A DNA stretch of 64,000 nt, taken from the NCBI GenBank assembly GCA_046483125.1, contig JAWODU010000085.1:1430-65429 (forward strand). Reading direction: 5' to 3'. The stretch is from Kiritimatiellia bacterium (GTDB lineage: Bacteria > Verrucomicrobiota > Kiritimatiellia > UBA8416 > JAWODU01). How positions within the stretch are numbered: the first letter of the stretch is position 1; the number at the start of each line of letters is the position of its first letter. This document shows, one piece after another, positions 1 through 64,000 of the stretch. The notes below the pieces were generated by a model. That model was not told where the DNA came from. It did not search any database and was given only the letters and a program-made list of their open reading frames with translations. Made by a program: the position numbers and the translations under genes.

Positions 1-1
1 G

Positions 2-520
2 GCACGCGGTCACGAGGTACGCCTCGTGTCCGGTCCGGTGAAGCTGACGGCGCCCTCGGGGGTTCATACAGTTGGGGTGATCACCGCCGGGGAAATGAAG
101 CGGGCTGTCCATGACAATATCGAGTGGTGCGACGTTCTGGTAATGGCCGCCGCGGTTTCAGACTGGCGGCCCGGTATGGTTTCGGGAACGAAGCTCAAAA
201 AAGACTCTGCACCCCTCACTCTCGCACTGGAACCGACTGAGGATATCCTCAAGAGTGTGGCCCAGCTGAAGGGGAACCGCGTATACATCGGGTTTGCCGC
301 GGAGACGGAAGACCTTATCGAAAACGGGACGGCCAAACTCAAAGAGAAAAACCTGGATCTGATCGCTGTGAATAATGTTCTGGCTGATGATTCGGGTTTT
401 GAATGCGATACCAACAGGGTGATCCTGATTTCAGCGGCCCGTACCGAGGAACTGCCGCTGATGCCCAAAAGAGAGGTTGCCGACAGGATTATCGAATGGG
501 CAGAACGCAGTCTGTCTTGA
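2..520 (+). CDS. coaBC: Phosphopantothenate--cysteine ligase (CoaB/CoaBC C-terminal domain), 5'-truncated by window edge
   Basis: Frame is open from position 2 (ARGHEVRLVSGPV). Motifs DVLVMAAAVSDW, IGFAAETEDL and KNLDLIAVNNV are typical of the DFP/CoaB domain. Confidence 0.9.
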   Translation, partial: ARGHEVRLVSGPVKLTAPSGVHTVGVITAGEMKRAVHDNIEWCDVLVMAAAVSDWRPGMVSGTKLKKDSAPLTLALEPTEDILKSVAQLKGNRVYIGFAAETEDLIENGTAKLKEKNLDLIAVNNVLADDSGFECDTNRVILISAARTEELPLMPKREVADRIIEWAERSLS

Positions 521-526
521 AACAGC

Positions 527-2602
527 TTATTCCCCTGCCGTTGCCGAATCTTCTTTTCCCGCTCCGCCGATGGCCCGGTAAAAACACCACGAGAATCCCA
601 CTATCATTACGGCTATGAATATGCCCAGCATCAGGTGCCCGGCACCGCTGAGGGAAGCTTCCGTTTCAACGGGGGAGGGCACCGCCTGCGGAACAGCCAG
701 CGCGCGGGCGCTCTGAAGCGCCAGGAGGAGACCGGCACCGCCGCCTATATCGATCGTCGCGAGCAGTCCGGACCATCTGGCGGACCAGGAGGGATTGGTT
801 TCGGAATTTCTTAACCGGCGCACGGTCTTCATGCCCAGTACAAGGGCGATAAGCGCGGCGACTGTCGCCGCACCGGCAACGGCCATGGGCATTGTCCAGG
901 CCGAGGCTTCCGGAACTCCGGATCTGAGAAGAGGCAGACCCGTTACAAGGGCCCATCCCGTGAGGGCGGCCCCGATAACCGCCAGTAGAAGAGCCGGCGC
1001 GCCTCCGCGGCTCGCAATTGGAAGATCCTGGACGGGATCCTTTTCACGCGGGCTTTTGACAAGACTTATGAGAAACGCAAGAACTGGCGCCGCGGCCACT
1101 ACAATCAGACCGACGACATTGTGCCAGAGGATTTTTCCCTCGCCTGTTACGATAAAACCGCCTTCAGTGGAAAAATCCTCCAGCAGATTCCAGAAAACGA
1201 GCGTCGAGAGTACTACCGGAATAACGGCCCGTACGAGAAAGTCCCACCAGCCTCCAAGCCGCCAGTCGCTCCGGTCGTTGGCATGGGCGCGGAGCTTCTC
1301 GACGCGGTAAAGCCAGCCGAGCACTACGCATTCCAGTAGCCCCATGAAAGCGATGCCCCATGTTCCGTTTATGAAGCCGTCTATTACACCGAGCCAGTTA
1401 AGACCCGAACCGGCGGTAACAAACACCAGCCCTGTACCCAGTCCCACAAGGCTCATCACGGGAAGGACGTACTTCCGGTGCCATCCGGTCTTATCGACAA
1501 TACTGGCCAGGACGGATTCGGTAATGGAAAAAGCCGAGTCAATGCCGAGGGTAAGAAGAGCGGCGAAGAAAATAAAACTGAACCACGCCGAGCCCGGCAA
1601 TTGGGCCAGGGCGTACGGGAAGGCGACGAAGGCCAGTCCTGGACCCTTGTCCACGACGTTGTCTACGGGGACGGGGTTTCCGGCCTGCTGTGTAGCGTAA
1701 GCCATTCCGCCGAGTGTGGCGAACACGGCCAGTCCGGCCACGAAACTGGTCGCCAGATCGGCCAGGCTTATGATGGCGGCGTTATTGTTTATGTCGCTTT
1801 TCCTGTGCAGAAAACTTGAATAAGTTATCATTACTCCGAAGGCGAGACTCAGCGAAAAGAACACCTGCCCGAACGCGTATCGCCACGTGGAAGGTTTAAC
1901 GAGTTCGGACCATTCGGGATTGAGATAAAACGCAAGGCCCTGGCCGCTTCCTTCAAGCGTAAGACCGCGCACGGCGAGGATAAGAATCATCGCCCACGGT
2001 ATGGGCACTGTCAGCCAGACTACTTTGCCGACGAGTTTTACTCCCTTGAAGATACATAAATACATGGCAATCCATGTCAGGAGAAGCGGCAGAGCGATAT
2101 GCCATTGGATTGCTCCCAGTCTGAAACAGCCGTCCGTGTGCTGGAGATAATCATTGAAGAAGAAGCCGGTGGCTTTCCGGACTCCTTCGATACCTTCCCC
2201 CGCCCAGGGAAGTTCTCCGCCCCGGCAGATGCCGACCAGACTGTGCCACAGGAATGTCCAGCACCACGCAAGAATCACGGGATAGTAGGTTACAATCACA
2301 AAGCCCAGTATCACGCCCCACCAGCCGACGGCTTCAAAACGCGGATGGACCTTGCCGAAGGCGTCCGGGGCCGCGCGCTGGGTATAATGGCCGAGGCTGA
2401 ACTCGAGGATCATAAGGGGTATTCCCACCACAAACAGCGCGATCAGATATGGTATCAGGAAAGCTCCCCCGCCGAAGCTGTACAGCTTGTACGGAAATCC
2501 CCAGAGATTTCCCAGGCCGACTGCGGAACCTACCGCGGCCAGAACGAAGCCGGGGCGTGTTCCCCATGATTCTCTCTGTTCTTCTCTGATTTCCAGGTTC
2601 AT
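527..2602 (-). CDS. Sodium-dependent transporter, NSS/SNF family, with extra C-terminal TM extension
   Basis: RESWGTRPGFVLAAVGSAVGLGNLWGFPY, GIPLMILEFSLG, AFGQVFFSLS, GPGLAFVAFP, FFAALLTLGIDSAF. Confidence 0.93.
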   Translation of the reverse strand: MNLEIREEQRESWGTRPGFVLAAVGSAVGLGNLWGFPYKLYSFGGGAFLIPYLIALFVVGIPLMILEFSLGHYTQRAAPDAFGKVHPRFEAVGWWGVILGFVIVTYYPVILAWCWTFLWHSLVGICRGGELPWAGEGIEGVRKATGFFFNDYLQHTDGCFRLGAIQWHIALPLLLTWIAMYLCIFKGVKLVGKVVWLTVPIPWAMILILAVRGLTLEGSGQGLAFYLNPEWSELVKPSTWRYAFGQVFFSLSLAFGVMITYSSFLHRKSDINNNAAIISLADLATSFVAGLAVFATLGGMAYATQQAGNPVPVDNVVDKGPGLAFVAFPYALAQLPGSAWFSFIFFAALLTLGIDSAFSITESVLASIVDKTGWHRKYVLPVMSLVGLGTGLVFVTAGSGLNWLGVIDGFINGTWGIAFMGLLECVVLGWLYRVEKLRAHANDRSDWRLGGWWDFLVRAVIPVVLSTLVFWNLLEDFSTEGGFIVTGEGKILWHNVVGLIVVAAAPVLAFLISLVKSPREKDPVQDLPIASRGGAPALLLAVIGAALTGWALVTGLPLLRSGVPEASAWTMPMAVAGAATVAALIALVLGMKTVRRLRNSETNPSWSARWSGLLATIDIGGGAGLLLALQSARALAVPQAVPSPVETEASLSGAGHLMLGIFIAVMIVGFSWCFYRAIGGAGKEDSATAGE

Positions 2603-2639
2603 ACGGCCTTCCTCATCTCTTGTCCGTCCGCCTCTTCAG

Positions 2640-2674
2640 CAAAGAACAACGAACAAGGAACAAAGAGCAACAAA
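2640..2674. repeat. Heptamer tandem array (CAAnGAA)x5
   Basis: caaagaa caacgaa caaggaa caaagag caacaaa. Confidence 0.75.
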
Positions 2675-2682
2675 CTCTTCCC

Positions 2683-3336
2683 TTACCCCCCTCCGCCGGT
2701 GGCTATCCACTCGCTGATGAAGTCTATCAGGTTTGCGCTCTTCCGGCCTGCCGCGACAAAGCAGTCCTGGCCCAAGCCCACCAGCAATCCGCCGATTATG
2801 GCCCGCAGGTAGAAATCGTCGCAGGTTGTAAACAGATAATACAAAGCGTACGGCGGAATCAGCAGGCAGAGAATGCCCTGGAACACGGAATCCTTGAAGG
2901 CTTTGAGAAGTATCATGAGATCCAGAACCACGGCAATCCACAAGGCGTATTCTCTTACCATGAAAATATAAGTCTGAGGCGCCAGCCCGCCGTAACGCAG
3001 CGCCCCCATGGTGCCTCCAAGAACCAGAAAAACGAGCCAGCTTCCCATGTTATGGGTAAACCGGAATTTTTTTCTGCGTCGCGGAGCCGGCCCCATCAGG
3101 TCCATCTGTGTGGGTTCAGGCGGAGCAGATGATGAAGTATCCGCGGAAGGAGGGGGAGCCGGAGCAGTTTGTCTGGTACGTAAACCAGGTTTTTTCTTTT
3201 GCTTCTGCGAACCGGCGTAGGCCGGTTTTTGCAGTTTCTGCCCGCAGTTGCGGCAAACCAGAGAAGAATCGTCTGCGAATTCGGATACTGTGGTAACCGC
3301 GGAACAATCAGGGCAGGTTATCTGTATATCGGCCAT
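2683..3336 (-). CDS. Hypothetical Zn-ribbon membrane protein
   Basis: N-terminal CPDC...CRNC pair, Pro-rich linker and several hydrophobic C-terminal helices. Confidence 0.75.
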   Translation of the reverse strand: MADIQITCPDCSAVTTVSEFADDSSLVCRNCGQKLQKPAYAGSQKQKKKPGLRTRQTAPAPPPSADTSSSAPPEPTQMDLMGPAPRRRKKFRFTHNMGSWLVFLVLGGTMGALRYGGLAPQTYIFMVREYALWIAVVLDLMILLKAFKDSVFQGILCLLIPPYALYYLFTTCDDFYLRAIIGGLLVGLGQDCFVAAGRKSANLIDFISEWIATGGGG

Positions 3337-3579
3337 AGAGATTTATACGCCTGGAATATTGCGTTCTCCTTGACGAATATTGATAATAGAGCTTTTTTAT
3401 CGTTTTACTCAAGCAGAATCAGCGGGAGCTCTTTTGCTTTCCGGCGGGGAACCGTGAACAGTAAACTGTGAACCTTCTCCCATGATAAGCAGGAAGAAAA
3501 ACCTTTTGATAACGTTCAAATGTTGACGCCTGCAAGGTAAAACGCCTGGTCCCAATTTACGCGCATCGAAGACCAAACT

Positions 3580-3720
3580 CTTAATCGAGCCCTTAACCGA
3601 CCCGCTTAATCGCTAACGCATTGCCTATTAACGGTTAAGTATATCGAGTGTATCCGAGTAAGGGCATCCGTCCGCCGCGGCGGAAAGGGTGGCGGTTAAG
3701 AATGCGAGTAAGGGTATCAA
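3580..3720. repeat. TTAA-periodic repeat module with GTCCGCCGCGGCGGAAAGGGTGGCGGTTAAG core
   Basis: The same core occurs at about 11120-11160, 22331-22361 and (reverse) 30498-30530. Confidence 0.8.
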
Positions 3721-3807
3721 TGTGTCGTCATCCTTCGATACAAATCAGTAATTCTCCCGCCAGGCTTCAACATTTGAACGATACCAATCCTTTGCCTTTT
3801 CCAGGGG

Positions 3808-4392
3808 TTACGGGAGTGTTCCGAAAAGGAGTATGCCTTCTTTTTCAACGCGCCGCCAGAGCGGCGTGTATTCTTCTCTGTCCATGGTGTTGGTGTCTAG
3901 AAGATGATGCTCGAGCGTCATGCCGTATCGCTCTTTTATTGCCTCACCGAGTTTATTTATCGTGCCGAGTGATTTGATTCGGGCTCTGCCGGTGGTAAAG
4001 AGCATCGTGACAATCAGACGTCCTCCGTAGTCGGTTTCCTCGCGCGCAAGCGGGCCGGTTGCCACCGCGGCCATAGGCCTGGGGCGCACGACACGCCGAA
4101 CGGTTTTCCGGAGGTCATCCCAGAAAAGCTCTTCTGCTTCAAAAGCTCCCTTCAGTGCTTTCGACACCAGGTAATGTCCGTGGTTGAGGCTGTAAAGATA
4201 GGAATTGCCGGTTTCGGCACGGGTAACTGCTCTGGCCTCAACCAGGAATTCAAGGGCGAGCATTGTGGACCTGTTCGAAAGCCCGCAGGCGCGTTCCACG
4301 CCCCTGCCGGTAAGCGATTCATTCGCTTTGTACAGGGCGCGCAAAACCATGACCTGACTGCGGTTTGCCAGTATGTAATTCAGGCCATCCAT
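3808..4392 (-). CDS. Winged-HTH plus degenerate minimal nucleotidyltransferase (MntA-like) protein
   Basis: N-terminal HTH (LTGRGVERACGLSNRSTMLALEFLVEARAV) followed by GPLAREETDYGGRLIV at the position of the GS-x-ARG...D-x-D motif. C-terminal REGILL-like end (EKEGILLFG). Confidence 0.65.
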   Translation of the reverse strand: MDGLNYILANRSQVMVLRALYKANESLTGRGVERACGLSNRSTMLALEFLVEARAVTRAETGNSYLYSLNHGHYLVSKALKGAFEAEELFWDDLRKTVRRVVRPRPMAAVATGPLAREETDYGGRLIVTMLFTTGRARIKSLGTINKLGEAIKERYGMTLEHHLLDTNTMDREEYTPLWRRVEKEGILLFGTLP

Positions 4393-4443
4393 TCGTATCT
4401 AAATCTTAATCTCCCCAAATCTTAATCCCAAGCTTAATCTTGT

Positions 4444-4803
4444 ATCCCCCGCGCCACGCAGGCCGGCGTGTGGCGGAGGGGTTCGGCTCTGCCTCTGCGC
4501 TCCGTGTGTGCCCTGTAGCCCTGCGTCACGCATTTCGTTCGCAAATCGAACCGCGATCTCACCGCTTCTGCTTCGTTTCCGCCCTCCTCGGGTATATGTA
4601 TACACGCTCGGAGGGCGGGGCCTTGCAGAAGCGGCAAGCTTGCGATCCGATTTGCGAATCCTACGGAAGCGAAATGCGTGACGCAACAGCCCGCATCGCG
4701 GGCGGCGTACTGGAGGTTTCACAGCGCCGCTTATCCGCGATGCAAGAAGAGTAGACCTCCCACCATCCTGTAGATCCGGTAGATCCTGTCTAAACATCTT
4801 CTC
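4444..4803. repeat. ~360-nt structured repeat element, copy A
   Basis: Reverse complement aligns to 14681-15048 and partly to 11214-11348. Contains a 164-nt hairpin (4522-4685) and a second hairpin (about 4694-4743). Confidence 0.88.
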
Positions 4804-4813
4804 CCCTTCTCCC

Positions 4814-4855
4814 ATTTCTGCTTTCTGCTTTCAACTTTCAGCTTTCAGCTTTTCT
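4814..4855. repeat. Heptamer tandem array (CTTTCnG)x5-6
   Basis: atttctg ctttctg ctttcaa ctttcag ctttcag cttttct. Confidence 0.75.
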
Positions 4856-5045
4856 TTTTGCGGCTATTCCAGTTCCGGACTTTCGGCGAACACATCCGTG
4901 AAATCGGTGGTTCTTACCTTCTTCAATGCCGAAAAGGCGGCATTTTTGCAATAGTGCAAATTCCTTCTTGACGGCAATTAACAAAATGGCGCAAATTAGG
5001 CAATGTTAAAGCTGGCGCAACCCGGTTGCCTGAAAAGATATGAAT

Positions 5046-6077
5046 ATGTGGAATGCTTTTTTGGGGATGTTCTCGAATGATATCGGGATCGATCTGGGCA
5101 CCGCGAACACGCTGGTTTACGTAAAAGAGCGGGGCATTGTGCTTCGCGAGCCTTCCGTAGTGGCCATTCAGGCCGGCACCAAACGCATTCTTGCCGTCGG
5201 TGAGGAAGCCAAACGCATGCTCGGCCGGACTCCCGGAAACATTGTCGCCGTAAGGCCGATGAAGGCCGGCGTAATTGCGGATTTCGAGATTACGGAGGCA
5301 ATGCTGAGGTACTTCATAAAGAAGGTCCATAACCGCCGCAAGATGGTTCGCCCCAGAATAATTATCGCGGTGCCCAGCGACATAACCGAAGTGGAAAAGC
5401 GGGCGGTTAAGGATTCGGCCACGCACGCCGGCGCGAGGGAAGTGTTCCTCATTGAAGAACCCATGGCCGCGGCCATAGGCGTGGGTCTTCCCGTTCAGGA
5501 ACCGGCGGGCAACATGGTTGTGGATATCGGCGGAGGCACAACGGAAGTGGCACTCATATCTCTTGCCGGTATCGTGTTCAGCCGCACGGTACGTGTCGGC
5601 GGTGATCAGATGGACGAGTGCATAGCCCAGTATATGAAACGCGTTTACAATTTGATGATAGGAGATCGAACGTCGGAAGATGTAAAGATGACAATGGGGT
5701 CGGCCTATCCGGTCGGGGATGAAACAAGTATTGAAGTTAAAGGGCGCGATTTGGTTGCAGGTTTGCCCAAGACCCTTTCCATAACGTCGGAAGAAATCCG
5801 CGAGGCTCTTCAGGAGCCCGTTTCTTCCATTATTGACGCCATAAGGATTACATTGGAGCGGTGTCCTCCGGAATTGTCGGCCGATCTTGTCGATAGAGGC
5901 ATGATCCTGGCCGGCGGAGGGTCGCTTTTGACGGGCATAGACAAGCTTATAGCCGAACAGACGGGTCTGCCCGTTCACGTGGCCGACGATCCGCTGAGCG
6001 CGGTGGCCGAAGGGACGGGAGTGGTTCTTAACGAGCTTAAATTCCTGCGTAAAACGGCCCACGCGGACCGTTTGTAA
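5046..6077 (+). CDS. mreB: Rod shape-determining protein MreB (start may be 5040 or 5046)
   Basis: [43 protein letters not shown]. Confidence 0.97.
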
Positions 6078-6213
6078 GTCCTTTTCCCGCTATTATTCCC
6101 CACTGAATTCGCCGCATTGCGACTGCCGGCATTCCGGCGATATGCATGCAAAGCCTGCCCCGAAACACCTCGAATCCTGCGCAATTTGAAGCCGCGCAAC
6201 GGACAGGTAAGCC

Positions 6214-7059
6214 ATGAGAAGAGAGAGAAAAGTTATTGTTTGCGTTGTCTGTCTGGCCATCGTGCTTGTGCTGAACCTTCCTGCGAGCTGTGTACGGGAA
6301 ATCAAGGGGGAAACGCGGGACAGTTTCGTTCCCTTCCAGAACGTAATGTGGCTTGTGATCCGCGGCGGAGGTGATTTTCTGTCTTCGGTGACCAACGCCC
6401 GCGGGGAACTTGAAGAAAAAAAGGAAATGGAAAGAGAGATCGCGTTCCTTAACGAGAAGATTGTGAGTCTGGAAAATGCGGCGCGGGAAAACGAAATCCT
6501 GCGCGACAAACTGGGTTTCGCCAGCCGTGATGAAAGAAGCCTGAGACTCTGCGAGGTAGTGGGGCGGGACATAAGCGGATGGTGGCAGACGCTTACATTG
6601 AACGCGGGAGCTCATGAAGGCGTAAAAGAAAACATGGCGGTGATAACATCCGAGGGCCTGGTGGGGCACGTTAAATCGGTTTCCAGACATACGGCTACGG
6701 TATTGCTGATTACCGATCAGACATCGCGGGCGGCCTGCAGGCTGTCCCGGAGCGGCGCCTTCGGCGTAATTCGGGGCGCCGGTGTCGCCCTTAGCGGCAA
6801 GCACCGGCTGGAGATGCTTTATTCGGTAAGACCCTGTGTAATGGACTATATACCGAGTGATAGCGATGTAAAACCCAACGATCAAGTTTTGACTTCGGGT
6901 CTTGGAGGCGTTTACCCGTCGGGTCTTCTTGTGGGTTACGTGACCGCTATTCGGCCTTCGCCCTCGGCTCTATACCAGAGAGCCGAAGTAGTACCGGCGG
7001 CGGAACTCAGGTCTCTGAAATACGTTTTTGTGGTGATGGAGGAGGACGGAGAGGGATGA
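6214..7059 (+). CDS. mreC: Rod shape-determining protein MreC
   Basis: TM plus coiled coil (ENEILRDKL), GLVGHV, VLTSGLGGVYPSGLLVG. Follows mreB. Confidence 0.93.
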   Translation: MRRERKVIVCVVCLAIVLVLNLPASCVREIKGETRDSFVPFQNVMWLVIRGGGDFLSSVTNARGELEEKKEMEREIAFLNEKIVSLENAARENEILRDKLGFASRDERSLRLCEVVGRDISGWWQTLTLNAGAHEGVKENMAVITSEGLVGHVKSVSRHTATVLLITDQTSRAACRLSRSGAFGVIRGAGVALSGKHRLEMLYSVRPCVMDYIPSDSDVKPNDQVLTSGLGGVYPSGLLVGYVTAIRPSPSALYQRAEVVPAAELRSLKYVFVVMEEDGEG

Positions 7060-7150
7060 CGGATGACAGATGACAGATGACGGAGGACAGATGACAGACG
7101 ACGGAGGAAGGAGGACAGAGGGAGAGATTAAGATTGGGATTAAGATGGGC
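7054..7150. repeat. Mosaic repeat: (RGAYGAC)x9 followed by GATTAA/GATTGG hexamer tract
   Basis: ggatgac ggatgac agatgac agatgac ggaggac... then agggagagattaagattgggattaagatggg. Same module order at 10886 and 14554. Confidence 0.85.
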
Positions 7151-7184
7151 AGGCAAAGGTTATGCGAGACCATAGGGATATGAA

Positions 7185-7706
7185 ATGACTACGGCGGTAT
7201 CCATGATATTTCTGGTAATCGGCGCGGGGGTAATGCAGATGCTGTTCCCTGCTCCGGCCGCGTTCGGCGGGGCTCAGTTTCCTTTTCTGGCCTGTGTTGT
7301 CATTTATTACGCTCTCAACAGAAGCACCGCTCTCGCCCTGGCGGCCGCGTTTACCGCCGGTTTTCTGCACGATACACTGAGTGAAATACCGCTTGGTTAT
7401 TCGGCGGTGTGCCTGGGGATAATCGGATGGCTTATGGGATTGACCCGGGACCTGGTGGTGACCGAATCCTTCATTACGCAGGTGTTTTTCGGCGCCGTCG
7501 GGGCCATGGCGTTTACGTTCGGCCTCTACGCCCTGCTGGCGGGAGCCGATCTGGTGCAGTGCGGCTTCGGCCGGCTGTTTCTGAAGATGATAGGCAGTGG
7601 AATTTTCGGCGCTGTCTCGGCTCCGCCGGTCTTTCTGGCCGGGGCCGGCCTGGACAGGCTCCTGGGAAATATAGAAACGAGGAAAACACTGGAAGATGTT
7701 GAGTAA
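7185..7706 (+). CDS. mreD: Rod shape-determining protein MreD
   Basis: Very hydrophobic 173 aa with GFLHDTLS...LG motif, lying between mreC and mrdA. Confidence 0.85.
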   Translation: MTTAVSMIFLVIGAGVMQMLFPAPAAFGGAQFPFLACVVIYYALNRSTALALAAAFTAGFLHDTLSEIPLGYSAVCLGIIGWLMGLTRDLVVTESFITQVFFGAVGAMAFTFGLYALLAGADLVQCGFGRLFLKMIGSGIFGAVSAPPVFLAGAGLDRLLGNIETRKTLEDVE

Positions 7707-9522
7707 CCCGATTTCTGAAGCCCCCGGCCGTGTACATGTAATACTCCTTGGTGTTGCGGGGACGCTGATCTTTCTGACGGCGGCACTGTGGCACCTGCAG
7801 GTGGTAGAAGGCGGAGAGTACCGTGAGACGGGTCTGAGACAGAGTATCCGGGGCATACGTCTGCCTTCGGTACGAGGAAGAATTCTGGACCGGAACGGAG
7901 TTCGCCTCGCGGGAAGCAGGCCGAGTTACTGTATTGCCGTCTATATCGAAGAACTGAGACAGCCGGGCGGATGGTCGAACACCATAGATAGAGTTGAGCG
8001 GACCATAACGGAAGTTGAAGATGTCATAAACCTTACTTCGCCCCTGACTCGAGAGGGCATTGCCGCACATGTAAAAAGGAGACTGCCTCTGCCCCTTACA
8101 GCGTTTCGCGACATAGGAGAAAAAGGACTGGCTCGATGGTCGGAACTCGGCGGCGACAGGCCGGGCGTGGGCATACAGGTTGAAGCTCTTCGAATCTATC
8201 CGCACGGGAAGCTTGCGGGTCACTTGCTCGGGTATGTGGGCAGATCCAAACCCGCGCAAAACCCGGATGACCCGTATCACTATTACCTTCCTCAGATGGG
8301 GGGAAGAAGGGGAATTGAAGCGGTAAAGAATCGAAAGCTCACCGGCAAGGCCGGAGGCAGGCTGGTACAGGTCGACGCGTCCGGATTTGTACGGCGAGTG
8401 TTCCGCCGGAGAGACCCAGTGCCCGGCGAAGACGTAATGCTTACGATAGACGCGGATATACAGCGTCTTGCGGAAGAAGCGCTGGCATTTCAGCCGGAAT
8501 GGGAAAGCGGAAGCGTGAAGGGCGCCATAGTGGCGATGGATCCCCGCAACGGCGATGTACTTGCCATGGCGGGCGCGCCTTCTTTCGATCCCAACGTTTT
8601 CAGTCCAAGCGTATCTCCGGAGCAGTGGGAAGCGCTTATGCAGGACGAGGGCAAACCTCTGCTGAACAGGCCGGTTGCAGCGGTCTATGCTCCGGGGAGC
8701 ACGTTTAAACCTGTCGTGGCGATAGCGGCCCTTGAGAACGGAAAGGCGGACGCCGGCACGAAATTCGACTGTCCCGGGTATTTCAGGGTGGGAAACGCCA
8801 CGTTTAACTGCTGGAGCACCAGGGGGCACGGCACAATCGGCATGAGAAAGGCCCTGGAGCAGTCGTGCAACGCCTTCTTCTGCCAGCTGGGACTGCAATG
8901 CGGTTATGAATACATATACCACATGGCTTCCGCTCTGGGTTTCGGAAAGAGAACGGGAATAGCGCTTGTTTCCGAACAGCCGGGGCTTCTTCCCGACGAG
9001 GGATGGAAGAGACGACGCTACAGGGACGCGTGGCGGCCGGGTGATACGTGCAACGCATCGATAGGCCAGGGGGCGCTGTGTGTAACCCCTCTGCAGATGT
9101 GCGTAATGGTTTCGGTCCTGGCCAACGGCGGATACGTCTACCGGCCGCGGCTGATACACAGCGGAGTAAGGGCGGGGAATCTTGTGAATGCCATGGAATG
9201 GTCGGCCGACACGCTGGAATTGGTCCGGGGCGGGATGCGCGACGTTATTCAGGCTCCGCACGGAACGGGCAAGCGCGCGAAGGTGGACGGAGTGGAAATG
9301 GCGGGTAAGACGGGAACCGCGGAATACGGGGTTCCGGAAGAGAATAAAAAGCACGCGTGGATGATAGCCTTTGCGCCTTTTGGAAATCCGCGTTACGCGG
9401 TCTCGGTTGTGATTGAAGACGCTCTGTCCGGCGGAAGAAACGCTGCTCCGCGCATACAGCATCTGATGGAAGGCATTTTCGCTTTGGAGCGTTACAGAAC
9501 AGATCACGTGAAAGTAGAATGA
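7696..9522 (+). CDS. mrdA: Penicillin-binding protein 2
   Basis: RGRILDRNG, RIYPHG, PGSTFK (SxxK), SCN (SxN), GKTGTAE (KTG). Confidence 0.95.
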   Translation: MLSNPISEAPGRVHVILLGVAGTLIFLTAALWHLQVVEGGEYRETGLRQSIRGIRLPSVRGRILDRNGVRLAGSRPSYCIAVYIEELRQPGGWSNTIDRVERTITEVEDVINLTSPLTREGIAAHVKRRLPLPLTAFRDIGEKGLARWSELGGDRPGVGIQVEALRIYPHGKLAGHLLGYVGRSKPAQNPDDPYHYYLPQMGGRRGIEAVKNRKLTGKAGGRLVQVDASGFVRRVFRRRDPVPGEDVMLTIDADIQRLAEEALAFQPEWESGSVKGAIVAMDPRNGDVLAMAGAPSFDPNVFSPSVSPEQWEALMQDEGKPLLNRPVAAVYAPGSTFKPVVAIAALENGKADAGTKFDCPGYFRVGNATFNCWSTRGHGTIGMRKALEQSCNAFFCQLGLQCGYEYIYHMASALGFGKRTGIALVSEQPGLLPDEGWKRRRYRDAWRPGDTCNASIGQGALCVTPLQMCVMVSVLANGGYVYRPRLIHSGVRAGNLVNAMEWSADTLELVRGGMRDVIQAPHGTGKRAKVDGVEMAGKTGTAEYGVPEENKKHAWMIAFAPFGNPRYAVSVVIEDALSGGRNAAPRIQHLMEGIFALERYRTDHVKVE

Positions 9523-9550
9523 AGAATTGAAGAAAAAATCGAGAGAGTCT

Positions 9551-9670
9551 TTAGGCAGGATCAATCCGCAGAATCAACAGGATAGTTTTCCGTCAATTAT
9601 GCGGCGACAGCCGCATGATTGGCGGCTTATGATGCATCTCAGATCCTGTAAATCCTGTCAGAAAATTCCC
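9551..9670. repeat. GACAGGAT...ATCCTGTC inverted-end mini-element with internal CAATTATGCGGC hairpin
   Basis: Ends ttaggcaggatc / gatcctgtaaatcctgtca. Homologous to 54310-54426. Right end matches the reverse complement of 56671-56699. Confidence 0.8.
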
Positions 9671-9684
9671 AGTGGAGAGAGCTA

Positions 9685-10878
9685 GTGAACCGGTTTACAG
9701 GGGAATTCAGAAAGTTCAGAGATTCAAGCTGGTCTTTGACGACAGCGGTGTTTCTGCTGGTTATTCTCGGAGTCATGTTCGTATCCAGCGCGTCCGAAGC
9801 GGCGGGCGAAAGTTACAGCGGACTCTGGCGGCGTCATCTGCTGAGGATCGCTCTGGGGATATGCTTCTACGGCTTTTTCTCCCTTTTTGATTACCGGAAT
9901 TTGAGAAAGGCGGCATGGGGACTGTATGCGCTGGCAATTGCGCTTCTGGTTCTCGTCCTTATGGTCGGCAAAGTTGTCAATAACGCGAAGAGCTGGCTCA
10001 TGATTTTCGGTTTCGGCCTTCAGCCCGCGGAAGTGGCCAAATTCGCGGTAATTGTGCTTCTTGCCGCGGTTCTGAGCCGTCCGAATTTTTCCGTGAACAG
10101 CGCGGGAGGGCTTGCGCTTACGGTATCGGCGGGGCTTCTGCCGTTTATTCTGATAGTGATACAGCCCGATATCGGCACCGCGGCGGTTTTCATACCCCTG
10201 ACGCTGGTCATGGCGTTCGCCGGAGGCGTGTCTCTGAGAGCGCTCGGTTACGGTCTCGGCATGATGTTACTGGCGGTTGTTCTGTTGCTTTCGGCCCTGT
10301 TTTTACCCCGAAAACTTGGAATGGAGGAAGAAACCTGCCGCCGAATCGCGCGGTATACTCTGCTGAGCGAATACCAGAGGGACAGAATAGTGGCCTTCTT
10401 CAGGCCGGAGCAGGATCCGCTGGGAGTGGGATGGAGCAAAATGCAGTCCAAGATAGCCGTCGGGTCCGGCGGATGGACGGGGAAAGGCTACGGCAAAGGC
10501 ACTCAGAGCGCTTTGGGTTACCTGCCCAGCACCGTGGCCCCCACGGATTTCATCTATTCCGTTATTGCCGAAGAGACGGGGTTTGCGGGGGCTTTTGCCG
10601 TACTGCTGTTGTTCGGAGCGGCGGCGGGGAAAGGCCTGTTGATAGCTGTCAACACCAGGAACAGAATGGGCCGGCTTCTGTGCGTGGGGGTAGTGACGGT
10701 GATTTTTACTCACGTGTTCATAAACACGGCCATGACGATAGGACTGATACCGATTACGGGACTGCCCCTGCCGTTAATAAGTTACGGTGGTACATTTACT
10801 GTAGTTACGATGGCTGGTCTCGGTGTGATACAGAGCGTTTGCATTTATTCGCGCAGAAGCTACGGGATGGAAAGGTGA
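9685..10878 (+). CDS. rodA: Rod shape-determining protein RodA (SEDS family)
   Basis: QPAEVAK, QPDIGTA, QSKIAVGSGGWTGKG, TDFIYSVIAEETGF, GLPLPLISYGG. Confidence 0.95.
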   Translation: MNRFTGEFRKFRDSSWSLTTAVFLLVILGVMFVSSASEAAGESYSGLWRRHLLRIALGICFYGFFSLFDYRNLRKAAWGLYALAIALLVLVLMVGKVVNNAKSWLMIFGFGLQPAEVAKFAVIVLLAAVLSRPNFSVNSAGGLALTVSAGLLPFILIVIQPDIGTAAVFIPLTLVMAFAGGVSLRALGYGLGMMLLAVVLLLSALFLPRKLGMEEETCRRIARYTLLSEYQRDRIVAFFRPEQDPLGVGWSKMQSKIAVGSGGWTGKGYGKGTQSALGYLPSTVAPTDFIYSVIAEETGFAGAFAVLLLFGAAAGKGLLIAVNTRNRMGRLLCVGVVTVIFTHVFINTAMTIGLIPITGLPLPLISYGGTFTVVTMAGLGVIQSVCIYSRRSYGMER

Positions 10879-10885
10879 GTAGCAC

Positions 10886-11348
10886 GGAGGACGGATGACG
10901 GACGACAGAGGACGGAGGGAGAGATTAAGATTGCGATTAAGATTATGAATAAGATGTGGGGAGATAAAGATAAAGATAAAGATTGGGATTAAGATGGGGA
11001 GAGGGGAGGGACACTTAGTCCATAGACTTAGTCGCAACACTTGGTCCTTTACGCTTACTCGACCCGCTTTGCCCGTAGTTGTTGAGAAGGAATCGGTCAA
11101 GTTTGGCGGTTAAGTGTAACCGTCCGCCGCGGCCGCGGCGGAAAGGGTGGCGACTAAGCGAGTCGATTAAGAGTGATAGATTAAGATTAAGATTGGGATT
11201 AAGATGGGGAGGAGAGAAGATGTTTAGACAGGATCAACAGGATGCTTGGGGCTCTGCTCCCCTTGCATCGCGTCCGGCGGCACTACAGTACCTCCGATAC
11301 GCCGCCAGCGATGCGGGCTGTTGCGTCACGCATTTCGCTTCCGCAGGA
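10886..11348. repeat. Composite repeat mosaic (heptamers, GATTAA tract, CCGCCGCGGCGG module, partial structured element copy C at 11214-11348)
   Basis: Segments match 7054-7150, 3580-3720 and the reverse complement of 4665-4803. Confidence 0.85.
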
Positions 11349-11416
11349 GACTCTCCGCATTTGGCCTTGCGGGACTGGCCCGCCGCACCTATACTGCGTG
11401 CTCAGGAAGGCGAACT

Positions 11417-11863
11417 ATGGCCAAGCACGTATTCGACATCGGCGCTGACGGAATCGACAGCGAAAAAATCATTCGCGAAATTCGCGCCGCGGTAACGGAA
11501 AAAATGCGTTCCGGGACTTATTCCGACAGCGTCCGCGAGACAATCGCCAAACGTACAAACCTTGACGAACTCAAGAACGAGGAAAACTTTCTCCTGCATT
11601 ATCTCGATTGTCTCCGCGAAGCGGTCTTTGTCGATATTAACGACTTTCAGATCCACGAACGCCGCTCCAGATTCCCCGGTCTTTTCGTTCTACTCAAGCG
11701 TGTCATCTGGAAACTGCTCAAATTCTACACTTACCGCCTCTGGTCTCAACAGAACCAGACCAACGGATTACTACTGTCCGCCATTGAAGGAGTGGAAAGC
11801 CGTTATCGGACCAGGATCGAGGAACTGGAAGAGCGCATTCGGGAACTTGAATCGCGGAAGTGA
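11417..11863 (+). CDS. Hypothetical helical/coiled-coil protein (148 aa)
   Basis: ATG at 11417 after AGGAAGG. KRVIWKLLKFY...QQN..N plus a C-terminal coiled coil, a pattern seen in glycan-locus hypotheticals. Confidence 0.7.
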   Translation: MAKHVFDIGADGIDSEKIIREIRAAVTEKMRSGTYSDSVRETIAKRTNLDELKNEENFLLHYLDCLREAVFVDINDFQIHERRSRFPGLFVLLKRVIWKLLKFYTYRLWSQQNQTNGLLLSAIEGVESRYRTRIEELEERIRELESRK

Positions 11864-11997
11864 CGCTCCTGCCGGGCATGTTTACTGTAAGATCGGGCAA
11901 GAGTCTTTCAGGAAGGTCGAGAAGGACGGAAAGAGGTTCTTATATCTGCCGAAAAATCTTTCCGAACTTCCCGATCTTCCTGTGAAATCTCCCGTAT

Positions 11998-12441
11998 CTA
12001 CTTGCTTTCTTCGGCCCTTGCAAGAGCGTTGATCTTTTCCAGGGCGCGGGATATCTCGCTTATTGACGCGCGGATGCGATTCACCTGTTGCAGGACTTCA
12101 CTGAACCTGTGTTCACCGCCGGAATGAGATTTCTCAAGTTCGCCGCGTCTTTCATTTAATTCTTCCAGCTCGCTCTGAAGCTGTTTTGCCTTGAGTTCCG
12201 AAGCGGCCAGAGAACGACGCAGATTCAGAATCCGGATTTCTTTTTCCTCTTCAGTGCTGTCTATATCGGTAAGTTCCATTCCCTCGGGTATGGGCACCTG
12301 AACGTGCCTGCCGCAGTCCGTACACGGTATGGTTAGACCCGCGCCGCGATAATCTATGGCGAGACTTTTACCGCAATGCGGGCAGTCAAACACGATGTCC
12401 GTGTCTTTAATCTCCGAGGAATCGTCCAAGGGTTCTTCCAT
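11998..12441 (-). CDS. Hypothetical Zn-ribbon plus coiled-coil protein
   Basis: FDCPHCGKSLAID...IPCTDCGRHVQVP followed by a heptad-rich helix. Directly downstream of rpmB. Confidence 0.8.
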   Translation of the reverse strand: MEEPLDDSSEIKDTDIVFDCPHCGKSLAIDYRGAGLTIPCTDCGRHVQVPIPEGMELTDIDSTEEEKEIRILNLRRSLAASELKAKQLQSELEELNERRGELEKSHSGGEHRFSEVLQQVNRIRASISEISRALEKINALARAEESK

Positions 12442-12452
12442 GACATTAGGGG

Positions 12453-12680
12453 TTACGCCTTAGTAACCTTGCCCTGCCGAATACAGGAAGCGCAAACCAG
12501 CCGTCGAACAACCCGCCCGTTTTCGACAACGCGTATCTTCTGAAGGTTAGGCTGAAACTTACGCTTGTTAACGGCCGTTGTATGCAGGCCGATACCGCCC
12601 TTTTTCTTGGCCATACCGCGGCGGATGATCCTGTTGCCCGTAGCGGACCCTTTGCCGCAAATACTGCAGATTCTTGACAT
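12453..12680 (-). CDS. rpmB: 50S ribosomal protein L28 (Zn-binding C+ form)
   Basis: MSRICSICGK...GN...KRKFQPNLQ...CASCIR. Confidence 0.96.
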   Translation of the reverse strand: MSRICSICGKGSATGNRIIRRGMAKKKGGIGLHTTAVNKRKFQPNLQKIRVVENGRVVRRLVCASCIRQGKVTKA

Positions 12681-13216
12681 TTCTTACACCTCCAACCCTT
12701 TCTGCCAACGCCCTCAACTCTCAAGCATAGTAAACCCGGCTCCTGCAAACAAGCAGGAAAACCCGGAAACGGCAATTGTAATTACGGCCTGCGCCCCCTG
12801 CCGCCTCGCGCGGCAGGACTCATCGGCCATTATGCGAATTGCCGCCTCAGAAAAGAGAAGGTTTCTCAATCCCGATTCTTGCTTATGCGAGACGCAAGCC
12901 CCGCTGAAACCCCTTTGGAGCCCGCTTCTTATGACAATGTCGGGTGAATGTCAACATTTTGCAAATTCCTTTTCACCGCCCGCCGCATCGGTGCCGGTTC
13001 TCGTTTCTGGCACATCTATTGCTCAAATTACAGACAGCCCGCAGTCGGCCCGGTACGAGAGGATGACAGTGGTTCGGCAGAGCCTACGAGGCTATTGTTG
13101 TGCAAACATCCAAAGAAACCAGGCTGACTGCAGGGCTTCTTTTTATCCGGGTTTTTGCAGCACCTGCTTTTTGCCAATTGCAATCCGGTTCCCGACAACC
13201 TAGTATACGGGCCGGT

Positions 13217-14362
13217 ATGAGAAACCGAGCGTTCACTATCTGTGCCGTTATTCTGCTTGCCGCCGGGCAGGTAGAAGCCGAAACCCGCCCCATTACTGAA
13301 ATCCATACGGCCGTAAAGGAAAGAAGTATCGCTCAGCTCTCGTTACTGCTCGCCGAGGCCACAATCAGGGAAGCAAACACCCCCAGCAAGGGCGGCTCCA
13401 CGCCTCTCCACTGGGCCGCGGTTTACAACTTTCCTCAAGCGGTTCCCATGCTCGTCGACAAAGGCGCTGAGGTCAACGTCAGGGCGGATAACGGTTCCAC
13501 GCCTCTCCACTGGGCCGCGAAAAAGAACAACATGGAAGTTCTGAAAACACTTTTACGCCACGGCGCCAGGGTGGACGCCAGGTCCAATGTCGGGTACACG
13601 CCTCTGCACTGGGCGGCCATAGGTCAAGCCCCTGACACTGCGGCCGAACTCGTGGCAAAGGGAGCTGATGTCAATGCGGAGGGCAGAAGCGGCATCACGC
13701 CGCTTCACTGGGCCGTTCGTAATGACACTCACACCATAATAGAACTACTGGTAAAAAACGACGCCGACCTTTACTCCGAAGCTCAGGACGGATCGACTCC
13801 GCTTTCCTGGGTCCGCAGTAAAGAAACCAGAGAATTACTGGAAAAGCTGATACAGGAAAAGATCCGCAGGGACGACGAAAAACCGGTACAGGTTGTCGAG
13901 CCGTTATCTCCTTCGAAGGGTGTTATCGATTTTCGCGATGGAGCGGTTTATTCTGGAGAAATACGTAACGGGGAAATGCATGGTGAGGGAACTCTTTCCT
14001 TTCCGAACGGGGAGAAATACACGGGGACATGGGTCAAAGGTAAAAAACACGGTAAGGGCATTTATACATTTCCCGGCGGAGAACGGTACCAGGGCGGCTG
14101 GAAAAGGGGACGGATTCATGGTCGCGGTGTATATACTTTTTCCAATGGAGATCAAATCAAGGGCCGCTGGGAAGACGGCATTCTGGCCGAAGGCACGGGA
14201 ACATACCGTTTCGCCGACGGCGCGTCGTACAACGGGGAATGGGAAAACGACAAAATGTGGGGAACCGGTACCTATACCACCGACAAAGACAAAGCCTTTG
14301 AAGGCTACTGGGTCGCCAACAGGTATGCCGGAACAAAACCGCCCCCCTCCGAATCCGAATGA
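13217..14362 (+). CDS. Secreted ankyrin-repeat plus MORN-repeat protein
   Basis: Signal peptide MRNRAFTICAVILLAAGQVEA, five TPLHWAA-type ankyrin repeats and about six YxGxWxxGxxHGxG MORN repeats. Confidence 0.9.
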   Translation: MRNRAFTICAVILLAAGQVEAETRPITEIHTAVKERSIAQLSLLLAEATIREANTPSKGGSTPLHWAAVYNFPQAVPMLVDKGAEVNVRADNGSTPLHWAAKKNNMEVLKTLLRHGARVDARSNVGYTPLHWAAIGQAPDTAAELVAKGADVNAEGRSGITPLHWAVRNDTHTIIELLVKNDADLYSEAQDGSTPLSWVRSKETRELLEKLIQEKIRRDDEKPVQVVEPLSPSKGVIDFRDGAVYSGEIRNGEMHGEGTLSFPNGEKYTGTWVKGKKHGKGIYTFPGGERYQGGWKRGRIHGRGVYTFSNGDQIKGRWEDGILAEGTGTYRFADGASYNGEWENDKMWGTGTYTTDKDKAFEGYWVANRYAGTKPPPSESE

Positions 14363-14414
14363 CCCGCCGCCCGCGATGCGGGCTGGGAGCAACCACGGAT
14401 TTCAGGCATGTTCG

Positions 14415-14534
14415 CCGATCGGGGGATCGGCTCCTACAAAAGCCCTGCGGGTGAGACACCCGCTACTACAACGCCCGGAAGGTGTAATAACTCGTGTCCT
14501 CACGCGTGCATGTAGGAGGCGAACCATGTTCGCC
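14415..14534. repeat. Cluster of three GTAG-type REP-like palindromes
   Basis: Minus strand GTAG-GAG-CCGATC-CCCC-GATCGG (14415-14437). Minus strand GTAG-TA-GCGGGTG-TCT-CACCCGC (14447-14469). Plus strand GTAG-GA-GGCGAA-CCATG-TTCGCC (14512-14534). Confidence 0.7.
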
Positions 14535-14553
14535 GAAGGTCGGAACTGAGGGC

Positions 14554-14680
14554 AGATAACGGATGACGGACGACAGAAGACAGACTACGGACTACGGACT
14601 ACGGACTACTAAGGGAGAGATTATGATTAAGATGTGGGGAGATAAAGATAAAGATTAAGATTGGGATTAAGATGTGAGGC
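14554..14680. repeat. (RGAYNAC)x8 heptamers plus GATTAA/GATAAA tract
   Basis: agataac ggatgac ggacgac agaagac agactac ggactac x3, then agggagagattatgattaagatgtggggagataaagataaag, as at 10914-11000. Confidence 0.85.
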
Positions 14681-15048
14681 GAGAAGGCTTTTAGACAGGA
14701 TCTACAGGATCCTAAGAGCACTGCCCACACTGTCTCTACTGCTTTGCTCTTCTTGCATCGCGGATAAGCGGCGCTACAAAACCTCCAGTACGCCGCCCGC
14801 GATGCGGCAAACCGCGTGATGAATTCCGCTTCCGTAGGATTCGCAAATCGGATCGCAAGCTTGCCGCTTCTACAAGGCCCCGCGGGCTGAGCTGTATTCG
14901 TATACGCGAAGCCCGCGGAAACGAAGCAGAAGCGGTGAGATCGCGGTTCGATTTGCGAACGAAATGCGTGACGCAGGGTGGAGGGCAAGAACAGAGCCCA
15001 AAGACGCCGAACCCCTCCCCCACACGCCGGCCTGCGTGGCGCGGGGGG
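14681..15048. repeat. ~360-nt structured repeat element, copy B (inverted relative to copy A)
   Basis: Long near-identical blocks with the reverse complement of 4444-4803, e.g. ggaaacgaagcagaagcggtgagatcgcggttcgatttgcgaacgaaatgcgtgacgcaggg. Confidence 0.88.
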
Positions 15049-15102
15049 AGGACACACTCCCCTTGACACGAACCTCATTCTCCCACACATTTCTCTGCAT
15101 CC

Positions 15103-17610
15103 ATGAAAGACGAGTACCCATACGCCGAAATCGAAAAAAAATGGCAGGATTACTGGCGCGAGCAGGGCACTTTCAAAACCGACATCTCGCAATTTCAGAA
15201 CAAGTACTACTGCCTCACCATGTTCCCCTACCCCTCGGGGACCATGCACGTCGGCCACGGACGTAACTACATCATCGCCGACGCGCTTGCCCGCTACAAG
15301 AAGATGAAGGGGCTGAACGTCCTTGCGCCGATGGGCTGGGACTCGTTCGGGCTTCCAGCGGAAAACGCAGCCAAGGACAAGGGAGTGCATCCCCGGGAAT
15401 CCACAAAGGCCAATATCGCCCGGATGAAGCAACAGCTTAACGAATGGGGTGTCGGCTACGACTGGGATCGCGAAATATCAACGTCGCATCCGGAATACTA
15501 CAAATGGACACAGTGGATATTCCTCAAACTGTACGAGCGGGGTCTGGCTTACCAGAAAACCGCGCCCGTGAACTGGTGCGATTTCTGCACAACCCTGGCA
15601 AACGAAGAGGTTCTGCCTGACGGCACCTGCGAACGCTGCGGCAGGGGAGTGCGGAAACGCGACCTGAAGCAGTGGTTTTTTAAAATCACCGAATACGCTC
15701 AGCGCCTGCTGGACGATCTGGACCTCCTGGACCGATGGCCGGAAAAGGTGCGCCACATGCAGACCAACTGGATAGGCCGGTCTGAAGGATGCAGGGTCGA
15801 TTTCAGGATCACTGAAACCGGCGATTCCTGCCCGATTTTCACAACCCGTCCCGACACCATCTACGGTGTGACTTTCATGGCTATAGCTCCGGAGCACCCT
15901 CTCGTCGCCGGACTCATGGCCGGACATGAACGTGAAAAAGAAGTTATGGAATTCGTAAACCGCCAGCTCGTGATTTCTTCAGCCGTGCGGTCCGACGAAG
16001 CCACGGAGAAGGAAGGCGTGTTCACGGGTTATCACGTTACTAATCCTTACAACGGTGAAACCTCCGAGCTCTGGGTAACGAACTATGTCCTTATGGAATA
16101 CGGAACCGGCATTGTTATGGCGGTTCCCGCCCATGATCAGCGGGATTTTGAATTCGCGAAAAAATATTCCCTGCCGGTCAAAGTCGTGATCCAGAACCCG
16201 GACCGGAATCCGGACGTTTCGGCAATGACCGAAGCTTACGCGGACGACGGCATTCTGGTTGAATCGGGTCCTTTCACGGATCTCAACAACCGCGAAGCAG
16301 TAAGGAAGATGACGGAATATGCCTCTGAAAAGGGATTCGGCGGATTTGAAGTCACTTACCGGATCCGTGACTGGCTTATCAGCCGCCAGAGATACTGGGG
16401 CGCCCCGATCCCCGTGGTGCATTGCAAAAAGTGCGGCACGGTCCCGGTTCCGGAAAAAGATCTGCCAGTACTGCTTCCGGAAGACGTTGATTTCACCGTG
16501 ACAAAGGGCAATCCCCTGGCCTGTCGCGAAAATTTCGTGAACACCGCCTGCCCCGAATGCGGGGGGGCGGCCAGGCGTGAGACCGACACCATAGCGCAAT
16601 GGCTTTGTTCATGCTGGTATTTCATGCGTTACGTCAATCCCAGGCTTAAGGACCGGCCTTTCAATAAAGAAGACGTGGACCGCTGGCTCCCCGTGGACCA
16701 GTACATCGGAGGAGTCGAGCACGCCGTCCTGCACCTCCTGTACTCCCGCTTCATAGTCAAGGTCCTTTACGACGCGGGATACTGCTCTTTCAGCGAACCC
16801 TTCGCCGCCCTGTTCACCCAGGGGATGATCTGCAAAAAAAATGACAAAGACGGCAAGCTGTACAAAATGTCCAAATCCAAAGGCAACGTGGTCAGCCCCG
16901 ATGAACTCGTGAAGAATTACGGGGCCGATACCCTGCGGCTGTACACGCTGTTTATAGGGCCGCCGGAAAAAGACGCGGAATGGAACGATCAGGCTATAGA
17001 AGGCGCGTCGCGTTTCCTACGCCGCGTCTGGCGCCGGGTCCGGCAGAATGTCGAAAGTATCCGCGCCGCAAAAGGCGGGGAAAGCCGTCTTCAGGACATG
17101 CGGGAACCGGAACGCGAACTGTATCGTAAAATCAACGAAACGGTAGAACGGGTAACCAGAGATATGGAAGGCGCGTTCCACTTCAATTCGGCCATAGCCC
17201 GCGTGATGGAACTCGCTAATGCCGTGGACGATTCCGGTATTGACCCAAAAGGGGAAGGACAGGCCGCGGCGGTATATCGCAAAGCCGTCGAAACGCTGTT
17301 GCTCCTTCTTTCACCCTTCACTCCACACCTTGCCGAGGAGCTTTGGGAACAGATCGGGTTCCAGCCTGCTATTCTCGATGCCCGGTGGCCCTCGGTCGAC
17401 ACCGACGGCCTCCGGAGCGAAGAGGTTGAGATTGTTCTCCAGGTAAACGGCAAAGTCCGGGGCAGGATCACGGTTCCGGCCGGGTCCGACCGCAAGGTCC
17501 TGCAGGAAAAGGCCCTGAATAACGAAGGGGTAAGCAGGCATCTTCAGGGCAAAACGGTACGCAAGGTGGTAGTGGTACCCGATAAAATCGTCAACATCGC
17601 GGCAAGCTGA
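15103..17610 (+). CDS. leuS: Leucine--tRNA ligase
   Basis: MFPYPSG, HVGH (HIGH-like), [34 protein letters not shown]. Confidence 0.98.
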
Positions 17611-17618
17611 CCGCACTC

Positions 17619-17759
17619 ATGCGCGATATTCTGAAACAACTCGTCGCATCCTGGTTCAAGCTCACCCCCGACGAGCAGAAAGCGGTATGCGTAATAGCGG
17701 CAATCTTCCTGCTCGGAGTCATCGTCCGCTTCTGGGACGTGGTATTCGTCAGAACGTGA
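17619..17759 (+). CDS. Small single-TM protein (46 aa), absent from the ORF track
   Basis: MRDILKQLVASWFKLTPDEQKAVCVIAAIFLLGVIVRFWDVVFVRT*, starting 8 nt after the leuS stop. Confidence 0.6.
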   Translation: MRDILKQLVASWFKLTPDEQKAVCVIAAIFLLGVIVRFWDVVFVRT

Positions 17760-18420
17760 CAGAAAAACCGAACGCAATGACAGGATAAAACTTGAACCAC
17801 GAGAAATCGTCTTCCAGGTCCTGCGCTTCCTGGTCGAGATCGGCGTTAAGTTCCTCCTGCACCTGGGGATCGCTGGCGGTCGCCTCAATAGAGACTTTCG
17901 GAGGACCCTGATACAACGCGCCGAAATCAAGAGAAAAGTGTATGCGGCTGTTCCTGTCCGCGGCGTTTCCCACCCCTATACCCAGGTAAGGCGCAAAACT
18001 GTCAAAAGTCACGGCCCCGTCAACGCGCTCCACGGTATAAGCGGCGTCTCCGATATCAACCGTCGCGCCCGGCCTCGCCGTTAAAGTGATCTCATTGTCA
18101 TTCACCATACCTCCCGCCGTAAAACGGAAACCACTGGCCCCGGGGTGCCAGTCAAGCAGCGCCGCGATCGTCTTGAGGTTAAGTTCCGCTTCAAGTTCCG
18201 CGACTTCTTCGCCTTCCTCTTCTTCGGTGTCTTCTATTTTGTAACTGAAAGTATTATAGCCCAACCGGCCGTTCACGGTCGGAAGGACCCCTACGGTCAG
18301 GTCGGCCCCGTACCCGAGTGTGCCTATCTTGGGGCTTATGCCTACGCCCGCGTGGACTGCCGGCGTCATGCCGGCCGCAATCAAAACGACAACCGTCAGC
18401 AAACCGGTTCCGCGCATCAT
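17749..18420 (-). CDS. Outer-membrane beta-barrel protein
   Basis: Signal peptide (AVHA), GTLGYGAD, APYLGIG, C-terminal YPVIAFGFSVTF ending in Phe. Confidence 0.8.
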   Translation of the reverse strand: MMRGTGLLTVVVLIAAGMTPAVHAGVGISPKIGTLGYGADLTVGVLPTVNGRLGYNTFSYKIEDTEEEEGEEVAELEAELNLKTIAALLDWHPGASGFRFTAGGMVNDNEITLTARPGATVDIGDAAYTVERVDGAVTFDSFAPYLGIGVGNAADRNSRIHFSLDFGALYQGPPKVSIEATASDPQVQEELNADLDQEAQDLEDDFSWFKFYPVIAFGFSVTF

Positions 18421-18544
18421 GATTTCGCCTCCTTGTTTGAGTATTTGCCTTGAATCCCGCCGAGAATTTTTTCTTTCCTTTGAAATACCGCTGAGTTTAG
18501 TATACCCGTCCGTATTTACAATACAAAAATAGCGTGGATCACAT

Positions 18545-18964
18545 ATGAATAAAGACTGTATTTTCTGCAAAATCGTCCAGGGCGCCGTTCCAGCTTCAAA
18601 AGTATACGAGGACGAAAACACCGTCGCCTTCATGGATGTTCAGCCCGTTGTGAAAGGACACGTGCTGGTCGTACCCAGAGAACACTGCGATCCAATAACC
18701 GAGACGCCGCCGGAAGTCCTTTCAAAACTCATTGCAGTTGTCCGTAAAGTAGCCCGTTCGCTTACGGAGGGACTGGGCGCCGACGGCATAAACGTGAGCC
18801 AGGCCAACGGCAAAGTGGCCGGGCAGGTTGTGCCGCATATACACTTTCATGTCATACCCCGGTTCTCAAACGACGGGCATTCCTGGAACTGGGACCCGAA
18901 GGAGTACGACTCCACCGAGGAAATGGACTCGTACGCGGACAAAATCAGAAAAGCCCTGCAATAG
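18545..18964 (+). CDS. HIT family hydrolase
   Basis: DCIFCKIV, GHVLVVP, HIHFHVIPR. Confidence 0.95.
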   Translation: MNKDCIFCKIVQGAVPASKVYEDENTVAFMDVQPVVKGHVLVVPREHCDPITETPPEVLSKLIAVVRKVARSLTEGLGADGINVSQANGKVAGQVVPHIHFHVIPRFSNDGHSWNWDPKEYDSTEEMDSYADKIRKALQ

Positions 18965-18968
18965 ACCA

Positions 18969-19025
18969 GGAGACTTTTTGACAGGATCAACCCGCCCCGG
19001 CGGATTAATCCCGTCAAATAGTCCC
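18969..19025. repeat. Compact GACAGGAT-type inverted repeat enclosing a CCGCC-NN-GGCGG palindrome
   Basis: ggagactttttgacaggatcaa-cccgccccggcgg-attaatcccgtcaaatagtccc. Confidence 0.7.
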
Positions 19026-19066
19026 GGGGTAAAAAGGGCAAACGAAAAGAACTGAGGAGTGTTCAA

Positions 19067-19546
19067 GTGCAGGAAAATGATTTTGAACAGGCTGTAAAGC
19101 GTCTTTCCGGACGTGACCCCCGGTACAAGGGCCCGGCGTATTTTTTCGTTAAAGACGCCCTGGCCTATACGGCTAAAGCGCTTGAAAAACCCGTTGAAGA
19201 AGTTCCGGAAAGGCACGTCAGCGCCGCCGAACTGCTGGAGGGGATTAAATCCTACACGCTTCAGGAATTCGGTCCGATAAGCATGAGAATACTGAATTCA
19301 TGGGGCATCTCCCGCACGGAAGATTTCGGCGAAATAGTCTACAATCTCATTAAAGCCGGCTGGCTGAAGCGGTCCGATAAAGACAGCAAAGAAGATTTCG
19401 CGGAAGGTTATGATTTCTATTCCGCTTTCGCCAAACCTTTCAAACCGGCTCACGGACCGGACGACGGAACCGCCGGGTCCCGGCCCCGCGCCGATCCGGC
19501 GCGCAGCCGGGGAAAACGCAATAAGCCGGGAGACCAGCATCGATGA
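19067..19546 (+). CDS. Minf_1886-family protein (PVC-associated hypothetical)
   Basis: RDPRY...AYFFV..AL, HVSAAELLEG, FGP....L..WGI..TEDFGEIVYNLI. Confidence 0.85.
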   Translation: MQENDFEQAVKRLSGRDPRYKGPAYFFVKDALAYTAKALEKPVEEVPERHVSAAELLEGIKSYTLQEFGPISMRILNSWGISRTEDFGEIVYNLIKAGWLKRSDKDSKEDFAEGYDFYSAFAKPFKPAHGPDDGTAGSRPRADPARSRGKRNKPGDQHR

Positions 19547-22179
19547 AGAGAACCGCTCTCCTCCCCGTTCTCGCGGGCCTGTCTTTTCTCTGGGGATGCT
19601 CCGCGGGCCTGCCCAGGCGTTCCGGAATCGCCGAAGAATCCCTGTCTCTCATCAGGAAAACAAATGCGGAGCTTCAGCGATTCTGTCTCACCAACGGTAT
19701 GACGTGCCTCGTCCGCGAAGATCACTCAGCGCCCGTGGTGTCCATCCAGATATGGGCCGGAACGGGTTCGATACACGAAGGCCGCTGCATGGGGGCCGGA
19801 ATGTCGCACGCCGTGGAGCACATGATATTCAAGGGCACCCCGACCCGTCCGCCGGGACGGATTACCGAAGAAATAAACAACGCCGGCGGTAACATCAACG
19901 CATACACCACTCTCGACCGTACCGTCTTTCTCGTTGATATCCCCTCCAGGAACTGGCAAGTAGGACTCGATGTGCTCGCCGACGCGGTGGCAAACGCCTC
20001 CTTCCCGAAGAACGAATGGATCAAGGAACGCGACGTAATCCTGAGAGAATTTGCCATGGGAAAAGACGACCCGGACAGGGTAATCAACAAGCTTCTCTGG
20101 AGAACCGCTTATCGCGTACATCCTTACCGGTTCCCGGTCATAGGCCGCGAATACCTGTTCCGGAAGATCAGCCGTGACGATCTCTCGTCGTATTTTGCGC
20201 GGCGCTATGTGCCGGATCGCATGATAACAAGCGTGGCAGGCGATATCGACGCCGATAAAATACAAAAAGCCCTCGAAAAGGCCTTTGCCGGCTTCGACCG
20301 GGGACCCGGAGAGCCTGCCGTGGTTCCGGCGGAACCTTCCCAGGTTTCGCCCCGCCATGCTCGCCGGACCGGTTCGTATAACGTTTCCAGGCTTGAATGC
20401 GCCTGGCACACGGTCTCTCTCGATCATCCCGACGCTCCGGCGCTGGATGTCCTGGCAATCGCGGCGGGACGCGGAAAAAGTTCCAGGCTTCGGGAAACAC
20501 TTCGCGAGGAACAACAGCTTGTCGACACCATAAACGCGTGGTCATTCACGCCGAGAGACGCGGGGCTGTTCGGGATAAGCGCTTCCTTTCCCCCTGAAAA
20601 GGAACAGGACGTGATCCGGGCTCTTGAAAAAGAAACGGCCGTGTGGCGGAACTCGCTGTTTTCCGAAGCGGAAATTGAAAAAGCAAAACGCATGGTGCTC
20701 AGTTCGGAACTCTCCGACCTGCAGACAATGAAAGGCCAGGCCCGGTCATACGCCATGGGAGAGTTCTACGCGCATGATCCCCGGTTCTCCGCCGCGTATA
20801 TCGACCGCATTTCTTCGGTCACTCCCGATTCCGTGCGGAAAGCGGCGCGCAAGTACCTGATCCCTTCGAACCGCACGCTTGTCCTGCTCGCGCCGGAAGA
20901 AGAAACGGAAGAAGCTGACGTCAAGGAAACGACAATATCATGCACGGATAAGGTGGAGAAAATCGAACTGGAATGCGGCTTTCCTCTCCTGGTGCGTGAA
21001 GACCATCGTCTTCCATTTGTCTATTTCTGCGCGGCCGTCCGCGGCGGATCCATGGCCGAGACTGAATCGGACTGCGGCATAAGCAGACTTACAGCCGACA
21101 TGCTTGTGCGCGGCACGCATTCCCGTTCCAGGCGGGAAATAGCCGAACTCGTTGATGTCCGCGGGGCTAAACTCGTATCGTTTTCCGGTTATAACAGCTT
21201 CGGGCTTAAAGGACGCTGTTTTGCGGCCGACCTGCCTCTCTTTCTTGAACTGCTCAGTGACTGTCTTCTTAATCCCGCTTTCGAACCCGAAGAATTCCGG
21301 AATCAGGTGCGACTGCAGACCTCGGCTATAGACCGACAGTCCGAACAGCCCTTCCTGATGGCCCGCAAAGCCTTGAGAAAACTGCTTTTCAGCCCCCATC
21401 CCTATGCCTGGCTTCCCGTCGGCAGGAAAGAAATACTGCATGAATTGAGCGTAACCGACATCAGGCGCCATCATCACCGGCTCATCAGGTCACCCAATTT
21501 TGTCCTCTCGGTATTCGGGCACGTGGAACCGGCAGAGGTTAAAACTCTTGTCGAGAAATCATTCAGCGGTATTCCGCGCGGTAACGCTCCGCGGATAAGC
21601 CCTCTTCCTCCCGAACCCGATCTGCCGGCGCGCACAAAATCCCGTCTTCCCAGAGAACAGGCCATAGTGCTCGCCGGATTTCCGGGTATAGACGTCGCGG
21701 ATCCCCGGCGCGATGCGCTCGCGGTACTGGAAACGGCAATGAGCGGCCTTTCATCCGACCTCGCCGTTGCCATCAGAGTAAAAGAGGGTTTGGCGTATTA
21801 CGCTGGCGCGTACCAGCGGCCCGGGCTGGACCCTGGCCTGTTCGTTTTGTACGCGGGTACGCGCGAGGAAACCGTGGACAGAGTTCAGGACCTGTTCGCT
21901 GCGGAAATAGAGCGGGTAACTACCGAAGGCATCCGACAGGAAGAATTCGACAGGGCCGTAAACCGCGTGATAGCCGATTACGAAATGGGCCTCCAGAACA
22001 ACCTTGCCCTGGCCATGGATTGCGCCCTCAACGAACTTTACGGGCTGGGGTGTTCCTATAAATTTTCGACGGAAGAACGCATGCGGGCCCTGACGCCGGA
22101 AGATATCAAACAGGCGGCCTCTTCGATCCTCGCGAAAGACAGGATGGCCGTCTCTATCGTGCTTCCGGAAAGGGACTAA
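19543..22179 (+). CDS. M16 (pitrilysin-family) zinc metallopeptidase, lipoprotein
   Basis: Lipobox LWGC, HAVEH (HxxEH), NAYTT, ERDVILRE, two-lobed M16 architecture. Confidence 0.93.
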   Translation: MKRTALLPVLAGLSFLWGCSAGLPRRSGIAEESLSLIRKTNAELQRFCLTNGMTCLVREDHSAPVVSIQIWAGTGSIHEGRCMGAGMSHAVEHMIFKGTPTRPPGRITEEINNAGGNINAYTTLDRTVFLVDIPSRNWQVGLDVLADAVANASFPKNEWIKERDVILREFAMGKDDPDRVINKLLWRTAYRVHPYRFPVIGREYLFRKISRDDLSSYFARRYVPDRMITSVAGDIDADKIQKALEKAFAGFDRGPGEPAVVPAEPSQVSPRHARRTGSYNVSRLECAWHTVSLDHPDAPALDVLAIAAGRGKSSRLRETLREEQQLVDTINAWSFTPRDAGLFGISASFPPEKEQDVIRALEKETAVWRNSLFSEAEIEKAKRMVLSSELSDLQTMKGQARSYAMGEFYAHDPRFSAAYIDRISSVTPDSVRKAARKYLIPSNRTLVLLAPEEETEEADVKETTISCTDKVEKIELECGFPLLVREDHRLPFVYFCAAVRGGSMAETESDCGISRLTADMLVRGTHSRSRREIAELVDVRGAKLVSFSGYNSFGLKGRCFAADLPLFLELLSDCLLNPAFEPEEFRNQVRLQTSAIDRQSEQPFLMARKALRKLLFSPHPYAWLPVGRKEILHELSVTDIRRHHHRLIRSPNFVLSVFGHVEPAEVKTLVEKSFSGIPRGNAPRISPLPPEPDLPARTKSRLPREQAIVLAGFPGIDVADPRRDALAVLETAMSGLSSDLAVAIRVKEGLAYYAGAYQRPGLDPGLFVLYAGTREETVDRVQDLFAAEIERVTTEGIRQEEFDRAVNRVIADYEMGLQNNLALAMDCALNELYGLGCSYKFSTEERMRALTPEDIKQAASSILAKDRMAVSIVLPERD

Positions 22180-22186
22180 CCGGTAG

Positions 22187-22463
22187 TGTCAAAAGTTCCA
22201 TGAACACGGACGAATGACGAGTTGGAACACTTAATCGCACACTTAACTGCTACCCTTTGTCGTATACGCTTAAACGACTCTGTTGCAACGGCTGGCACAT
22301 GACGAGTAAGCAGGTCGGTTAAGGGTGTGCGTCCGCCGCGGCGGAAAGGGTGGCGGTTAAGAAAGCGTTTAAGTGTATTGGGAAAAGGGGGAGAGAGTCG
22401 AAAAACGGCTAATGACCTGAAACAAGGACAGTTACACAGATAAACGTGCTGTCAGCTTTGACA
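22187..22463 (+). mobile_element. MITE-like element copy 1 (TGTCAAA...TTTGACA ends)
   Basis: Positions 22216-22463 are about 97% identical by hand alignment to the reverse complement of 30396-30644. No ORF and no clear TSD. Confidence 0.6.
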
Positions 22464-22491
22464 ATACTGCGACTACAAGGAGGGAAAAATT

Positions 22492-22911
22492 ATGAACGAC
22501 AAACCGGAAAACAAGGAAAACATGGATAAGGCGCTTTTTGCCAACCTGATCATGATGCTGTCATCCTCCGCGATGCAGCAGATGGGCAATACCCCGAATC
22601 CCATAACCCAAAAAACGGAAATCAACCTCGAGGGAGCCCAGCTCACCATAGATATGCTGGAAATGCTGAAAAACCGGACCGAGGGCAATCTTGACGCCGA
22701 AGAGAGCAAAATGACCACCGACATCCTGTCCTCCCTGCAGATGGCCTACGTTCAGGCTTCTCAAACAGAGGGGGAAAAGCAGAACGAAAAAGGAGATGAG
22801 GCGGAAACGGTTCAAGAACCCGCGGACAGCGAAAAGAAGCCCGAAGAAGATTCTTCCGGCGAAGAAAAGGACTCCGGCAAAGACCCAAAATATCACAAAT
22901 CCTACGGTTAA
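22492..22911 (+). CDS. DUF1844 domain protein
   Basis: F..LIMML.SSAMQQMG..PNP......NLE.A...ID.L.ML..RT.GNL..EE. Confidence 0.85.
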   Translation: MNDKPENKENMDKALFANLIMMLSSSAMQQMGNTPNPITQKTEINLEGAQLTIDMLEMLKNRTEGNLDAEESKMTTDILSSLQMAYVQASQTEGEKQNEKGDEAETVQEPADSEKKPEEDSSGEEKDSGKDPKYHKSYG

Positions 22912-23058
22912 TTTCTTTTTCTTGTTGCCCCCCGGCTCCGCCCAACGTATTATCTGCCGCAAATCGTCCGCGGCCGTCGGCGTCCGCGGATCGGGATTCC
23001 CCCGGAAAGGAACCCTTTGCGGAGGGGTTGTGTTAACACATCAACGTGAGGAGCCATT

Positions 23059-23397
23059 ATGGGTATTGCAGCTCTCATTATCGGTATTGTGGCCGTAGTA
23101 CTGGGTTTTATTCCTTTTTGCGGCTGGTTTGCCCTGTTGCCCGCTGTAGTAGGACTTGCCCTCGGCATAGCTGAAATCTCGGTTAAGTCAAAAAAGGAAC
23201 AGCCTAAGGGCATGGGAATCGCGGGTCTTGTTCTTAACGGCGTGGCTATAGTGGTAATTCTCGTTTGGACGCTGGTTATTGCCGCGGGTGCAACAAAGGC
23301 GGCAAAAGAAGCCAAAGCGGAAATGGAAGCCGCCGGGGTCACAAACCTCCAGCAGATGATCGAAGAGGCGCAGGAAGTCTCAACGGCGACCAACTGA
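23059..23397 (+). CDS. DUF4190-like small membrane protein
   Basis: GIAALIIGIVA...GLALG.....K...KGMGIAGLVL. Confidence 0.75.
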   Translation: MGIAALIIGIVAVVLGFIPFCGWFALLPAVVGLALGIAEISVKSKKEQPKGMGIAGLVLNGVAIVVILVWTLVIAAGATKAAKEAKAEMEAAGVTNLQQMIEEAQEVSTATN

Positions 23398-23400
23398 CTC

Positions 23401-23811
23401 TTGTCTCGATCTTACAGGTCGGCAAACATGACAGTGCTGGGCCTGGTTCTCTATTGCCTGGCACTGCCTTTTTTATCGCCCTTCTTCTCGCGAATACTTC
23501 CCGACTGCCTTACGGCCTGCCCCTTTAGAACTCTCACGGGAAATCCCTGCGCCCTCTGCGGACTTACGCGCGGATTAAGGGCGCTGATAAACGGAAACGT
23601 AAAGGAGGCGGTGTCTCTTAACCCCCTGTGCGTACCGATAGCGGTATTGCTTTTTTTCGAAGCAGTGTTCAGATCGACAATGCTGATTCTTTCGCGCTAT
23701 CGGGAAATACCCGGCCGTGTGATACGACTGGACCTGTTGTTTCATATCGCGCTTCTGGCGACATACCTCGCCTATACCTCGGCATTCGCTCTCAGTACTT
23801 ACGCGTACTAA
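23401..23811 (+). CDS. DUF2752-family membrane protein (start 23401 or 23428)
   Basis: CPFRTLTGNPCALCGLTRG...A..LNP. Confidence 0.85.
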   Translation: MSRSYRSANMTVLGLVLYCLALPFLSPFFSRILPDCLTACPFRTLTGNPCALCGLTRGLRALINGNVKEAVSLNPLCVPIAVLLFFEAVFRSTMLILSRYREIPGRVIRLDLLFHIALLATYLAYTSAFALSTYAY

Positions 23812-26800
23812 GGGCCCGGTACGCCACAGTCAGCACCAGCGCGATCAACAGGCCCGCACCCCACCTCAGCATTCTGCCGCCGCTCATTTTGAAACTTACA
23901 ACCATGTCCGCTTCCGGATCCGTCTGCATGCTTCGCCTGAACATGAGTTTCCGGCCGTGAGTGGGAATTGTTATTTTTATGGCCTGCGCGCTCCTTTCGG
24001 CCGCCGCCTGCTGATCCATTATGCGTTCAGAAAGCTTCAGAAGGCTCGTATTGTCCCTCTCGGAAAGCGACTGCTGGATTCTGTTGGCGTACTCGGCGGT
24101 GAAGTTGCCCTGCCTGAAGTCCTCTATCCTGGCCACCTGGCCGGCCTGCTGTATGTTCTTGTCGAACCGCATCTTGTCGCGTCTTTGAACAAGTCCCACC
24201 AGCGCCTGCTGTTTGGCAAGGTTGCGGAACTGGATCCTGGCGTCCTCGTTAAAGGCCAAGTCGTTTTGGGACCAGTTTACGGCCGACTCCAGGGCCTTGC
24301 GCGCCAGTTTCTGCTGTCCCTGTTGTGCGTACTTCTCCCCCTTGGCCAGCACAGATTTAGCCTTTTCCTGTTCCTCTGCAATCTTGCGCAGATTGCTGAT
24401 ATTGTATTGCTGTCTGGTAAAAGCCTGGAGGACCGGTTCTTTGTCTTCGACAGGGTTCATGGTGCCGCCGAACCCATAATACAGCCTTCCCGGCACTACG
24501 TAAAACGTCCATTCTATGTCCTTCTTGAGCGGCAAACCGAACTTCGGCGCCTTGTACGAAAGCCTGCTGGAATACCATTTCCCCGGCGAAGGACTGACGT
24601 AGACCATTTCCACTTCGGTTTTCTCACCCGGCACCGGTTCTTCCAGAGGGATCCTGTACACCCCGCCCTCCTCCGAAACCGAAGCCGCCTTGCCGTTTAC
24701 GAAGGCCGACCACAGTTCCGAACCTTCTTCCGGCAGTTCTATCTCCAGGAAGCGCAGGTCCCCCACCGTCATCTCCATGCTGACCCTGGTCAGTATATCT
24801 CCCTGGCCGGATACCACCGACGTCAGTCTTGTACTGCTTACTTCGGCGGGAAGCACCTCAGCCGCTCCATGCCGTATGACCGAAAGGTCCAGTTCATACT
24901 CGCCGCCTATTGTACGGAAACAGTATACGGCGTCCGACAGGTCCCCTGCCCCGAAATACCCGGGGACGGACCGGGAATCCTCCCTCTTAAGGCCCGCCGG
25001 CGTTCCCGCCGGACGAACCTCAGCTCTCCCTTCGGACATGACCGCGAGGTAGCCTTTGCGGCTTTCCACATCAAGCGGCACGATCGCCCGGATTTTTCCC
25101 GCCTGTGTCGTCTGGTACCGGGCCTCAAGCTGGTAGTCGTTCAGGACCTTGTTGTGAAGTTCCACCTCCCATATTCCCTTTTCCCTGTCGGCTTCATGCA
25201 CTTTCGCGATGTCGCGCCCGGTCATTGCAAGGGAAATACCGGGAGCCGGGGCCTTCAGCCGGAAAGTCTTACAGCCGGCGTGCTCAATCCTGTAACGGAC
25301 ATAGGCCGTGCCCCGCATCTTTCCCTCGGACAGATCCACCCTGTGAAGGACTTCGGTCCTTATTGTCGGCTCCACCGTTTCGGCCTTCAGTTGAATCATC
25401 CATTCCGGCCGAAGCAGTTTGAAAGCGAGCGCGCCGGTCTCCCTTATTCCCAGGTCCCGCGGATTCATCTCGCTCACGCCTTTGCGCATAACCGTACTCA
25501 TGCGCACCCCGCGCTCTCCCCTTACAACCATCTGTCCGGTGTGCTTGAGAGCGTCCTGTACTGCTATACGCGGCACGTATATCGTCTCCTCCAGTCCCTT
25601 CTCAGTCCGCGCGGCCACGACGTTAAGCGTCCGGTCGCCCAGCGCCTTTTTCCTGAAATGGACGATGACTTCCCTGGGGGTCCTGCCGTCGGCTTCACCT
25701 CCCACTTCATCCCAGTGACTCACGTCCTGGCCGGTCAGACTCTCCACGTCATATTCGTCCGGTATCCCGAGGCGTACCGAGAATATCCCGGCTTTACTTA
25801 TGCCGACCTTCAGGTGGGTGGAGAGGACTATCCGTTCGTCGGACACCGACATACTGCCGTTTTCCGCCACTCTCAGTTCCGGAAGCACCCTTTCGGCTGT
25901 CACCTTCCCCGAAGCGGGCGTTTTGTGATAGCGGAAAGCTCTTTTGATTTCCGGCACTTCCTTCATTCGCGCCGCTGTGCCGACCTCACGAACCAGCCGC
26001 TCCGAAACGTCCTCGATATTCATCGGGTGCAGTCCCTCTGTTTCACTGACAAGTATTTTCACGTTGCCCGGCACAGCCAGGGCCATCGAGCCTCTCTGCC
26101 TGACCGCGTCTTTCACCTTCAATATTCCGGCCTGAACTTTATACGGAAGACCCTCGCATCCGACCTGGCTTACCACGTGAAGCGTGAAGTCACCCGTAAC
26201 GGGTTTATCCACGATAGCCTCCAGCAGGCGTGTTTCCGGATCGAAGCGCCATGTACTCAGGCCCGGGGCTTTCACCGCCGTTACCGTCATATTCTCGGGC
26301 ACCTCAACGTTCATTGATTTCAGTTCGCCCTGGGCAATCTGGTATTTCACCAGGTTCGTAAGCTCGACTACCCCCGGCTGAAACACCGCCATGGTGTTCA
26401 GTTCAGAGAAGAAAACGACCTTTTCCAGCCTGGTTTTGCGCGCACGCGGCCGCCATGAGATAAATGCCTGTCTTGACATACCGTACACGGCAATAGCCTC
26501 CGTTACGTCTTCCTTCTCCGTAGTCTTGAACAGAACCGCGTCCGGCGATTCGACTTCAAGCTCGTTTTCCGGAATCTCGAGTTTCACCCTGTTTTTCAGA
26601 TTAGGAGGAATCCTCAAGCCGAGAAACCACGCACCCTCTTTTTCCACAAGGGGCAGAGAATACTTCAGATTGATTTCGTAATCTCCCCTTTCCTCAACCG
26701 TAAGCACGTACCCGTTCACGTCCGTGCGGAGCTGGAGGGCGGAAGAATTCAGATCGTAATCCGTAAGCACGGCCGGCGGTCTCAGGACGACAAACTCACT

Positions 26801-29800
26801 GCCCTTACGCCCTTCGAATTCATATACAGCGTCCACCCTCGCGCTCTTTTCCGCTTCTTCAGTCATTTCAGGCGCCTTCACCTGTATGTTCACTTCTTTC
26901 ATCGCGGGAAGTACGTCCGTTTCAGCCTTGTCTAAGGGCTCTCCAGCCGCCCAGCCCAGCGAGGCACCGATAATACCGATGGCCACAAGGCATGATATGG
27001 TGCCGTGACCTTGCTGGTGCCGGTCCGGTTCTTCCGGCTCGTCGAACCGGTCCGGCTCCACGGTGTCTTCCGTTTCCTCCTCAAAAGGCATCCCATCAAG
27101 AGGCGCTTCTTCGGAAGGCATTTCAGGAGGCCCGGCGGGAGCCGGTCCCGCCGGAACGGGGCGCCGTGTCCCGGCCGCGTATGCCGCCTTTACAAGGCGC
27201 AACACAACCGCGACAGCCACACCCACAGCGAACATGATCGTTATCAGGTTGCGGCCTGTTTCCAGTTGCGCCAGCCCGAATGTAAGAAGCGTAAAACCAA
27301 GTGCCGTGCACCAGGCCCTGCGCTTCCGGCCGGACCTCCCCTTCAGAATAAGCCAGAGAGAAAGCACGACGGCGACAACCGCCCAGAGGAGCGAGCTGTC
27401 CGCTCCTATCCATTCCGGTACCAGGCGCAGATCCACGGCAAGCGGTTCTGCTCCTTCGAGATTAACTGTCCTTGAAACGGAAAAACTGCTGCCGGCCGCC
27501 GGCCCGCGAAAAACGTCCACGGTTCTCTCAAGGCCGCTCCACATCCGGCCCAACTGCCACAACCCTCCCGCGAACAACACGGTTATCAGCGCGACCACGC
27601 CGAGGGCTCCCTGCCATCCGAACCCTCTGCCCCGGCCGGTATTGAAGGCCACAAGGCATGTAAACAGGACTGCCGCCAGCGCGACAACCGTCCACCCCGC
27701 GAAGTCTGTCAGGGCAATTCCGTACAGCTTCAGCATATTGCGCAGGGCTTCCACTATGCCGCCGGTCCATATCGACATCGCTCTGCTCATGTTTCCCCCC
27801 GCCGTACCTACGGTGTATCCTTCGGGAAGGAAAAACTCCCATTTCGCGAAGGTATTCGGTGTATTTCCCGTTACGGGGGCAAGAAACCTCATGCTTTTCC
27901 CCAGAGCCCCGATTTCGTCCCTGCTCCGCGCGTATACCACCTCGACCCGTACAGGCTCGTTAGGGTTCCTCAGCCGCCGCACCGGAATAAGAATGCGGCC
28001 GTCTTCCTTGAGTGCCGTTACTTCCGTCTTTTCTTCATTTGCATTTATAAGAGAGGTCGACCACAGGTTCGCCTCCTCGGGAATTGAGACAATCAGGTAC
28101 TGACGCGAAAGGTTCTTGACCGAATATTCCGCCGTAGTCACCGCCTCGCCGTCTTTGCTGATTCTCGTTGACAGCATTGTCAGATCCACCACGGCGTCAA
28201 GAAGGCGTTCTGTTTCGTAGCGCTTGATGCCGATTTTCGCGGTATGCGGATGCCCGGTGTACTTGTAAGCGTCGAGAATCGGATCGTTCACCAGAAGAGT
28301 GTAGGCCTCGGGCACTTCATCACGATCGACCTTTATTATGGATTTGTCGCGTTCCTGAAGCGTCAGGTTCAGCGCCGCGGCCCCCGCAAGCATGATATAC
28401 CCCGTCTCGGTGGTGGTCTCCACGGTACTGACCCCTCCCACTGTCACCTCGTCGGCCCTGTAAGCGAATTTTCTGTCGTAGGTAACTCCAAGCGTATAGT
28501 CTCCCATTACCTTTTCCTGGAGAGATATCTCCCACACTTCGCCGTCGTGTTTCCAGCCGCGCACGTCTCTGCCCGTAAATTCCACGTTCTGAAACTCTTC
28601 CGGTATTCTTATCCTGAAAGTCTTAACGGGCGCCCCGGCAATGTGATATGTGGCCGCGGAACTGCAGTAGAGCACTCCTTCCCCTATGGACACCAGGTGG
28701 AACAATTCGGAGTGTATGGTTGGTTTTGTTCTTTCGAACTTCACGTCAAGCGACCACTCGCCCTCCTTGTACCGGTAAGCGAGCTGGGCCCCGGGCACTT
28801 TCACGGGGACCGATCCGGTTTGAACTTCCCGCAGTTTCCCGGTTTCGCACTTTTCTATCCTGAGGCCCTTTTCCACCGACAGAACCAGGTAGCCGCGCTG
28901 TGATTCAGAGTCCCTGATCACGAAAGCCGGCGCCTGAAACCGCGTCTTGTCCCCCGGAAGCGACTTTTCAAGCCGCACGTTTACCAGTGTCCGTCCTGTT
29001 ACGGCGTCCCGGAAAAACACGCTTATTTCACGTTTGCCGTTCCTGGTACGAACGTTGTAATCCGAAAGCGCCGCTCCGCTCACGTTGGCCACGATCCAGT
29101 CGGGGTCCGTCTCTATAACGATCTCCCTCGCCGGTGCGTCACGCACGTCAAGTTCCACCGAAGCCGCCAGTACCAGGTCGCTGTCCTTCACGGACAGTAC
29201 AAGCTGTTCGTTACTGCTGTATTCCGAGACAATATCGTCGATGGAAAGTTTGAGTGTATAAGGCACGTTGGCGTACTGGTAGGCGAACCTGCTCCTGGAC
29301 GGCAGTGTTCTCCCGCTTTGTTTCTTTCCCTCCAGGGCCACTTCCGGAAACGACGTCTGGTCCACCTGAGTCAGTCCGAGCGCCTTGTCCACGAGCAGTT
29401 TAATCGCGCTGTCAGTGCCCAGCATGAGGAACCCACTGCTCCGGATTACCCGCCGGGGAATAATCACCGGGAGTTCCAGTTCGCAGGGAAACTTGGGCAG
29501 AACCGTTTCGCTTTCCACCCTCAGCATATAGTCCTTTTCCTTCGGACGGCTCAGAGTCACCAGGAGCGTGCGCGCCGCCTCGCCTTCCTTTTCCTGTATT
29601 ACCCAGTCCTGTATATCCTCGCCGCGCACCTGAGTGACGCTCAGTTCCTCCGGAAGCCTCAGAGGAATCTCTTTAAGACTGCCCTGCACGACACGGTATG
29701 TGAATACGTTGTCTATTTTGAGCGCTCCCACGCTCGCCGACGCTATTGTGTTGGCGTCGCACGCCACCACCAGGTCGGCCGCGAGTTTCTTCACTTCCGG

Positions 29801-30367
29801 CTTCCATTTCACGTTGAAACTGCCCGCCAGCCCCAGAAACGCGGTTACTTCCATGTCCCCCTTGTCCGTTTTGACGCGCTCGACGTTCAGCGCGCCCGGA
29901 AAGCGGATTTCGAGGTCATCCCGGTCGCACAGAATGGACACTTTTCTTATGTCGGCGCCCGGAATGGAGAAACTGGCAGAGCGCCAATCGCCTTCCCTGG
30001 CGGCCCTTCCCGCGAATTTGAACTCTACCGTCCGTTTTCCCGAATCGAAGCTCCAGAAACCGCCCTTACGCTTCATTTTGAGAATATACCGGTCCGACCC
30101 GCGGATAAGCTCGGAATTCGAAGGAAGATCTCCTTCCAGGTAGGCCACATCTCCTATTAAAAGCGGCAGGCTCACGGCGTCCTGCTCAAGCTCTGCCGTA
30201 AACGAAAGCGTGAAAGTGATATTCTCGCCTTCTATCCTGCCGTCGAGCTTCAGCCCCGATATTTCCACTCCTTCGGTCCGTGGAAGCGCTTCCTTTTGCC
30301 CGCGAGCCCAAGCACCCGCCGGCGCCATTAACCCCGCCAACGCTATTACCGTAATCAGTCTTTTCAT
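23792..30367 (-). CDS. Giant (2191 aa) secreted/membrane protein of two homologous halves with repeated beta-sandwich-like units
   Basis: Uninterrupted ORF with N-terminal signal (AWA), SD AGGGAG, a central multi-TM block, a C-terminal TM and an internal duplication. Confidence 0.9.
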   Translation of the reverse strand: MKRLITVIALAGLMAPAGAWARGQKEALPRTEGVEISGLKLDGRIEGENITFTLSFTAELEQDAVSLPLLIGDVAYLEGDLPSNSELIRGSDRYILKMKRKGGFWSFDSGKRTVEFKFAGRAAREGDWRSASFSIPGADIRKVSILCDRDDLEIRFPGALNVERVKTDKGDMEVTAFLGLAGSFNVKWKPEVKKLAADLVVACDANTIASASVGALKIDNVFTYRVVQGSLKEIPLRLPEELSVTQVRGEDIQDWVIQEKEGEAARTLLVTLSRPKEKDYMLRVESETVLPKFPCELELPVIIPRRVIRSSGFLMLGTDSAIKLLVDKALGLTQVDQTSFPEVALEGKKQSGRTLPSRSRFAYQYANVPYTLKLSIDDIVSEYSSNEQLVLSVKDSDLVLAASVELDVRDAPAREIVIETDPDWIVANVSGAALSDYNVRTRNGKREISVFFRDAVTGRTLVNVRLEKSLPGDKTRFQAPAFVIRDSESQRGYLVLSVEKGLRIEKCETGKLREVQTGSVPVKVPGAQLAYRYKEGEWSLDVKFERTKPTIHSELFHLVSIGEGVLYCSSAATYHIAGAPVKTFRIRIPEEFQNVEFTGRDVRGWKHDGEVWEISLQEKVMGDYTLGVTYDRKFAYRADEVTVGGVSTVETTTETGYIMLAGAAALNLTLQERDKSIIKVDRDEVPEAYTLLVNDPILDAYKYTGHPHTAKIGIKRYETERLLDAVVDLTMLSTRISKDGEAVTTAEYSVKNLSRQYLIVSIPEEANLWSTSLINANEEKTEVTALKEDGRILIPVRRLRNPNEPVRVEVVYARSRDEIGALGKSMRFLAPVTGNTPNTFAKWEFFLPEGYTVGTAGGNMSRAMSIWTGGIVEALRNMLKLYGIALTDFAGWTVVALAAVLFTCLVAFNTGRGRGFGWQGALGVVALITVLFAGGLWQLGRMWSGLERTVDVFRGPAAGSSFSVSRTVNLEGAEPLAVDLRLVPEWIGADSSLLWAVVAVVLSLWLILKGRSGRKRRAWCTALGFTLLTFGLAQLETGRNLITIMFAVGVAVAVVLRLVKAAYAAGTRRPVPAGPAPAGPPEMPSEEAPLDGMPFEEETEDTVEPDRFDEPEEPDRHQQGHGTISCLVAIGIIGASLGWAAGEPLDKAETDVLPAMKEVNIQVKAPEMTEEAEKSARVDAVYEFEGRKGSEFVVLRPPAVLTDYDLNSSALQLRTDVNGYVLTVEERGDYEINLKYSLPLVEKEGAWFLGLRIPPNLKNRVKLEIPENELEVESPDAVLFKTTEKEDVTEAIAVYGMSRQAFISWRPRARKTRLEKVVFFSELNTMAVFQPGVVELTNLVKYQIAQGELKSMNVEVPENMTVTAVKAPGLSTWRFDPETRLLEAIVDKPVTGDFTLHVVSQVGCEGLPYKVQAGILKVKDAVRQRGSMALAVPGNVKILVSETEGLHPMNIEDVSERLVREVGTAARMKEVPEIKRAFRYHKTPASGKVTAERVLPELRVAENGSMSVSDERIVLSTHLKVGISKAGIFSVRLGIPDEYDVESLTGQDVSHWDEVGGEADGRTPREVIVHFRKKALGDRTLNVVAARTEKGLEETIYVPRIAVQDALKHTGQMVVRGERGVRMSTVMRKGVSEMNPRDLGIRETGALAFKLLRPEWMIQLKAETVEPTIRTEVLHRVDLSEGKMRGTAYVRYRIEHAGCKTFRLKAPAPGISLAMTGRDIAKVHEADREKGIWEVELHNKVLNDYQLEARYQTTQAGKIRAIVPLDVESRKGYLAVMSEGRAEVRPAGTPAGLKREDSRSVPGYFGAGDLSDAVYCFRTIGGEYELDLSVIRHGAAEVLPAEVSSTRLTSVVSGQGDILTRVSMEMTVGDLRFLEIELPEEGSELWSAFVNGKAASVSEEGGVYRIPLEEPVPGEKTEVEMVYVSPSPGKWYSSRLSYKAPKFGLPLKKDIEWTFYVVPGRLYYGFGGTMNPVEDKEPVLQAFTRQQYNISNLRKIAEEQEKAKSVLAKGEKYAQQGQQKLARKALESAVNWSQNDLAFNEDARIQFRNLAKQQALVGLVQRRDKMRFDKNIQQAGQVARIEDFRQGNFTAEYANRIQQSLSERDNTSLLKLSERIMDQQAAAERSAQAIKITIPTHGRKLMFRRSMQTDPEADMVVSFKMSGGRMLRWGAGLLIALVLTVAYRALSTRKY

Positions 30368-30395
30368 ATCGGCCTTTCTCCCTTTATCTTCGTAC

Positions 30396-30679
30396 TGTCA
30401 AACCTGACAGCACGTTTTTCTGTGTAACTGTCCCTTTTTTCAGGTCATTAGCCGTTTTTCGACTCTCTCCCCCTTTTCCCAATACACTTAAACGCTTTCT
30501 TAACCGCCACCCTTTCCGCCGCGGCGGACGCACACCCTTAACCGACCTGCTTACTCGTCACGTGCCGGCCGTTGCAACAGAGTCGTTTAAGCGTATACGA
30601 CAAAGGGTAGCGGTTAAGTGTGCGATTAAGTGTTCCAACTCGTCCTACATCCGTTTTTGTCGCGGTAGAACTTTTGACA
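30396..30679 (-). mobile_element. MITE-like element copy 2 (inverted copy of 22187-22463)
   Basis: Near-identical reverse complement with the same TGTCAAA termini. Confidence 0.6.
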
Positions 30680-30736
30680 ATGCCTTTATCTCTTTCCGAT
30701 TTCCGGCTTAGTGCGAATAGCCGCATCTAAATCCCG

Positions 30737-33496
30737 TCAAAACTCCCCTCTCGCCATCCCGTTCGCTCCCTCTACCATCCTCACAAGCTCCTGCACCCTT
30801 TTATCCAGATGAAGTTCAAGCGACACCGGTCTCAGCACCCTGGCAACATCCTCATATGTGCTTCCCGCCGCGTGAGGACACCCCCGCAGTATTTCCGCGA
30901 ACTCCGCGACCCCCGCCGCAAGCTTGAAACGCGCGTCCATCCTGTTGAAATCGCCGGCCACGTCCGCGCCTCGCAGGGCCTTTTCTATTTCCTCCACTTC
31001 GCCGGTATCCATTCTTCTGTATCTTACACGCACCGTGGCAATAGCGTCCGCGTCGCTGCCCTTGAGTTTTCCATCCCGGAATTCCATCTCGTAGAGAGCC
31101 GTAACCGACTGGCCCGAACCCACTTCCCCGGCGTCAACCGTGTCGTCCCGGAACTGCTCCTTCCTGAGCTGGCGGTTTTCATATCCAAGCTGGCGGTAAC
31201 GCTTTACTTTCCGCGGGTTGAATTCCACCTGTATTTTCACGTCCGACGCGATCGTATTCAGGGTGGCGGCCATGTTGTCCACCAGCACACGTTTCGCTTC
31301 TTCTTTCGAATCGATAAAGCTGTAGGTTCCGTCGCCCTTGTTGGCCAGCTTCTCCAGCATCTCGTCGTTGTAAGTCCCGATACCGAACCCGAAGACCGAA
31401 CAGTAAATGCCCTGTTTCCTGTAATCGCTGATCTGCTCCAGTATGTCCTCGGCCGCGCCCGTACCCAGGTTCGCCGCCCCGTCCGACATGACCAGCACCC
31501 GGTTCGCCGCCCCGCCTTCGAAAGCCCTGGCCGCCTCAGCATAAGCCGTCCTCATGCCTTCTTCCAGGTTCGTGGAGCCCGTTGCGCGCAGGCGGTCCAG
31601 CGCCCCGAATATTCTTTCCTTTTCCGAAGCCGGGATGTGCGGAAGAACCAGCCTCGAATCAGAGCCGAAACGTACAATGCCCACCCTGTCGGAAGGCGCC
31701 AGTTCCGACACCAGCATCCTGACCGATTTCCTGACAAGCTCCATTCTGTCCGGCGTGTTCATGGAACCCGACGAATCTATAACCAGAGTCAGTACCGCCT
31801 TCTGCTGTTCTTCTCTGCCGAGGCGCTTGCCCTTGACACCGATTTTCATCAGGTACAGCCCACGCCCGAACTCCGAAGGAGCGCACTGGAGGTACACCCT
31901 GAACGTGTCCCTTTGCGGCGGATCGTATGCGTAATCGAAGAAGTTCACGAACTCCTCGGTGCGAACGGACTCAGCGGGAGGAAGAAAACCCCGCGTCATG
32001 TAATTCCGCGACAACGTGTACGAGGCGGTGTCGACATCAATGGCAAAAGTCGAAAAAGCCCGCTCCGAAGCATAGTAGAAAGGATTAACCCCGACAGCCC
32101 TGAACCGCGCCCCCGTTTCTTCCGGTTCCTTCGGTTTTGCTTTTGGCTCCTGTCTTTTGTAGAAATCAATACCTACTTCAATGTCTCCGGAATCCGAAAA
32201 GTCGACTTTTTCATTACCCTTGTTCACAATAACCGGGCTTTTGACTAAAGCCACCGAGTTGAAATCCGCGGGCTTGGGGCTGAAATCCGTAGCCGGGCCC
32301 GCGAACCTGGTCGGCGGCGATTCTTTTCCTGCCTTCTCACGGGATTCCGTCTCCGTGCGCTTCTTCTCTTCGAATAATCTGCCCTGAATCGGTATACCAC
32401 TGATCGCGGAAGCATGTTCGCCGTCCCCAGGCCGTCCTCCTGCTTCTCCCGACATGCGGCCCGTAACTTCTTCTCTCCTTCCATCCCTCTCAAGCCGGTC
32501 TGCATCCATCCGACGATAAATCTGCTCGGAAGCCCCATCCATGGTTTCCGCCAGCTCTGCCTCAGCCGGTGTCCCTGCATGCCAGAAGAAATCCTTCTTT
32601 TCGGCCTTTTGCGCCGATTCACCGCCTTCTGTGACTTCCTTCTGTTGTACGCCCGAATCAGCATTGGCTCTCTTCTTTTTTCCCGCAACGGCACTTCCCC
32701 GCGCGCCCGAGCTTCTTGATCCGAAAATGCCCTTCATTATCACCGGACTCTTAACGATGCTGTCCTCCAGGTCCGGGAATTCTTCCATCTCTTCAGCCGG
32801 CGCGGGCTCGCTCGGTAACGCCGCGCCTTCCTGCGCCGGCGCTTCCCGCTCCGGCCGCGATGCGTCCAGCTCGAAGGAAACAGACATATCCGCGCCCGCC
32901 GGTGCGCCTCCCCCGCCGCCGCCGAATCCTGTTTCCCTGTCATCTTCCCGCACTTCATGCGCTTCGCGTAAGGCCCTACGCTTCCGATGCCTTGCCTTCT
33001 CACTTCCTTCAGCTTTCCTGCCTGTATCGGGGCCTTGCAGTGTTGCCCGCGCGGATTTTGGAGCCCTGTATCCGGCCGTACTGCTGTCTGCTACCACTTC
33101 ACCCATCTTGAAAGTAGCTTTCATCATCGACGGAACCAGAATCCCCGCGAATACAAATGTCAGGAGCAGACATGCGGCGGCGGCAGTCAGGACGGGATGC
33201 GACGAAAACAACCAGTACACAACCCTGCTCCCGCCCTTCCGTCGGGCTCCTGCCTTCGCCCCGGGCAAGGCATTTGTTATTTTCTGCCGGCGGGAAACGG
33301 ACAGATGCTCCGGTGCTTTGGAAGGCGGCTGTGCCAGGGCATCACGCAACAGATCGAGGGTCGGCTCGATTTCCCGCATGTATGCCCGGCAGTCGCCGCA
33401 CTTATCCAGATGCGCCTTCACCTCCGCGGCGGTCTTCCCGTCAAGATCCCCCAGCAGATACGCCGTCAACTTTTCTCTTATTTCTTCACACTTCAT
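30737..33496 (-). CDS. ZAS (zf-HC2) anti-sigma domain - TM - long linker - YfbK-type vWA module (vWF_A + vWA + DUF3520)
   Basis: HLDKCGDC (HxxxCxxC), TM helix, STFAIDVDTASY, MIDAS DSSGS...TN...SDG, IASDVKIQVEFNP, AGEVGSGQSVTALYE. Confidence 0.9.
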   Translation of the reverse strand: MKCEEIREKLTAYLLGDLDGKTAAEVKAHLDKCGDCRAYMREIEPTLDLLRDALAQPPSKAPEHLSVSRRQKITNALPGAKAGARRKGGSRVVYWLFSSHPVLTAAAACLLLTFVFAGILVPSMMKATFKMGEVVADSSTAGYRAPKSARATLQGPDTGRKAEGSEKARHRKRRALREAHEVREDDRETGFGGGGGGAPAGADMSVSFELDASRPEREAPAQEGAALPSEPAPAEEMEEFPDLEDSIVKSPVIMKGIFGSRSSGARGSAVAGKKKRANADSGVQQKEVTEGGESAQKAEKKDFFWHAGTPAEAELAETMDGASEQIYRRMDADRLERDGRREEVTGRMSGEAGGRPGDGEHASAISGIPIQGRLFEEKKRTETESREKAGKESPPTRFAGPATDFSPKPADFNSVALVKSPVIVNKGNEKVDFSDSGDIEVGIDFYKRQEPKAKPKEPEETGARFRAVGVNPFYYASERAFSTFAIDVDTASYTLSRNYMTRGFLPPAESVRTEEFVNFFDYAYDPPQRDTFRVYLQCAPSEFGRGLYLMKIGVKGKRLGREEQQKAVLTLVIDSSGSMNTPDRMELVRKSVRMLVSELAPSDRVGIVRFGSDSRLVLPHIPASEKERIFGALDRLRATGSTNLEEGMRTAYAEAARAFEGGAANRVLVMSDGAANLGTGAAEDILEQISDYRKQGIYCSVFGFGIGTYNDEMLEKLANKGDGTYSFIDSKEEAKRVLVDNMAATLNTIASDVKIQVEFNPRKVKRYRQLGYENRQLRKEQFRDDTVDAGEVGSGQSVTALYEMEFRDGKLKGSDADAIATVRVRYRRMDTGEVEEIEKALRGADVAGDFNRMDARFKLAAGVAEFAEILRGCPHAAGSTYEDVARVLRPVSLELHLDKRVQELVRMVEGANGMARGEF

Positions 33497-33567
33497 AAAT
33501 CACCAGCGCCCCGGCCCTGTTATACCCCGTCTTTTCCGGCCTTCCTGTAAAATCTTTCCCTTTCGCG

Positions 33568-34125
33568 TTATTTCGCGCCTTTCGCAGTTCCTTCGGCTCC
33601 CTGCACTTTCTCCGCCATCTTTCTCACTGCGTGATGCAGTATATTCCCCACGTTGCCCTCGCTCCTGCCCGTCACCTCGCTTATTTCCCTGTACGACATT
33701 CCGTGCTCAAGACGCAGAAGCAGAACCTGCTGTTCTCTCGGCAACAGCGCCTTCAGATGTTCCAGCACCAGCGCCTTCCGCTCGTCTTTGCCGGGACAGT
33801 TCCTTCCGTCCGGACAGTCATCCTTTTTTTCCTCGGCGTGCCCTCTGTACAGTTTCTGAAGCCGCGATTCCCGCCTGATAAAATCCACCGCCTCGTTATG
33901 CGTAACCCGGTAAAGCCAGCTTTTCAGCCCGGCCGAAGGCCGAAGACCTGGTTTCCAGGCCCTGAAAAGCTTGATGAACACGTTCTGAACCACGTCTTCG
34001 GCAATGAAAGGGTTGTTGGTGATTCGCGACGCGTAACGAAGAAGCGGCGTTTCGTGCCGGGCCACAATCGCCTCCATGCGGGCCGCCCTGCCCGCGGCAT
34101 CTTCACCTCGTTTCGTACCTTGCAT
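33568..34125 (-). CDS. ECF RNA polymerase sigma factor
   Basis: AEDVVQNVF, KSWLYRVTHNEAVD, region 4 LLPREQQVLLLR...SYREIS. Confidence 0.93.
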   Translation of the reverse strand: MQGTKRGEDAAGRAARMEAIVARHETPLLRYASRITNNPFIAEDVVQNVFIKLFRAWKPGLRPSAGLKSWLYRVTHNEAVDFIRRESRLQKLYRGHAEEKKDDCPDGRNCPGKDERKALVLEHLKALLPREQQVLLLRLEHGMSYREISEVTGRSEGNVGNILHHAVRKMAEKVQGAEGTAKGAK

Positions 34126-34445
34126 CAGCGACCCTCGATCATGTCATTCCAACAGTGATAACGTATGTGACCCCCCGCTTCCTTCAGGATATTTGCCGAT
34201 TTTTTCTCCGAAAGCCAGAAAAATGCTGATCCGCCCCCCGCGCCGGCCCCTGAAACAGCCCCGAAACCCTCATCCTCCCAACATTAGAATTGCACATCGC
34301 CTGTTCCCTATTCTCAAGCGCACCTTCTCAAGCGCAAGCTTACCTCCAAAAGTCTCAATATCGATTACAGCTTAATATCGATCTCTATTGACCCTGAGGC
34401 CTCCTTCTTTTATCCCTTGGTAGTGAAAGGGTCTGAACTCTAATC

Positions 34446-36167
34446 ATGGATAACCGCAACCACCTGATTCAAATGCTCCAGCGCATCGACGGCCGCGGAT
34501 ACCCGGCCTACAGGGATATCCGCGGAGCTTACGATTTCGGGAATTTCACCCTGTTCGTAGACCACGTACAGGGAGATCCTTATGCCGCCCCCAGCAGACT
34601 CAGGATCTCCGTGCCGATGGAAATCGCGGCCTTTCCGGAACATTGCCTGAACAGCAGGATACGGCAAATCGCATTGCGCGATTTTCTCGCGCGCCGCTTC
34701 TCGCGGGCCTGCAGGGACGCGTGCTCGCGTCTCGGCTCGGGTAAAAGCGGAATGATCGCAATGGACGCGCCGGGACAGGAAATCCTGGAACGGTCGGCCG
34801 TCATGCTGTCGGATAATTCCGTTGAAGCGCGTTTTACAGTCGGGCTTCCGGCGCGGGGCAGAAGAATACTTGGGCGCCGCGCGGCCGATCTGCTTTGCGA
34901 TACTTTGCCGGCCATTGCCGGCTCATCGCTTCGTTTTTCGTCACTTGACCCCGATGAAGTTCGCGTCCATCTGGATACGGCGGAAGACGCGGAAAAACTG
35001 CGTCTTGCTCTCAAAGACCACGGCCTGGCCGCCTTTATCGCCGAGGGCAGTATACTGCCCAGACGCTCCGGCGTGGACGAGCGCCCCCTCAAGGGAAAGA
35101 CTGTAGTGCCCTTTGAAAGCCCCGAAAGCCTGGCGGTAACCATCGATATCCCGCACGCCGGACGGGTAACCGGGATGGGCATTCCCGAGGGCGTGACTCT
35201 GATCGCAGGGGGCGGTTATCACGGGAAAAGCACCCTGCTGTCCGCTGTCGAGGCCGGAGTCTATAATCACTTACCCGGAGACGGGCGCGAAAAAGCGGTG
35301 ACCGATCCCTCGGCCGTAAAGATCAGGGCTGAAGACGGCCGTAGTGTGGCAGGCGTCAACATACATCCCTTCGTAAGCAATCTTCCCGACGGAGGCAATA
35401 CGGAATGCTTCAGCACCGAAAACGCCAGCGGCAGTACCAGCCAGGCGGCCAATATAATGGAGGCTATGGAAACGGGTTGCCGCCTTCTCCTGCTCGACGA
35501 GGATACCTGCGCTACGAATCTGCTGATCAGGGACGCGCGCATGCAGAAACTTGTGGAAAAAGCGGGCGAACCGATTACACCCTTCGTGGACCGCGTAGGC
35601 CCACTGTTCAGGGAGAATAATGTAAGCAGTATTCTGGTTCTCGGCGGCAGTGGCGACTATTTTGACAGGGCCGATACGGTTATCCGCATGGAAGCATATC
35701 GTCCCCGAAACGTCACCGAAGACGCCAGGAAGATCGCCGCTCAACAGCCCACGGGCAGGGCCGCCGAATCCGTCGGGGAGTGGCCCGGATCATTACGCGG
35801 CAGGATTCCCGATCCGCGCAGTCTCAGCCCTCGCAAAGGAAAACGAGAGGTCAGCATCAAGACACGCGGCGTGAGATACCTTCTGTACGGCACGGAGGAA
35901 ATAGATCTGAGTTTCGTTTCGCAGTTAGCGGACCCCGGTCAGGTACGGGCCATAGGCCGGGCGATTTATGCGGCCGGGAAACGACTGGAGGCGCAGGGCC
36001 GGAAGGAAAGCGTTGCCGAGCTGGCCCATGCGCTGGCCGCCGAAATCGCGCAAAAAGGTCTCGACACACTGGATGACCGTCAGTTCGGCGATTATGCCGC
36101 ATTCCGTCCCTGCGAATTTGCCGCGGCCATGAACAGGCTGAGGACATTGCGAATGGCCGCGCCTTGA
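34446..36167 (+). CDS. ABC-class ATPase domain protein (ABC_ATPase/PF09818-like, non-transporter)
   Basis: HVQGDPYAAPSR, GGGYHGKSTLL, IRAEDGRSV, STENASGSTSQAANI, LLLDEDTCATN. Confidence 0.9.
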   Translation: MDNRNHLIQMLQRIDGRGYPAYRDIRGAYDFGNFTLFVDHVQGDPYAAPSRLRISVPMEIAAFPEHCLNSRIRQIALRDFLARRFSRACRDACSRLGSGKSGMIAMDAPGQEILERSAVMLSDNSVEARFTVGLPARGRRILGRRAADLLCDTLPAIAGSSLRFSSLDPDEVRVHLDTAEDAEKLRLALKDHGLAAFIAEGSILPRRSGVDERPLKGKTVVPFESPESLAVTIDIPHAGRVTGMGIPEGVTLIAGGGYHGKSTLLSAVEAGVYNHLPGDGREKAVTDPSAVKIRAEDGRSVAGVNIHPFVSNLPDGGNTECFSTENASGSTSQAANIMEAMETGCRLLLLDEDTCATNLLIRDARMQKLVEKAGEPITPFVDRVGPLFRENNVSSILVLGGSGDYFDRADTVIRMEAYRPRNVTEDARKIAAQQPTGRAAESVGEWPGSLRGRIPDPRSLSPRKGKREVSIKTRGVRYLLYGTEEIDLSFVSQLADPGQVRAIGRAIYAAGKRLEAQGRKESVAELAHALAAEIAQKGLDTLDDRQFGDYAAFRPCEFAAAMNRLRTLRMAAP

Positions 36168-36296
36168 CCGTCACGCGCCTCGACACCCGAATCTGTGAAT
36201 TTATTCCTGCGTGAATCCTGAATCATTGGTTGATTTTCAGCGGGAACAGCGCCATGATATATGGCAGTTCGCAGAACTCCGGATAAGGAAACAGAT

Positions 36297-37442
36297 ATGT
36301 CCCCCGATCCGCTTACGCCTTACGGTAACCGTCCCATGGTTACGCCGATCGTTAACGCGGTGAACTACGAGTACCGTGACTTCGAGGTCCTTCGCCGGAT
36401 CACAGACGGCGAAATTGACGGATACACCTATCACCGCGATGACAATCCAACGGTGCGCGCCGTGGAAAAGAAAATCGCGGCCATGGAAAACGCCGAAGAC
36501 TGCGTCATCTGCACCACCGGCATGGCGGCCTGCACGATGACTTTCTTCACCTATCTCAAGGCCGGCGACAACCTGGCTATTTTCCATGACGTTTACGGCG
36601 CTCATTACAAAGTTCACCTGATACTGAAGAAATTCGGCGTAGACGTGACATGGATAAAAGCTTCAGAAAGCGCGAACCTGGGCGAATACATCAAGCCGAA
36701 CACGACAATGGTATTTCTCGAAACACCCAGCAACCCGCTGTGTAAAGTTATCGATATTGCCGCCGCCCGCAAAGCGGCTGACAAGGTCGGGGCAATGCTG
36801 GTGGTGGACAACACGTTCGCGACGCCTTATCATCAGAAACCTCTTGAACTCGGAGCCGACCTGGTGGTGCACAGCGTTACCAAGGGACTCGGTGGTCACA
36901 ACGACCTTATGGCCGGCGCTATAGCGGGTTCAAAAGAACACTACGAGAACCTGTGGTTTACACGGCAGGCTATCGGAACAACGCAGGACGCTTACTCCGC
37001 CTCCCTGATCGAAAGGGGACTGAAAACTTTTGATTTGAGGGCCGAAAGAATGGCGTCCAACGCCATGGCCATGGCCGAATACCTTGAAGGCCATCCGAAA
37101 GTACCGAGAGTGTCCTATCCCGGCCTGAAAGCAGATCCCGGGCATGAAACGGCTTCGATGCAGATGGAAAACGGATACGGCGGGGTTCTGGCCTTTGAAG
37201 CGGGACAGACCCAGGAAGACGCCAGGAAATTCATAAGCGCTCTGAATGTAATATATCATACGGTTAGTCTTGGCGCCACTGAATCACTGATATGCATACC
37301 GTATCTTACGACTATGCTCTATCTTCCGCCGGAACGCAGAGTCAGTTTCGGTGTCAGGGAAAACACCGTACGCCTGTCAGCGGGCATCGAAGAACCCGGC
37401 CGGCTTATACGGGACCTTGAACAGGGTCTGCGGGCTGTATGA
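36297..37442 (+). CDS. PLP-dependent Cys/Met metabolism enzyme (cystathionine gamma-synthase/lyase or methionine gamma-lyase family)
   Basis: YHRDDNPT, LETPSNP, VVDNTFATP, HSVTKGLGGHND (PLP Lys), VSLG..ESL, RLSAGIE. ATG 36297 follows AAGGAA (alternative start 36261). Confidence 0.92.
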   Translation: MSPDPLTPYGNRPMVTPIVNAVNYEYRDFEVLRRITDGEIDGYTYHRDDNPTVRAVEKKIAAMENAEDCVICTTGMAACTMTFFTYLKAGDNLAIFHDVYGAHYKVHLILKKFGVDVTWIKASESANLGEYIKPNTTMVFLETPSNPLCKVIDIAAARKAADKVGAMLVVDNTFATPYHQKPLELGADLVVHSVTKGLGGHNDLMAGAIAGSKEHYENLWFTRQAIGTTQDAYSASLIERGLKTFDLRAERMASNAMAMAEYLEGHPKVPRVSYPGLKADPGHETASMQMENGYGGVLAFEAGQTQEDARKFISALNVIYHTVSLGATESLICIPYLTTMLYLPPERRVSFGVRENTVRLSAGIEEPGRLIRDLEQGLRAV

Positions 37443-40400
37443 AGAAACGCGCCATCGCGCCTCTTTTAGCATTAATCCTCTTTGCCCCATTCTGCTCGCA
37501 CGCTTCGTCCATATCTCTGAATATTGCGCCGTCAGTAGAAGTCGGAACTCAGCATGCGCGCGTTACCATAAATATCAGGAACCGGGGTACCAGTCCCGCG
37601 TTCGGAGTTCACGCAAAAGCCGCCCTGCAGGGCTCGGACCTGACCGAATCGGCCTGCGGTACGCTGAAAGCGGGAGATGAATGGTCAACCTCATCCCGAA
37701 TAGAGCAACTGCCGTCCCGCGAGGGCACTTATACGATTGTGATAACGGTTCGCTACAGGGATTCTGCGGGGCGGCCCTTTTCCGCGCTGGCCTGGATTCC
37801 GCTGAATATATGGGAACCGTCGATTGAAGACCCCGTCAAGGCATCGCTCACTTCAACCGATATTGCCCGTGAAGGCAAAATAACGCTTGCTTTGGAACAT
37901 ACGGGCAGAAAATCGTCCTTGCCCGCGGCACCGCTGAAGGCCGCGGTAAAGCTTGTGCTTCCCGATGAACTCGAATGTGCCGACGCGGCCCGAAGCGCGT
38001 CCGTACTCCCCGGCAGCAAGACCGAACTGAAGTTCCACGTCCGTAATGCCTCGGCGCTTGAGGGAAGCGCGTACCGCGTGTTCGCCGTCGTGGACAGTGA
38101 GACCGGAGAACGCCATGAAAGCGTGGTAACTGCGGCCGTACTGAAAATACCGGAAAGACAGTTGCCCTTTTTTCTCCGCAAGCCCTTCTGCCTGACGCTT
38201 TTCCTGCTGTTTGTCCTTTCGTCCGCCCTAATGCAGGTCCCCTCCCTGAGACGCAAGTCACTGCGCGTACTGCCGGAAAGAGCTCCCCGAATCCTGAAGA
38301 CAGCTTTTCCCTTCCTGGTTTTTTCGGTACTGTTCGCAACTCTTTTTTTCTTTATCCCCCCGTCATATCTCCTGCTCGACACCATGACCACCGGCGGGGA
38401 TACGCCTGCGCACAACTACATTGCCGGACACCTGAAAACGCAATTGTTCCAGCACGGCAGAATCCTGTCCTGGGCGAACGGATGGTGGTGCGGTTTTCCC
38501 GCGTTTCAATATTATTTCCCCCTGCCCTATCTTCTGATTGCACTGCTGAGCCTTATTGTTCCTTTCAACATAGCCTTTAAACTGGTGAGTGTTTCGGGAA
38601 TATTCCTCCTGCCCGCCGCCGCGTACTTCTCGGGCAGAATCATGCGCATGCCCAGGCCTGTGCCAACGGTTCTTGCCGCATTCACACTGCCTTTCCTGTT
38701 TGATTCCTCACATGTAATGTGGGGCGGCAACATCCACAGCACTCTGGCGGGTATGATTGCCAACAGTGTCGGTTTCCCCCTTATGCTGGTTTTCATGGCC
38801 CGGATATGCCGCGACTCCGAGGACGGCGTGTTCAGGTTAAGGACGGCTCTTCTTCTGGCCGCGCTTATTGCATCCCATTTCTTCACTTCACTGCTGGCCG
38901 TAATCTGCGCGGCTTTCCTTCCCTTTGCGTACTTGCGGAGGCGCTTTGTCAGGACCGCCGTTATAGTCGCTTCCGAATGCCTTCTGGGCGCTCTCGTGAT
39001 GTCATGGTGGCTTATACCCCTGATAGCAAAGAGAGGACTCGCCGTGGACTTCGGATACAACTGGGATGTTTCTCTTGTTCAACATACTTTCGCGAGTTTT
39101 CCCGGCTGGATGGTTATCACGGTGTTTGCGCTCGCGCTGATTCCGCCGGCCGTTCTGTTTTTCCGCCGGCATTTCTTCCCGTACACGGTTCTCCTGCTGT
39201 GTATGATAATTGTATCCGCTTTTCTGTTTACCGCCGGTTACAGTCTCAGCCGCGTTTTTGTAAACGTCCGATTCTGGCCCTTTATCATGTATTCCGTGCT
39301 GTGTCTGGCGGCAATCGGAACCGGCATCCTGCTGAAGCGGCTTAAAGCGCCTCGCCTCGCGGCGGGCGCGGTACTCATGGTAATTATCATGTTATGCTCG
39401 GCGGATTCCCTGAACCTTCGCCGCTTCGCGGAATGGAATTACGAAGGCCTGGAAAGCAAGCATGGTTATCCGGTATTCCGGGAACTTGTTTTTCCGCTCG
39501 ACGGTTCCCCCGGAAGGCTGGCAAACGACCTCCACCCGGCCAATGAATCCATGGGGTCATCGCGGGCGTTCGAGTGCGTTCCCCACCTGATAGACAAACC
39601 GATACTCGAAGGCGGCATAGTTAACTCGGCTTTCGGGTCGATGTTTTCATATTACATTCAGGGGTTGACCTCGGAGAACACGGCCGGGTTTCCCAATGTG
39701 GTGATTCCCGCCACATTTGACTTTGCCAACGCCGCAAAGTACCTTGAGCTTTTCAACGTCAAGCACTTTATAGCGCGCGGCGCCGCTCCCCGCGCGTATC
39801 TCGCCCGTTCCAACGCATGGCGCCCGCTTCGCCGGTTCCGGGAATGGGAGCTTTACGAACTTACCACTCACGACGGCGGTTACGTGTTTGTGCCTAATAA
39901 AACCCCCGTTGCCGTTTTGTCCGACTTCGGTACGCGGCAATGGAAAGAGAACGCGCTCGCCTGGATGTATGTTCCCGCCGCCCTTGACTATCCCTTTGTA
40001 TTCATCGGCCGTTCCCGGAGTAATCAATTACCGTCATCCATTCCCGTTCTCACCGAAGCGGAATACCGGTATTTTCTTACAACTCTCATGGACAACGACG
40101 GCAGTATCCGCACGTGGCTCCTTCTGGGCCCTTTTGACCTGGTTTCAGAAACACATGACGAGGAACCGCCAGGCCGTTTACATCTTGACCCTGGTACGGT
40201 CGATCCCGTGTGCGGCAAGATAACTTCCGGGCGCCAATGGCGGCGGGCCCCCCTGCGCCTCCCTGTAAGACCGGACAGGTTCTACCGCCGCAATAACGGC
40301 CTGATTTACTTCACCAACAGAACAACGTACGCATTTGCGAACATCTTTTCGCGCGAGCATCGTGACGGAATACTGCACTACTCCGGAGACGATTCTCTTA

Positions 40401-40969
40401 CGATCTGGCTCAACGGCAAACAGATCACGGCAAGCCGCATAACCGGGCCGGGTAACTTCAAAAAACAACCCGTAAGCCTGCGGGAAGGTCGAAACCGCCT
40501 CCTGGTGAAAACCGATCAGACCCTCGGGGGTAATTTTTTCCATCTGAAAATTACCGGAAGCAACGATGTCCCTCTCCCCGGAATTTCCTTTTCGACGGCC
40601 CGCGCCAAACCCCATTCACCCCGGGATCTCAGGCAGAAGACGCACCGTGCAGTTATCACAGAAGAAAACGTTACCGATAACGTGATAGAATTCACGACTG
40701 ATTCACCCGGCTCTCCGCATATAATAAAATGCACGTGGTACCCGAACTGGAAACTCCGGGGAGGAGGAGAGGTTTACATGGTAACACCGGATTTCATGCT
40801 GGTTTATCCCCGCACAAAGCATGTAAAACTCTACTTTGGACGCACGGCATCAAATGCCTTCGGTGGGGCGCTTTCGATCCTGGCTTTGGGCGCGGCAGTA
40901 ACCGGTGCCGTATTACGGAAAAGGAGAAAGACGTTAAGCAATGGGCCTGAGACTGCTGAAGTTTGTTGA
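37439..40969 (+). CDS. Large GT-C-type membrane glycosyltransferase ('6-pyruvoyl-tetrahydropterin synthase-related' family) with extra extracytoplasmic domains
   Basis: GGDTPAH...W...W.CGFP.FQYYFPL, about 12 TM helices, YLELFNVKHFI, PA14-like WLLLGPF...DDSLTIWLNG...GRNRLLVK, C-terminal WYPNW..TM. Confidence 0.75.
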   Translation: MKKRAIAPLLALILFAPFCSHASSISLNIAPSVEVGTQHARVTINIRNRGTSPAFGVHAKAALQGSDLTESACGTLKAGDEWSTSSRIEQLPSREGTYTIVITVRYRDSAGRPFSALAWIPLNIWEPSIEDPVKASLTSTDIAREGKITLALEHTGRKSSLPAAPLKAAVKLVLPDELECADAARSASVLPGSKTELKFHVRNASALEGSAYRVFAVVDSETGERHESVVTAAVLKIPERQLPFFLRKPFCLTLFLLFVLSSALMQVPSLRRKSLRVLPERAPRILKTAFPFLVFSVLFATLFFFIPPSYLLLDTMTTGGDTPAHNYIAGHLKTQLFQHGRILSWANGWWCGFPAFQYYFPLPYLLIALLSLIVPFNIAFKLVSVSGIFLLPAAAYFSGRIMRMPRPVPTVLAAFTLPFLFDSSHVMWGGNIHSTLAGMIANSVGFPLMLVFMARICRDSEDGVFRLRTALLLAALIASHFFTSLLAVICAAFLPFAYLRRRFVRTAVIVASECLLGALVMSWWLIPLIAKRGLAVDFGYNWDVSLVQHTFASFPGWMVITVFALALIPPAVLFFRRHFFPYTVLLLCMIIVSAFLFTAGYSLSRVFVNVRFWPFIMYSVLCLAAIGTGILLKRLKAPRLAAGAVLMVIIMLCSADSLNLRRFAEWNYEGLESKHGYPVFRELVFPLDGSPGRLANDLHPANESMGSSRAFECVPHLIDKPILEGGIVNSAFGSMFSYYIQGLTSENTAGFPNVVIPATFDFANAAKYLELFNVKHFIARGAAPRAYLARSNAWRPLRRFREWELYELTTHDGGYVFVPNKTPVAVLSDFGTRQWKENALAWMYVPAALDYPFVFIGRSRSNQLPSSIPVLTEAEYRYFLTTLMDNDGSIRTWLLLGPFDLVSETHDEEPPGRLHLDPGTVDPVCGKITSGRQWRRAPLRLPVRPDRFYRRNNGLIYFTNRTTYAFANIFSREHRDGILHYSGDDSLTIWLNGKQITASRITGPGNFKKQPVSLREGRNRLLVKTDQTLGGNFFHLKITGSNDVPLPGISFSTARAKPHSPRDLRQKTHRAVITEENVTDNVIEFTTDSPGSPHIIKCTWYPNWKLRGGGEVYMVTPDFMLVYPRTKHVKLYFGRTASNAFGGALSILALGAAVTGAVLRKRRKTLSNGPETAEVC

Positions 40970-42098
40970 CGCCACCCTGGGTGCCTTTTCGTGCCGGATA
41001 CTGTCCTTTTTCGGCTACCGGCTCGGGCGAGGTAATGACCCGTTTTCCCCGCCCCCTTCAGATCCCCGTCGAATACTGGTTATAAGGCCGGGCGGAATGG
41101 GCGATATGATTCTGTTCCTGCCGGTTCTGAAGGAACTCGCCGCCGCGTACCCGAAAGCCGCTATCGACGTGGTATGCGAGAAACGAAACGTAAATGTCCT
41201 GCGGCTCTCGGGCTTAAACTGCAGTGCCCTCACCTACGATGCCGATCCCGTTTCCTTCTTCGCCGCACTGCTGTCCCGACACTACGATTTCGCCATTGAC
41301 ACAGAACAGTTTCACAACATCTCCGCCGTCTTCGCATTCCTCAGCGGAGCGGCAGTGCGCATCGGCTTCAATATAAATCCGCGGAGAAACTCTCTTTACA
41401 CCCATCTGGTACCCTATGCTCCGGACGGGCCGGAAATTCTGCAATTCATGAAACTTACGCATCCGCTGGGGCTTTCCCCGCCGGAACCCGATATCGACGG
41501 CCTGCTCGCGGACGCTCCCATCGAGCCGTCCCCTCCGATCAGCGTACAAATTCAGTCTCTCGGAAGTTCCGGAGGTTACGCGACTATTCACACCGGCGCC
41601 AGTACTCGCTACAAGCGGTGGGGAACGGATAATTTTCTGGCCTTGATCGGCGCTCTACGCAAAGAACACGGATTTGACGTTGCCCTGGCTGGCGGCCGTC
41701 CGGACATGCGTCTGGACAAATCCATTGTCCGGACCCTTAAGGAGCGGGGAGAACGAGTTGTTTCGTTTTCCGGAGAGTGCGATTTGAAGGATACGGCCGC
41801 GATAATCAGGAACTCCAGGATTTTTATCAGCGGAGATTCCGGTCTCGCTCATCTGGCCGCGGCTCTCGGAACGCCTGCGGTCGCCGTATTCGGTCCGACC
41901 GATCATCGTAAATGGGGTATAGAAACAAAACAACACGCTGTTGTCAGAAAAAGCCTCCCCTGTTCTCCGTGTTTTATTTTCGGCTACCACAAGCCATGCC
42001 GTACCATAACCTGCATGAAGCAGATTTCCGTTGAACAGGTGCTTGAGGCGTGCAGGCGGGTTATACGGGAAACACACTCTGCTTACTCGGAAACCTGA
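40941..42098 (+). CDS. Glycosyltransferase family 9 (heptosyltransferase-like)
   Basis: ILVIRPGGMGDMIL, KRW...F, FISGDSGLAHLAAALGTPAVAVFGPT. Confidence 0.92.
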   Translation: MGLRLLKFVDATLGAFSCRILSFFGYRLGRGNDPFSPPPSDPRRILVIRPGGMGDMILFLPVLKELAAAYPKAAIDVVCEKRNVNVLRLSGLNCSALTYDADPVSFFAALLSRHYDFAIDTEQFHNISAVFAFLSGAAVRIGFNINPRRNSLYTHLVPYAPDGPEILQFMKLTHPLGLSPPEPDIDGLLADAPIEPSPPISVQIQSLGSSGGYATIHTGASTRYKRWGTDNFLALIGALRKEHGFDVALAGGRPDMRLDKSIVRTLKERGERVVSFSGECDLKDTAAIIRNSRIFISGDSGLAHLAAALGTPAVAVFGPTDHRKWGIETKQHAVVRKSLPCSPCFIFGYHKPCRTITCMKQISVEQVLEACRRVIRETHSAYSET

Positions 42099-42718
42099 AA
42101 TGGAAGCGTTCTCTCTTTCTCCCACGCAGAATCAATCTGTTCCGCCGCGGGATCATGATACTTCGTTCCTTCCAGCCATTTGAGGGACCTTGCCGCTTCA
42201 GCCAGTTTGCCGGCCTGCACGTAGAGGTCAACGAGTATAGCGTGATTTGAAGGCCGCCAGAAATCCCACTGGACAAACTCGTCCCAGTAACGCGCGGCAC
42301 GCTCAGGAGACTCGATTGCAAGGAGCCGCGCCTTCAGACTTCTCAGCTTTCTCTTATATGGATTGAGGTCCAGGCCCTCTTCGCACCAGAAACGGGCAAG
42401 CTCTATTCTATCCGCCAGCACGCTGCCGTCTGCTCCAGACCTCTCACGGTAAAGACGTTCAGCCGTGAAAGCGCAGAAATAGTAATTGTACGGATACAGC
42501 CGGTGCGCCGATCTGCACCTTCTGACAATACCCCGGACGTCCCTGACCCGTGTGCCGTACTTGGCGTTCAGGTACATGAACTGGGCGAGCGAAGACCTGC
42601 ACGCATGCGCGGCACCGGCCAGGCCGATAACCGAGAGCAGAACCCCCGCTGTCCATAAGTTGAATTTGTTTCTGCGATATAAAGGCTTCACGCGAAAATA
42701 CCTGGTACCGTTAGACAC
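42083..42718 (-). CDS. Hypothetical membrane-anchored helical (TPR-like) protein
   Basis: N-terminal TM followed by helical repeats (LYPYNY, LDLNPY). Co-oriented with wza. Confidence 0.65.
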   Translation of the reverse strand: MSNGTRYFRVKPLYRRNKFNLWTAGVLLSVIGLAGAAHACRSSLAQFMYLNAKYGTRVRDVRGIVRRCRSAHRLYPYNYYFCAFTAERLYRERSGADGSVLADRIELARFWCEEGLDLNPYKRKLRSLKARLLAIESPERAARYWDEFVQWDFWRPSNHAILVDLYVQAGKLAEAARSLKWLEGTKYHDPAAEQIDSAWEKERTLPFQVSE

Positions 42719-42786
42719 GGATTACGAGTAAGACCGGCGCAATCAGTGTAATCTGCGGTTTCACCATACTGTATCAACAGGTCGGG

Positions 42787-43428
42787 TTAAAAAGGCGTCT
42801 CGGGCACGAAAACTATATCGCCCGACCTGACAACCGGGTCGTCAATCACCCCGTCCTTTATCGCGCCGGTATCGAACGTCTCGGTCTTCCTGCCCTGAAT
42901 CTGTACTCTGGAGCGCCAGGCAAACTCCGTAAAGCCGCCCGCCTGGGCTATGGCTTTCATGAGCGTGGTTTGGCCTGTCAGTTCGTATTTACCGGGTTTC
43001 CTGATCTCGCCCGTTACAAAAAACACATCGGACTGCTTCAGAACACTGACGTTGACACTCGGATAAATCCCGCCCTCCACATAGCGCTGTTCGATAAATC
43101 TTGCGGCTTCCGAAGCCGCCATGCCGTTGACGGAAACTCTTCCTATAAGATGCAGGTTGATCTCGCCGTTCTGATCTACTACGGCCTGCTTGGATCTTGC
43201 CCCCTGCGGTGTTTCAATCTGCACAACCACCTTGTCGCCGAAACCCAGCGGACTCCATCTTTGCTCGGGCAGATCCACATCCGCGCTTGCCGGCCTCCAG
43301 CCCCCGAACCTCAAGTCAGACGGCCCGCCAGGCAGACAGCCCGCTCCCGCCAAAGACGCAATGACGGCCGCAATAGCTGTGCCGCGAACAAGCTTACCGA
43401 ACAAAATATGCGCGGCGCCTTTTTTCAT
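42787..43428 (-). CDS. Polysaccharide export lipoprotein (Wza/Poly_export + SLBB)
   Basis: Lipobox AGAGC, GD.V....VDQNGEINLHLIG.V, VTGEIRKPG, AIAQAGGFT, GDIVFVPE. Confidence 0.9.
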   Translation of the reverse strand: MKKGAAHILFGKLVRGTAIAAVIASLAGAGCLPGGPSDLRFGGWRPASADVDLPEQRWSPLGFGDKVVVQIETPQGARSKQAVVDQNGEINLHLIGRVSVNGMAASEAARFIEQRYVEGGIYPSVNVSVLKQSDVFFVTGEIRKPGKYELTGQTTLMKAIAQAGGFTEFAWRSRVQIQGRKTETFDTGAIKDGVIDDPVVRSGDIVFVPETPF

Positions 43429-45557
43429 CCCTTGCGCTCTGCCTTCCGTCTGCGTCTATCCGCTTTGCCGTACACGTGGTAAGTCTGCTGTTCGTAATAA
43501 TATGAATAGTCCTTCGAAATATTGATGTTATTCATTACTATGCCCACCAGGTTTCCGCCGACGCCTTCAATAGTCTTTCTGGCCCGTGTAGAAACGGACT
43601 TCGGATATTTCCTGTGCTGAATTACCATTAATATGCCGTCCATTTCTCTGCCGAGCAAAGAAGCGTCGCTTACGCCGACTATCGGCGGCGAATCGAACAG
43701 CACCATATCATACGCTTCCCTGAGCCTCTTGACCACTTCCTTCATGCGGATCGTGGCCATCAGGCCGTGCGTACCGCCGGAAAGACTGCCGGCGGGCAGA
43801 AAATACAGATTTGAAATTCCGGTGGATCTTACGGCGTCTTCCAGTTCTACTTCTCCCACGAGCACGTTTGCAAGCCCGTTTTCTCTTGATACTCCGAGAA
43901 GTTTGTGAAGCCTCGGGCGGTGAAGGTCCGAATCAACCATAAGCACGCGGTCTCCCAGTTCCGCGCAAACGCAGGAGAGATTAAACAGTGTAAGGGACTT
44001 GCCTTCACCCACACTCCCGCTGGTTACCGAAAGCGCCTTCTTTTCTTTCAGTTTCTTGGAGAATATTATGTTTGTCCGCAGAACCCTGTAGGCCTCCCCG
44101 TGGGTAGTACGGGAGTTTTCGTCCGTGAACGGCTTTACTTTCTGCGGTACCACGCCGAGGACGGGCACTCCCATGTACTGTTCGATTTCTTCTATTGTTT
44201 TGACGGAAGTATCCAGATACTCCACGAAGTAAGCCATGCCGATGCCGAGGGCCAGCCCCAGTATCACGCTTAAAGCGATATTGATTGCCTTGTTCGGCCG
44301 CACGTTCTCGTCCGGGCGCGGCACCCTGGCCGATTCAATTATTTCAATGTTCCGGGACGGAATTCCCAGGTCGATTCTCTCTTCCTCGTACCGCGCCAGA
44401 AGAGTGTCTCTTACGGCTTTCTGCCTGCGCAGTTCGTCCTGAGCTTCCTCGAATTTTCTGTAACCCTCGCTTTCCGCGAGTCTTAACTGTTGTTTCTTCT
44501 CTTCAAGTTCGCTGTCCAGTATGCTGAGTTTTTCCCTGGCCGCTTCGTACTCGGCTTTGATGCCGTTCTTAAGCCCGGAAATAGCTTCCGCGATCTTCTC
44601 GTTCAGCTCCTCCAGCTCCACAGTCTTGGTCAGTACTTCGGGGTGTTTGGGGCCGTAGTTCACGCGAAGCCGGGAAAGGTCAATTTCAACGTCTCTTTTT
44701 CTGGAAACCAGCGAAGCAAGCGCGCGGTCGTCCACAACGTACATAACCGCGTCGCGCAGTTCCTCGGGTTTCAGACCCGTAACGGTTTTGTGTTTCGATT
44801 CTTTGTCCGCCAGTTCCATCCTGACATTTGTCCTGATTGAATCGAGGTTGCGAATACTGGCGTTAAGATCCGTTACTTCCCCGCCCGCCCCTTTTCCCAA
44901 CACGGAAATTTTGTATTCTTTTCTGATTTCGTTCACCCATTCCTGGGCCTCCCTCACCCTTTTCTCCTGCTCGGCCAGACGAGTTTCCATGGCGTCAAGA
45001 GCCGACTGGATCTTACTGCGATGCCTTTCTTCTCTCTGGCCGCGAAAGGCTTCAGCTATGCTGTCGGCTATCCGCGCCGCGAGCTCCGGAGCGGCGCGAG
45101 AGTCCCCATCTATCTCTTTCAGGTACATCTGAACCTGTATCAGATTGGTGTCTCTGTATTGCTGAACCTCCATTCCGCCGGTCACTATGCCGCACGTGAT
45201 TTCAAAACTCCTGTTTCCTGCCGTTTCAAGATAACCGTAGCCTCTCCCGAGTTTCTCGGTAAGGCCGAGGTCGCGTACGACTGCTTCGACAATGTTTCGC
45301 GACTGAATGATTTCAAACTGCGTGCGCAGAAAGAGAGGATCGTATCGAACGTAGCGGCTGGGAAACACCTGCACTTCCTGCTCGGACTCCGGTTTGACCT
45401 GTATGAGGACCGACGATCTGTAAACCTTCGGCATCGTGTAGGTAATCACAATACCGGCCAGAACAACCAGCAGAAAGACGGCTATTATGACTTCCTTGCG
45501 CGTTCGTATCACGCGCCAGTAGTCAAGAAAGTGAAGGTTTTCCTGAGTTTCTGTCAT
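43425..45557 (-). CDS. Polysaccharide co-polymerase/BY-kinase (Wzc/GumC-like)
   Basis: Wzz-like N-terminus, coiled coil, EAYRVLRTN, Walker A GEGKS, VLMVDSDL, DSPP, C-terminal Tyr cluster DYSYYY. Confidence 0.93.
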   Translation of the reverse strand: MTETQENLHFLDYWRVIRTRKEVIIAVFLLVVLAGIVITYTMPKVYRSSVLIQVKPESEQEVQVFPSRYVRYDPLFLRTQFEIIQSRNIVEAVVRDLGLTEKLGRGYGYLETAGNRSFEITCGIVTGGMEVQQYRDTNLIQVQMYLKEIDGDSRAAPELAARIADSIAEAFRGQREERHRSKIQSALDAMETRLAEQEKRVREAQEWVNEIRKEYKISVLGKGAGGEVTDLNASIRNLDSIRTNVRMELADKESKHKTVTGLKPEELRDAVMYVVDDRALASLVSRKRDVEIDLSRLRVNYGPKHPEVLTKTVELEELNEKIAEAISGLKNGIKAEYEAAREKLSILDSELEEKKQQLRLAESEGYRKFEEAQDELRRQKAVRDTLLARYEEERIDLGIPSRNIEIIESARVPRPDENVRPNKAINIALSVILGLALGIGMAYFVEYLDTSVKTIEEIEQYMGVPVLGVVPQKVKPFTDENSRTTHGEAYRVLRTNIIFSKKLKEKKALSVTSGSVGEGKSLTLFNLSCVCAELGDRVLMVDSDLHRPRLHKLLGVSRENGLANVLVGEVELEDAVRSTGISNLYFLPAGSLSGGTHGLMATIRMKEVVKRLREAYDMVLFDSPPIVGVSDASLLGREMDGILMVIQHRKYPKSVSTRARKTIEGVGGNLVGIVMNNINISKDYSYYYEQQTYHVYGKADRRRRKAERKG

Positions 45558-45664
45558 CCAGGCACCGAAGGGTCAGAAAAAAAGTCCTCCGCAGAAAAGT
45601 AAGAGGGATCGGCCATGCTTTCAGCGGCTTTCCGGATGCCCTCGCGCCCCCTGATTCCTCAAGA

Positions 45665-46870
45665 CTAGAATTCGGTAGAGAAGGCCAATACGGTGTCGTT
45701 TCTTGTAAACGACACATCCACATCGGAATCTACGTCCTCCAGTCTCTGGGTCAGTTTCAGACTGTTTCTCCGGCTGAATCTGTACGCCGCCCGCACGCTT
45801 GCCGTGATTGTTTTCTCGTCACCGCTCTTGACTCCCTGGGAATAAGCCGAATCGGGCGCGGAAGCCGGGGCGTAATCTTCTTCGTATCTGCCGAGGCTGT
45901 ACTTGCCGGACGCACCGAAAGACAGACTGCGGCCGACTTTCCAGTCAACACCGACGCCCGCGGAAGCGTTTGCCTGCGAGGCAAACGGATACACGTCCGA
46001 ATCCCTCAGTTCGTATTTGCCGAAAGCGGAAATACTCGTTTTGCGTCCTGTTTCGGTTTCCAGGGAAAGGCTCACAAAGGGGGCGCCTTCCGTGCCGAGC
46101 GAGCTGTCCGCGTAGTTCAGCGCCGTCATTCCAGCCTGCACGCTTGCCAGCGAGTTCCTGCTCACGGCCCGGTCCAGACCGAGCGCTCCCATCAGAGAAA
46201 CAAAACCTCTTTCTATGCCCTGAGAACTGTCGTAATTGTAATCCCCCCCCCGAACCAGTGCCGTAAGTCTCACTTTACGGCGGGGATGGCCCCAGAGGGA
46301 CAGCCCGCCGCTCAAGCTGTCTTCATCGGACTCCAAAGCTCTCTCATCATCGTCGTAGCGCTTGATTCTGTGCGCGCCGTCAACTTTCATTGTCAGGCGA
46401 CGGCTTACCTTGTATATGGCGTCGAGTTGTGCGCGGTTCAGAACAAAACTGCTGTCACGTCTCAGGGTCGTCCCGCCTTCCTGAACCGAGGGATCATCCG
46501 TGTAGCTGAAGTGTTCGTCAAGTTTGAACTGCAGATTCTGGTTTACGGCCCGTGACAGCTTTACGCCTAAATCGTGAAAAAGCTGAGATTCGTTCTGAGT
46601 AGCGCTGGGATCCGTTCTGTAGCGGTATGCGGGCGCGTAAAAAATGTTCCCCGCAAAGGGACCTCCTCGCAGGGAAAAATCCGCCCTGGGTTCGACGTAA
46701 AAGTCCAGGTTGCTTTCTTCCCGGGTATCCGAATCGCGGTTGTCGGTAATATCAGCCCTGAGATCGACTTTGAATGACACCGGCCCCGACTGTTCGCCTC
46801 TGACTTCGTAAAACCCCGTAATCAGCAAAAAAGCCGGCACCAGCCTCAGTATTCGTGAAACTCCTGTCAT
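45665..46870 (-). CDS. Outer-membrane beta-barrel protein of polysaccharide export loci (EpsL/GumB-like)
   Basis: Signal peptide, amphipathic beta pattern, C-terminal Phe. First gene of the barrel-wzc-wza operon. Confidence 0.75.
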   Translation of the reverse strand: MTGVSRILRLVPAFLLITGFYEVRGEQSGPVSFKVDLRADITDNRDSDTREESNLDFYVEPRADFSLRGGPFAGNIFYAPAYRYRTDPSATQNESQLFHDLGVKLSRAVNQNLQFKLDEHFSYTDDPSVQEGGTTLRRDSSFVLNRAQLDAIYKVSRRLTMKVDGAHRIKRYDDDERALESDEDSLSGGLSLWGHPRRKVRLTALVRGGDYNYDSSQGIERGFVSLMGALGLDRAVSRNSLASVQAGMTALNYADSSLGTEGAPFVSLSLETETGRKTSISAFGKYELRDSDVYPFASQANASAGVGVDWKVGRSLSFGASGKYSLGRYEEDYAPASAPDSAYSQGVKSGDEKTITASVRAAYRFSRRNSLKLTQRLEDVDSDVDVSFTRNDTVLAFSTEF

Positions 46871-47003
46871 CAGTTTCCTCCTTTTAGCCCGCCGCTTTCT
46901 CCGTGCACCCGCGGGCGATTACAAGAACCGTCCAAAGTGCCGCGTATATTAACCTTGAAAAGCCGGACCCGTCAATACGAAAACTTCAGGTCCGAACAGC
47001 TTC

Positions 47004-47032
47004 TTGAATGTTAATACCCGCTTTGCTAAGTT
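47004..47032 (+). promoter_or_regulatory. Sigma70-type promoter of rnhC
   Basis: TTGAAT-N17-TAAGTT with a TG extension, ending 6 nt before the ATG (possibly a near-leaderless mRNA). Confidence 0.45.
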
Positions 47033-47038
47033 AAGGAT

Positions 47039-48046
47039 ATGGTTAAGCGTAATTCTTTCACTTATAAGCTGGATTCCCTACAGCAAGAGGTACTGAGCGG
47101 CATCCTGAGACAGGGCAACTACAGGCTTGCGGAAGTTCCTTACGCCAGTATTGCCGCCAAGACCGAGGACTGCGTCATAGCCCTGTACAAAAGCGGCAAA
47201 TGCGTCGCCCAGGGAAAAGGGGCGGAGGATTTCGTTACTTTCGTGCTCGAGCCTCTTGTTCTGAAACAGGCGGCCCTGGGGTATGAAGACGTTCTCGATC
47301 CGGATATTTCGCGTCCTCATCTGGGCGTGGATGAAAGCGGAAAAGGCGACTTTTTCGGTCCCATGGTCACTGCCGCGGCCTACGTGGACAAAACACTGGT
47401 GGATGCCATGCGTGAAATGAACGTCCGTGACAGTAAGTCCGTTTCCACCGACAAAAAGGCCATGGATATGGGGCGCGATATCCGCAAGCTTCTGGACAGG
47501 AGATTCAGCGTCGTGCGGATAGGACCGAGGTCGTATAACGCCCTGTACGCGAAAATGCGGAGCGTAAACGCCATGCTTGCCTGGGCCCATGCAAGGGCAA
47601 TTGAAAATCTCCTTGAAATTGTTCCTGAATGCCCGCGGGCCGTAGCCGATCAATTCGGCGTTAAATCCCAGGTCCGGAACGCGCTTATGAGGAAAGGCCG
47701 TGAAATCGAACTTGTCCAGAAGCACAGAGCCGAATCGGACATAGCCGTTGCGGCGGCGTCAATACTGGCAAGGGCGGAATTCGTACATTCACTGAAAAAA
47801 ATGGAAAAGGAATACGAACTCCCGTTTCCCAAAGGCGCCTCTTCCGCGGTGAAAGACAGCGCTTCAAAGTTGATAGAAAAAATGGGGGCGGAGATTCTTC
47901 TGGAAACGTCAAAGTGCCACTTTAAAACGACAGACGACGTTCTGCGGAGACAGGGTCTTTCAAGGCAGGATCTCCCCCCCGACGGCCAGGTAGTGAGCAA
48001 GGCGGCAAGAAACAGCGGTGATCCAGCCGGCAATGTTCAAGGCTGA
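47039..48046 (+). CDS. rnhC: Ribonuclease HIII
   Basis: N-terminal TBP-like domain (LYKSGKCVAQGKG), GVDESGKGDFFGP, VRDSK, ADQFG, VAAASILAR. Confidence 0.95.
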   Translation: MVKRNSFTYKLDSLQQEVLSGILRQGNYRLAEVPYASIAAKTEDCVIALYKSGKCVAQGKGAEDFVTFVLEPLVLKQAALGYEDVLDPDISRPHLGVDESGKGDFFGPMVTAAAYVDKTLVDAMREMNVRDSKSVSTDKKAMDMGRDIRKLLDRRFSVVRIGPRSYNALYAKMRSVNAMLAWAHARAIENLLEIVPECPRAVADQFGVKSQVRNALMRKGREIELVQKHRAESDIAVAAASILARAEFVHSLKKMEKEYELPFPKGASSAVKDSASKLIEKMGAEILLETSKCHFKTTDDVLRRQGLSRQDLPPDGQVVSKAARNSGDPAGNVQG

Positions 48047-48047
48047 T

Positions 48048-49139
48048 TCAGCCGCGAATGAATTTTCCGTCCCGCTGGAATTTTCGACCGTCCACTTTTA
48101 TGGACCCGCCCTTGCGAAGGTCTTTTATGAGATCCCAGTGGATAGCCGAAGAGTTGCGTCCCCCGGTCCCAGAAGGAGACTTGCCGAGCGCCAGATGCAC
48201 CGTTCCTCCGGTTTTCTCATCAAAAAGAATATTCCGTGTGCATTTGTTGATTGAATAATTCGTGCCTATCCCTATTTCTCCCAGACGTTGCGCGCCCCGA
48301 TCGGTTTTCAGCATTGTTTTCAGGAATTTTTCGTTCTTCTCAGCCGAAGCGTTTACCACCGCGCCCTTCCTGAAGGTCAGCCTGACACCCGCGATTTCCC
48401 GCCCGTACCGGCATGAAGGTAAATCAAATGTGATATGTCCTTCAGCCGATGATTCCAGCGGCGCGGCGAAAATTTCGCCGCTCGGCATGTTGTTATGACC
48501 GTCTGAATTCACAAACTTTCTGCCTTTAACCGACAGGTTTAAATCCGTGTCGGGGGCTTCAATTCTGATATTGCCGGCCCCGCGCAGTCCGGCAATCAGC
48601 CTTTCCTGTCTCTTTCCCAGCCGCCGCCACGCCCCTATGGGGTCCCGTCTGTCCGCAAATGCGGCCGCGAACACGAAATCTTCAAACTCTCTCAGACTCA
48701 TCTCCGCGTCCTGAGCGTAGGCGCGTGTGGGATAAAGGGTTAATACCCATGGCTTTTTTCGCAAAGTGTTCCAGACCGGTTTCATAAGACGGGCCATGCG
48801 CATCTGTTTGCGCGGAACAGTGCCGGACAGTGATTTCGTGTTGCCGCTGGACAGAATGTTTATTGTTGAATCCACTACGCGGGAGAAGGCGCGCTCGTAA
48901 GGAGAAAGAGTTTTCAGGTGATATTCCCGGGCCAGGGTATAGAATGAATCCATTACGGCGTCCGGTGTCATACGGATCACGGGAAATGCGCCGCACCGGA
49001 GCAGTTCTTCATATACCGCCACGATCAGGCTTTCGCTTTCGGTTCCGCCGCTTATACCGACGCACTGGCCGCGGGACGCTGAGACGCAGTATCTGACCAG
49101 TACACGCGCAAGATTCCTGATTCGGGGGTCAAAGGCCAT
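48048..49139 (-). CDS. M29 (AmpS/AmpT-like) aminopeptidase
   Basis: NMPSGEIF, LGEIGIG, LFDEK..GTVHLALG, SAIHWD. Start MAFDPRI overlaps the trpA stop. Confidence 0.88.
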   Translation of the reverse strand: MAFDPRIRNLARVLVRYCVSASRGQCVGISGGTESESLIVAVYEELLRCGAFPVIRMTPDAVMDSFYTLAREYHLKTLSPYERAFSRVVDSTINILSSGNTKSLSGTVPRKQMRMARLMKPVWNTLRKKPWVLTLYPTRAYAQDAEMSLREFEDFVFAAAFADRRDPIGAWRRLGKRQERLIAGLRGAGNIRIEAPDTDLNLSVKGRKFVNSDGHNNMPSGEIFAAPLESSAEGHITFDLPSCRYGREIAGVRLTFRKGAVVNASAEKNEKFLKTMLKTDRGAQRLGEIGIGTNYSINKCTRNILFDEKTGGTVHLALGKSPSGTGGRNSSAIHWDLIKDLRKGGSIKVDGRKFQRDGKFIRG

Positions 49140-49918
49140 TATCTCTTTCCCCGCAGTGACCGGCTCAAATCCGCCACAAGTGTTTTGAGTCTGTTTTCCC
49201 TCGCCGCCTCGACAAGAGCGCTTCCCACCACAACGGCGTCGGCCATCCGCGAAAGAGAACGTGCCTGCTCGGAATTCCTTACACCGAACCCAACGGCAAC
49301 CGGAAGGTCCGAACACCCGCGCAGTATCGCGATATGTTTGTCTATATCCGAAGCAGTACGTTCCCTCATGCCGGTTACTCCGGTCACCATAATATAGTAG
49401 ACGAAACCGCCCCCCTTCTCGAGCATCCGCCGCGCCCTCCCGCCGTCCGTAGTCGGCGCCGCAAGAGGGATAAGGTAAAGACCGTTTTGCCCCGCCAGTC
49501 CGCGTATCTCGGAGGATTCTTCAAAGGCAAGGTCCACAATGAGCAGGCCGTCGGCCCCTGCTTCCGCCGCATTTGAACAGAGAGACTCAAATCCATACCG
49601 GAAAAAAGGATTGCAGTAGCCGAAAAGCACAATCGGCTGATCAAAATCACGCCGCAGACGCTTGACCATCTCCAGCGCTTTGGACACGGTCATCCCGCCG
49701 GCCAGAGCTCTTTGCGACGCCTCCTGGATTGTCGGACCGTCCGCCGTGGCATCAGAGAAAGGAACTCCCAATTCCAGAATGTCCACCCCGTTCTCAAGGG
49801 CGGTACGAATGTTCTGCTCAGACGTTTTCTCATCGGGATCTCCGGCGGTGAGGTATCCCACAAATCCGGTCCTTTTTTCCCGTTTCAAATCCGCAAACTT
49901 TTTATCAATGCGATTCAT
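49139..49918 (-). CDS. trpA: Tryptophan synthase alpha chain
   Basis: YLTAGDP, LELGVPFSDATADGPTIQ, GVTG, VAVGFG, VVVGSA. Confidence 0.97.
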   Translation of the reverse strand: MNRIDKKFADLKREKRTGFVGYLTAGDPDEKTSEQNIRTALENGVDILELGVPFSDATADGPTIQEASQRALAGGMTVSKALEMVKRLRRDFDQPIVLFGYCNPFFRYGFESLCSNAAEAGADGLLIVDLAFEESSEIRGLAGQNGLYLIPLAAPTTDGGRARRMLEKGGGFVYYIMVTGVTGMRERTASDIDKHIAILRGCSDLPVAVGFGVRNSEQARSLSRMADAVVVGSALVEAARENRLKTLVADLSRSLRGKR

Positions 49919-49942
49919 GTCGAATGTCCGCGTGAGCGGGGC

Positions 49943-51127
49943 TCACGTCCGGGTGTCGAGAACGCTGTCCACATCCTTGTCTCCTCTACCGGAAAGATTA
50001 ATGACAACGACGTCTTCCGCGGACATGTTTCCCGCCCTCTTTTTCGCTTCGGCAACGGCGTGTGCCGGCTCCAGCGCAGGCAGAATTCCCTCCAGCCTCG
50101 ATAAATCGTGGAATCCTTCCAGGGCCTCACTGTCCGTGACACTGCAGTATTCCACCCGGCCTTCGTCCGCCCAGAGAGAATGCTCAGGTCCTACGCCGGG
50201 ATAATCGAGGCCGGCGCTGACGGAATGAGCGTTCAGTATCTGGCCGTTTTCGTCCTGCAACACGTAACTCTTGCTGCCGTGAAGTATCCCTATCCTGCCG
50301 GCTCCGATACTCGCTGCATGCTTGCCCGTGGCAATCCCGAGTCCTCCCGCCTCAACACCGACAAGCCTTACGCTTTCATCTTCAATAAAGGGTATGAATA
50401 TTCCCGCGGCGTTACTGCCCCCTCCCACGCAGGCAATAATCATGTCCGGGAATCTCTTTTCTTTTTTCAAAATCTGTTCACGTGTTTCGCGCCCGATCAC
50501 GGTCTGAAAATCGCGCACCATAAGCGGATAAGGATGCGGGCCCGCGACTGAACCGATAACGTAAAATGTGGTTCTGATCTCCGCTACCCAGGCTCGCAGA
50601 GCTTCGCTCATCGCGTCTTTCAGTGTCCGGGTCCCGGTACTTACGGGAACTATCTCGGCGTTCAGCAGTTCCATGCGTTTTACGTTCGGAGCCTGTCTGC
50701 GTATATCTTCTTCTCCCATGTAAACCACGCATTCCATGCCGAAAAGCGCCGCGGCCGTGGCCGCAGCCACCCCGTGCTGGCCGGCCCCCGTCTCCGCCAT
50801 CAGCCTTTTTTTGCCCATTCGCCGCGCCAGCAAAGCCTGTCCGATAGTATTGTTAATTTTGTGCGCGCCGGTATGATCCAGGTCCTCGCGTTTGAGATAT
50901 ATCCGCGGGCCGCCGTATTCCCCGGTCAGCTTTTCCGCGAAATACAGAGGGGACGGACGTCCCACGTAGTCCTCGAGCAACCGCCGCAGTTCAGCTTGAA
51001 AAGCCTTGTCGGAACGGGCCTCTTCATACGCTTTCTCTATTTCCGTCAAAGCCGGCATCAGGGTTTCGGCCACGTATCTGCCGCCGTACACCCCGAAGTG
51101 CCCCTTTTTATCGGGCCCCTGTTTCAT
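49943..51127 (-). CDS. trpB: Tryptophan synthase beta chain
   Basis: [51 protein letters not shown]. Confidence 0.98.
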
Positions 51128-51761
51128 GAGTGTCTGAATCCTTTCTTTCACATGCCTGCGCGTTCCGAATGAACGACCGAACCATATTAAGATCTTTTTT
51201 GCCCGGCCTGGCCTCAACACCGCTGGCCACGTCCACCGCCTGGGGGCGCACCTTCCTGACGGCTTCCGCTACGTTGTCCGGATTCAGACCTCCGGCAAGA
51301 ACAACGGGAAATTCAGCCGCCAGTTCGGATGCCTTCCGCCAGTCAGCCGTTACTCCGGTCCCGCCGTAAATGCCGGGGACTACAGCGTCCGCCACGTATC
51401 TCGCCGCCGGCCATTCACGGGGCCGTGGATGCCAGTCATTTCCCCGAAGTCTGAGCGCGCGCCACAGCGGCACTTCCATGGCTTCGAAATCTTTCCTGGT
51501 TTCATCCCCGTGCAATTGAACGGCGTACAGCCCGCAGTCCCGGGCCACGCTTTCAATGAAGTCCCTTTTTTCATTCACAAAGACACCGATCGTTTGCGTG
51601 TCGGCGGGCAGTTCGGCCGCGATCTCTCCGAGCTTTCGTGCCGATATACTCCTGGGCGATTTCCCATACAGGACAAACCCGAGGTAATCCGCACCGTATT
51701 CCAACGCGGCCCTGGAATCTTCCAGATTCGTAAGGCCGCAAATTTTGACCTCAGTGCTCAT
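51108..51761 (-). CDS. trpF: Phosphoribosylanthranilate isomerase
   Basis: [36 protein letters not shown]. Confidence 0.96.
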
Positions 51762-53013
51762 CGCCTCGGCCGTTGTCATGCCCGGGCGGATTCCCGGGCC
51801 CGGTATCCCGTCCGATATTCAGACGCTCTCCCGCCTTATCGACGATTTCCGCCATTGTTACAGGTTTCTTGAGCCATGTGTGAATCCTGCCGTCCCCGAC
51901 GATTTCCTTCAGACCGTCGGTAACATCAAAAGCCGTGCAGAATATGAACCGCGGACACTCGCGGCCTTCGCTTTCACACATCTCGCGGATCTTGTAGAAG
52001 GCCTCCTCGCCATCCAGCTCCGGCAACAGTATATCCATCAATATAACGCCGTAGTGGTTATCCTTGAATCTGTACAAGGCCTCCAGTCCGTCTCCGGCTT
52101 CGTCGACGCTTACGTCAGGAAACGCAGATTTCAGGGCCTCAACAAAAATCTGCCGGATTTTTTCTTCGTCGTCGACCACCAGCATTCTGGAAGAATCACA
52201 GCCCCTCAGCGGTTCGGATGAAACCGGACTGCTTTCAGCGGTTTTATGTTCAATTTTCTCTTCATCGGTCTGTTCTCTCTTGATCCGGTTTAGAATTGAA
52301 TTGATGCGCTCAACCTGCTCGAGATAATCGCTTCTCTTATCCAGTTCGGCCAGGCACGTCAATATCTGCAGTGGATCGTTGAGTTCCTGCGTGACCGCGG
52401 ACACGGTCTCCAATGCCGTCTGGGCTTTTTCCGCTTCCAGAAGTTTTTCCTGCGCGGCCGCCAGATCCTGTTCCGCCTGTTTTCTGCCTGTAGCGTCTCT
52501 TATAAAGAAACAGAACAGGCGGTTTTCTTTCCGCATCATCTGGTTTACAACTATTTCAGCGTAAAAACGTGAATTATCCGACCGAAGACATACCGCTTCC
52601 AGAACCGTATATTTATTCTGCCCCACATTCTCGCCCAACACGTCCAGGACTCTCTTGTCCGCGCCCGAAACCAGATCAAGAATGTTCCTATCGCAAAGTT
52701 CGGCCCTTTCGAGGCCGAATTTGTGTTCCGCGCGGGCGTTTACCTCCAGAATCGAACCGTCGAGAGATGTAATGAACACGGCGTCATATATTGTGTGAAA
52801 AAGCTGGTCGTATTTCGTTTCCTCGGAATCGTCCGCCCTGCTCTGCCGGACGGCCGGATGCTGTATCACCTGCTGAGTGATATTCATCCTGTCGGTACCG
52901 AACTCGGCGCTTTCCTCCTCGCCGTAGACACGGACCGGCTCTTTCCTGGTAGTCGGTTTGTAAGAAGATGCCTTCTCGGATCGCCTGATTATTCTTTTGG
53001 GCTTTTTCCCCAT
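51751..53013 (-). CDS. PAS domain + degenerate HisKA-like helix + receiver domain protein
   Basis: PAS (DAVFITSLDGSILEVN), TQELNDPL, REC (VVDDE...MDILLPELDG...CTA...KKP). No HATPase domain. Confidence 0.85.
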   Translation of the reverse strand: MGKKPKRIIRRSEKASSYKPTTRKEPVRVYGEEESAEFGTDRMNITQQVIQHPAVRQSRADDSEETKYDQLFHTIYDAVFITSLDGSILEVNARAEHKFGLERAELCDRNILDLVSGADKRVLDVLGENVGQNKYTVLEAVCLRSDNSRFYAEIVVNQMMRKENRLFCFFIRDATGRKQAEQDLAAAQEKLLEAEKAQTALETVSAVTQELNDPLQILTCLAELDKRSDYLEQVERINSILNRIKREQTDEEKIEHKTAESSPVSSEPLRGCDSSRMLVVDDEEKIRQIFVEALKSAFPDVSVDEAGDGLEALYRFKDNHYGVILMDILLPELDGEEAFYKIREMCESEGRECPRFIFCTAFDVTDGLKEIVGDGRIHTWLKKPVTMAEIVDKAGERLNIGRDTGPGNPPGHDNGRGDEH

Positions 53014-53035
53014 GGCTCATTCATCTCTTTATGAG

Positions 53036-53188
53036 TTAACGGCCGGTCAATTCCCGCAATTGTTTCTCCGGATTGTCATTGCGCATCAGGGTCTCTCCAA
53101 TGAGAAAGCCATCATAACCCGCCGCTTCAAGTTTTTCAACATCCATCCTCGTGCCGATACCGCTTTCGGTAATCGACAGGCGGGAAGC
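53036..53188 (-). pseudogene. trpC: 3' remnant of indole-3-glycerol phosphate synthase
   Basis: Translates ASRLSITESGIGTRMDVEKLEAAGYDGFLIGETLMRNDNPEKQLRELTGR*, the TrpC ESGI and L(I/V)GE.LMR motifs, at the canonical trpD-trpC-trpF position. The N-terminal ~200 codons are absent. Confidence 0.88.
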
Positions 53189-53277
53189 GTGGACGTCCCC
53201 TCTCCTCCTCAACCAATTACCATCCGTGTAATCCGTGGTTCTCCCATGCGGTATGCGTCTATCACTCTCTTAATTGA

Positions 53278-54285
53278 TCACGAAGCCGTGGCCTTGATCA
53301 GCTCTTCGAGCTTTCGCTCTGCCGATCCGCTGTCCACCGATTCCTGCGCCAGTTTCCACCCCTCGCTTATATCGTCACACTTCCCTCCCGCAGAGATTGC
53401 CGCGGCGGCATTCAGGCACACAATGTCGCGGGCCGGTCCTTTCTCTCCTGAAAGCACGCCCCGGCTGATGCCGGCGTTAACGGACGCCTCTCCTCCCCGC
53501 AGATCGTCGCTCCCGGAGTAATCGCCGATCAGGTTTACCGGATCGAAGTCGTAGGTCCGTATTCTCCCGTCGCGAAGCTCACTTATTCGCGTGGTCGTTG
53601 TCGTGGTTATCTCATCCATCCCGTCGTGCCCGTGGACGACAAACGCCTTCCTGCTCCCCAGCAGTTTCAACACCTCCGCGAACGGTTCCGTCAAATCGGG
53701 AGAGAAGACTCCTATTATCTGGCTTCTGGCGCCGGCCGGGTTTGTAAGAGGACCAAGCATATTAAATATGGTTCTTATGCCCAGTTCCCGTCTTGGCGTC
53801 ATCGCGTATTTCATTGCCGGATGCAGTCTGGGCGCATAAAGAAAGCCTATTCCTGTTTCCTGTACACATTCTTCCACGGTGGCCTGATCGGCCTCTATAT
53901 TTACTCCCAGTTCAGCCAGCAGGTCCGCTGAACCGCATTTACTGCTGATCGCCCGGTTGCCGTGTTTCGCCACCGGAACGCCCGCGCCCGCAGCCACGAA
54001 AGCCGCCGTGGTGGATACGTTGAAAGTATCGCATTTGTCCCCTCCCGTGCCGCACGTGTCGATTACCGGGGCCCCGGCCGCGTCGATAAAAACCGCGTGA
54101 CGCCGCATTGAGGACGCCGCTCCCGCGATTTCCTCCGCGGTTTCGCCCTTTACGCGCAAAGACGCTATAAAAGCCCCTATCTGCGCGGGCGTGGCTTCTC
54201 CGGACATGATCAGGTCAAACGCCTCGCCCATGGCGCTCTGAGAAAGATCCCGGCCTTCAACAATTTCCGAGAGATACTGTTTCAT
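53278..54285 (-). CDS. trpD: Anthranilate phosphoribosyltransferase
   Basis: DTCGTGGD, FNVST, KHGNRAISSKCGSAD, RTIFNMLGPLTNP, HGHDGMDE. Confidence 0.97.
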   Translation of the reverse strand: MKQYLSEIVEGRDLSQSAMGEAFDLIMSGEATPAQIGAFIASLRVKGETAEEIAGAASSMRRHAVFIDAAGAPVIDTCGTGGDKCDTFNVSTTAAFVAAGAGVPVAKHGNRAISSKCGSADLLAELGVNIEADQATVEECVQETGIGFLYAPRLHPAMKYAMTPRRELGIRTIFNMLGPLTNPAGARSQIIGVFSPDLTEPFAEVLKLLGSRKAFVVHGHDGMDEITTTTTTRISELRDGRIRTYDFDPVNLIGDYSGSDDLRGGEASVNAGISRGVLSGEKGPARDIVCLNAAAAISAGGKCDDISEGWKLAQESVDSGSAERKLEELIKATAS

Positions 54286-54309
54286 GTTTGTTTTCCCCTT
54301 TCCCGGAGA

Positions 54310-54519
54310 TTTTTTTGACAGGATTTACAGGATCCGGGAGACCCCAGCACGCCGGCAATTATGCAAACACAGCCGCATAATTGCCGACCGGCTATCCTGT
54401 TGATCTTGTTGATCCCGTCTAATCCCTTTTTCGATCCAATAAAGAACTCTCGTTTCCCTGGACTCTCCGAATCCGCGCCATCAGTGGACGTCCCCTCCCC
54501 CATCCCGCATCCCGTATTC
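54310..54519. repeat. GACAGGAT-type mini-element plus GTGGACGTCCCCTC motif and heptamers between trpG and trpD
   Basis: ttttgacaggatttacaggatc...ggcaattatgc..gcataattgcc...atcctgttgatcttgttgatcccgtctaa. gtggacgtcccctc at 54484-54497 is identical to 53189-53202. Confidence 0.82.
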
Positions 54520-54523
54520 ATCC

Positions 54524-55111
54524 TCAGGAACCGGAATACTCGCCCACGATCCCCAGGAAATTCCTAATCAGCTTCTTACCGCTCGGGGTAAGCACCGACT
54601 CAGGGTGAAACTGAACGCCGTAAGTAGGATGGCTTTGATGGCGCAAGCCCATTATTTCGCCGTCGTCGTCGCTCTCCGCGTCAATTGTCAATTCCGCCGG
54701 AACACTTGAACGCTCCACGGCCAGGGAGTGGTAACGTCCGGCGGTAAACGGGTTCTTAATTCCTCGATACAGCCGTGATCCGTCGTGCCTGACCGCGGAA
54801 GTTTTGCCGTGCATTATCCTGCCCGCGTTCCCTACCGCTCCCCCGAACGCGGCGCCCACGCACTGGAGTCCGAGACACACGCCCAGTATCGGTGTTGTGC
54901 CGGAAAGCAGACGGATCAAATCGACCGAAATGCCCGCGTCGCCGGGCGTGCCCGGGCCCGGCGATATCACTATCCCCTCGGCCTTCATTCCGGCTATCTC
55001 CTCGGGAGTTACGACGTCGTTGCGGAAGACTCTGACATCGGCGCCCATCCCAGCAAGCGCCTGCACGAGATTGTAACTGAATGAATCGTAGTTATCGATG
55101 AGTATCAGCAT
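54524..55111 (-). CDS. trpG: Anthranilate synthase component II (glutamine amidotransferase)
   Basis: IDNYDSF, ISPGPG, LGVCLGLQ, RYHSL, QFHPES. Confidence 0.95.
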   Translation of the reverse strand: MLILIDNYDSFSYNLVQALAGMGADVRVFRNDVVTPEEIAGMKAEGIVISPGPGTPGDAGISVDLIRLLSGTTPILGVCLGLQCVGAAFGGAVGNAGRIMHGKTSAVRHDGSRLYRGIKNPFTAGRYHSLAVERSSVPAELTIDAESDDDGEIMGLRHQSHPTYGVQFHPESVLTPSGKKLIRNFLGIVGEYSGS

Positions 55112-55114
55112 GGT

Positions 55115-56578
55115 TCACGGTCCGCCGGGTACTTCAAGGCCCCCGACAGCCATCTGCACGGCTTTCTGCATTCCCCGCGCTTTGTGGCACGTTTCGTCGA
55201 ATTCCCTTTCAGGCACGGAGTCGTATACTATACCCGCCCCCGCCTGGACGGAAACAGAACCGGGAGAAATATCCAGAGTCCTGATCGTAATAGCCATGTC
55301 CATATTCCCGTTGTACCCCACGTATCCCATGGCTCCGCCGTAGGCGCCCCTGGTTCCGGGCTCAAGTTCATTAATGATTTCCATGGCCCGGATCTTCGGA
55401 GCGCCGGTCAATGTTCCCGCGGGAAACGTCGCCCCTATAACGTCATAAGCGTCAAGCCTTTTTCTGAGAATACCCTGGACGTGCGACACCAGGTGCATAA
55501 CGTGGCTGTACCTTTCTATCACCATATATTCAGGGACCTGTACACTGCCGGCTTCCGCGACCCTGCCGATATCGTTTCGTCCCAGATCCACCAGCATCAC
55601 GTGTTCGGCTTTCTCCTTGTCATCCTTCAACAGCTCATCCGCCAGTTTTCTGTCTTCCTGCGGGGTCGCGCCCCTGGGCCTGGTTCCGGCTATCGGCCGA
55701 AGCTCCACCTTACTGCCGGTCAGCCGCACCATTATCTCCGGCGAAGAGCCTACCAGCACGTGTTCGCCTGTTTTGAAGAAAAACATGTAAGGCGAGGGAT
55801 TCAGCAGGCGCAGTGCCCGGTAAAGCTGTATCGCAGGCACGTCGGTGCGGGCGCTGAAGCGCTGACTCAGCACGGCCTGGATTATGTCTCCGGCGTATAT
55901 GTATTCCTTTGCCTTGTTTACGATCCGTGCAAAGTCTTCACGGCTCATGTTCGACTCGAAATGAGCCGGCGGATACGACTGAGCCGTTCGTTCCGGAGCA
56001 GGCGACTGAATCGTGCCGACGATTTCCGACACCTTCTCGATTCCGCGCTGATAGGCCTGTTGGGCCGAACCTTCACGGTCCGGCCTGGTACATACCACGA
56101 TTTTCATCGTGTGCCTGACATTGTCGAAAACGATCAGACTGTCTGCGCTCAGAAAACGGCTCACGGGTCCCGGGTCTTCCGGCCCCTTCCGCGGCGCCGG
56201 TACCCGTTCGAACTCCGATATCGCCTCGTAGCCTATAAATCCCACTGCTCCCCCGAAAAACCGCGGCAGGCCTTCAAGCTCGGCCACGCGGACATTATCG
56301 TATATCCGGCGCAGTGCTTCCAGCGTACGGCCGGAAGCCTGCGAGTGATCGGCTTCAAGGAAAAGGTCGGGGTTCACACCGACAAAGGAATACCTGCCCC
56401 ATGTTTCTCCTCCTTCCACGCTTTCCAGGAGAAAACAGTTCGGCATGTCGGCGAATCGCTGAAGAACTGAAACCGGCGTTTCCATGTCGGCGAGCAATTC
56501 CCTGTAGACGGGAATTACGTCGTGGTTCTCCGCGAGACGAAGGTACTCCTCTTTGCCTGGGTATACGTTGTTTGACAT
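55115..56578 (-). CDS. trpE: Anthranilate synthase component I (start 56578 or 56590)
   Basis: LLESVEGGETWGRYS, AGDIIQAVLS, NPSPYM, SSPE, PIAGTRPRG, KEKAEHVMLVDLGRND, ERYSHVMH. Confidence 0.96.
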   Translation of the reverse strand: MSNNVYPGKEEYLRLAENHDVIPVYRELLADMETPVSVLQRFADMPNCFLLESVEGGETWGRYSFVGVNPDLFLEADHSQASGRTLEALRRIYDNVRVAELEGLPRFFGGAVGFIGYEAISEFERVPAPRKGPEDPGPVSRFLSADSLIVFDNVRHTMKIVVCTRPDREGSAQQAYQRGIEKVSEIVGTIQSPAPERTAQSYPPAHFESNMSREDFARIVNKAKEYIYAGDIIQAVLSQRFSARTDVPAIQLYRALRLLNPSPYMFFFKTGEHVLVGSSPEIMVRLTGSKVELRPIAGTRPRGATPQEDRKLADELLKDDKEKAEHVMLVDLGRNDIGRVAEAGSVQVPEYMVIERYSHVMHLVSHVQGILRKRLDAYDVIGATFPAGTLTGAPKIRAMEIINELEPGTRGAYGGAMGYVGYNGNMDMAITIRTLDISPGSVSVQAGAGIVYDSVPEREFDETCHKARGMQKAVQMAVGGLEVPGGP

Positions 56579-56647
56579 ACTGCGCTCCATCGGGCACTGA
56601 CCCTTCAGGCCCGCTGAGCATCCTATATCCCGCTCCCCCCCGAATCA

Positions 56648-56722
56648 AGCGCTTCCGTAAGAAAGGCCGGGGGAATTTTCTGACAGGATCTACGGGATCT
56701 ACGGGATTATAAGAGCGCTTCC
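56648..56722. repeat. Half GACAGGAT element flanked by a 9-bp direct repeat AGCGCTTCC
   Basis: gggaattttctgacaggatctacgggatc (56671-56699) matches the reverse complement of the right end of 9551-9670. agcgcttcc at 56648-56656 and 56714-56722. Confidence 0.6.
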
Positions 56723-56976
56723 ACAACGTCTCTACTGCCCTCTGAGGTCTTACCAAACCGCCACACCTGGATTTCTGCGGTCGCAAGTTGATTGTGGGTC
56801 AACCCCGGCATGAGTGTCCAGTCGACGAGGATCTCGACGAGGATCGAGACGAAGATGAGCCCCCTCGCGATAAACCCCATAAAACTTGGTCTTTCTGAAA
56901 GCCCGTTTCAGGGGTGGCGTTTGCTAAGACGTCAGTACCCTTGACGAAGGGATTCGAACCGTTGAATATAGCCCCC

Positions 56977-57840
56977 ATGCAGACGGGAACCTGGGACACC
57001 CTGATAAACGCGGCATTGCTCGTATTCTGGATTAGAATCTGGGCTGAGGAAAGCGATCTGCTTTTCAATCCTTATCTGGCCGGTCCGGAGCGCATCGCCG
57101 GAAAATTGCTTATGTTTCTCGGGTCCTTTGCCCGGCCTCTGCCGCTCAGGGCCGCCGCGGCCGTCCTCGTATCGGCCGTACTGCTCCTGCGCGGTTTTCT
57201 GGTCCCGGCGCGCGCCGCCTGGAGTGTGCAATGGGGACTGTATCAGTTTTCCTGCACCGGGGGCGGCGTCGCGCTCCGTTCACTGTTCAGTTTCTTTTCC
57301 TTCGCCGTATTCCTGCTGAAACTATGGTCCATTTCGTTGATTTATACCTTCTTCAATCCCGGCGATCATGCTTCCAGTCCCGGCAGTGCCCTCCACGGGG
57401 CCTCCCAGCCGTTCACATGGTTCAGAGCGGAATTCCGTCCTCTGCTTCTTCTTATCTGTTCGGGCGCGGTAATTCTGGGACTGCATCTTGTCGAACGTTC
57501 CGCCGGAGGAACGGGCATACAGACCTCTGCCGGTACTCCTTCGGCTTTCGTCATGCTCGTTGTGATGCTTTCCGCAGCCGGTATAATCAATGTTCTGCCG
57601 GTAATATCCAGCGCTCTTTTTTTATTTGTAATAGGATCGCTTCTATCGACCGTGACCGCTTCCGGCCGCCTGCTTTACGTTTGCCGTGAATGGACGGATT
57701 TCATTCTCGGCCCGCTGAAAAGGTACCCCCTGCGCGTGGGAATGTTCGATCTCACTCCCTTAATCGTCTTTTTCGCCATAGGTTTCATACACCTGGCTCT
57801 CATCAGCATCATATCCGTGCCATTACGCGCTCTGCTGTGA
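56977..57840 (+). CDS. YggT-family membrane protein (extended)
   Basis: Multi-TM. C-terminal EWTDFILGPLKR...GMFDLTPL is YGGT-like. Start could be 56914. Confidence 0.65.
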   Translation: MQTGTWDTLINAALLVFWIRIWAEESDLLFNPYLAGPERIAGKLLMFLGSFARPLPLRAAAAVLVSAVLLLRGFLVPARAAWSVQWGLYQFSCTGGGVALRSLFSFFSFAVFLLKLWSISLIYTFFNPGDHASSPGSALHGASQPFTWFRAEFRPLLLLICSGAVILGLHLVERSAGGTGIQTSAGTPSAFVMLVVMLSAAGIINVLPVISSALFLFVIGSLLSTVTASGRLLYVCREWTDFILGPLKRYPLRVGMFDLTPLIVFFAIGFIHLALISIISVPLRALL

Positions 57841-57845
57841 GAACG

Positions 57846-58658
57846 TTATCGGGCTTTGAAAAGCCTCGCCGCGTTTGCCGCGGTAATTTCGGCTAACTCC
57901 TCAACCGCGCACCCTCTCAATTCGGCTATTGTCTCCGCGATACATTTAAGGTGCGCCGGCTCGTTCCTTTTCCCCCGGTGCGGCTCGGGCGCCAGGCGGG
58001 GAGTATCCGTTTCTATCAGCAGGCGGTCGTCCGGGACCTCGCGGACCGCCCTGTGCAACCCGCCGGCACCGCGAAAGGTTACGATCCCGCTGAAGCTCAC
58101 GTACATCCCCAGTTCCACAATCTGCCCGGCGAAAGAAATACTGCCGGTGAAACAATGAAGCACACCCCCTCTTCCCTCAGACACTAATTCCCGGTCGATA
58201 CACGCGTCTATTATTTCGACAGTGTCATCTTCGGCTTCCCTGCTGTGTATTATCGCAGGCACACGCGCCTGCGCGGCAATTTCAAGCTGGCGCCTGAAAA
58301 GATCCCTCTGTGCAGGCGCGGTTTCCCCGCTGTAATGGTAATCGAGGCCGATTTCGCCAAGAGCGACTGCCCGGTTCGGCCCGCTTTCACTCCCGCTCAA
58401 TAAGCCGGCCAACTCGTCCAGGTCGCTTTCGCGTTCCCCTTTCCCGAACGAAGCCGCCTCGTCCCGGTCGTACCCCACGGCCGCGCGGACCGTCTCCGGA
58501 CACAACCGCGCGGCGTTCAGGGCGGCCGCGTTTTCCGCCGGTGAGCCGCCCACGGCGATAATACCCGACAGACCCGCTTCTTTCGCCCGCTCGACTACGG
58601 AAACAATGTCTTCATCGGAGGCAAAGCTCCCGAAATGCGCATGTGAATCGTAAAACAT
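57846..58658 (-). CDS. TatD family hydrolase
   Basis: DSHAH, GEIGLDY, IHSREA, LHCFTG, LIETDTP, NEPA. Confidence 0.95.
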   Translation of the reverse strand: MFYDSHAHFGSFASDEDIVSVVERAKEAGLSGIIAVGGSPAENAAALNAARLCPETVRAAVGYDRDEAASFGKGERESDLDELAGLLSGSESGPNRAVALGEIGLDYHYSGETAPAQRDLFRRQLEIAAQARVPAIIHSREAEDDTVEIIDACIDRELVSEGRGGVLHCFTGSISFAGQIVELGMYVSFSGIVTFRGAGGLHRAVREVPDDRLLIETDTPRLAPEPHRGKRNEPAHLKCIAETIAELRGCAVEELAEITAANAARLFKAR

Positions 58659-58770
58659 CTACCCTGCGCCCTCTACTGTCCCAATCCGTGCCATCAGTAT
58701 ATGCCTCCTCCCGCACTTGCCCCGTCTTCGTCCCGTCCGCCTAAGACGGACGTAACTATGCCGAGGCAAG

Positions 58771-58798
58771 CACTCGACACTCGACACGCGGCACCTCA
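58771..58798. repeat. Heptamer tandem array (CACTCGA-like)x4
   Basis: cactcga cactcga cacgcgg cacctca. Confidence 0.55.
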
Positions 58799-58816
58799 CT
58801 CCATACTATCATCCCC

Positions 58817-59824
58817 ATGACCGGTACGATAGGCGCTTTTCTCAACGGGCATGTCTGGATGGCATGGATCACGCTTCTCGTTTCTTTCGCGGTCCTGGCG
58901 AAATCGGCCGACATGTTTGTCGACGCTTCGGTCGCTCTTGCTGAAAAATTCAGAATACCCCGTCTTGTCATAGGCATTGTTCTCGTTTCCCTGGCAACCA
59001 CCGCCCCCGAACTCTCCGTGTCTCTTACCGCCGCGCTCCGTGGAAGTCCGGAAATGGCCCTGGGCAACGCTATCGGCTCGGTGATCTGCGACGACGGCCT
59101 CGCACTGCCTCTCCTGGCGATAATTTCGCCGGCGGCAATAGCTGTGATTCCCGCCGTTCTCAACAGTTCATTTCTCTTTCTCATCTCTATGGAAGTTCTC
59201 GCGTTCGCCTTCGTTATAGGCGACCACACCCTGGACCGGTGGGAAGGAGCCGCCCTCCTGATGCTTTTTGTGGTGTACATGGGTGTGCTTTTCAACAAAC
59301 ACAAACGCGGAGAACTCACCGAAACGCTTGATATTGATGAACTCACGGACATAGAACACGCTTCGTGCACGAAGATGTTTTCTTTCTTCGGCATCGGCCT
59401 TGCCGGTATCGTGGTATCGAGCCAGGCTATAGTTCTTTCGGCCCAGTCCGTGGCGCTCTCTTTCGGAATTCCCGAAGGTATCGTGGCCCTCACGCTTGTC
59501 GCCCTGGGCACGTCCATACCCGAAGTGGCAACCTGTGTGACAGCCGCCCGCAAACGCGAAGGCGCCGTGGCCGTGGGCAATATCATCGGGGCCGATGTTA
59601 TGAATATCTGCTGGGTGGCCGGCGCCTCGGCCGTGGCCAACCCCCTTACACTCACCGGAAAAGAACTGTTTTTCATGTTTCCCTCGATGTTCATAATAGT
59701 CGGGACAATGCTGGTTCTTCTGAGAACGGGTTACAGGCTGACCAGGGCCAAAGGGCTGGTCCTTCTCTCGCTTTACCTGCTTTACCTGGCTAGTTTCTTC
59801 GCCGTATTCAGACCCGAAACGTAG
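58817..59824 (+). CDS. Calcium/sodium antiporter (CaCA, YrbG-like)
   Basis: Two alpha repeats: VSLATTAPELSVS...GNAIGS and VALGTSIPEVAT...GNIIGAD. Confidence 0.92.
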   Translation: MTGTIGAFLNGHVWMAWITLLVSFAVLAKSADMFVDASVALAEKFRIPRLVIGIVLVSLATTAPELSVSLTAALRGSPEMALGNAIGSVICDDGLALPLLAIISPAAIAVIPAVLNSSFLFLISMEVLAFAFVIGDHTLDRWEGAALLMLFVVYMGVLFNKHKRGELTETLDIDELTDIEHASCTKMFSFFGIGLAGIVVSSQAIVLSAQSVALSFGIPEGIVALTLVALGTSIPEVATCVTAARKREGAVAVGNIIGADVMNICWVAGASAVANPLTLTGKELFFMFPSMFIIVGTMLVLLRTGYRLTRAKGLVLLSLYLLYLASFFAVFRPET

Positions 59825-59828
59825 CTCG

Positions 59829-60599
59829 CTACACTTCTATTTCCAAGCCGTCGTACGAAACGGAAATTCCGCCAGGAAGACTTTTTCCCGTCTCTTCATG
59901 GTCCAGGTCATGGCACATATGCGTAATGAATGAACGGCCGGCGCCGATTTCCTCAAGCAGTTTCACACTGGCTTCAAGGGTCAAGTGTGTTTTGTGCGGC
60001 CTGTGCCTCAACGCGTCCAGCACCATTACGTCGATGCCCCTGAACTTCGCCACTGTTTCCTCCGACATTTCGCGGCAATCCGGCACGTAGCCGAAACGCC
60101 GCCCCTCGGCGGAAAACAGAAAACCGAAAGTCGGCTTTGAGCCGTGATTCACGGGCAGGGGCTCGACGCCGATATTCCCGATACAAAACGAAGAAGACAC
60201 TTCCATGAACTCAAGCTGGGGGCGGTACATTCCTTCGACCTTGTCCAGTTCCACGTAATCAAAAACACGGCGCAGGTCTTCAGTCGCGGACAAGGAAGCG
60301 TATACCGGAATGGCGCAATTCTGAATAGTGTTGAACCTGCGAATGTCGTCCAGACCGAAAATATGGTCCGCGTGCGAGTGAGTAATCAGCACCGCGTCAA
60401 CGTGCCGAATTCCATATTCAAGCGCCTGCTCGCGGAAATCCGGCGGGGTATCAACTACCAGGTCCCGTTCTCCGGAAGTCAGGTATACGGCAGCCCGCCG
60501 CCGTCTGTTGCGCGGGTCGCAAGAAGTACAGACCGGGCAGTCACAGCCTATCATGGGCACTCCCACCGAAGTGCCGGTACCGAGAAAAAGCACTTTCAT
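59829..60599 (-). CDS. MBL-fold metallo-hydrolase (PhnP/YycJ-like)
   Basis: [35 protein letters not shown]. Confidence 0.93.
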
Positions 60600-60623
60600 A
60601 CCGGTATCCGCACGGCATGCCCG

Positions 60624-62741
60624 TCAAGCGGCGATCAGGGCCAGCATCGGCGCAATCACCAGTGAGACAACGCTCATCAGCTTGATGAGGATATTGAGCG
60701 ATGGACCGGCGGTGTCCTTGAACGGATCGCCCACCGTGTCGCCGGTAACGGCCGCGGCGTGCGCGTCGGAGCCTTTGCCCCCGAAGGCGCCGCCTTCGAT
60801 ATACTTCTTGGCGTTGTCCCACGCGCCTCCCGCGTTGGCCATGAAGAGCGCCATCACCACGCCGGAAACAGTCACTCCGGCAAGCACCCCTCCCAGCATC
60901 TGCACGCCGGCCCTGGCGCCCCAGATGTAACTCCCTCCGAAGCCCACGATCACCGGCGTCAGAACGGCCAGGAGACCCGGCATGATCATCTGCTTGATTG
61001 CCGCGGCGGCGGATATGTCCACGCACCTGGCGTATTCGGCCTTGGTTTCGCCCTCAAGAAGTCCCCGGATTTCTCGGAACTGACGGCGAACCTCTTCTAT
61101 CATGGCGAAAGCGGCCCGTCCAACCGCCTGCATCGCGAAAGAAGAAAACAGGAAAGGCAGCATCGCCCCTATGAACAGGCCTGCCATCACAATCGGGTCC
61201 GTCACGTCGATGTTTACGACCGCAGCCGCCTCCGCCCAGCCCTCGTTAACGCGGATATTGTAGACCGTCTCGCGAAAAGCCGAAAACAGCGCCAGGGCGG
61301 TGAGCGCCGCCGAACCGATCGCGAAACCCTTGCCGATGGCGGCGGTAGTATTTCCTACCGCGTCCAGCTTGTCGGTTCGTTTTCTCACTTCCGGCCCGAG
61401 CTCGGCCATTTCCGCCAGGCCTCCCGCGTTGTCCGCTATGGGCCCGTAGGCGTCCACCGCAAGCTGTATGCCCGTTGTGGCAAGCATACCCAGGGCGGCG
61501 ATCGCTATGCCGTACAGACCCGCGAAATGAAATGCCACCAGAATCGCGGCGGCAATGCAAAGCACCGGCATTGCCGTAGAAGCCATTCCGTTGCCCAGCC
61601 CGGCAATGATATTAGTGGCCGCCCCGGTCTTCGAAGCCTCGGCTATTTTATGGGCCGGGGTGCGGTTTTCCGCGGTGTAATATTCCGTAAGCATGCCGAT
61701 GGCAACGCCGGCGGCAAGTCCGGCAATTGTGGCGAAGAAGATGCCGATCGGTTTGTAAACGGTACCGGCCAGCGTAAACTCTTCAGGCGCGAATCTCATT
61801 ACCAGCGGGTAGGTCAATCCCGCCATTACGACGGCCGCGGTGAACGTTCCAGCGTTCAGGGCCGTCTGCGGATTACCCCCTTCTCTTGTCCTGACCAGGA
61901 AAGAACCACCGATCGAAACGACGATTCCGATGCCGGCGAGCAGAAGCGGCAGCAAAACCAGGTTCAGGCTCCCGGCCGAGGCCCCAAGCACCATGGAAGC
62001 CACAATTGATCCGACATAAGACTCAAAGAGATCGGCTCCCATGCCGGCAACGTCGCCCACGTTATCGCCGACGTTGTCCGCTATGGTCGCCGGATTGCGA
62101 GGATCGTCCTCGGGTATTCCCGCCTCGACCTTGCCCACAAGATCCGCTCCCACGTCCGCGGCCTTTGTATAAATGCCGCCGCCGACGCGTGCGAACAGCG
62201 CGATTGATGAAGCGCCCATTGCGAAACCGTTCACTATCGGCAGAACCGTCCCCTTCAGCGCCTCTATCGTGTATCCGAACATGTGCGTATAGACCAGAAG
62301 CAGCGTCGCCAGCCCCACGATACCCAGTCCCACGACGCTCAGCCCCATCACCAGGCCGCCGGAAAAGGCAACCTTTAAAGCCTGCGTGAGTCCCTCGCGC
62401 GCCCGGTGCGTTGTTCTCATGTTGGCGCTTGTCGCCACGCGCATGCCGAAGAAACCCGCCGCTCCGGAGCACAGCGCTCCCGCGACAAACGACACGGCCA
62501 CCAGGCGCAGGTTGCCTTCGTTGCCGACCACCAGAAGCCCGGCCACGGCTATTACAAAAATGGCGAGCACCTTGTACTCGCGCGTCAGGAAAGCCATCGC
62601 GCCTTCTTTTATGGCCGCCCCGATCTCCTGCATTTTCTCCGTTCCAGGGTCCTGCCGCTTGATCCAGAACGATTTCCACACTGCAAAAACCAGCCCCAGA
62701 ACGCCGGCTCCGATTGCGCCGTACAATATCCACTCGTTCAC
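60624..62741 (-). CDS. hppA: K+-dependent membrane pyrophosphatase, probably Na+-translocating
   Basis: [49 protein letters not shown] (Ala, K+-dependent type), [14 protein letters not shown]. Confidence 0.95.
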
Positions 62742-62809
62742 TTCAGTCCTTCCTTTCCATGCGTTTACCGAATAAACGCATAATTACCTGTTCACACCTT
62801 CGGAATCAA

Positions 62810-63772
62810 TCATAAACCCGCCATGGCCGCGACATGACGCCCCGCCGCCGAGGCCATCGCCTCCAGATCGTAACCTCCCTCCAGCACCGAAATCAACCGG
62901 CCGCCGCAGTGCGTTTCGGCCGTTTTCAGAACAATCCGGGTCAATTCCGCAAAATCCTTCTCGTCCAGCACGAACCCGCCGATAGGATCTCTCTTCAGGC
63001 AGTCAAATCCGACGGACACAAATATGAAATCGGGTCTGAACTCTTCAGCCGCGGGCACGAGTTTTTCATTGAAAATCCGTATTATTTCACTGCCCCCACT
63101 GCCGGCTCCCAGGGGACAATTCAGCGTTGTGCCTTTTCCCCTGCCCGCTCCCGTCTCAGCCGCCGCTCCCGTGCCGGGGTATTGCGGCCACTGGTGCACG
63201 CTGAAATAAAACACGCTTTCGTCTTCGTAAAATATGTCCTGTGTCCCGTTGCCGTGGTGTACGTCCCAGTCCGCGATCATGACCTTTTCAACACCGTGTT
63301 TTTTCCGTGCGTAACGAGCCCCGATTGCCGCGTTGTTGAAAATGCAGAACCCCATGCCCCTGTTTCTCGTGGCGTGATGTCCCGGAGGACGCACGGCGCA
63401 GAACGCGTTACTCACGCGCCGGGCGATCACTGAATCCACCGCCTCGAGCACCCCGCCCGCGGCCAGAAGAGCTGTCTCAAAGGACTTTCCCGAAATCTCC
63501 GTGTCGCCTGTGCTGAGGACGCGCGCTCCCGCTTTGACGTCCCGTTTGACAATTTCCAGGTACGGGCCGGTATGGCAAAGCAGTATGTCGGACTCTTCGG
63601 CTTTTCTCGGCTCAATCAAGGTTCTTCTGTCCGCAGGCACGGCGGACTCGATTCCCCGCATAATCGCGCCGCATCTTGAGGGCGATTCCGGATGCCAGGG
63701 AGTCGGCGTGTGAAGCTTATAGGCCGGGCTGTAGACAATGCCGGTTTTATGATGTGGCAGTGGATATGTCAT
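62810..63772 (-). CDS. Histone deacetylase-family protein
   Basis: HPESPSR, RPPGHHA, GFCIFNN, DWDVHHGNGTQDIF, LEGGY. Start placed at ATG 63772, below the tRNA. Confidence 0.93.
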   Translation of the reverse strand: MTYPLPHHKTGIVYSPAYKLHTPTPWHPESPSRCGAIMRGIESAVPADRRTLIEPRKAEESDILLCHTGPYLEIVKRDVKAGARVLSTGDTEISGKSFETALLAAGGVLEAVDSVIARRVSNAFCAVRPPGHHATRNRGMGFCIFNNAAIGARYARKKHGVEKVMIADWDVHHGNGTQDIFYEDESVFYFSVHQWPQYPGTGAAAETGAGRGKGTTLNCPLGAGSGGSEIIRIFNEKLVPAAEEFRPDFIFVSVGFDCLKRDPIGGFVLDEKDFAELTRIVLKTAETHCGGRLISVLEGGYDLEAMASAAGRHVAAMAGL

Positions 63773-63781
63773 ACCGACGAA

Positions 63782-63855
63782 TGGCGGCGCAGGGATTCGA
63801 ACCCCGGACACGTGGATTATGATTCCACTGCTCTGACCGACTGAGCTACGCCGCC
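63782..63855 (-). tRNA. tRNA-Met (CAT), elongator type, CCA not encoded
   Basis: GGCGGCG acceptor stem, TAGCTCAGTCGGTCAGAGC D arm, GTGGA-ATCATAA-TCCAC anticodon arm, GTTCGAATC T loop. G1-C72 pair argues against initiator. Confidence 0.93.
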
Positions 63856-63964
63856 GTAAGCCTTTAGTTAAAGGGCTTTATGCAGTTTCCTGCATTTTCC
63901 GTTTGCGTGTTTGCTACGCATTTGCTACATTTTTCTCCCAAAGGCAAAGAAAGAGAAGTGAATT

Positions 63965-64000
63965 ATGCCCCGCACACGCAAGAAAACAAAAATGCAAACA
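63965..64000 (+). CDS. Start of an ORF running off the window (MPRTRKKTKMQT...), possibly an integrase
   Basis: ATG after a purine-rich SD-like tract, next to att-like sequence. Only 12 codons are visible. Confidence 0.3.
   Translation, partial: MPRTRKKTKMQT

Follow-up and report, generated by a model that had tools for sequence, protein, structure and literature searches.

A candidate family of hairpin-forming, noncoding interspersed repeats in intergenic spacers of a Kiritimatiellia bacterium

In a 64-kb stretch of DNA (the whole of which we refer to here as the window), we observed a structured element of ~365 nt that probably belongs to a family of noncoding, hairpin-forming interspersed repeats, a REPIN/BIME/MITE-like mosaic spread in intergenic spacers rather than a gene; we hold this reading with moderate confidence. 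The element is noncoding and multicopy, it is inserted at gene junctions that are short in related genomes, its copies include truncated ones and lie in a mosaic of other repeats, and it folds in a strand-symmetric manner.

Results

Copies and internal layout

The three copies on which the original prediction was built, full ones at 4444-4803 and (inverted) 14681-15048 and a partial one at 11214-11348, were recovered by exact search, repeat finding and alignment, and are called here A, B and C, respectively (Table 1). The end of copy C at 11348 is that given by repeat finding and alignment; nhmmer placed it at ~11362. Together with a 21-nt scrap located directly 3' of the g13100 stop codon, the window contains two full copies, one truncated copy and one scrap, all between 4.4 and 15.1 kb (a span of 10.6 kb). 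Copy A is flanked by the divergent genes g3808 (3808-4392, minus strand) and mreB (5040-6077, plus strand). Copy B lies between g13100 (ankyrin/MORN, plus strand) and leuS (15103-17610, plus strand), and copy C lies between rodA (9685-10878, plus strand) and g11417 (plus strand). Copy C is itself a mosaic, with an H2 arm and tail like those of A and flanking repeats like those of B.

A full copy consists of a GC-rich hairpin (H1, with one G-G mismatch in copy B), a variable linker (40 nt in copy A), a long hairpin (H2), a two-tier hairpin (H3) and a tail of 9-mer direct repeats, whose terminal sequence in copy A is GATCCTGTCTAAA. The 164-nt hairpin with a perfect 16-bp stem was found exactly as it had been described, with the 16-mer TGCGTCACGCATTTCG at 4522-4537 and its complement at 4670-4685 (exact search), and small local palindromes are present within each H2 arm. 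The ends of the element, CCCCCGCGCC... and ...GATCCTGTCTAAACATCTTCTC, are not inverted repeats of each other, and no direct repeat or target-site duplication was found flanking A, B or C. The palindromic 11-mer TGCGTSACGCA was rejected as a wider operator motif, since four of its five exact matches in the window fall within the element (the fifth is at 29135).

Comparison of the flanks of A and B revealed an extra conserved block of 23 nt, which is separated from copy A by variable tandem repeats (4798-4852). Because this block is common to A and B beyond the simple repeats, the duplicated unit may be closer to 450 nt in length and contain a fast-evolving microsatellite.

Table 1 Positions of the element, its parts and associated repeats in the window
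Feature	Position	Strand	Evidence or remark
Copy A, full (H1, linker, H2, H3, tail)	4444-~4808	+	Repeat finding, alignment; nhmmer 4446-4803, E 1.5e-123
Copy B, full, inverted orientation	14681-15048	-	Repeat finding, alignment, nhmmer, exact search
Copy C, 5'-truncated (3' part of H2, then H3 and tail)	11214-~11362	-	Repeat finding, alignment, nhmmer
21-nt scrap, identical to 4687-4707 (start of H3)	14365-14385	-	E 0.09 when extended
H1, GC-rich 5' hairpin, CCCCCGCGCCACGC / GCGTGTGGCGGAGGGG	4446-4481	+	Fold; 98% identity to B
H2, 164-nt near-perfect hairpin (long imperfect palindrome), perfect 16-bp closing stem	4522-4685	+	Folds
H2 apical module, 9-bp stem and GTAT-N4-ATAC tip	4579-4618	+	Alignment, pair counting, exact search
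H3, 51-nt two-tier hairpin	4693-4743	+	Conserved in A, B and C; mini-stem changes wobble or compensated
Tail, 9-mer direct repeats CATCCTGTA GATCCGGTA GATCCTGTC TAAA	4764-4794	+	Motif also at the mini-palindrome termini
Extra conserved 23-nt block CAGTTCCGGACTTTCGGCGAACA	4870-4892	+	Score 34 versus 16.4 +/- 2.1 for shuffles
Copy B counterpart of CAGTTCCGGACTTTCGGCGAACA	14527-14548	-	Comparison of A and B flanks
Mini-palindromes, ~110 nt	9552-9665, 54316-54422		Inside the operons PBP2-rodA and trpG-trpD
TTAATC-type simple-repeat module	4401-4441 (by A), 14640-14673 (by B), 11165-11210 (by C)	+ (4401-4441)	Abuts each copy

Folding and preservation of pairing

Folded as RNA, the whole element reached z-scores of -6.8 (plus strand) and -8.3 (minus strand) relative to shuffles, and H2 alone, folded as single-stranded DNA, reached -10.6 in copy A and -4.6 in copy B. 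The approximately equal folding of both strands and the H2 value of -10.6 match what a DNA palindrome should show. The minus strand gives the more stable H2 (-105.6 versus -96.9 kcal/mol), and the plus strand gives marginally more stable H1 and H3. Where a paired site differs by a single transition, the result on the plus strand is G-U in six of seven cases (our own count, one-sided p about 0.06). Strand assignments from the G-U asymmetry and from the energies contradict each other, and neither strand is favored.

When pairs were counted in the A/B/C alignment, 96.8% of the cells of the 97 proposed pairs were paired, a figure to be read with the pairing model derived from copy A itself and with the sequences compared being two and a half paralogues from one contig. 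Five pairs had changed on both sides, the H2 apical stem accounting for four, which are contiguous, and the H3 mini-stem for the fifth. Exact search located the apical stem as CCGCCCTCC/GGAGGGCGG at 4579-4587/4610-4618 in A and as CCGCGGGCT/AGCCCGCGG at 14880-14888/14910-14918 in B, with GTAT-N4-ATAC at 4592-4603 and 14894-14905, respectively, so that the four compensated double substitutions and the retained inner mini-stem of the original prediction were both reproduced. By our informal estimate, four compensated doubles in one 5-bp block are unlike independent neutral substitution. The second hairpin that had been reported as conserved despite substitutions, H3, was likewise found in all three copies.

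Differences between the cores of A and B affected 18 of 194 paired and 22 of 104 unpaired positions (9% versus 21%; Fisher p=0.007). Eight of the 18 paired-site differences belong to compensated doubles, and about five lead to G-T pairs. A shuffle control for pairing was weak, as the observed values were reached by 21 of 500 shuffles. The outer H2 stem of copy B is degenerate, as had been noted, with 3 of 17 pairs broken and 2 changed to G-T; the breaks are uncompensated, and the degenerate basal 3' arm lies at 14813-14828. Copy C keeps A's version of this arm, and the damage to the basal stem is therefore specific to B.

Divergence between A and B was patchy, with 64 identical bases, 12 differences in 32, 56 of 57 identical and 10 differences in 20, a pattern suggestive of mosaic exchange with family members not seen here or of local hypervariability, and unlike clock-like decay. 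A flip/flop inversion of the H2 tip was also considered and was uninformative, the tip itself being palindromic. The proposal that structure rather than sequence is under selection thus holds in part: the substitutions do spare pairing, but the B stem is uncompensated, and since the comparison comprises two full copies and a fragment, all paralogues on one contig, mosaic recombination or palindrome-templated correction would be indistinguishable from such selection.

Coding potential, RNA families and transcription signals

The element had been taken to be noncoding, and the ORFs and frames indeed differ between A and B, the copies being separated by frame-shifting indels. No protein homologue was found when the concatenated six-frame translation was compared with 5.8 billion protein clusters. 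With neither a common reading frame nor a six-frame homologue, a coding or decayed gene was rejected. A known RNA family was rejected as well, in line with the original prediction: the gathering-threshold scan of the 64 kb with Rfam 15 gave tRNA-Met as its sole match, with none in the element, and permissive scans of the element (E<=10) hit nothing but miRNA models, as generic long hairpins scoring far under threshold (44 versus 268 and 27 versus 76 bits).

A and B become homologous precisely at H1, and the sequence upstream is unrelated; consequently, no promoter common to the copies was found. No U-tract terminator was found 3' of any hairpin. In our reading, the 9-mer tail motif contains a -35-like TAGACA/TTGACA without a consistent -10. 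A search for guide-like complementarity of the variable segments to flanking or other window DNA yielded chance 10-mers only.

Insertion relative to related genomes

MreB encoded in the window is 84-93% identical to that of metagenome-assembled genomes (MAGs) labelled Victivallales, Lentisphaerota or Kiritimatiellae, and for LeuS the 5.8-billion-cluster protein collection contains nothing above 75% identity, so that no close relative was available for comparison. The window comes from an uncultured bacterium of the PVC group, in its Kiritimatiellota/Lentisphaerota part.

The gene order g3808(-)/mreB-mreC-mreD-PBP2-rodA is conserved in related MAGs. The spacers at the element junctions are 3 to 9 times shorter there: the g3808-mreB spacer measures 647 nt here versus 152-248 nt in five related MAGs, and the ankyrin/MORN-leuS spacer measures 740 nt here versus 83 nt (L081) and 251 nt (L085). 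With LeuS identity to these relatives of only about 75%, the spacer sequences are not alignable, which prevents the definition of an exact empty site. The short spacers and the absence of the element in the relatives point to the copies being lineage-specific insertions, as judged from sequence comparison. A CTTGACG box with a T-rich lead-in, about 65-80 nt before the mreB start (window 4958-5000), is kept downstream of the insert. The box is conserved in four of five related mreB spacers (among L003, L029, L006, L010 and L004), L004 having the variant CTTGACC at about 85 nt. The box probably represents the -35 region of the mreB promoter, and no canonical -10 comes after it.

An inversion of the 9.9-kb mre segment mediated by A and B was rejected: both ancestral adjacencies, g3808-mreB and ankyrin/MORN-leuS, are preserved, and no inversion exists at present. 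The g3808 product (194 aa, without a Pfam match) is encoded by a divergent neighbor of mreB in 7 of 13 related loci (55-71% identity), and its N terminus resembles, in our reading, a winged-helix domain.

Other repeats in the same spacers

In the spacers 4393-5039, 10879-11416 and 14363-15102, the element occurs together with heptamer and AGATTA arrays, fragments of a 225-nt repeat family and the 9-mer motif, and the most structured spacers of the window are those carrying such repeats. Full copies of the 225-nt family, 96% identical and in inverted orientation, lie at 22203-22427 and 30433-30657, and fragments lie at 3659-3717 and 11117-11158. This repeat folds as a ~145-nt hairpin (z -5.7) and is found between an M16 peptidase gene and a DUF1844 gene, where L081 has only a 46-nt spacer; it too represents an insertion relative to L081. 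Its full copies bracket an 8-kb segment containing an ORF of 2191 aa (23792-30367, minus strand; no Pfam match), which could constitute an invertible or recombinogenic arrangement.

The mini-palindromes (Table 1) have inverted termini of 9-mer direct repeats (TTTWGACAGGATYTACAGGATC) around the hairpin CCGNCAATTATGC..GCATAATTGNCGG, and their terminal motif is the 9-mer motif of the element's tail. This motif occurs 8-fold in the window and is nearly absent from relatives; a lone 9-mer motif precedes trpE (56680-56708). A similarly built but differently spelled element, ACGGATTACACGGAT ... hairpin ... ATCCGTGATATCCGT, was seen upstream of leuS in L085 (about 9840-9930).

The TTAATC-type module that abuts each copy also occurs without the element, at 7125-7154. 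Simple-repeat modules at 7041-7154, 10884-11003 and 14548-14673 consist of purine-rich heptamers (GGATGAC, ACGGAGG, GACTACG) followed by AGATTAAGATTGGGATTAAGATG arrays, and start either at or just past stop codons (mreC, rodA) or deeper into the spacer (after g13100). In the purine heptamer arrays, TGA occurs in every reading frame and GGAGG motifs are numerous. Read on the gene-sense strand, the order is heptamer repeats, AGATTA repeats, element and gene; heptamer and AGATTA-type arrays are also present between mreC and mreD, without the element. Relatives have short spacers without heptamer or hexamer modules. Possible functions of these modules are those of reinitiation sites, standby sites or promoter-like AT islands.

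Two REP-like units in inverted orientation, about 75 nt apart, lie by copy B (14400-14437, minus strand; 14512-14545, plus strand), each with GTAGGAG followed by a palindrome with a 7-bp stem (GCCGATC-CCCC-GATCGGC; GGCGAAC-CAT-GTTCGCC). GTAGGA with an imperfect palindrome is also present on the H2 minus strand (4664 and 14834). GC skew in the window is positive at 6-12 kb and negative from 24 kb on, in parallel with the shift from predominantly plus-strand to predominantly minus-strand genes, and the change could reflect gene-strand bias or a replication-related switch.

Searches for homologues and mobilizers

The H3 core, which A, B and C have in common, gave no matches when scanned as an exact pattern against genome, metagenome and viral contigs, and the exact pattern of a 22-mer from the H2 arm gave none in viral contigs. 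The 22-mer had two metagenome matches, both inside a coding gene, which we rejected as homologues and regard as chance matches. These collection-wide scans used exact patterns and are insensitive to diverged copies, so that outside the close relatives the absence is weak. In the related MAGs, no copy was found in 86 loci (1.3 Mb) by blastn, nhmmer or a covariance model of H2 and H3, and distant blastn detected nothing in plasmid and phage records.

A co-occurring mobilizer gene, which the original prediction had suggested looking for, was not found either: no transposase, Y1/RAYT, Y1_Tnp, IS200/605 TnpA or TnpB, integrase, reverse transcriptase or HUH protein was present among the 40 window proteins scanned, and where Pfam gave a match, the function was housekeeping, transport, envelope-related or regulatory.

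The best match of the covariance model outside the window (L045, 2088-2322, 19 bits) was an unrelated 235-nt hairpin (z -9.3) composed of inverted GTAG-plus-palindrome units (GTAGCCGTGGGCTTCAGCCCACGG), a classic REPIN-like doublet, on a contig that also carries a verrucomicrobial-type MreB. MAGs titled Klebsiella pneumoniae, Bifidobacterium sp., Acidoferrum, Methylomirabilota and Saccharimonadales (L062, L051, L038, L043, L045, L056) contain Verrucomicrobiota-type MreB that is 74-75% identical to that of the window, which suggests that these GTDB-representative MAGs are mislabelled or contaminated bins.

Discussion

The original prediction had proposed either a structured noncoding RNA or a REPIN/HUH-transposase substrate. 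The lineage-specific insertion, the truncated copies and the mosaic of hairpin and tandem repeats lead us to favor a REPIN-like DNA element over a noncoding RNA gene, although no mobilizer to go with the HUH part of the proposal was found among the 40 window proteins scanned. We infer that copying and homogenizing took place at the DNA level and that copies losing the palindrome decay. The agent might be an enzyme not linked to the element that works in trans on its folded single-stranded form, as RAYTs do on REPINs, or recombination or gene conversion among the copies. If long palindromes were needed for a copy to be propagated or tolerated, the arms would be conserved, the H2 tip would undergo only pairing-preserving changes, and inactive copies (B with its basal stem, the truncated C) would decay. 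Read-through from neighboring genes would produce very stable RNA hairpins from the copies, and effects on the host, such as transcript stabilization or insulation, would be secondary. Counting against the repeat reading are the lack of a mobilizer among the 40 window proteins, of terminal inverted repeats, of a target-site duplication and of a precise empty site. With all copies lying within 10.6 kb, local duplication and recombination, without transposition, could be their source. H2, at 164 nt, also exceeds typical REPINs in length, and exact-pattern, blastn and profile searches found no homologue elsewhere. The deficit of pair-breaking changes would be equally expected of a selected RNA.

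Selection by the host for a cis-acting function is, in our view, rather unlikely. The element would then be a structured spacer, co-transcribed with its neighbors or acting as DNA, that stabilizes upstream mRNA, blocks read-through, insulates or positions promoters, or binds a protein. Roles of this kind have been attributed to REP/BIME, ERIC and Correia elements, and a cis-acting role may be the exapted state of a selfish repeat. Each of the three copies has its H1 end 52-69 nt upstream of an opposite-strand start codon (g3808, leuS, g11417), although chance alone would bring all three orientations into agreement about one time in four. The fixed order of modules on the gene-sense strand and the pair-sparing substitutions fit such a role, as does the position of B and C between co-directional genes, where read-through gives the reverse complement, which folds even better. 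However, there is no U-tract terminator and no common promoter, copy C is truncated, the basal stem of copy B is broken, and relatives manage the same junctions with element-free spacers of 80-250 nt. Less probable still, and in our estimation doubtful, is a family of genes for a trans-acting structured RNA of about 300 nt, a new RNA class in which the covarying apical stem-loop would be the specificity determinant. Its loops vary while its stems hold, with four compensated apical pairs and one in H3; the fold z-scores are very low, no known family was matched, and six of the seven single paired-site transitions go to G-U on the plus strand (p about 0.06, our own count). Homology that starts at H1 without a common promoter, the lack of a terminator 3' of H3, the greater stability of H2 on the minus strand, the uncompensated basal stem of B and the truncation of C all speak against it, as do the absence of the element from all relatives searched and the failure of variable-segment k-mers to match other window DNA beyond chance. 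Moreover, paralogues from one contig cannot give real covariation statistics, 21 of 500 shuffles reaching the observed value.

We give little credence to the more specific version in which such a ~300-nt RNA is made from multiple loci, its fast-evolving and always-paired H2 apical module sets specificity (e.g., for a protein partner or a processing enzyme), and the repeat-like behavior of the DNA reflects the spread of the gene family. The remnant of a decayed gene, or a simple segmental duplication without structural meaning, is very improbable: the copies are clustered within 10.6 kb and have flanking modules in common, but no six-frame protein homologue exists in the collection searched, the copies are out of frame with one another through indels, a dead gene would not be expected to show such hairpin z-scores and compensated pairs, and the copies differ in orientation and adjoin unrelated genes.

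If the interspersed-repeat reading is true, hairpin-type interspersed repeats would here be described for the first time in Kiritimatiellota (PVC superphylum), for which we found no literature on such repeats, and at least three co-resident families, together with abundant tandem modules, would have roughly tripled several housekeeping intergenic spacers. Repeats of this type are relevant to MAG annotation, where they break assemblies and attract spurious ORF calls, and to the origin of REPIN-like elements outside Proteobacteria. As for long-standing questions, the finding opens none; compensatory changes are a known behavior of this kind of element.

Comparison with known systems

REPINs consist of two short REPs (palindromes of about 20-25 nt with a conserved flanking tetranucleotide), measure about 70-110 nt overall and occur in tens to hundreds of extragenic copies along with a cognate single-copy RAYT (Y1 transposase) gene that is usually repeat-flanked. 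In Pseudomonas and Enterobacteria, the RAYTs (TnpA-REP) act in trans on the folded single strand of REPINs. Our element resembles REPINs and BIMEs in being extragenic, in having in H2 a hairpin of two inverted arms with identical 16-mers at the ends and a variable middle that stays paired, in the equal folding of both strands, and in its defunct partial copies, mosaics with other modules and lack of target-site duplication. Compensatory changes in the spacer of a hairpin repeat have already been described for REPINs, which have invariant 16-mers at both ends and a variable middle kept paired by such changes (PMC3116915); on their own, these changes therefore do not indicate RNA. Unlike a REPIN, H2 alone measures 164 nt, with arms of about 80 nt, and sits in a ~365-nt unit together with two unrelated hairpins and a 9-mer tail. 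A REP unit with a conserved 5' tetranucleotide is not present in both arms, GTAGGA occurring only on the minus strand in the 3' arm. Given the overlong arms, the lack of a REP unit in both arms and the lack of a RAYT among the 40 window proteins scanned, membership in the REPIN/RAYT system proper is not established.

Among known large noncoding RNAs of Rfam (6S, HEARO/omega RNA, OLE, GOLLD, ROOL), a length of 160-360 nt and a very stable predicted structure are similar features. Our element differs from them in having no credible match at E<=10, in being multicopy with truncated members, and in having no associated protein gene and no conservation across species. The PATEs of IS200/IS605 and other HUH substrates share with it subterminal GC-rich hairpins readable on single-stranded DNA and the lack of target-site duplication, but left and right PATE hairpins are alike, whereas H1 and H3 are unrelated in sequence, and neither TnpA nor TnpB was found among the scanned window proteins. 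In contrast to bacterial MITEs and long palindromic repeats (Correia/NEMIS, ERIC/IRU, RUP, BOX), our 365-nt unit is not bounded by terminal inverted repeats and shows no target-site duplication, and it has no similarity to plasmid or phage records and no known parent IS. Like them, however, it falls in the range of 100-400 nt, is noncoding, lies between genes in lineage-specific full and truncated copies, and forms long stem-loops, which in these repeats are often co-transcribed. As in BIME-like mosaics, different modules are combined in variable order in the intergenic spacers.

Follow-up and report, generated by a model that had tools for sequence, protein, structure and literature searches.

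Modular, non-coding repeat mosaics at gene boundaries of a Verrucomicrobia-related bacterium

The window, the whole stretch of 64,000 nucleotides analysed here, belongs to a Verrucomicrobia-related (PVC) bacterium and contains repeat mosaics, in spacers between housekeeping genes, that are homologous copies of one another and are confined to intergenic DNA. We favour, with moderate confidence, the explanation that a modular repeat family, non-coding and non-autonomous, came to occupy gene boundaries in this lineage and that the mosaics are its copies, forming cargo-less, BIME/STRR-like DNA tolerated as read-through spacers. As part of this explanation, the window arrays probably belong to the same sequence class as the polar inverted arms around small four-helix-bundle (bAvd-like, PF05635) and GxxExxY (PF13366) genes.

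The mosaics are homologous copies in intergenic DNA

Three mosaics, at 7041-7154, 10884-11348 and 14554-15048, have a common module order of heptamers, AGGGAGAGATTA, GATTAA/GATAAA hexamers and hairpin modules. They had been reported in the first-pass annotation and were recovered on inspection of the sequence, as were related modules 3' of the mrdA, HIT, M16, trpG and trpD stops. In the first mosaic, the heptamer tract starts at 7041 and includes the mreC stop (7057-7059); in the second, it begins 6 nt past the rodA stop (10878). The building blocks are period-7 units (GGATGAC-type, GACTACG and AAAGCTG), a period-6/12 unit (GATTAAG), a period-9 unit (ACAGGATnn) and nested palindromes of about 110 nt (C), 350 nt (D) and 150-260 nt (E). 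The flanking genes mreB/C/D, mrdA, rodA, leuS, HIT, M16 and trpE/G/D are confirmed by Pfam. The features are as follows.

2640-2670, minus: short array of period 7 that reads (TTCTTTG)n in the sense direction, about 13 nt past the stop of a 217-aa zinc-ribbon gene (TRF, sequence)
3560-3800, unstranded: E-type module copy with TTAAG-bearing words around CCGCCGCGGCGGAAAGGGTGGCGG, between the 194-aa and 217-aa genes, oriented opposite to transcription (88% identity over 59 nt to 22320-22378; fold)
4393-4960, minus: mosaic upstream of the ArsR-like 194-aa gene, with heptamers (AAAGCTG/AAAGCAG, 4815-4852), an ACAGGAT nonamer arm and the nested palindrome D of about 350 nt (D 4446-4807; 87% identical over 306 nt to 14747-15047) and a GATTAAG tract (4396-4445)
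7041-7154, plus: A+B unit in the mreC/mreD spacer, about 11 purine-rich heptamers (GGATGAC type) with the mreC stop, AGGGAGAGATTA and GATTAAG hexamers (sequence, TRF)
9545-9672, plus: C-type palindromic unit in the mrdA/rodA spacer, with ACAGGATnn-type arms and an inner hairpin CAATTATGC...GCATGATTG
10884-11348, plus: mosaic past rodA, with heptamers, AGGGAGAGATTA and GATTAA/GATAAA hexamers (to 11003), an E-like hairpin (11011-11165), a second GATTAAG tract (11165-11210) and a nonamer arm with truncated D (11210-11348)
14363-15052, plus: mosaic between an Ank/MORN gene and leuS, with a D fragment directly 3' of the stop (14365-14385) followed by a small repeated segment, heptamers GGATGAC, then GACTACG (14554-14611), AGGGAGAGATTA and hexamers (14612-14676) and a nonamer arm with full D (14677-15048)
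18968-19025, plus: mini C-type hairpin GACAGGATCAAC...ATTAATCCCGTC, 4 nt past the HIT stop
22203-22470, plus: full E element past the M16 peptidase stop, a long hairpin whose arms carry TTAAG words about 12 nt apart
30390-30657, minus: second full E element, 96% identical and inverted, between an anti-sigma/VWA gene stop and a 2191-aa ORF
53190-53277, minus: short purine-rich mosaic (ATTAAGAGAGTGATAGA..., ACGGAT heptamer-like, GAGGGGACGTCCAC) directly 3' of the trpD stop, adjoining truncated trpC
54300-54523, minus: trpG/trpD spacer, in which a G-rich heptamer-like tract past the trpG stop precedes a C-type palindromic unit (54308-54422)
56671-56860, plus: nonamer arm (GACAGGATCTACGGGATCTACGGGAT) running into the first part of a D-like body; a 12-mer array, (TCGACGAGGATC)x3, follows, in the divergent region between trpE and YGGT (TRF, sequence)
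58660-58790, unstranded: AATCCGYGCCATCAGT, a small segment shared with 54462-54485, and (CACTCGA)x2.4, in the divergent region between the TatD and Na-Ca-exchanger genes (TRF, sequence)

The mosaic words are strongly enriched over dinucleotide-preserving shuffles of the window. GATWAAGAT has 18 matches, with 0.86 expected and 18 reached in none of 100 shuffles; AGGGAGAGATTA has three exact matches (0.14 expected), and GACAGGATNNAC, with at most one mismatch, has 16 (2.8 expected). Every GATWAAGAT and AGGGAGAGATTA match and each of the seven exact GACAGGATNNAC matches lies between genes. TRF detects eight period-7 arrays, and seven of them also lie in intergenic DNA, which makes up about 11% of the window.

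The A+B copies at 10940-10996 and 14618-14674 are 96% identical, and those at 7093-7146 and 10890-10943 are 87% identical. The two E copies (22206-22467 and 30392-30654) are 96% identical over 263 nt; this duplication and the minus-strand relative at 4393-4960, with its copy of D, are additions to the first-pass annotation. Because the copies have junctions in common at 76-96% identity, the mosaics are homologous units rather than products of independent slippage. The earlier description of nested, modular repeats that are non-coding, sit at gene boundaries and resemble BIMEs is thus supported; with regard to its REPIN-like part, no REP/RAYT-type features were found in the window.

Two other parts of that description fared less well. 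Targeting of gene 3' ends is not supported, with one mosaic in a divergent promoter region (4393-5039) and the words of other genomes in both orientations. The genes were also said to have been split without loss, but trpC is truncated where it abuts the mosaic at 53190-53277, so gene loss does occur. Three mosaics appear to coincide with deletion or rearrangement breakpoints.

Operon junctions in relatives and possible effects at the RNA level

At mreC/mreD and mrdA/rodA, where the window has spacers of 125 and 162 nt, three relatives (L117, L120 and L123) have ATGA/GTGA 4-nt stop/start overlaps or a 21-nt gap, and RNase E/G follows directly after rodA. None of the window modules is present at these loci; the comparison of orthologous operons proposed earlier thus finds the mosaic junctions empty. 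The compact mre operons of these relatives indicate that the mosaics are lineage-specific insertions, though not necessarily recent ones, because the relatives are distant (69-75% identity in one protein). Both ends of two operon inserts carry ATGAC and RTGAA, which could merely reflect the requirement for a stop and a start; clear target-site duplications were not found at these two inserts.

Persistence inside operons may be explained if the mosaics are polarity-neutral. Stops in all frames (TGA in GGATGAC, TAA in GATTAA), SD-like GGAG runs supplied by the mosaics and the lack of a hairpin followed by a T-run would all contribute to this neutrality, and the mosaic RNA would be either C-poor, and hence a poor Rho loading site, or tightly folded. 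The main effect would be that gene pairs with overlapping ends and coupled translation become separated, with the hairpins as possible RNase III/E processing sites. Neither a terminator-like nor a promoter-like excess was found in the mosaics. Spreading may have involved a putative trans-acting enzyme or recombination among copies; no transposase, RAYT or reverse transcriptase is encoded in the window or at any compared locus.

Action at the RNA level, proposed in the first-pass annotation, is suggested solely by strand asymmetry. On the sense strand, purines make up 73% and C 10% of the unstructured arrays; all eight segments, which lie on both DNA strands, fall within 64-80% for purine and 0-16% for C. 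An exception is the (TTCTTTG)n array at 2640-2670, which is not purine-rich. E folds 19-22 kcal/mol better as sense RNA, and the D fold has a z of -7.8.

Such features could mean that the C, D and E hairpins and G-rich arrays are selected cis-acting RNA elements that adjust the expression of operon genes relative to one another; the means would be RNase III/E processing of the mRNA, protection of 3' ends or controlled translation uncoupling and re-initiation. We consider this unlikely, though it deserves more weight than the other alternatives. Besides the purine bias, the three C units have one orientation to transcription, one D copy also folds much better as sense RNA, and the D tip stem shows four compensated pair changes between its two full copies; intrastrand template switching, however, can produce compensated changes in palindromes without selection, and for one E and one C copy the orientation is reversed or the antisense fold is the better one. 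The mreC/mreD spacer is bridged by ORFs of 5 and 37 codons, chained stop-to-start from mreC and ending 1 nt before the mreD ATG, but this relay occurs at one site only and the arrays of L122 lack an ATG. A GATTAAG hairpin at the kdsB/pyrG site is kept in two genomes that are about 90% identical, its arms perfectly conserved while the flanking genes differ by about 10%; this fits stable, possibly selected spacers and counts against the repeat-family explanation. On the other side, relatives do without the elements at the orthologous junctions, modules also occur in promoter regions and beside unrelated genes, and Rfam gave no match. In other genomes, solo GATTAAG arms point either way relative to the flanking genes (heuristic gene call), so the sense bias of the window arrays may be local.

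Relation to cargo-gene cassettes and to local or DNA-level origins

The earlier claim that periodic flanks accompany four-helix-bundle and GxxExxY genes holds. Of 35 PF05635 (TIGR02436; bAvd-like, 23S rRNA IVS protein) genes, 28 have 7 as the best period of the upstream flank, and period 7 is strong in 17 upstream and 8 downstream flanks, compared with 0 of 340 shuffles. The cassette arms are inverted copies of one unit; in 18 of 19 cases the 5' arm is rich in G, and in 10 of 10 the 3' arm is rich in C. Inverted arms of period 8-9 flank all four GxxExxY (PF13366/TIGR04256) genes. The cargo families at these cassettes, two small gene families from other bacteria, look selfish.

Like the mosaics, the cassettes lie between housekeeping genes near an upstream stop, with the G-rich strand upstream. 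The window differs in having no cargo gene, as had been noted, nor any remnant that a search with 240 family members could detect (best E = 0.014), and in lacking a C-rich partner arm anywhere. Its units are gene-free: cargo-less hairpins (C, E) or solo G-rich arms formed by heptamer and hexamer tracts. The units mostly differ in sequence from cassette arms: one of seven window heptamer units matches exactly (about 0.1 expected), namely GACTACG, the arm unit of a single cassette (L209). The link to the cassettes is therefore one of period and polarity, not of sequence.

The stricter proposal that inverted periodic arms at each site formerly enclosed a four-helix-bundle or GxxExxY gene, with later loss of the cargo and C-rich 3' arm, appears more doubtful still. 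Cassettes with polar arms are real and common, the window arrays have 5'-arm polarity, and an SD and ATG after the heptamers, at 4813-4815, occupy the position expected for a cargo start. But the arrays are solo G-rich arms rather than inverted pairs, the three A+B units are homologous including the junction, which implies spreading as cargo-less units, IMG/VR yielded no ACAGGAT-armed unit whose loop is of gene size, and the eight small ORFs adjoining modules are not of the cargo families. The "empty cassettes" of the first-pass annotation thus stay inferential for the window.

Local origin by replication slippage of SSRs, with no mobility and with likeness between sites due to convergence, is very improbable. 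A heptameric SSR excess is described for many bacteria, with slippage proposed as the cause, in a passage of PMC4692102 citing Mrazek 2007; unit sequences vary from site to site in L122 and L120, and L117 has the ancestral mreC/mreD junction, GGAGGAAGAATGAC, which is similar to the GGATGAC unit. However, the non-repetitive AGGGAGAGATTA junction and module order are common to three sites, contradicting separate local seeds for the A+B units, long non-periodic modules are also duplicated (D, 306 nt; E, 263 nt), and the words recur in other classes of the phylum. Least probable are DNA-level binding arrays for a conserved nucleoid protein, recombinase or uptake machinery: nonamer-armed hairpins keep the 7-nt ACAGGAT while their 2-nt spacers are non-complementary between arms, suggesting a constrained word, and GATTAAG and ACAGGAT are conserved across distant PVC lineages, but heptamer units vary freely between sites, orientation tracks transcription rather than one fixed DNA strand, no protein candidate emerged, and the words are intergenic only, unlike most uptake sequences.

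Wider occurrence and likeness to known repeats

The words GATTAAG and ACAGGATnn are also present in other contigs (Verrucomicrobiota, Kiritimatiellota and PVC-like), where they mostly form hairpins with tandem-repeat arms. Tracts of GGGAGAGATTA with GATTAAG, about half of them two-armed hairpins, are found in Chthoniobacter flavus, a Kiritimatiellota MAG, Verrucomicrobiia and 34 metagenome stretches (L125-L158), and ACAGGATnn-armed hairpins in L122, L140 and eight IMG/VR stretches. L122 has operon spacers filled with other heptamer arrays, and in L120 such arrays make up a hairpin without cargo.

Enterobacterial BIMEs (REP mosaics) and REPINs are likewise intergenic mosaics of palindromic units and short linker motifs, and BIMEs are often past stops, inside operons, co-transcribed and variably present between relatives. 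The window, however, lacks a REP-like 35-nt unit with a GTAG head and a RAYT gene; its units are tandem 6-, 7- and 9-nt arrays and much longer nested palindromes, with one strand purine-rich. Cyanobacterial STRRs and the GGGAATC/GGGGATT heptameric arrays of Xanthomonas and Nostoc (PMC4692102) also have period 7, are almost all intergenic, mostly 0-50 nt from the upstream stop, occur singly or as inverted (convergent), stem-loop-forming pairs, and are transcribed, without a known function. Those have one unit type per genome and are discussed as G-quadruplex formers, whereas the window joins several unit types to fixed non-repetitive junctions, hexamer tracts and large palindromes, with no G-triplet rule.

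MITEs, Correia elements and streptococcal BOX (A-Bn-C) are also short, non-autonomous, modular units with inverted ends and a variable number of internal units, which insert into operon spacers and affect mRNA. In the window, the arms are tandem repeats rather than unique terminal inverted repeats, and neither a clear target-site duplication nor a parent insertion sequence with the same ends was found. Mycobacterial MIRUs consist of tandem units of 40-100 nt, in contrast to 6-9-nt arrays with palindromes, but they too are operon-spacer repeats, and their small ORFs overlapping flanking stop and start codons are comparable to the single mreC/mreD chain.

Recurring modules of the intergenic mosaics

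The three mosaics named in the first-pass annotation are found as described when the sequence is inspected. All three share the same module order: purine-rich heptamers of the GGATGAC type, then an invariant AGGGAGAGATTA, then GATTAA/GATAAA hexamers and finally hairpin modules. The mreC stop codon lies inside the first heptamer tract, and the second tract begins 6 nt past the rodA stop codon. In the window, GATWAAGAT has 18 matches against 0.86 expected, AGGGAGAGATTA has three against 0.14, and GACAGGATNNAC has 16 against 2.8; all matches of the first two words, and the exact matches of GACAGGATNNAC, are intergenic. Intergenic DNA makes up only about 11% of the window, but contains seven of the eight period-7 arrays detected by TRF, and the arrays at 7041, 10884 and 2640 start 0–13 nt from a stop codon.

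An all-against-all comparison of the window's intergenic regions yields five recurring module types, A to E, which together make up about half of all intergenic DNA (roughly 3.5 of 7 kb).

Module types and their copies in the window
Type A: period-7 arrays of GGATGAC/AGATGAC/GGACGAC, GACTACG or AAAGCTG/AAAGCAG
Type B: AGGGAGAGATTA junction with GATTAAG hexamer or 12-mer tracts
Type C: palindromic units of about 45–130 nt with ACAGGATnn nonamers as arms; 9545–9672 (between mrdA and rodA), 54308–54422 (between trpG and trpD), 18968–19025 (after HIT)
Type C, solo arms: 4765–4807, 11222–11244, 14689–14711, 56675–56707
Type D: nested palindrome of about 350 nt; full copies 4446–4807 (minus strand) and 14677–15048, 87% identical over 306 nt
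Type D, partial: truncated copy 11210–11348, and a 21-nt fragment directly after the Ank/MORN stop codon
Type E: long hairpin with TTAAG words about 12 nt apart; full copies 22206–22467 and 30392–30654, 96% identical over 263 nt
Type E, shorter copies: 3590–3717, 11107–11158
4393–4960 (minus strand): mosaic missed by the first-pass annotation; A, then a Shine-Dalgarno sequence with ATG, then a C arm and D, then B

The mosaic at 4393–4960 stops 1 nt short of the start of a 194-residue gene. The two largest modules fold stably, with z = −7.8 for D and z = −5.7 for E. The tip stems of the two full D copies (14876–14920 and 4580–4625) differ by four fully compensated base-pair changes, CCGCGGGCT/AGCCCGCGG versus CCGCCCTCC/GGAGGGCGG, and the remainder of D is about 90% identical. 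A 138-residue reading frame over one D copy (4399–4815), with a Shine-Dalgarno sequence and ATG, was rejected as a gene: the other copy lacks its start codon, and the product is low-complexity, arginine-rich text over a palindrome. Spurious reading-frame calls of the "MFRQD..." and "IKIKIK" types are explained by these repeats.

The two full E copies are mutually inverted and enclose an 8-kb block with a DUF1844 gene, a 147-residue reading frame, a DUF2752 gene and a 2191-residue reading frame without Pfam match; such a pair could permit inversion of the block. Both copies place the same sequence of about 50 nt (…GTGCTGTCAGCTTTGACAATAC) just 5' of the next gene.

Operon junctions in the window and in its relatives

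The window has a G+C content of 55.7%, and its housekeeping genes, identified by Pfam and NCBIfam matches, are those of a PVC-type bacterium: mreB, mreC, mreD, mrdA and rodA (5040–10878), leuS, HIT, a Minf_1886-family protein, an M16 peptidase, and trpE-G-D ... trpF-B-A. The Minf_1886 family is typical of Planctomycetes and Verrucomicrobia, and the nearest relatives of one conserved window protein are labelled Lentisphaerae, Kiritimatiellia or Verrucomicrobiota. The 194-residue gene (3808–4392) is found across these same three groups, its usual place being after glmS-glmM. As a length-conserved, ArsR-like core gene it is ruled out as cargo, a term used here for four-helix-bundle (PF05635/TIGR02436) and GxxExxY (PF13366/TIGR04256) genes.

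Orthologous loci were obtained through the 194-residue protein, on which three distant relatives (L117, L120 and L123) share 69–75% identity. In these, the gap between mreC and mreD is 21 nt or the two genes overlap by 4 nt; a 4-nt overlap (ATGA or GTGA) also joins mrdA to rodA, and an RNase E/G gene follows rodA after 40–80 nt. The corresponding spacers of the window measure 125 nt between mreC and mreD (A and B modules), 162 nt between mrdA and rodA (a C unit) and 539 nt after rodA (a full mosaic). No window module was found in the three loci. By sequence comparison, then, the mosaics are insertions relative to the compared relatives. Words of the old junctions are repeated at the insert ends, ATGAC twice between mreC and mreD and RTGAA twice between mrdA and rodA; this could reflect a short target duplication, microhomology, or simply the required stop and start codons. 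Relatives contain arrays of their own. In L120, the same 194-residue gene is followed by a cargo-less hairpin whose arms are heptamers (CCAACAG/CGTTGGC), and in a Verrucomicrobiota metagenome-assembled genome (MAG; L122, 3836–4696) (TAACCGA)8 and (ACTGATA)12 fill spacers of the V-ATPase operon nearly to the next start codon, with no Shine-Dalgarno-like sequence before it.

Three of the window mosaics sit at points of loss or rearrangement. In four relatives (L117, L120, L122 and L123), glmS and/or glmM lie 5' of the 194-residue gene; in the window both are missing, and a 647-nt mosaic (4393–5039) occupies their expected position. The RNase E/G gene no longer follows rodA. Directly behind the mosaic after trpD, trpC is cut to the last 48 positions of the IGPS profile (207–254 of 254; minus strand, 53050–53200). 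The first-pass claim that the mosaics split operons without apparent gene loss thus holds only in part.

Two further arrangements were observed at these sites. Beyond the trpC remnant lie a PAS/response-regulator gene (51751–53013) and then trpF, trpB and trpA. Two direct mosaic copies (10884–15048) flank 3.2 kb at the place where relatives have RNase E/G right after rodA; this segment holds an unassigned 148-residue reading frame, a 147-residue zinc-ribbon/coiled-coil reading frame, a 109-residue reading frame and an ankyrin/MORN protein gene.

Distribution, kindred systems and tolerance within operons

A first genome scan used a 15-base pattern, and most matches were due to chance; the four real ones are in Chthoniobacter flavus Ellin428, one Kiritimatiellota MAG and two Verrucomicrobiota MAGs. 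A longer pattern retrieved 34 metagenome stretches. In about half of these, GGGAGA(GATTAAG)n forms one arm of a long hairpin with (CTTAATC)n as the opposite arm, and the others have solo GATTAAG arms, as in the window. All of these GATTAAG tracts are intergenic, in both orientations relative to the neighbouring genes. Comparing sense and antisense folding of GATTAAG hairpins (38 loci) was uninformative, as the G-rich strand always folds better. Two genomes of about 90% identity both have a GATTAAG hairpin between kdsB and pyrG; its arms are fully conserved, and GGGAGAGATTAA includes the stop codon of kdsB. This conservation, together with the empty sites in relatives, indicates that close relatives retain the elements and distant ones lack them. 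Hairpins with ACAGGATnn arms occur in L122, in one of the metagenome stretches (L140) and in eight IMG/VR stretches; the latter have PVC-like neighbours (DUF1559), with no transposase beside any of the eight hairpins. Searches of IMG/VR found no ACAGGAT arms around a gene-sized loop. A plasmid BLAST of D and E gave no match.

Among described systems, the closest to the mosaics are arrays of intergenic heptamers in Xanthomonas and in cyanobacteria (STRR). Those arrays, found 0–50 nt from stop codons either alone or in convergent pairs, are transcribed as well as conserved among related species, and have no known function (PMC4692102). The window arrays likewise have period 7, are intergenic and lie near the upstream stop codon. 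They differ in that several array types are joined to fixed junctions and large nested palindromes, in that their words are shared across a phylum, and in that their period and polarity link them to the arms of cassettes from two small-gene families.

Other kindred systems are BIME/REP mosaics, modular BOX elements, MITEs and MIRUs. The inverted ACAGGATnn arms of the C units are terminal inverted repeats, as in MITEs. The flanks of these units have no consistent target duplication; the ATGAC and RTGAA words at the ends of the operon inserts may be one, but coincide with the required stop and start codons. No parent autonomous element with the same ends was found among the eight IMG/VR hairpins and plasmids, a limited search space. 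Small reading frames overlapping the neighbours' stop and start codons, as in MIRUs, are seen between mreC and mreD (5 and 37 codons, ATGA-chained from the mreC stop codon to 1 nt before the mreD ATG), but not in other mosaics or the L122 arrays. The first-pass observation stood; its interpretation is partly supported. REP-type units are imperfect palindromes of about 35 nt with a 5' GTAG-type head, occurring singly or as inverted doublets, whereas units C, D and E span 45–350 nt and have tandem-repeat arms. The all-against-all comparison revealed no short GTAG-headed recurring unit in the window, nor was a RAYT (Y1 transposase) gene seen there. With Rfam, only a tRNA-Met is found in the window, and a permissive search of 3300–15200 returned a chance miRNA match on both strands.

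We judge it reasonably probable that the mosaics belong to the periodic-arm class as repeat DNA that carries no cargo, has spread by copying, has entered the borders between genes and persists there because it is polarity-neutral. The Rho factor loads on untranslated, unstructured RNA that is rich in C and poor in G; from this preference, only inserts that are C-poor or tightly folded would survive inside operons. Such a filter would account for the array orientation without assigning a function. Eight unstructured A/B segments, on both DNA strands, contain 64–80% purine and 0–16% C on the sense strand, versus an average of 28% C. The main rival, less likely but possible, is a selected role in RNA processing. 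Sense RNA folds better than antisense for the full E copies (by 19–22 kcal/mol) and one D copy (by 16 kcal/mol), and relative to transcription all three C units point the same way. On the sense strand, no module shows a T-run behind a hairpin, an intrinsic terminator scan found none in the mosaics except an internal stem of D, and sigma-70 promoter and terminator scans gave no excess in the mosaics.

Two other accounts of the orientation and the heptamers were abandoned. Sorting by terminator formation was dropped because the C units have a T-run before the hairpin and an A-run after it, and thus read T-run, hairpin, A-run on both strands. GGATGAC gives TGA in all three frames, GATTAA gives TAA, and Shine-Dalgarno-like GGAG runs lie 5' of the next start codon; all-frame stops as the reason for the heptamers are unconvincing, about 10 of 17 units having a sense stop. 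The GGA and ATCAA words also prompted two speculative ideas, a CsrA sponge and IHF sites.

Periodic arms of cargo-gene cassettes

The periodic flanks that the first-pass annotation places beside four-helix-bundle and GxxExxY genes proved correct in a flank analysis of 35 and 4 genes, respectively. The search started from consensus sequences that proved to be genuine members of PF05635 and PF13366. Of the 35 distinct genes for four-helix-bundle proteins, IMG/VR contigs supplied 31 and cellular contigs four; the best upstream flank period is 7 in 28 cases. Strong periodicity is present in 17 upstream and eight downstream flanks, against none of 340 shuffled flanks, and the period is always 7 save for one downstream flank of period 11. 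The arms are inverted copies of one unit, which varies between cassettes; 18 of 19 upstream arms are rich in G, and all 10 downstream arms are rich in C. PF05635 genes occupy the loop of period-7-armed hairpins (L178–L214, L167, L169, L173 and L176). All four GxxExxY genes (L215, L216, L218 and L221) are enclosed by inverted arrays of period 8–9, with arm types CGCAGAGA, CACAGAGG, ACACAAAGA and CGCAGATAA, which adjoin the start and stop codons. Each of the four cellular cassettes has housekeeping genes of the same orientation on either side, and its distance from the upstream stop codon ranges from a few to some tens of nucleotides. Several of the PF05635 cassettes have a TTGACA...TATAAT-like stretch between arm and ATG.

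The window arrays match the 5' arms in period and polarity. They differ from cargo-bearing cassettes in lacking both a PF05635 or PF13366 gene and an inverted pair of G-rich and C-rich arrays: tblastn of the window with consensus sequences and 240 family members found no significant cargo gene or remnant (best E = 0.014), and only G-rich (sense) arrays, no C-rich complementary partners, were found in it. GACTACG is the sole window unit identical to a cassette-arm unit, which is not significant.

More tentatively, hairpins armed by tandem repeats may together form a single class of mobile cassette that is widespread in bacteria and essentially undescribed, with the window mosaics and classical heptamer (STRR) repeats as cargo-less forms; we regard this as possible, though rather unlikely. 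A G-rich array, a small gene and a complementary C-rich array would insert together between genes, the cargo being a bAvd-like four-helix bundle (period-7 arms) or a GxxExxY nuclease of the PD-(D/E)XK type (period-8–9 arms). The stem-loop would be removed from read-through transcripts in the manner of rRNA intervening sequences. As cargo-less derivatives, the window's PVC mosaics and the STRR heptamer arrays known from Xanthomonas and cyanobacteria would still spread, reshape operons, split coupled genes and mark deletion breakpoints.

To our knowledge, no explanation has been given for the heptamer repeats that have been noted between genes since 1990, and we know of no established biology for the four-helix-bundle/IVS proteins or the GxxExxY nucleases, two very large families of small proteins. 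A literature search on GxxExxY or TIGR02436 flanks and PVC repeats found nothing relevant among the papers covered. The present data connect the heptamer repeats with both families, whose genes lie in the loops of hairpins armed by polar tandem arrays. In a PVC genome, cargo-less arrays split normally overlapping essential pairs (mreC/mreD, mrdA/rodA) and lie where deletions have affected trpC and glmS-glmM. Should the link to cassettes hold, cassette movement, excision at the RNA level and the tolerance of operons for hundreds of untranslated bases become testable.

Contigs of 0.5–2 kb carry a large share of the members of both protein families in the match tables. Since many family members lie on contigs of about 1 kb, these repeat arms probably explain fragmented metagenome assemblies.

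Follow-up and report, generated by a model that had tools for sequence, protein, structure and literature searches.

A 64-kb window of a Kiritimatiellia contig (64,000 nucleotides, the whole stretch of DNA analyzed here) carries two near-identical elements in inverted orientation on either side of a 7.9-kb segment. This arrangement raises the question of whether the elements are the arms of an invertible switch of gene expression or copies of a repeat with some other relationship to the genes next to them. The preliminary description of the locus had proposed a phase-variation switch, with a recently duplicated MITE or a shared leader as the fallback.

Two inverted copies of a composite element precede convergent genes

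The left copy of the element (c1, 22183 to 22467, plus strand) is located between the stop codon of an M16 peptidase gene (22177 to 22179) and the start of a DUF1844 gene (22492). The right copy (c2, 30392 to 30684, minus strand) is located between an anti-sigma/vWA gene (30737 to 33496, minus strand) and a gene for a 2191-aa protein (start codon 30367 to 30365, minus strand), referred to here as the giant gene. The 7.9-kb segment between the arms (22468 to 30391) contains the DUF1844, DUF4190, and DUF2752 genes on the plus strand, which converge on the gene for the conserved 2191-aa protein on the minus strand. Because the DUF1844 gene and the giant gene converge, c1 and c2 are inverted relative to each other.

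The near identity of the two elements was real. A repeat search of the window returned inverted arms of 225 nt with 96% identity (22203 to 22427 and 30433 to 30657) and a second block of 48 nt with 90% identity (22420 to 22467 and 30392 to 30439). In a gapped pairwise alignment, the core (22218 to 22467) matched the reverse complement of 30392 to 30642 at 242 of 250 positions (8 differences, 96.8%), and the longest perfectly identical run was 123 nt. When sequences were shuffled, 0 of 100 matched a 45-nt core probe or the gapped termini pattern. Similarity upstream of the core was weaker (about 60 to 65%, with a 6-nt indel) and reached 5' to about 22167, which corresponds to the last M16 codons; identity jumped sharply from about 62% to 97% at about 22218. 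The sequence CTGTCAGnTTTGACA was present near the end of both copies. As first reported, TGACA was followed in each case by exactly 28 nt and then by an ATG (22492 in c1; 30367, minus strand, in c2). The arms themselves were recovered as described, but their proposed end at TTTGACA was too short by 4 nt: conservation ended with TGACA(A/G)TAC at 22467 and 30392.

The element combines a variable hairpin with a conserved 3' domain

Read 5' to 3', the element is ordered as a 5' box, a long hairpin, a 3' domain, a terminal stem-loop, about 24 nt of local sequence, and the start codon. Both window copies begin with the 5' box TGTCAAAAGTTC, which is found at 22187 to 22198 in c1 and at 30679 to 30668 on the minus strand in c2; the family version is (G)TAnTGTCAAAAGTT. 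The box is complementary to the 3' TTTGACA.

The long hairpin module spans 22227 to 22376 (plus strand) in c1 and 30484 to 30633 (minus strand) in c2. Its arms consist of TTAA-containing units of about 12 nt (ACACTTAAnCGC), and the apex carries a sub-hairpin, TCCGCCGCGGCGGA, and a conserved CGTCC. The predicted RNA fold of 22220 to 22385 was −74 kcal/mol for this strand versus −52 kcal/mol for the reverse complement. The fold z-scores of the two window copies were −6.1 and −7.0, and the sense strands of c1 and c2 folded 28 to 30 kcal/mol better than the antisense strands. Read as antisense, the window copies show a stem and then a T-rich tract, an arrangement that looks like a terminator, and the c2 antisense strand scored as terminator-like. 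A simple consensus scan of c1 and c2 for sigma-70 promoters located no site inside either copy.

The conserved 3' domain, which is about 100 nt and purine-rich across the family, occupies 22368 to 22467 (plus strand) in c1 and 30392 to 30491 (minus strand) in c2. In c1, it includes an SD-like GGGGGAG (22387 to 22393), an 18-codon frame that runs from an ACG at 22405 to a TGA at 22459 to 22461 and is interrupted by a TAA (22441 to 22443), and the terminal stem-loop GTGCTGTCAGcTTTGACAaTAC (22446 to 22467; GTGCTGTCAGnTTTGACAGnAC in the family). In c2, the corresponding frame starts at an ACG (30455 to 30453) and contains a +1 frameshift caused by an extra G, and the terminal stem-loop is at 30413 to 30392. 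The 24-nt spacers that follow the two copies are not homologous. The spacer after c1 (22468 to 22494 including the ATG, plus strand) contains the Shine-Dalgarno sequence of the DUF1844 gene, AAGGAGGG, and the spacer after c2 (30365 to 30391 including the ATG, minus strand) contains that of the giant gene, AAGGGAG.

The two composite copies are not the only occurrences of the hairpin in the window, and to that extent the pair is less singular than it had seemed. The hairpin module alone was found in two partial copies on the plus strand. The first, H1 (3570 to 3720), has neither a 5' box nor a 3' domain, and its positions 3659 to 3717 are 88% identical to 22320 to 22378; it sits between two minus-strand ORFs and has the opposite orientation to both. 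The second, H2 (11008 to 11175), shares about 75 to 79% identity with the apex and 3' arm of c1 and lies within a 540-bp mosaic, made up of other repeat modules, that follows an FtsW/RodA-family gene. The window also contains a second, unrelated inverted repeat pair whose members are 10 kb apart.

Related elements precede unrelated genes in other bacteria

A pattern built from the termini alone identified a relative of the element in a Victivallales MAG (L009), and a 3'-block pattern identified related elements in three JGI metagenomes (L014, L015, and L017). The family as analyzed here is thus composed of six independent copies, with the source genome represented by this contig only. When computed outside the pattern-specified columns, the 3'-domain identity to the window copies was 75 to 80% for L014, 55 to 61% for L017, 49 to 53% for L015, and 44 to 46% for L009, and the 3' domains of these four elements were linked to each other at 57 to 86% identity. 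A long central hairpin was predicted in all six copies. It ranged from about 85 to 150 nt with internal units of about 12 to 13 nt, and the pairing was always kept, but the arm sequences were unrelated between organisms; the 3' domain was much better conserved across distant hosts than the hairpin. L009 and L014 had an intact 5' box, whereas that of L015 and L017 was degenerate.

All six copies were intergenic and co-directional with the downstream gene. The 28-nt spacing, whose recurrence the preliminary description had singled out as worth checking, did recur: the distance from TGACA to the ATG was 27 to 29 nt in five of the six copies (28, 28, 27, 29, and 28 nt), and the genes that followed coded for DUF1844, the giant protein, an alpha/beta-hydrolase, a TIM-barrel protein, and a sulfatase, respectively, which are unrelated. 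This spacing was tighter than that to the main Shine-Dalgarno sequence.

An Rfam 15 scan of the window yielded a tRNA match only, and a relaxed Rfam search with the left copy and the L009, L014, L015, and L017 elements yielded only sub-threshold generic hairpin matches to microRNA models. Judged by this lack of an Rfam match, the family is new, and it is sporadic in Kiritimatiellae/Lentisphaerae-type (PVC) bacteria.

The junctions occupied by the element are element-free in relatives

The anti-sigma/vWA-to-giant-gene junction was kept in four relatives and the M16-to-DUF1844 junction in three; these relatives are distant, with 46 to 82% protein identity for the genes used in this section. The gap between the vWA gene and the giant gene was 24 bp in L022 (the closest relative, with 56% identity), 40 bp in L006, 124 bp in L007, and 230 bp in L008. 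None of the four gaps carried the element, and a search of them with the family covariance model returned zero matches. In L007, the M16-to-DUF1844 gap was 20 bp and lacked the element as well; on this contig, the complete convergent arrangement was present in the assembled orientation and free of the element. Similar results were obtained with the sulfatase gene of L017: a covariance-model search showed that the element was absent from the corresponding gaps (93 and 7 bp) of relatives with 82% and 72% identical sulfatases. No near-identical copies of the proteins of this organism were present in the collections searched.

These comparisons showed that both gaps filled by the element in this genome lie between the cistrons of co-directional gene pairs that were tightly spaced ancestrally, namely, M16 to DUF1844 and ECF sigma/anti-sigma-vWA to the protein of about 2170 aa. 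The element-free gaps in relatives suggest insertion rather than an ancestral leader. Presence here and absence from the orthologous junction gaps of distant relatives is the pattern of a MITE. The pattern of a riboswitch or gene-specific leader was not seen, in that the downstream genes span unrelated functions and their orthologues in relatives lack the element.

The arms are unlikely to form a dedicated switch

In the proposed programmed switch, a recombinase would flip the 7.9-kb segment such that the HIT-M16 and ECF/anti-sigma units alternately drive either DUF1844-DUF4190-DUF2752 or the giant gene. The geometry behind this proposal is sound: if the arms recombined with each other, each gene set would come under the other upstream unit, and neither ribosome-binding site would be lost. 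In its favor, arms with 96.8% identity and a 123-nt identical run each lie between an upstream unit and a ribosome-binding site outside the homology, and the patchy identity (96.8% in the core versus about 60 to 65% further 5') is what ongoing gene conversion between the arms could produce. In addition, inversion of Correia elements and effects on the genes next to them have been reported (review, PMC10969869).

The comparative data point the other way. Both junctions of the assembled orientation were ancestral and operon-tight in relatives, and the flipped gene order that a switch might be expected to leave among them was not seen, as these (distant) relatives had the assembled orientation only. 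Furthermore, Pfam scans of about 50 ORFs across the 64-kb window detected no Phage_integrase, Resolvase, Recombinase, or transposase domains, which agrees with the earlier statement that no invertase gene is visible in the window. Invertible elements have repeats of 9 to 40 bp that usually bracket a promoter of 0.2 to 1 kb, with a tyrosine or serine recombinase nearby. Like fimS, hin, and the Bacteroides capsule promoters, the repeats described here bracket a segment whose orientation would change gene expression. Unlike them, the arms are 285 bp, which is about 10 times longer than known inverton repeats, and they enclose 7.9 kb with four complete genes instead of a promoter. In both its repeat layout and the lack of a cognate recombinase in the window, the locus differs from an inverton. 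Moreover, none of the four related elements (one copy each) had an inverted partner in the 3 to 8 kb examined around it, and inverted repeat pairs are common in this repeat-rich genome, given that the same window holds a second, unrelated pair. The switch thus received no positive support, and we consider it very improbable.

A weaker version of the idea has better prospects. The copies may be ordinary repeats that serve as passive substrates, with RecA-dependent crossover yielding a low-frequency inversion polymorphism without a selected function and gene conversion keeping the cores alike. The 123-nt perfect run and 96.8% identity over 250 nt, at a distance of 7.9 kb, provide homology well above the minimum needed for RecA-dependent recombination. 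The sharp step in identity at about 22218 resembles the edge of a conversion tract, and MITEs have been described as hotspots of homologous recombination (PMC10969869). On the other hand, no inversion was observed directly, the collections searched hold a single assembly of this organism, and selection would probably act against an inversion, which would disrupt two conserved operon junctions. This scenario is conceivable, with the odds somewhat against it.

Finally, mis-joining at a repeat might have created one of the arms or the orientation of the segment during assembly. Inverted repeats longer than the assembler k-mer leave segment orientation ambiguous in a de Bruijn graph, and the longest identical run here is 123 nt. 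An artefact of this kind is nonetheless scarcely credible: the copies differ at 8 core positions, their 5' parts and flanks are distinct, and independent relatives have the same gene order and orientation at both junctions.

The copies probably belong to a dispersed structured repeat

The reading that we favor, and consider probable, is that the arms are two copies of a BOX/Correia-like composite intergenic repeat, likely mobile and co-transcribed as an intercistronic leader, with no dedicated inversion device. The fallback of the preliminary description came close to this. The element would be, or would have been, a non-autonomous mobile repeat of the BOX/Correia/MITE kind that is transcribed within a polycistronic mRNA. 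Any effect would be at the RNA level, where the element could act as a leader of the downstream cistron and influence stability, processing, or translation. Only the sense orientation may be tolerated because the antisense of the window copies resembles a terminator. As a side effect, the segment could occasionally be inverted by RecA-type recombination within the 123-nt identical run.

The termini gave a mixed picture. Short terminal inverted repeats, 5' (G)TAnTGTCAAAAG versus 3' CTTTGACAnTAC, were found in c1, c2, L009, and L014 (7 to 11 bp with mismatches). The locus had been described as having no clear target-site duplication (TSD), which holds for c1 (at most 6 bp) and is less certain for c2. 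Specifically, c2 has copies of a 9-bp direct repeat without mismatches on both sides, AGATAAAGG (9/9; 30691 to 30683 on the left and 30389 to 30381 on the right), which was equaled in 22 of 2000 shuffles. Because AGATAAAGG resembles the GATAAAG unit of another repeat module at 10960 to 10990, it may not be a TSD, and its status is ambiguous. L014 is flanked by CGGAAAACTG (10/10; 4 of 2000 shuffles equal), and the flanking direct repeats of the other four copies were at most 6 bp. Several observations argue against a mobile repeat: the terminal inverted repeats are short, no autonomous partner or transposase was found within the window, only two of the six copies had convincing flanking direct repeats, and the 27- to 29-nt offset from the start codon is not predicted for a MITE that inserts at random. 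In addition, the conservation of the 3' domain looks like functional constraint, possibly on a coding frame, which argues against a selfish repeat.

A short frame in the 3' domain may be translated in some copies

In an alternative model, the element is a portable regulatory leader that carries a short upstream ORF (uORF). Here, the 3' domain would encode an 18-residue peptide with its own Shine-Dalgarno sequence that gates or couples downstream initiation, and the window copies would be degenerate. The predicted peptide is MANPLQKRELDKKECCQV in L015 and L017 and MASPLQERELNKKESCQL in L009. Its stop codon is the TGA of TTTGACA in the terminal stem-loop, about 30 nt ahead of the main AUG, and coupling of uORF termination to the main start would explain the fixed spacing, which is tighter to the main ATG than to the main Shine-Dalgarno sequence.

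In L009, L015, and L017, the ATG, frame length, and TGA were conserved without indels, and SD-like GGGGAG/AAGG sequences preceded the ATG. L017 and L009 differed at 10 nt in 9 codons; 4 of these codon changes were synonymous (three of them Leu/Arg changes at the first position), and the others were conservative. The mean BLOSUM62 score of the frame was 2.99 versus 2.32 and 1.81 in the other frames, with 10 synonymous changes versus 7 and 5, a modest statistical edge that comes from three independent sequences. In contrast, an ACG replaced the ATG in L014, c1, and c2. Inspection by eye revealed no in-frame alternative start in the 13 codons upstream in L014, and the frame was further disrupted by the TAA at codon 13 in c1 and the +1 frameshift in c2. 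It was also difficult to reconcile this model with an invariant GTCGAGA between the SD-like sequence and the ATG, which coding does not explain, and with downstream genes that are functionally unrelated. We therefore view the uORF model as unlikely, although not negligible.

A broader model is, in our view, somewhat more doubtful still. The element would be a portable expression leader composed of a structured 5' module, a short translated frame, and a stop-codon stem-loop, which is installed or retained only about 28 nt upstream of the starts of arbitrary genes in Kiritimatiellae/Lentisphaerae. It would set translation or stability via termination- or structure-coupled initiation, and the two inverted copies in this window would additionally allow a RecA-mediated swap of operon heads.

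Discussion

BOX elements of S. pneumoniae (boxA-(boxB)n-boxC) and the related RUP and SPRITE are modular, dispersed intergenic repeats with much secondary structure, a variable internal module, and conserved ends (PMC3049150). BOX elements are co-transcribed with neighboring genes and are thought to affect expression, and their transposition is rare if it occurs at all (PMC3049150). Similarly, the conserved 5' box and 3' domain described here flank a variable hairpin of repeated units, which also occurs solo. The two differ in that they share no sequence similarity and belong to different phyla, BOX has not been reported at a fixed distance from start codons, and the 3' domain is conserved across distant hosts, whereas BOX is essentially confined to single species.

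In Correia elements, the terminal inverted repeats are 26 bp and the duplication is TA. The elements in our family differ from them in having terminal inverted repeats of 7 to 11 bp, putative duplications of 9 to 10 bp, and, in the simple consensus scan of c1 and c2, no sigma-70 site. The resemblance lies elsewhere: Correia repeat-enclosed elements are non-autonomous, 100 to 300 bp, located mostly just upstream of genes, transcribed, and hairpin-forming (PMC10969869). These Neisseria MITEs can influence expression, have been reported to invert and to serve as recombination hotspots, and supply outward promoters (PMC10969869).

As in REP/BIME/REPIN systems, extragenic palindromes occur here at high density, in mosaics, and in both orientations (e.g., H1, which is opposite to its flanking genes). 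REPs are 20 to 40 nt with a GTAG or CGTC head and are linked to RAYT transposases (PMC3733652). The hairpins described here are about 85 to 150 nt, unlike REPs/REPINs, and the composite has long non-palindromic conserved parts; Pfam scans found no RAYT or Y1 transposase in the window. Putative mobile promoters are highly similar upstream regions before non-homologous genes, sometimes across taxa (PMC3575422). Our elements share this placement before non-homologous genes, but no promoter was identified in them, at least two cases lie inside an ancestral operon junction, and they contain a large structured module.

The candidate phase-variation switch fails, and the locus should not be listed among new inversion systems. 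Repeat pairs such as c1/c2 and the second pair in the window make metagenome assemblies of these genomes prone to ambiguity in segment orientation. What the locus provides instead is a structured intergenic repeat family, described here for the first time, from the poorly studied Kiritimatiellota/Lentisphaerota. Two properties are unusual for this class of element, namely, a 100-nt domain that is conserved across distant hosts and a near-constant 27- to 29-nt offset from the starts of unrelated genes. If the offset reflects target choice, then a mobilization mechanism that recognizes ribosome-binding regions would be implied. If the offset is functional, through translational coupling to the short frame or as a 5' stabilizer, then the element would be a natural "plug-in" leader, which would be of interest as a design principle and for how PVC bacteria regulate their genes.

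Two near-identical inverted elements precede the DUF1844 gene and the giant gene

A repeat search and a gapped alignment confirmed that near-identical inverted arms bracket the 7.9-kb segment, as the preliminary description had proposed. The left copy, c1 (22183-22467, plus strand), was located between an M16 peptidase gene (19543-22179) and the DUF1844 gene. The right copy, c2 (30392-30684, minus strand), was located between a zf-HC2/vWA/YfbK_C anti-sigma-like gene (30737-33496), which has an ECF sigma gene upstream, and the gene for a 2191-aa protein (the giant gene). In the repeat search of the window, the arms were 96% identical over 225 nt (22203-22427 and 30433-30657), and further inverted blocks were 90% identical over 48 nt (22420-22467 and 30392-30439). 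The gapped alignment placed 8 differences in the 250-nt core at 22218-22467 (96.8% identity), and the longest stretch without a difference was 123 nt. Both copies started with TGTCAAAAGTTC and ended with CTGTCAGnTTTGACA(A/G)TAC; the element ends were GTAnTGTCAAAAG ... CTTTGACAnTAC. Rightward similarity between c1 and c2 ended abruptly after TAC. On the left, the stretch from the 5' box to about 22218 contained a 6-nt indel and was just ~60-65% identical, and weak similarity reached ~22167, within the final codons of the M16 gene.

The reported 28-nt spacing was also found: in both copies, exactly 28 nt with a Shine-Dalgarno sequence separated TGACA from an ATG, which was that of DUF1844 behind c1 (22492, plus strand) and that of the giant gene behind c2 (30367, minus strand). 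The predicted fold energy was -103 kcal/mol for c1 (z = -6.1) and -112 kcal/mol for c2 (z = -7.0), and a hairpin of ~150 nt dominated each of these very stable structures.

The elements occupy ancestral junctions, and a dedicated inversion switch is very unlikely

An exact-protein look-up with the DUF1844 protein of the window returned no record, and the best non-self homologue was 60% identical; thus, there was no same-species assembly in which a flipped gene order could be sought. The best match to the giant protein in the protein collection was 56% identical, and the source organism has no close relative in that collection. The named matches to both proteins came from Kiritimatiellae, Lentisphaerae, and Verrucomicrobia MAGs. 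The giant gene does not encode a variable surface protein; its product is a hypothetical protein of ~2170 aa whose length is conserved throughout this group. More than 200 homologues (40-56% identity) had this constant length, and the protein had a signal peptide and no Pfam domain. It belongs to a module of ECF sigma factor, zf-HC2 anti-sigma factor with vWA and YfbK_C domains, and giant protein (window 23792-34125, minus strand; L006, L007, and L022) that is kept across Kiritimatiellae and Lentisphaerae MAGs.

We compared the gene order at both junctions with that at relatives' loci. Loci L001 and L003 had the order HIT/145-aa ORF/M16/DUF1844, and locus L006 had the order ECF/zf-HC2/vWA/giant with a gap of 40 bp. 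In L022, the closest relative, an upstream gene was followed by the giant gene after 24 bp. Locus L007 carried the complete convergent layout on a single contig, LeuRS-HIT-x-M16-[20 bp]-DUF1844 ... giant-[124 bp]-vWA-ECF. Because relatives keep both junctions, the assembled orientation is ancestral. The element was absent before the giant gene in L006, L007, L008, and L022 and before DUF1844 in L007, and alignment and a covariance-model search revealed no homology to it in the gaps between M16 and DUF1844 in L001 and L003. These gene orders indicated that DUF1844 and the giant gene are natively distal cistrons of tight operon-like units and that the ~285-bp elements are additions in the source lineage.

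The M16-to-DUF1844 gap was long in L001 (9713-10000, 288 bp) and L003 (6998-7254, 257 bp) as well, with unrelated sequences; the L001 gap contained an (ATGC)n run and had an unusually good fold (z = -3.6). Inserts may land at this junction repeatedly. L007 (6350-6400) and L008 (290-325) had CGTTACAGGnGTGTTACACA in common ahead of the giant gene. The 9-mer GTTACACAG occurred in the giant upstream regions of L007 and L008 and in the element 3' domain (window 22432-22440), and it may be a common regulatory motif or a chance match.

The preliminary description had suggested that recombination between the arms would flip the segment, as a possible phase-variation design. Gene order in relatives spoke against this proposal, as only the assembled layout was found and the complete example, L007, lacked the element. 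Moreover, a Pfam scan of the ~50 ORFs covering the window identified no recombinase, invertase, or transposase domain, in agreement with the earlier remark that no invertase was visible. A dedicated inversion switch is therefore highly improbable. GC skew at 18-36 kb, considered as a sign of recent inversion, merely tracked the coding strand and was uninformative. Mechanistically, the arms could plausibly undergo passive RecA-mediated inversion or gene conversion: they share the identical stretch of 123 nt, and the patchiness of the identity between c1 and c2 looks like a conversion-tract edge. That such events occur at a detectable frequency is a possibility that we regard as tentative.

Related elements are present in other bacteria

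Rfam searches of the window and related loci, at gathering and relaxed thresholds, yielded one tRNA and otherwise only sub-threshold matches to generic microRNA hairpins. The tRNA gene (63782-63855, minus strand; 68.8 bits) was the sole gathering-level match in the window. A search for a 22-mer of the hairpin apex returned no exact match in genome and metagenome contig collections, both of which lack the source organism. We then used patterns. The first, which specified only the two termini around a free interior of 240-270 nt, identified L009 in an uncultured Victivallales MAG; the remaining four matches looked like chance. The second, built on the 3' block, retrieved L014, L015, and L017 from three JGI metagenomes; one further match was due to chance. 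Three pattern scans of viral contigs produced no matches.

The family is known from six independent copies only; the L017 locus was identical in three samples. All copies shared the architecture of 5' box (degenerate in L015 and L017), central long hairpin, 3' domain, and terminal stem-loop. Alignment of the 100-nt 3' domains required a single gap column, one base wide. When the columns set by the search pattern were left out, their identity to c1 and c2 was 75-80% for L014, 55-61% for L017, 49-53% for L015, and 44-46% for L009, and the latter four were 57-86% identical among themselves. A covariance model of the 3' domain matched only these copies in ~280 kb of fetched PVC loci. The hairpin arms had sequences that were unrelated between organisms, yet every one of them paired. 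The window had ACACTTAAnCGC as the repeating unit, L009 had units of the GATTAAGGCGAAA type, and L014, L015, and L017 had units of the ACGAGAnCGGCG type. An apical CGTCC motif was retained.

The elements have a fixed orientation and a fixed distance to the start codon

All six copies were co-directional with the downstream gene. The downstream genes themselves (DUF1844, the giant protein, an alpha/beta-hydrolase, a xylose-isomerase-like TIM-barrel protein, and a sulfatase) were unrelated, which argued against a riboswitch-like, gene-specific leader. Two relatives of the L017 sulfatase (82% and 72% identity) had upstream gaps of 93 and 7 bp, respectively, and no element. The spacing was kept within 27-29 nt in five of the six copies, in which the distance from TGACA to the ATG of the downstream gene was 28, 28, 27, 29, and 28 nt. 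Since the search patterns held nothing downstream of TGACA, this result was not circular. The exception was L015, in which the ATG at 28 nt opens just a 13-codon ORF and the real gene start is 113 nt away.

On the antisense strand, c2 had a stem followed by a T-rich tract, with a terminator-like score; c1 looked similar by eye and was not flagged as a terminator. The orientation bias may reflect such a terminator-like antisense strand, which would be polar inside an operon. There is no comparably simple explanation for the fixed offset.

The element is almost certainly transcribed

We infer that the element is almost certainly transcribed because it lies inside two ancestral operon junctions. 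The sense strands of c1 and c2 were predicted to fold 28-30 kcal/mol better than the antisense strands; the difference was 11 kcal/mol for L009 and small in the other copies. These differences hint at possible selection on the sense-strand RNA. The 3' domain showed no covariation and was conserved at the sequence level instead. By eye, the apical CGUCC(A/G)CC could form a pseudoknot with downstream GUGGAC/GGCGGA, with one compensatory change, and this putative pairing would compete with the upper end of the long stem.

A sigma-70 promoter scan identified no site within c1 or c2. A Bacteroidetes-type TAnnTTTG promoter was rejected for CAGGTTTG because the motif was depleted in the window (8 observed versus 21 expected). 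Sigma-54 (-24/-12 boxes), ECF-type (GGAAC..CGTC), and LexA-type (CTGT-N8-ACAG) sites, as well as an integron attC site, a retron ncRNA, and an IS110 bridge RNA, were dismissed by eye, as the motifs were unconserved across the six copies or partner genes were absent. TGTCA-N4-TGACA as a stand-alone operator was rejected because no further sites were present in the window or the fetched loci.

The element resembles a modular repeat that was probably once mobile

Mobility was suggested by the empty sites at orthologous junctions in relatives, the short terminal inverted repeats, (G)TAnTGTCAAA, and direct repeats flanking two copies. Copy c2 was flanked by the direct repeat AGATAAAGG (9/9; matched by 22 of 2000 shuffles), which resembles a unit of another repeat module (GATAAAG runs at 10960-10990) and may not be a target-site duplication, and L014 was flanked by CGGAAAACTG (10/10; 4 of 2000 shuffles). 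The other four copies had no convincing flanking duplication, and no autonomous partner element was seen.

A whole-window repeat scan indicated that intergenic regions of the source genome are mosaics of several repeat modules. Two solo hairpin modules, H1 (~3570-3720, plus strand; 88% identical over 59 nt) and H2 (~11008-11175, plus strand), shared the apical TCCGCCGCGGCGGA/AAGGGTGGCG motif with the element and had neither 5' box nor 3' domain; the genes flanking H1 are on the other strand. This mosaic, modular behavior is like that of BOX-, BIME-, and Correia-type repeats (PMC3049150; PMC10969869).

Other repeats were also observed. Family X, which is unrelated to the element (~370 nt; blocks ~88-98% identical), formed a second inverted pair 10 kb apart (4441-4810, minus strand; 14676-15047, plus strand) that brackets an mreC/PBP2/FtsW-RodA region, with a partial copy at 11209-11350 (plus strand). 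It has its own long internal hairpin and overlaps "ORFs" at 4399-4815 and 14599-15432, both without a Pfam match. G/A-rich modules (7041-7154, 10852-11009, 11150-11219, 14548-14687, and 4401-4441) consisted of 7-nt tandem runs (GATGACA/GGACGAC), then GATTAAG/GATAAAG unit repeats and GGGGAG; their TTAAG units were similar to the L009 hairpin arms. The motif ATCCTGTCA(G/A)AAAA, often preceded by tandem (G)ATCCTGTA, recurred at 9652-9665 (plus strand) and at 54311-54324, 56676-56689, and 18974-18987 (minus strand), with variants at 4783, 11221, and 14688 (17 matches with <=3 mismatches in the window versus 8.9 expected). It lay 20-86 nt upstream of an FtsW/RodA-family gene, trpD, and trpE, and its CTGTCAAAA core was similar to the element 5' box.

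The reading that we favor, with some reserve, is a BOX/Correia-like modular repeat, probably formerly mobile, that is carried as an intercistronic leader. Such a repeat would have landed in two operon junctions of the source genome, and the inverted arrangement of the arms would be a by-product of the genes being convergent. The fallback in the preliminary description, a recently duplicated MITE or shared leader, comes close to this reading.

A candidate 18-codon frame lies in the conserved 3' domain

The conserved 3' domain contained an 18-codon frame (window 22405-22461, plus strand, and 30455-30396, minus strand; L017 1979-2035; equivalents in L009 and L015). The frame was intact with an ATG start in L015 and L017 (MANPLQKRELDKKECCQV, then a stop) and in L009 (MASPLQERELNKKESCQL, then a stop), and GGGGAG/AAGG preceded it in these ATG copies. 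L014 had an ACG start and was otherwise open, c1 had an ACG start and a TAA at codon 13, and c2 had an ACG start and a +1 frameshift. The stop of the frame was the TGA within TTTGACA, ~30 nt ahead of the main AUG. Between L017 and L009, 9 codons differed, with 10 nucleotide changes in total; four of the nine codon changes were synonymous (of which three were Leu/Arg changes at the first codon position), and the others were conservative. The ORF frame had the best BLOSUM62 score (2.99 versus 2.32 and 1.81 in the other frames) and the most synonymous codon changes (10 versus 7 and 5).

A functional uORF leader, as predicted from these sequences, is doubtful, and a fuller version, in which a plug-in leader also takes part in operon-head swapping, is more doubtful again. 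Under the uORF-leader reading, the window copies would be defective versions. A portable uORF leader is nevertheless the most interesting remaining possibility: if true, a translated frame and termination-coupled initiation would account neatly for the conserved sequence as well as for the unvarying spacing from the main start.

Follow-up and report, generated by a model that had tools for sequence, protein, structure and literature searches.

Do an ECF sigma factor, an anti-sigma factor that carries a vWA domain and a giant membrane protein, encoded next to each other in a 64-kb stretch of Kiritimatiellia DNA (hereafter the window), form a single system, and what would such a system sense? 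ECF sigma factors represent the third major mode of bacterial signal transduction, and to our knowledge no input signal has been assigned to most of the ~150 ECF groups, including the ECF289-type systems with vWA anti-sigmas. A first-pass annotation had described three co-oriented genes at this locus, and the open reading frames and translations of the window place all three on the minus strand (anti-sigma, 30737-33496; giant, 23792-30367; sigma and individual features, Table 1), with 71 nt between sigma and anti-sigma genes. A further minus-strand ORF downstream (147 aa, 22950-23393) was judged not to be real, as it is of low complexity, lies antisense to a DUF4190 gene and has no homologue in any locus.

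Table 1. Features of the sigma/anti-sigma/giant locus (positions in the window).
Feature	Position	Strand	Basis
Candidate ECF-type promoter	34160..34186	-	TGAAGGAAGCGGGGGGTCACATACGTT; TGAAG (-35-like), 18 nt, CGTT (-10-like)
ECF (group IV) sigma factor, 185 aa	33568..34125	-	Pfam Sigma70_r2 and Sigma70_r4_2, TIGR02937
Cytoplasmic anti-sigma domain, residues 1-90 of the 919-aa protein	33227..33496	-	zf-HC2 / ZAS motif H29LDKC33GDC36
Anti-sigma single transmembrane helix, residues ~103-121	33134..33190	-	Hydropathy peak 2.48
Anti-sigma low-complexity periplasmic linker, residues ~122-462	32111..33133	-	Composition rich in A/E/G/S/R/K
Anti-sigma periplasmic YfbK-type module (vWF_A, VWA, YfbK_C/DUF3520)	30740..32110	-	Pfam
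Anti-sigma/giant spacer, 369 nt	30368..30736	-	No ECF motif, no minus-strand terminator
Giant beta module 1, residues 22-885, after cleavable signal peptide (1-21)	27713..30304	-	AF2 model, paralogous to module 2
Giant membrane block, residues 886-1145, six TM helices	26933..27712	-	Hydropathy and positive-inside charge pattern
Giant beta module 2, residues 1150-1984	24416..26920	-	AF2 model, similarity to module 1
Giant helical domain (1985-2123), beta hairpin, C-terminal TM (~2164-2190)	23795..24415	-	AF2 model, alignment, TM prediction

The assignment of the first gene to the ECF sigma factors proved correct. Its product comprises only regions sigma2 (Sigma70_r2, residues 21-88, E 4.8e-16) and sigma4 (Sigma70_r4_2, residues 121-170, E 5.8e-13); it lacks regions 3 and 1.1 and falls within the length range of ~170-200 aa, which places it in the ECF group (group IV). 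The generic superfamily TIGR02937 (sigma70-ECF) is the only NCBIfam model that scores above its cutoff (94.4 bits versus 42.9), and the nearest solved relatives are SigL and SigE of M. tuberculosis.

The gene directly downstream of sigma encodes the 919-aa protein, whose amino-terminal zf-HC2 domain (residues 3-37, E 3.4e-12) bears the H29-x3-C33-x2-C36 signature of class-I (ZAS-type) anti-sigma factors. The HxxxCxxC motif is kept in 36 of 37 orthologues, and all 37 have a transmembrane helix at the equivalent position (residues 88-137). Domain content and gene position thus support an ECF sigma/class-I anti-sigma pair, whose members are predicted to bind each other. Beyond the membrane follow vWF_A (PF12450; residues 463-549, E 7e-23), VWA (569-733, E 8.4e-20) and YfbK_C (PF12034, the former DUF3520; 744-912, E 9.6e-42), all Pfam domains of the protein scoring above the Pfam cutoffs and the three standing in the order of a YfbK-type module. 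The MIDAS is complete (D574, S576, S578, T642, D672) and invariant in 37/37 orthologues, so that the intact vWA module reported earlier is confirmed. The same holds for the ZAS domain and the single membrane passage, but the linker between membrane and module spans ~340 residues and not the ~400 first given. Its length is highly variable among orthologues, hence their sizes of 760-1432 aa. An invariant MIDAS on a freely varying linker points to selection on ligand binding. A sequence search of the PDB with the anti-sigma gave no match.

The giant (2191 aa) has no Pfam or NCBIfam match as a whole protein, and a Pfam search at E <= 1 with 30 module-1 orthologues yielded nothing consistent, DUF6188 being the sole recurring match (7/30). 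It is internally duplicated: an all-beta module of ~850 aa occurs twice (residues 124-861 versus 1243-1971, 23% identity, E 2e-51), and AF2 models of modules 1 and 2, the first of them all-beta, have mean pLDDT values of 84.8 and 84.5. Between the modules lies a membrane block, in which a periplasmic loop (939-992) is conserved and a cytoplasmic linker (1060-1123) is acidic. The helical domain carries a near-invariant NEDARxQ motif, with E2041, D2042, A2043, R2044 and Q2046 as invariant alignment columns. Hydropathy analysis of the window protein and 18 orthologues revealed a cleavable signal peptide and seven TM helices; together with the positive-inside charge pattern, this predicts that the giant is anchored in the inner membrane with both beta modules and the helical domain in the periplasm. 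The earlier description as a 2191-aa multi-domain membrane protein stands, whereas its designation as a surface repeat protein does not.

When both AF2 models were compared with the PDB by Foldseek, the matches were beta-sandwich arrays (integrin alpha legs, Ost1/ribophorin I, PIG-T, aminopeptidase N-terminal domains) with TM-scores of 0.1-0.3. Since such arrays are common to integrin alpha legs, Ost1/ribophorin I and PIG-T, we regard the matches as generic and dropped any transfer of function from them. An identity as bacterial alpha-2-macroglobulin was likewise rejected, as the giant has neither a CxEQ thioester motif nor an A2M Pfam match, and the Foldseek probability for TEP1/C5 is only 0.16-0.35.

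The first-pass annotation held that the three genes belong together and that its reading would fall if they did not recur side by side in other genomes. They do recur. Both giant homologues examined individually (46-47% identity) are preceded by sigma and the zf-HC2-vWA-YfbK_C gene, in this order and amid unrelated flanks. A search with the giant retrieved 77 genome loci; in all 37 that could be evaluated (4.5 kb or more of DNA upstream), a sigma and a vWA gene lie upstream of it on the same strand. These loci are related MAG fragments and cannot be counted as independent events. When the vWA gene served as the starting point, 3/3 loci displayed the same order followed by a Pfam-less gene for 2078-2099 aa, one of them in the isolate Pontiellaceae bacterium B1224 (GCA_029432815.1). 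Even an N-extended, divergent giant subfamily retains sigma and vWA upstream. A 4-nt overlap joins the sigma and anti-sigma genes in 22/38 loci, a single ORF encodes both ZAS and vWA in 37/39, and the anti-sigma/giant spacer measures 25-430 nt in most loci. Dozens of loci keep this order with only 40-58% identity and amid unrelated flanks, which makes the triplet more than a product of chance. Judged by gene order, the three genes are shown to form a conserved unit across Kiritimatiellia-type bacteria.

The giant family itself is far larger, with 5,212 representative clusters (50% identity) at E <= 1e-3 that have no Pfam coverage, and it appears to belong to the core of the envelope in Kiritimatiellia and their relatives. 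The distant homologues P0343 and P0305 stand alone, with neither sigma nor vWA. Members that occur alone in other lineages indicate that the family can function without the sigma/vWA regulator. The NEDARxQ motif is present in the triplet member P0311 and absent in P0343 and P0305, an anecdotal observation; its use as a marker of sigma linkage was abandoned, the regex approach being unreliable.

Promoter-motif discovery supports the proposal that the sigma controls the operon. In the window, the motif begins 61 nt upstream of the sigma ATG, and its 18-nt spacer is 1 nt longer than in the consensus. The orthologue consensus reads TTTTnnTGAAGAnA...ACGTCT (TGAAG-N17-CGT[CAT]) and occurs in 29 loci, 55-77 nt before the sigma start. 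A relaxed pattern detects it upstream of sigma in 31/41 loci, with no recognisable copy in 10/41, whereas 120-nt control windows match at a rate of 1.7% (binomial P ~6e-47, the loci not being independent); thus, the window and these 31 loci possess an AAC-like -35 and a CGT-containing -10 element upstream of their own operon, as expected of an ECF promoter. The TGAAG/ACGT dyad occurs in 16/39 sigma upstream regions versus <=6 in shuffled sequences. From its position and the usual autoregulation of ECF sigma factors we infer that the motif is recognised by the operon's own sigma, which probably controls the operon.

Whether this control extends to the giant can be judged from the region between anti-sigma and giant. 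Only 1/48 intact operons has an ECF motif in this spacer, and a scan of the window's 369-nt spacer for a separate ECF promoter of the giant found none. Scans for terminators and sigma-70 promoters remained at background level, with no terminator-like site on the minus strand of the spacer. As neither an ECF motif nor such a terminator interrupts it, the giant is likely to be transcribed, as a rule, by read-through from the promoter upstream of sigma. In all four loci in which the giant is split from the sigma operon (L015, L033, L072, L075) the motif lies 49-189 nt upstream of the giant. Since it moves directly upstream of the giant where the two are uncoupled, the giant appears to belong to the sigma's regulon. 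In ~12 loci another conserved element precedes the giant, which suggests additional, sigma-independent control. PWM and pattern scans of the 64-kb window gave no further convincing site (7 strict matches, 6 of them away from the sigma promoter, versus ~4 expected by our own estimate), and an Rfam scan returned tRNA only.

What, then, does the vWA module sense? A ZAS/class-I anti-sigma domain keeps its sigma at the inner membrane for as long as the anti-sigma is active, and MIDAS vWA domains use a metal ion to bind an acidic group on their ligand. On this basis we propose a self-contained, positively autoregulated ECF operon of a Kiritimatiellia-type (PVC) bacterium in which the vWA senses the giant, an account of the whole that we hold to be probable by a modest measure. 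The YfbK-type module would be the input domain, tethered in the periplasm by the long disordered linker. The giant would be the sigma's main output, displaying two beta-sandwich arrays of ~850 residues and a helical domain in the same compartment, and it would also be the protein that the vWA most likely binds; prediction places the anti-sigma C-terminus and both giant modules in the periplasm, with a shared membrane as their anchor. As long as the vWA stays bound to giant protein that is correctly assembled, the anti-sigma would be stable and the sigma off. Once the giant is lost, damaged or occupied, the freed vWA would leave the anti-sigma exposed to proteolysis, and the released sigma would re-express the operon. 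With engagement by the giant keeping the anti-sigma in place and loss of the giant freeing it, the circuit would be homeostatic.

A possible, if rather doubtful, alternative is that the giant is an output only. The sigma would drive its expression as a scaffold or protective structure that never touches the anti-sigma, and the vWA would sense an exogenous protein, polysaccharide, metal or another envelope component. The promoter evidence is compatible with this, as it speaks to regulation and not to contact. Moreover, YfbK-type vWA modules are widespread without a giant neighbour (2500 homologues at E <= 1e-10), some giant homologues have no sigma or vWA beside them, and the linker length varies 3-fold while the giant length is constant. 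On the other hand, the vWA anti-sigma and the giant are very strictly neighbours, even at a sequence divergence of 40-58%, both proteins are predicted to be tethered on one side of a shared membrane, and the neighbourhood holds no other conserved gene able to supply a ligand.

The first-pass annotation went further and suggested that the vWA may engage the giant in an integrin-like adhesion sensing. Spelled out, the vWA anti-sigma and the giant would constitute a prokaryotic integrin-like two-chain periplasmic receptor, in which the MIDAS of the tethered vWA clasps a conserved acidic motif on the giant, e.g. NEDARxQ in the helical domain, and a mechanical or ligand-induced release of this clasp triggers proteolysis of the anti-sigma. 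We consider this version tentative and, in its specifics, unlikely.

An input on the cytoplasmic side is very improbable. HxxxCxxC might sense redox or electrophile stress as in RsrA, with the periplasmic vWA as an unrelated structural appendage; the near-complete conservation of the motif (36/37) and a weak NCBIfam match to RsrA (TIGR03988, 27.9 bits, below the cutoff of 62.5) would fit. Yet HxxxCxxC is common in membrane class-I anti-sigmas that are not redox sensors (RslA, ChrR, RsdA), and RsrA-type sensors are small and soluble, whereas here a TM helix precedes a strongly conserved 460-aa periplasmic module. The TM helix and this module with its invariant MIDAS argue for an extracytoplasmic input. 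Hardly any weight is left for a giant gene that merely adjoins the sigma/anti-sigma pair: the 369-nt spacer in the window and the stand-alone homologues in other lineages would agree with it, but 37/37 loci keep the order although the genes around it have turned over, and the ECF motif stands before the giant in 4/4 broken operons versus 1/48 intact ones.

The locus ties an ECF289-type system to a specific, strictly co-inherited partner and a defined promoter motif, and thereby makes partner-sensing by a MIDAS domain a testable idea. It also offers a first handle on a very large unannotated family of ~2,200-residue membrane proteins, in a phylum known mainly for the degradation of sulfated polysaccharides. 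As the operon is present in the Pontiellaceae isolate, experiments are feasible. If the integrin-like reading were true, it would represent a new class of ECF input, the self-monitoring of a periplasm-spanning scaffold by metal-dependent adhesion, and would give a first function to a family with >5,000 clusters at 50% identity and no annotation.

Membrane-bound class-I/ZAS anti-sigmas are inactivated via their periplasmic domain in the systems sigmaE-RseA-RseB and sigmaV-RsiV, where RsiV binds lysozyme directly. The present pair shares with them a single-pass anti-sigma with a cytoplasmic sigma-binding domain and an operon that is, here putatively, autoregulated. In those systems the ligand state of the extracytoplasmic domain decides on regulated proteolysis, a likeness that we propose here by analogy. 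The differences concern the putative sensor, which is a MIDAS vWA with YfbK_C on a disordered tether of 300-900 aa, and the locus, which has no conserved gene for a protease, an RseB-like protein or a receptor and instead a probably co-transcribed partner of 2,191 aa, predicted to be a membrane protein. YfbK of E. coli, for which the literature searched gives no assigned function, has the same three-domain periplasmic module, which is fused to an anti-sigma domain in our case.

The resemblance to integrin alpha/beta, a MIDAS vWA and a membrane-anchored beta-sandwich chain on the same side of the membrane, is at best a functional analogy. The top Foldseek matches of both giant modules include integrin alpha chains (E 2e-9 to 1e-6), with TM-scores of 0.10-0.17 and an rmsd of ~40 A, but Ost1/ribophorin I and PIG-T match the models equally well, and the giant has no detected beta-propeller and no sequence similarity to integrins. 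In the Bat (Bacteroides aerotolerance) clusters, the membrane vWA proteins BatA/B are accompanied by TPR proteins and by BatD, a beta-rich membrane protein. They resemble the present locus in that an envelope vWA gene lies beside a gene for a beta-rich, TM-anchored protein with a signal peptide and a TPR-like helical segment; unlike it, they are not known to include a sigma/anti-sigma pair. We rejected an assignment of the giant locus as BatD/Bat cluster, as no BatD, BatA or MoxR/DUF58 Pfam match was found in the giant (30 orthologues, E <= 1) or its neighbours.

The closest known counterpart is ECF289, a bioinformatically defined group split from the original ECF20 in the ECF classification 2.0 (Casas-Pastor et al. 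2021; PMC7826278), whose cognate anti-sigma carries a von Willebrand domain fused to DUF3520 (PMC7826278). The 919-aa protein has precisely this architecture, with VWA and YfbK_C in the same ORF as zf-HC2; the match was made on the anti-sigma. The main text of PMC7826278 does not mention a giant gene at position +2. Apart from the ECF289 catalogue entry, the literature searched contained no experimental study of the vWF-DUF3520 anti-sigma architecture and no description of an obligate giant partner. The system was thus rightly called uncharacterised as far as experiments are concerned, but not with regard to cataloguing: the pairing of sigma and vWA anti-sigma is already listed as ECF289 (PMC7826278), and the giant partner appears to be the new part.

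The three genes lie head-to-tail on the minus strand, in the order sigma, anti-sigma, giant (Table). The sigma is an ECF sigma factor with Sigma70_r2 and Sigma70_r4_2 domains and without region 3; it scored 94.4 bits against TIGR02937 (NCBIfam cutoff 42.9), no NCBIfam equivalog reached its cutoff, and its nearest relatives with solved structures are mycobacterial SigL and SigE. The anti-sigma carries a zf-HC2 domain (ZAS) at residues 3-37 with the motif H29LDKC33GDC36, followed by a single TM helix at ~103-121, a linker of ~340 aa rich in A, E, G, S, R and K, and a C-terminal vWA module consisting of vWF_A (463-549), VWA (569-733) and YfbK_C (744-912), each domain above its Pfam cutoff. A PDB sequence search with this protein returned no relative, and the giant matched no model in Pfam or NCBIfam. 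The flanks are ordinary chromosomal genes, so that the triplet is bounded at both ends; the two genes converging on the giant encode small membrane proteins, and genes for an M16 peptidase and LeuRS lie further out. Since PTPS_related, GT9 and Wza-like genes are found nearby, the neighbourhood is one of envelope and polysaccharide genes. A 147-aa ORF (22950-23393, minus strand) is probably not a gene.

Table. Positions of the triplet, its neighbours and sequence elements in the window and in related loci (L numbers)
Feature	Sequence	Position	Strand	Remark
Sigma ORF, 185 aa	window	33568-34125	-	translation
Anti-sigma ORF, 919 aa	window	30737-33496	-	translation
Giant ORF, 2191 aa	window	23792-30367	-	translation
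NEDARxQ codons	window	~24230-24250	-	giant residues 2040-2046
ABC_ATPase/MRB1590-like gene	window	34446-36167	divergent	upstream flank of triplet
DUF4190 gene	window	23059-23397	+	weak match, below Pfam cutoff; converges on giant 3' end
DUF2752 gene	window	23401-23811	+	overlaps last 20 nt of giant; converges on giant 3' end
PTPS_related membrane protein, 1176 aa	window	37439-40969	+	few kb upstream of triplet
GT9 heptosyltransferase-like gene	window	40941-42098	+	few kb upstream of triplet
Wza-like polysaccharide-export genes	window	42787-43428		farther than GT9 gene
Promoter motif copy TGAAGGAAGCGGGGGGTCACATACGTT	window	34186-34160	-	starts 61 nt upstream of sigma ATG, 18-nt spacer
Window version of GATCGAGGGTC: gatcgagggtcgctgATG	window	34131-34141	-
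Perfect inverted repeat CTGTCAGGTTTGACAG	window	30395-30410		minus-strand reading; ~25 nt upstream of giant start codon
Two YfbK-type vWA proteins	L082	8000-12355
Two YfbK-type vWA proteins	L056	340-3960, 4666-7701
Two YfbK-type vWA proteins	L033	3-2408, 3099-5924
Operon-splitting gene, ~343 aa	L033	6331-7356	-	no Pfam match
Operon-splitting gene, ~343 aa	L075	6687-7724	-	no Pfam match
TTTTACA element	L016, L029, L043, L044, L046, L048, L065, L070, L001/L062

Two giant homologues with 46-47% identity are both preceded by a sigma and a zf-HC2/vWF_A/VWA/YfbK_C gene, amid completely different flanks. A genome-wide scan with the giant, limited to a single genome for each species, yielded 77 loci, and their upstream DNA was searched by tblastn with the sigma, ZAS and vWA parts from the window. 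In all 37 loci with 4.5 kb or more of upstream DNA, both sigma and vWA lie upstream of the giant on the same strand, and 34 of these loci also gave a ZAS match. Starting from the vWA side, three out of three contexts showed a sigma, a ZAS-vWA gene and a gene for a 2078-2099-aa protein without Pfam match, one of them in the isolate Pontiellaceae bacterium B1224 (phylum Kiritimatiellota); the best 120 vWA homologues are of Kiritimatiellia type, as for the giant. The co-occurrence that the first-pass annotation had named as a check is thus borne out from both sides, and the genes it described make up a module of three that is real and well conserved. A single ORF covers ZAS and vWA in 37/39 loci, the sigma stop overlaps the anti-sigma start by 4 nt in 22/38, and the spacer between anti-sigma and giant usually measures 25-430 nt. 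A giant subfamily with an extra N-terminal domain of ~240 residues still has sigma and vWA upstream. Two members of a more distant subfamily (2.45-2.7 kaa) stand alone, so the giant family is broader than the triplet; inside the clade containing the window, the linkage is essentially obligate.

Self-comparison of the giant aligned residues 124-861 with 1243-1971 (23% identity, E 2e-51), and it is therefore an internal duplication of a ~850-residue module (module 1, residues 22-885; module 2, 1150-1984). Hydropathy analysis of the window protein and 17 aligned homologues indicated a cleavable signal peptide and TM helices at about 890, 925, 996, 1025, 1045 and 1128, with the last at about 2172. 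The charged loops NTGRGRG and KGRSGRKRR, the RR-led acidic linker 1060-1123 and the C-terminal STRKY fit a cytoplasmic location under the positive-inside rule; because of this charge pattern both beta modules, a conserved loop (939-992) and region 1985-2160 are predicted to face the periplasm. Taken together, signal peptide, TM helices and charge pattern point to an inner-membrane protein that would fill the periplasmic space. The earlier reading holds in part; calling the giant a surface protein was incorrect. AlphaFold2 models of the modules, built from 30- and 25-sequence alignments (mean pLDDT 84.8 and 84.5; pTM 0.46 and 0.38), are confident locally, and such pTM values are what a beads-on-a-string arrangement would give. 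Each module is modelled as a chain of beta-sandwich domains, and module 2 is followed by a helical domain of ~140 residues, a beta hairpin and the TM anchor. Foldseek searches against the PDB retrieved integrin alpha ectodomains, Ost1/ribophorin I, PIG-T and aminopeptidase N-terminal domains with E-values down to 2e-9 but TM-scores of only 0.1-0.3, which we read as a membrane-anchored beta-sandwich array and nothing beyond.

A word-index search found 208 giant homologues (39-56% identity) in Kiritimatiellae, 'Lentisphaerae' and 'Verrucomicrobia' MAGs, all matches being named 'hypothetical'; the best 120 of the 208 all measure 2019-2287 aa. When a module 1 profile was searched against 1.84 billion representatives, it matched 5,212 clusters at E ≤ 1e-3, of which 1,823 remained at E ≤ 1e-30; nearly all of the top 150 matches have two modules and a length of 2.1-2.7 kaa. 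The family is very large and wholly without annotation.

Dyad enumeration in the 250-nt regions preceding 39 sigma genes revealed a TGAAG...ACGT dyad at 16 loci, compared with at most 6 in shuffled sequences. Aligned instances read TTTTnnTGAAGAnA-N-ACGTCT, and at 29 loci the spacing from TGAAG to CGT is exactly 17 nt, 55-77 nt before the sigma ATG; the motif thus has a typical ECF promoter shape. A slightly relaxed pattern occurred between -140 and -20 in 31/41 loci against a background of 1.7% per 120-nt window (binomial P ~6e-47, a value inflated because the loci are related to one another). The anti-sigma/giant spacer contains the motif in only 1/48 intact operons. At the four loci with an uncoupled giant, the motif precedes the giant itself by 49-189 nt. 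In two of these (L033, L075) the uncoupling is due to an inserted opposite-strand gene, the inserted genes being mutually homologous (29% identity, E 6e-51) and absent from the window and all other loci, while at the other two (L015, L072) neither sigma nor vWA is upstream. Since the motif moves to the giant upon uncoupling, the giant probably belongs to the regulon of the sigma; nothing else here argues for this as strongly as such "promoter hopping". The rarity of the motif in spacers of intact operons and its presence before uncoupled giants also indicate that the window giant is expressed by read-through; the coding strand of its spacer, which harbours a perfect inverted repeat, has no terminator-like site.

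Two further elements were observed. In at least 15/39 loci GATCGAGGGTC is conserved at a distance of 4-17 nt before the sigma start codon; as this conservation exceeds the Shine-Dalgarno need, it may be a 5'-UTR element. TTTTACA-N4-TTTTACGG-N2-ATCTGACC occurs about 75-105 nt before the giant start in ~12 loci, with degenerate forms upstream of the stand-alone giants of L083 and L085. It is distinct from the ECF motif and may act as a second promoter or as an RNA element.

A class-I anti-sigma domain keeps its sigma sequestered as long as the anti-sigma stays active; inactivation usually takes the form of regulated proteolysis starting on the extracytoplasmic side. In MIDAS vWA domains, a divalent cation mediates the binding of an acidic group of the ligand. 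Comparison across loci shows the three genes to be a unit, which an ECF-type promoter probably controls, and the predicted topology places sensor domain and giant modules in the same compartment at the same membrane. We propose that the vWA module would be the input domain and the giant the main output of the sigma; with less confidence, the giant may also be the ligand monitored by the vWA, and the circuit would then be homeostatic. The operon, regulon and sensor picture as a whole we regard as fairly probable, and direct contact between vWA and giant, within it, as a tentative suggestion. A candidate acidic MIDAS ligand, offered as a lead only, is NEDARxQ in the periplasmic helical domain, invariant in an 18-sequence alignment and nearly so in a 25-sequence alignment, present in the triplet member P0311 and absent from the stand-alone homologues P0343 and P0305. 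In several lineages two YfbK-type vWA proteins accompany a single sigma and a single two-module giant (in B1224 as tandem ZAS-vWA genes of 656 and 784 aa), which hints at a possible 1:1 relation of vWA chains to giant modules. The chief rival, in which the giant serves purely as output while the vWA responds to something other than the giant, we consider possible but less probable. HxxxCxxC is kept in 36/37 anti-sigma orthologues, as a purely cytoplasmic RsrA-like thiol switch would have it; the MIDAS residues D574, S576, S578, T642 and D672 are invariant in 37/37 and by comparison under strict selection, length variation (760 to 1432 aa) being confined to the linker, and such a switch is unlikely. 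Fortuitous synteny of the giant with the pair, weighed between its stand-alone relatives and the linkage and moving motif, is likewise unlikely.

The preferred reading, a sigma/anti-sigma pair with a co-regulated giant, is not categorically new. ECF289, split off from the former ECF20 in the ECF re-classification (Casas-Pastor et al. 2021, PMC7826278), has anti-sigmas in which a von Willebrand domain is joined to DUF3520, which is today's YfbK_C; the sigma/anti-sigma architecture is therefore already catalogued there. Our literature search returned no experimental work on ECF289, DUF3520/YfbK or Kiritimatiellota sigma factors. What appears to be new is the obligate giant partner, its anatomy and family size, the promoter motif and the regulon evidence. 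Through the triplet, both the input signal of an orphan ECF group and the function of a very large protein family lacking annotation become open to concrete tests. Tests of the giant for family membership spoke against alpha-2-macroglobulins and Bat and gave no clear assignment to integrins, and a thioester motif is absent from it; these families serve as analogies for the triplet, not as family claims. The window triplet is thus best described as a putative ECF289-type sigma/anti-sigma pair with a previously undescribed, probably co-regulated giant membrane partner.
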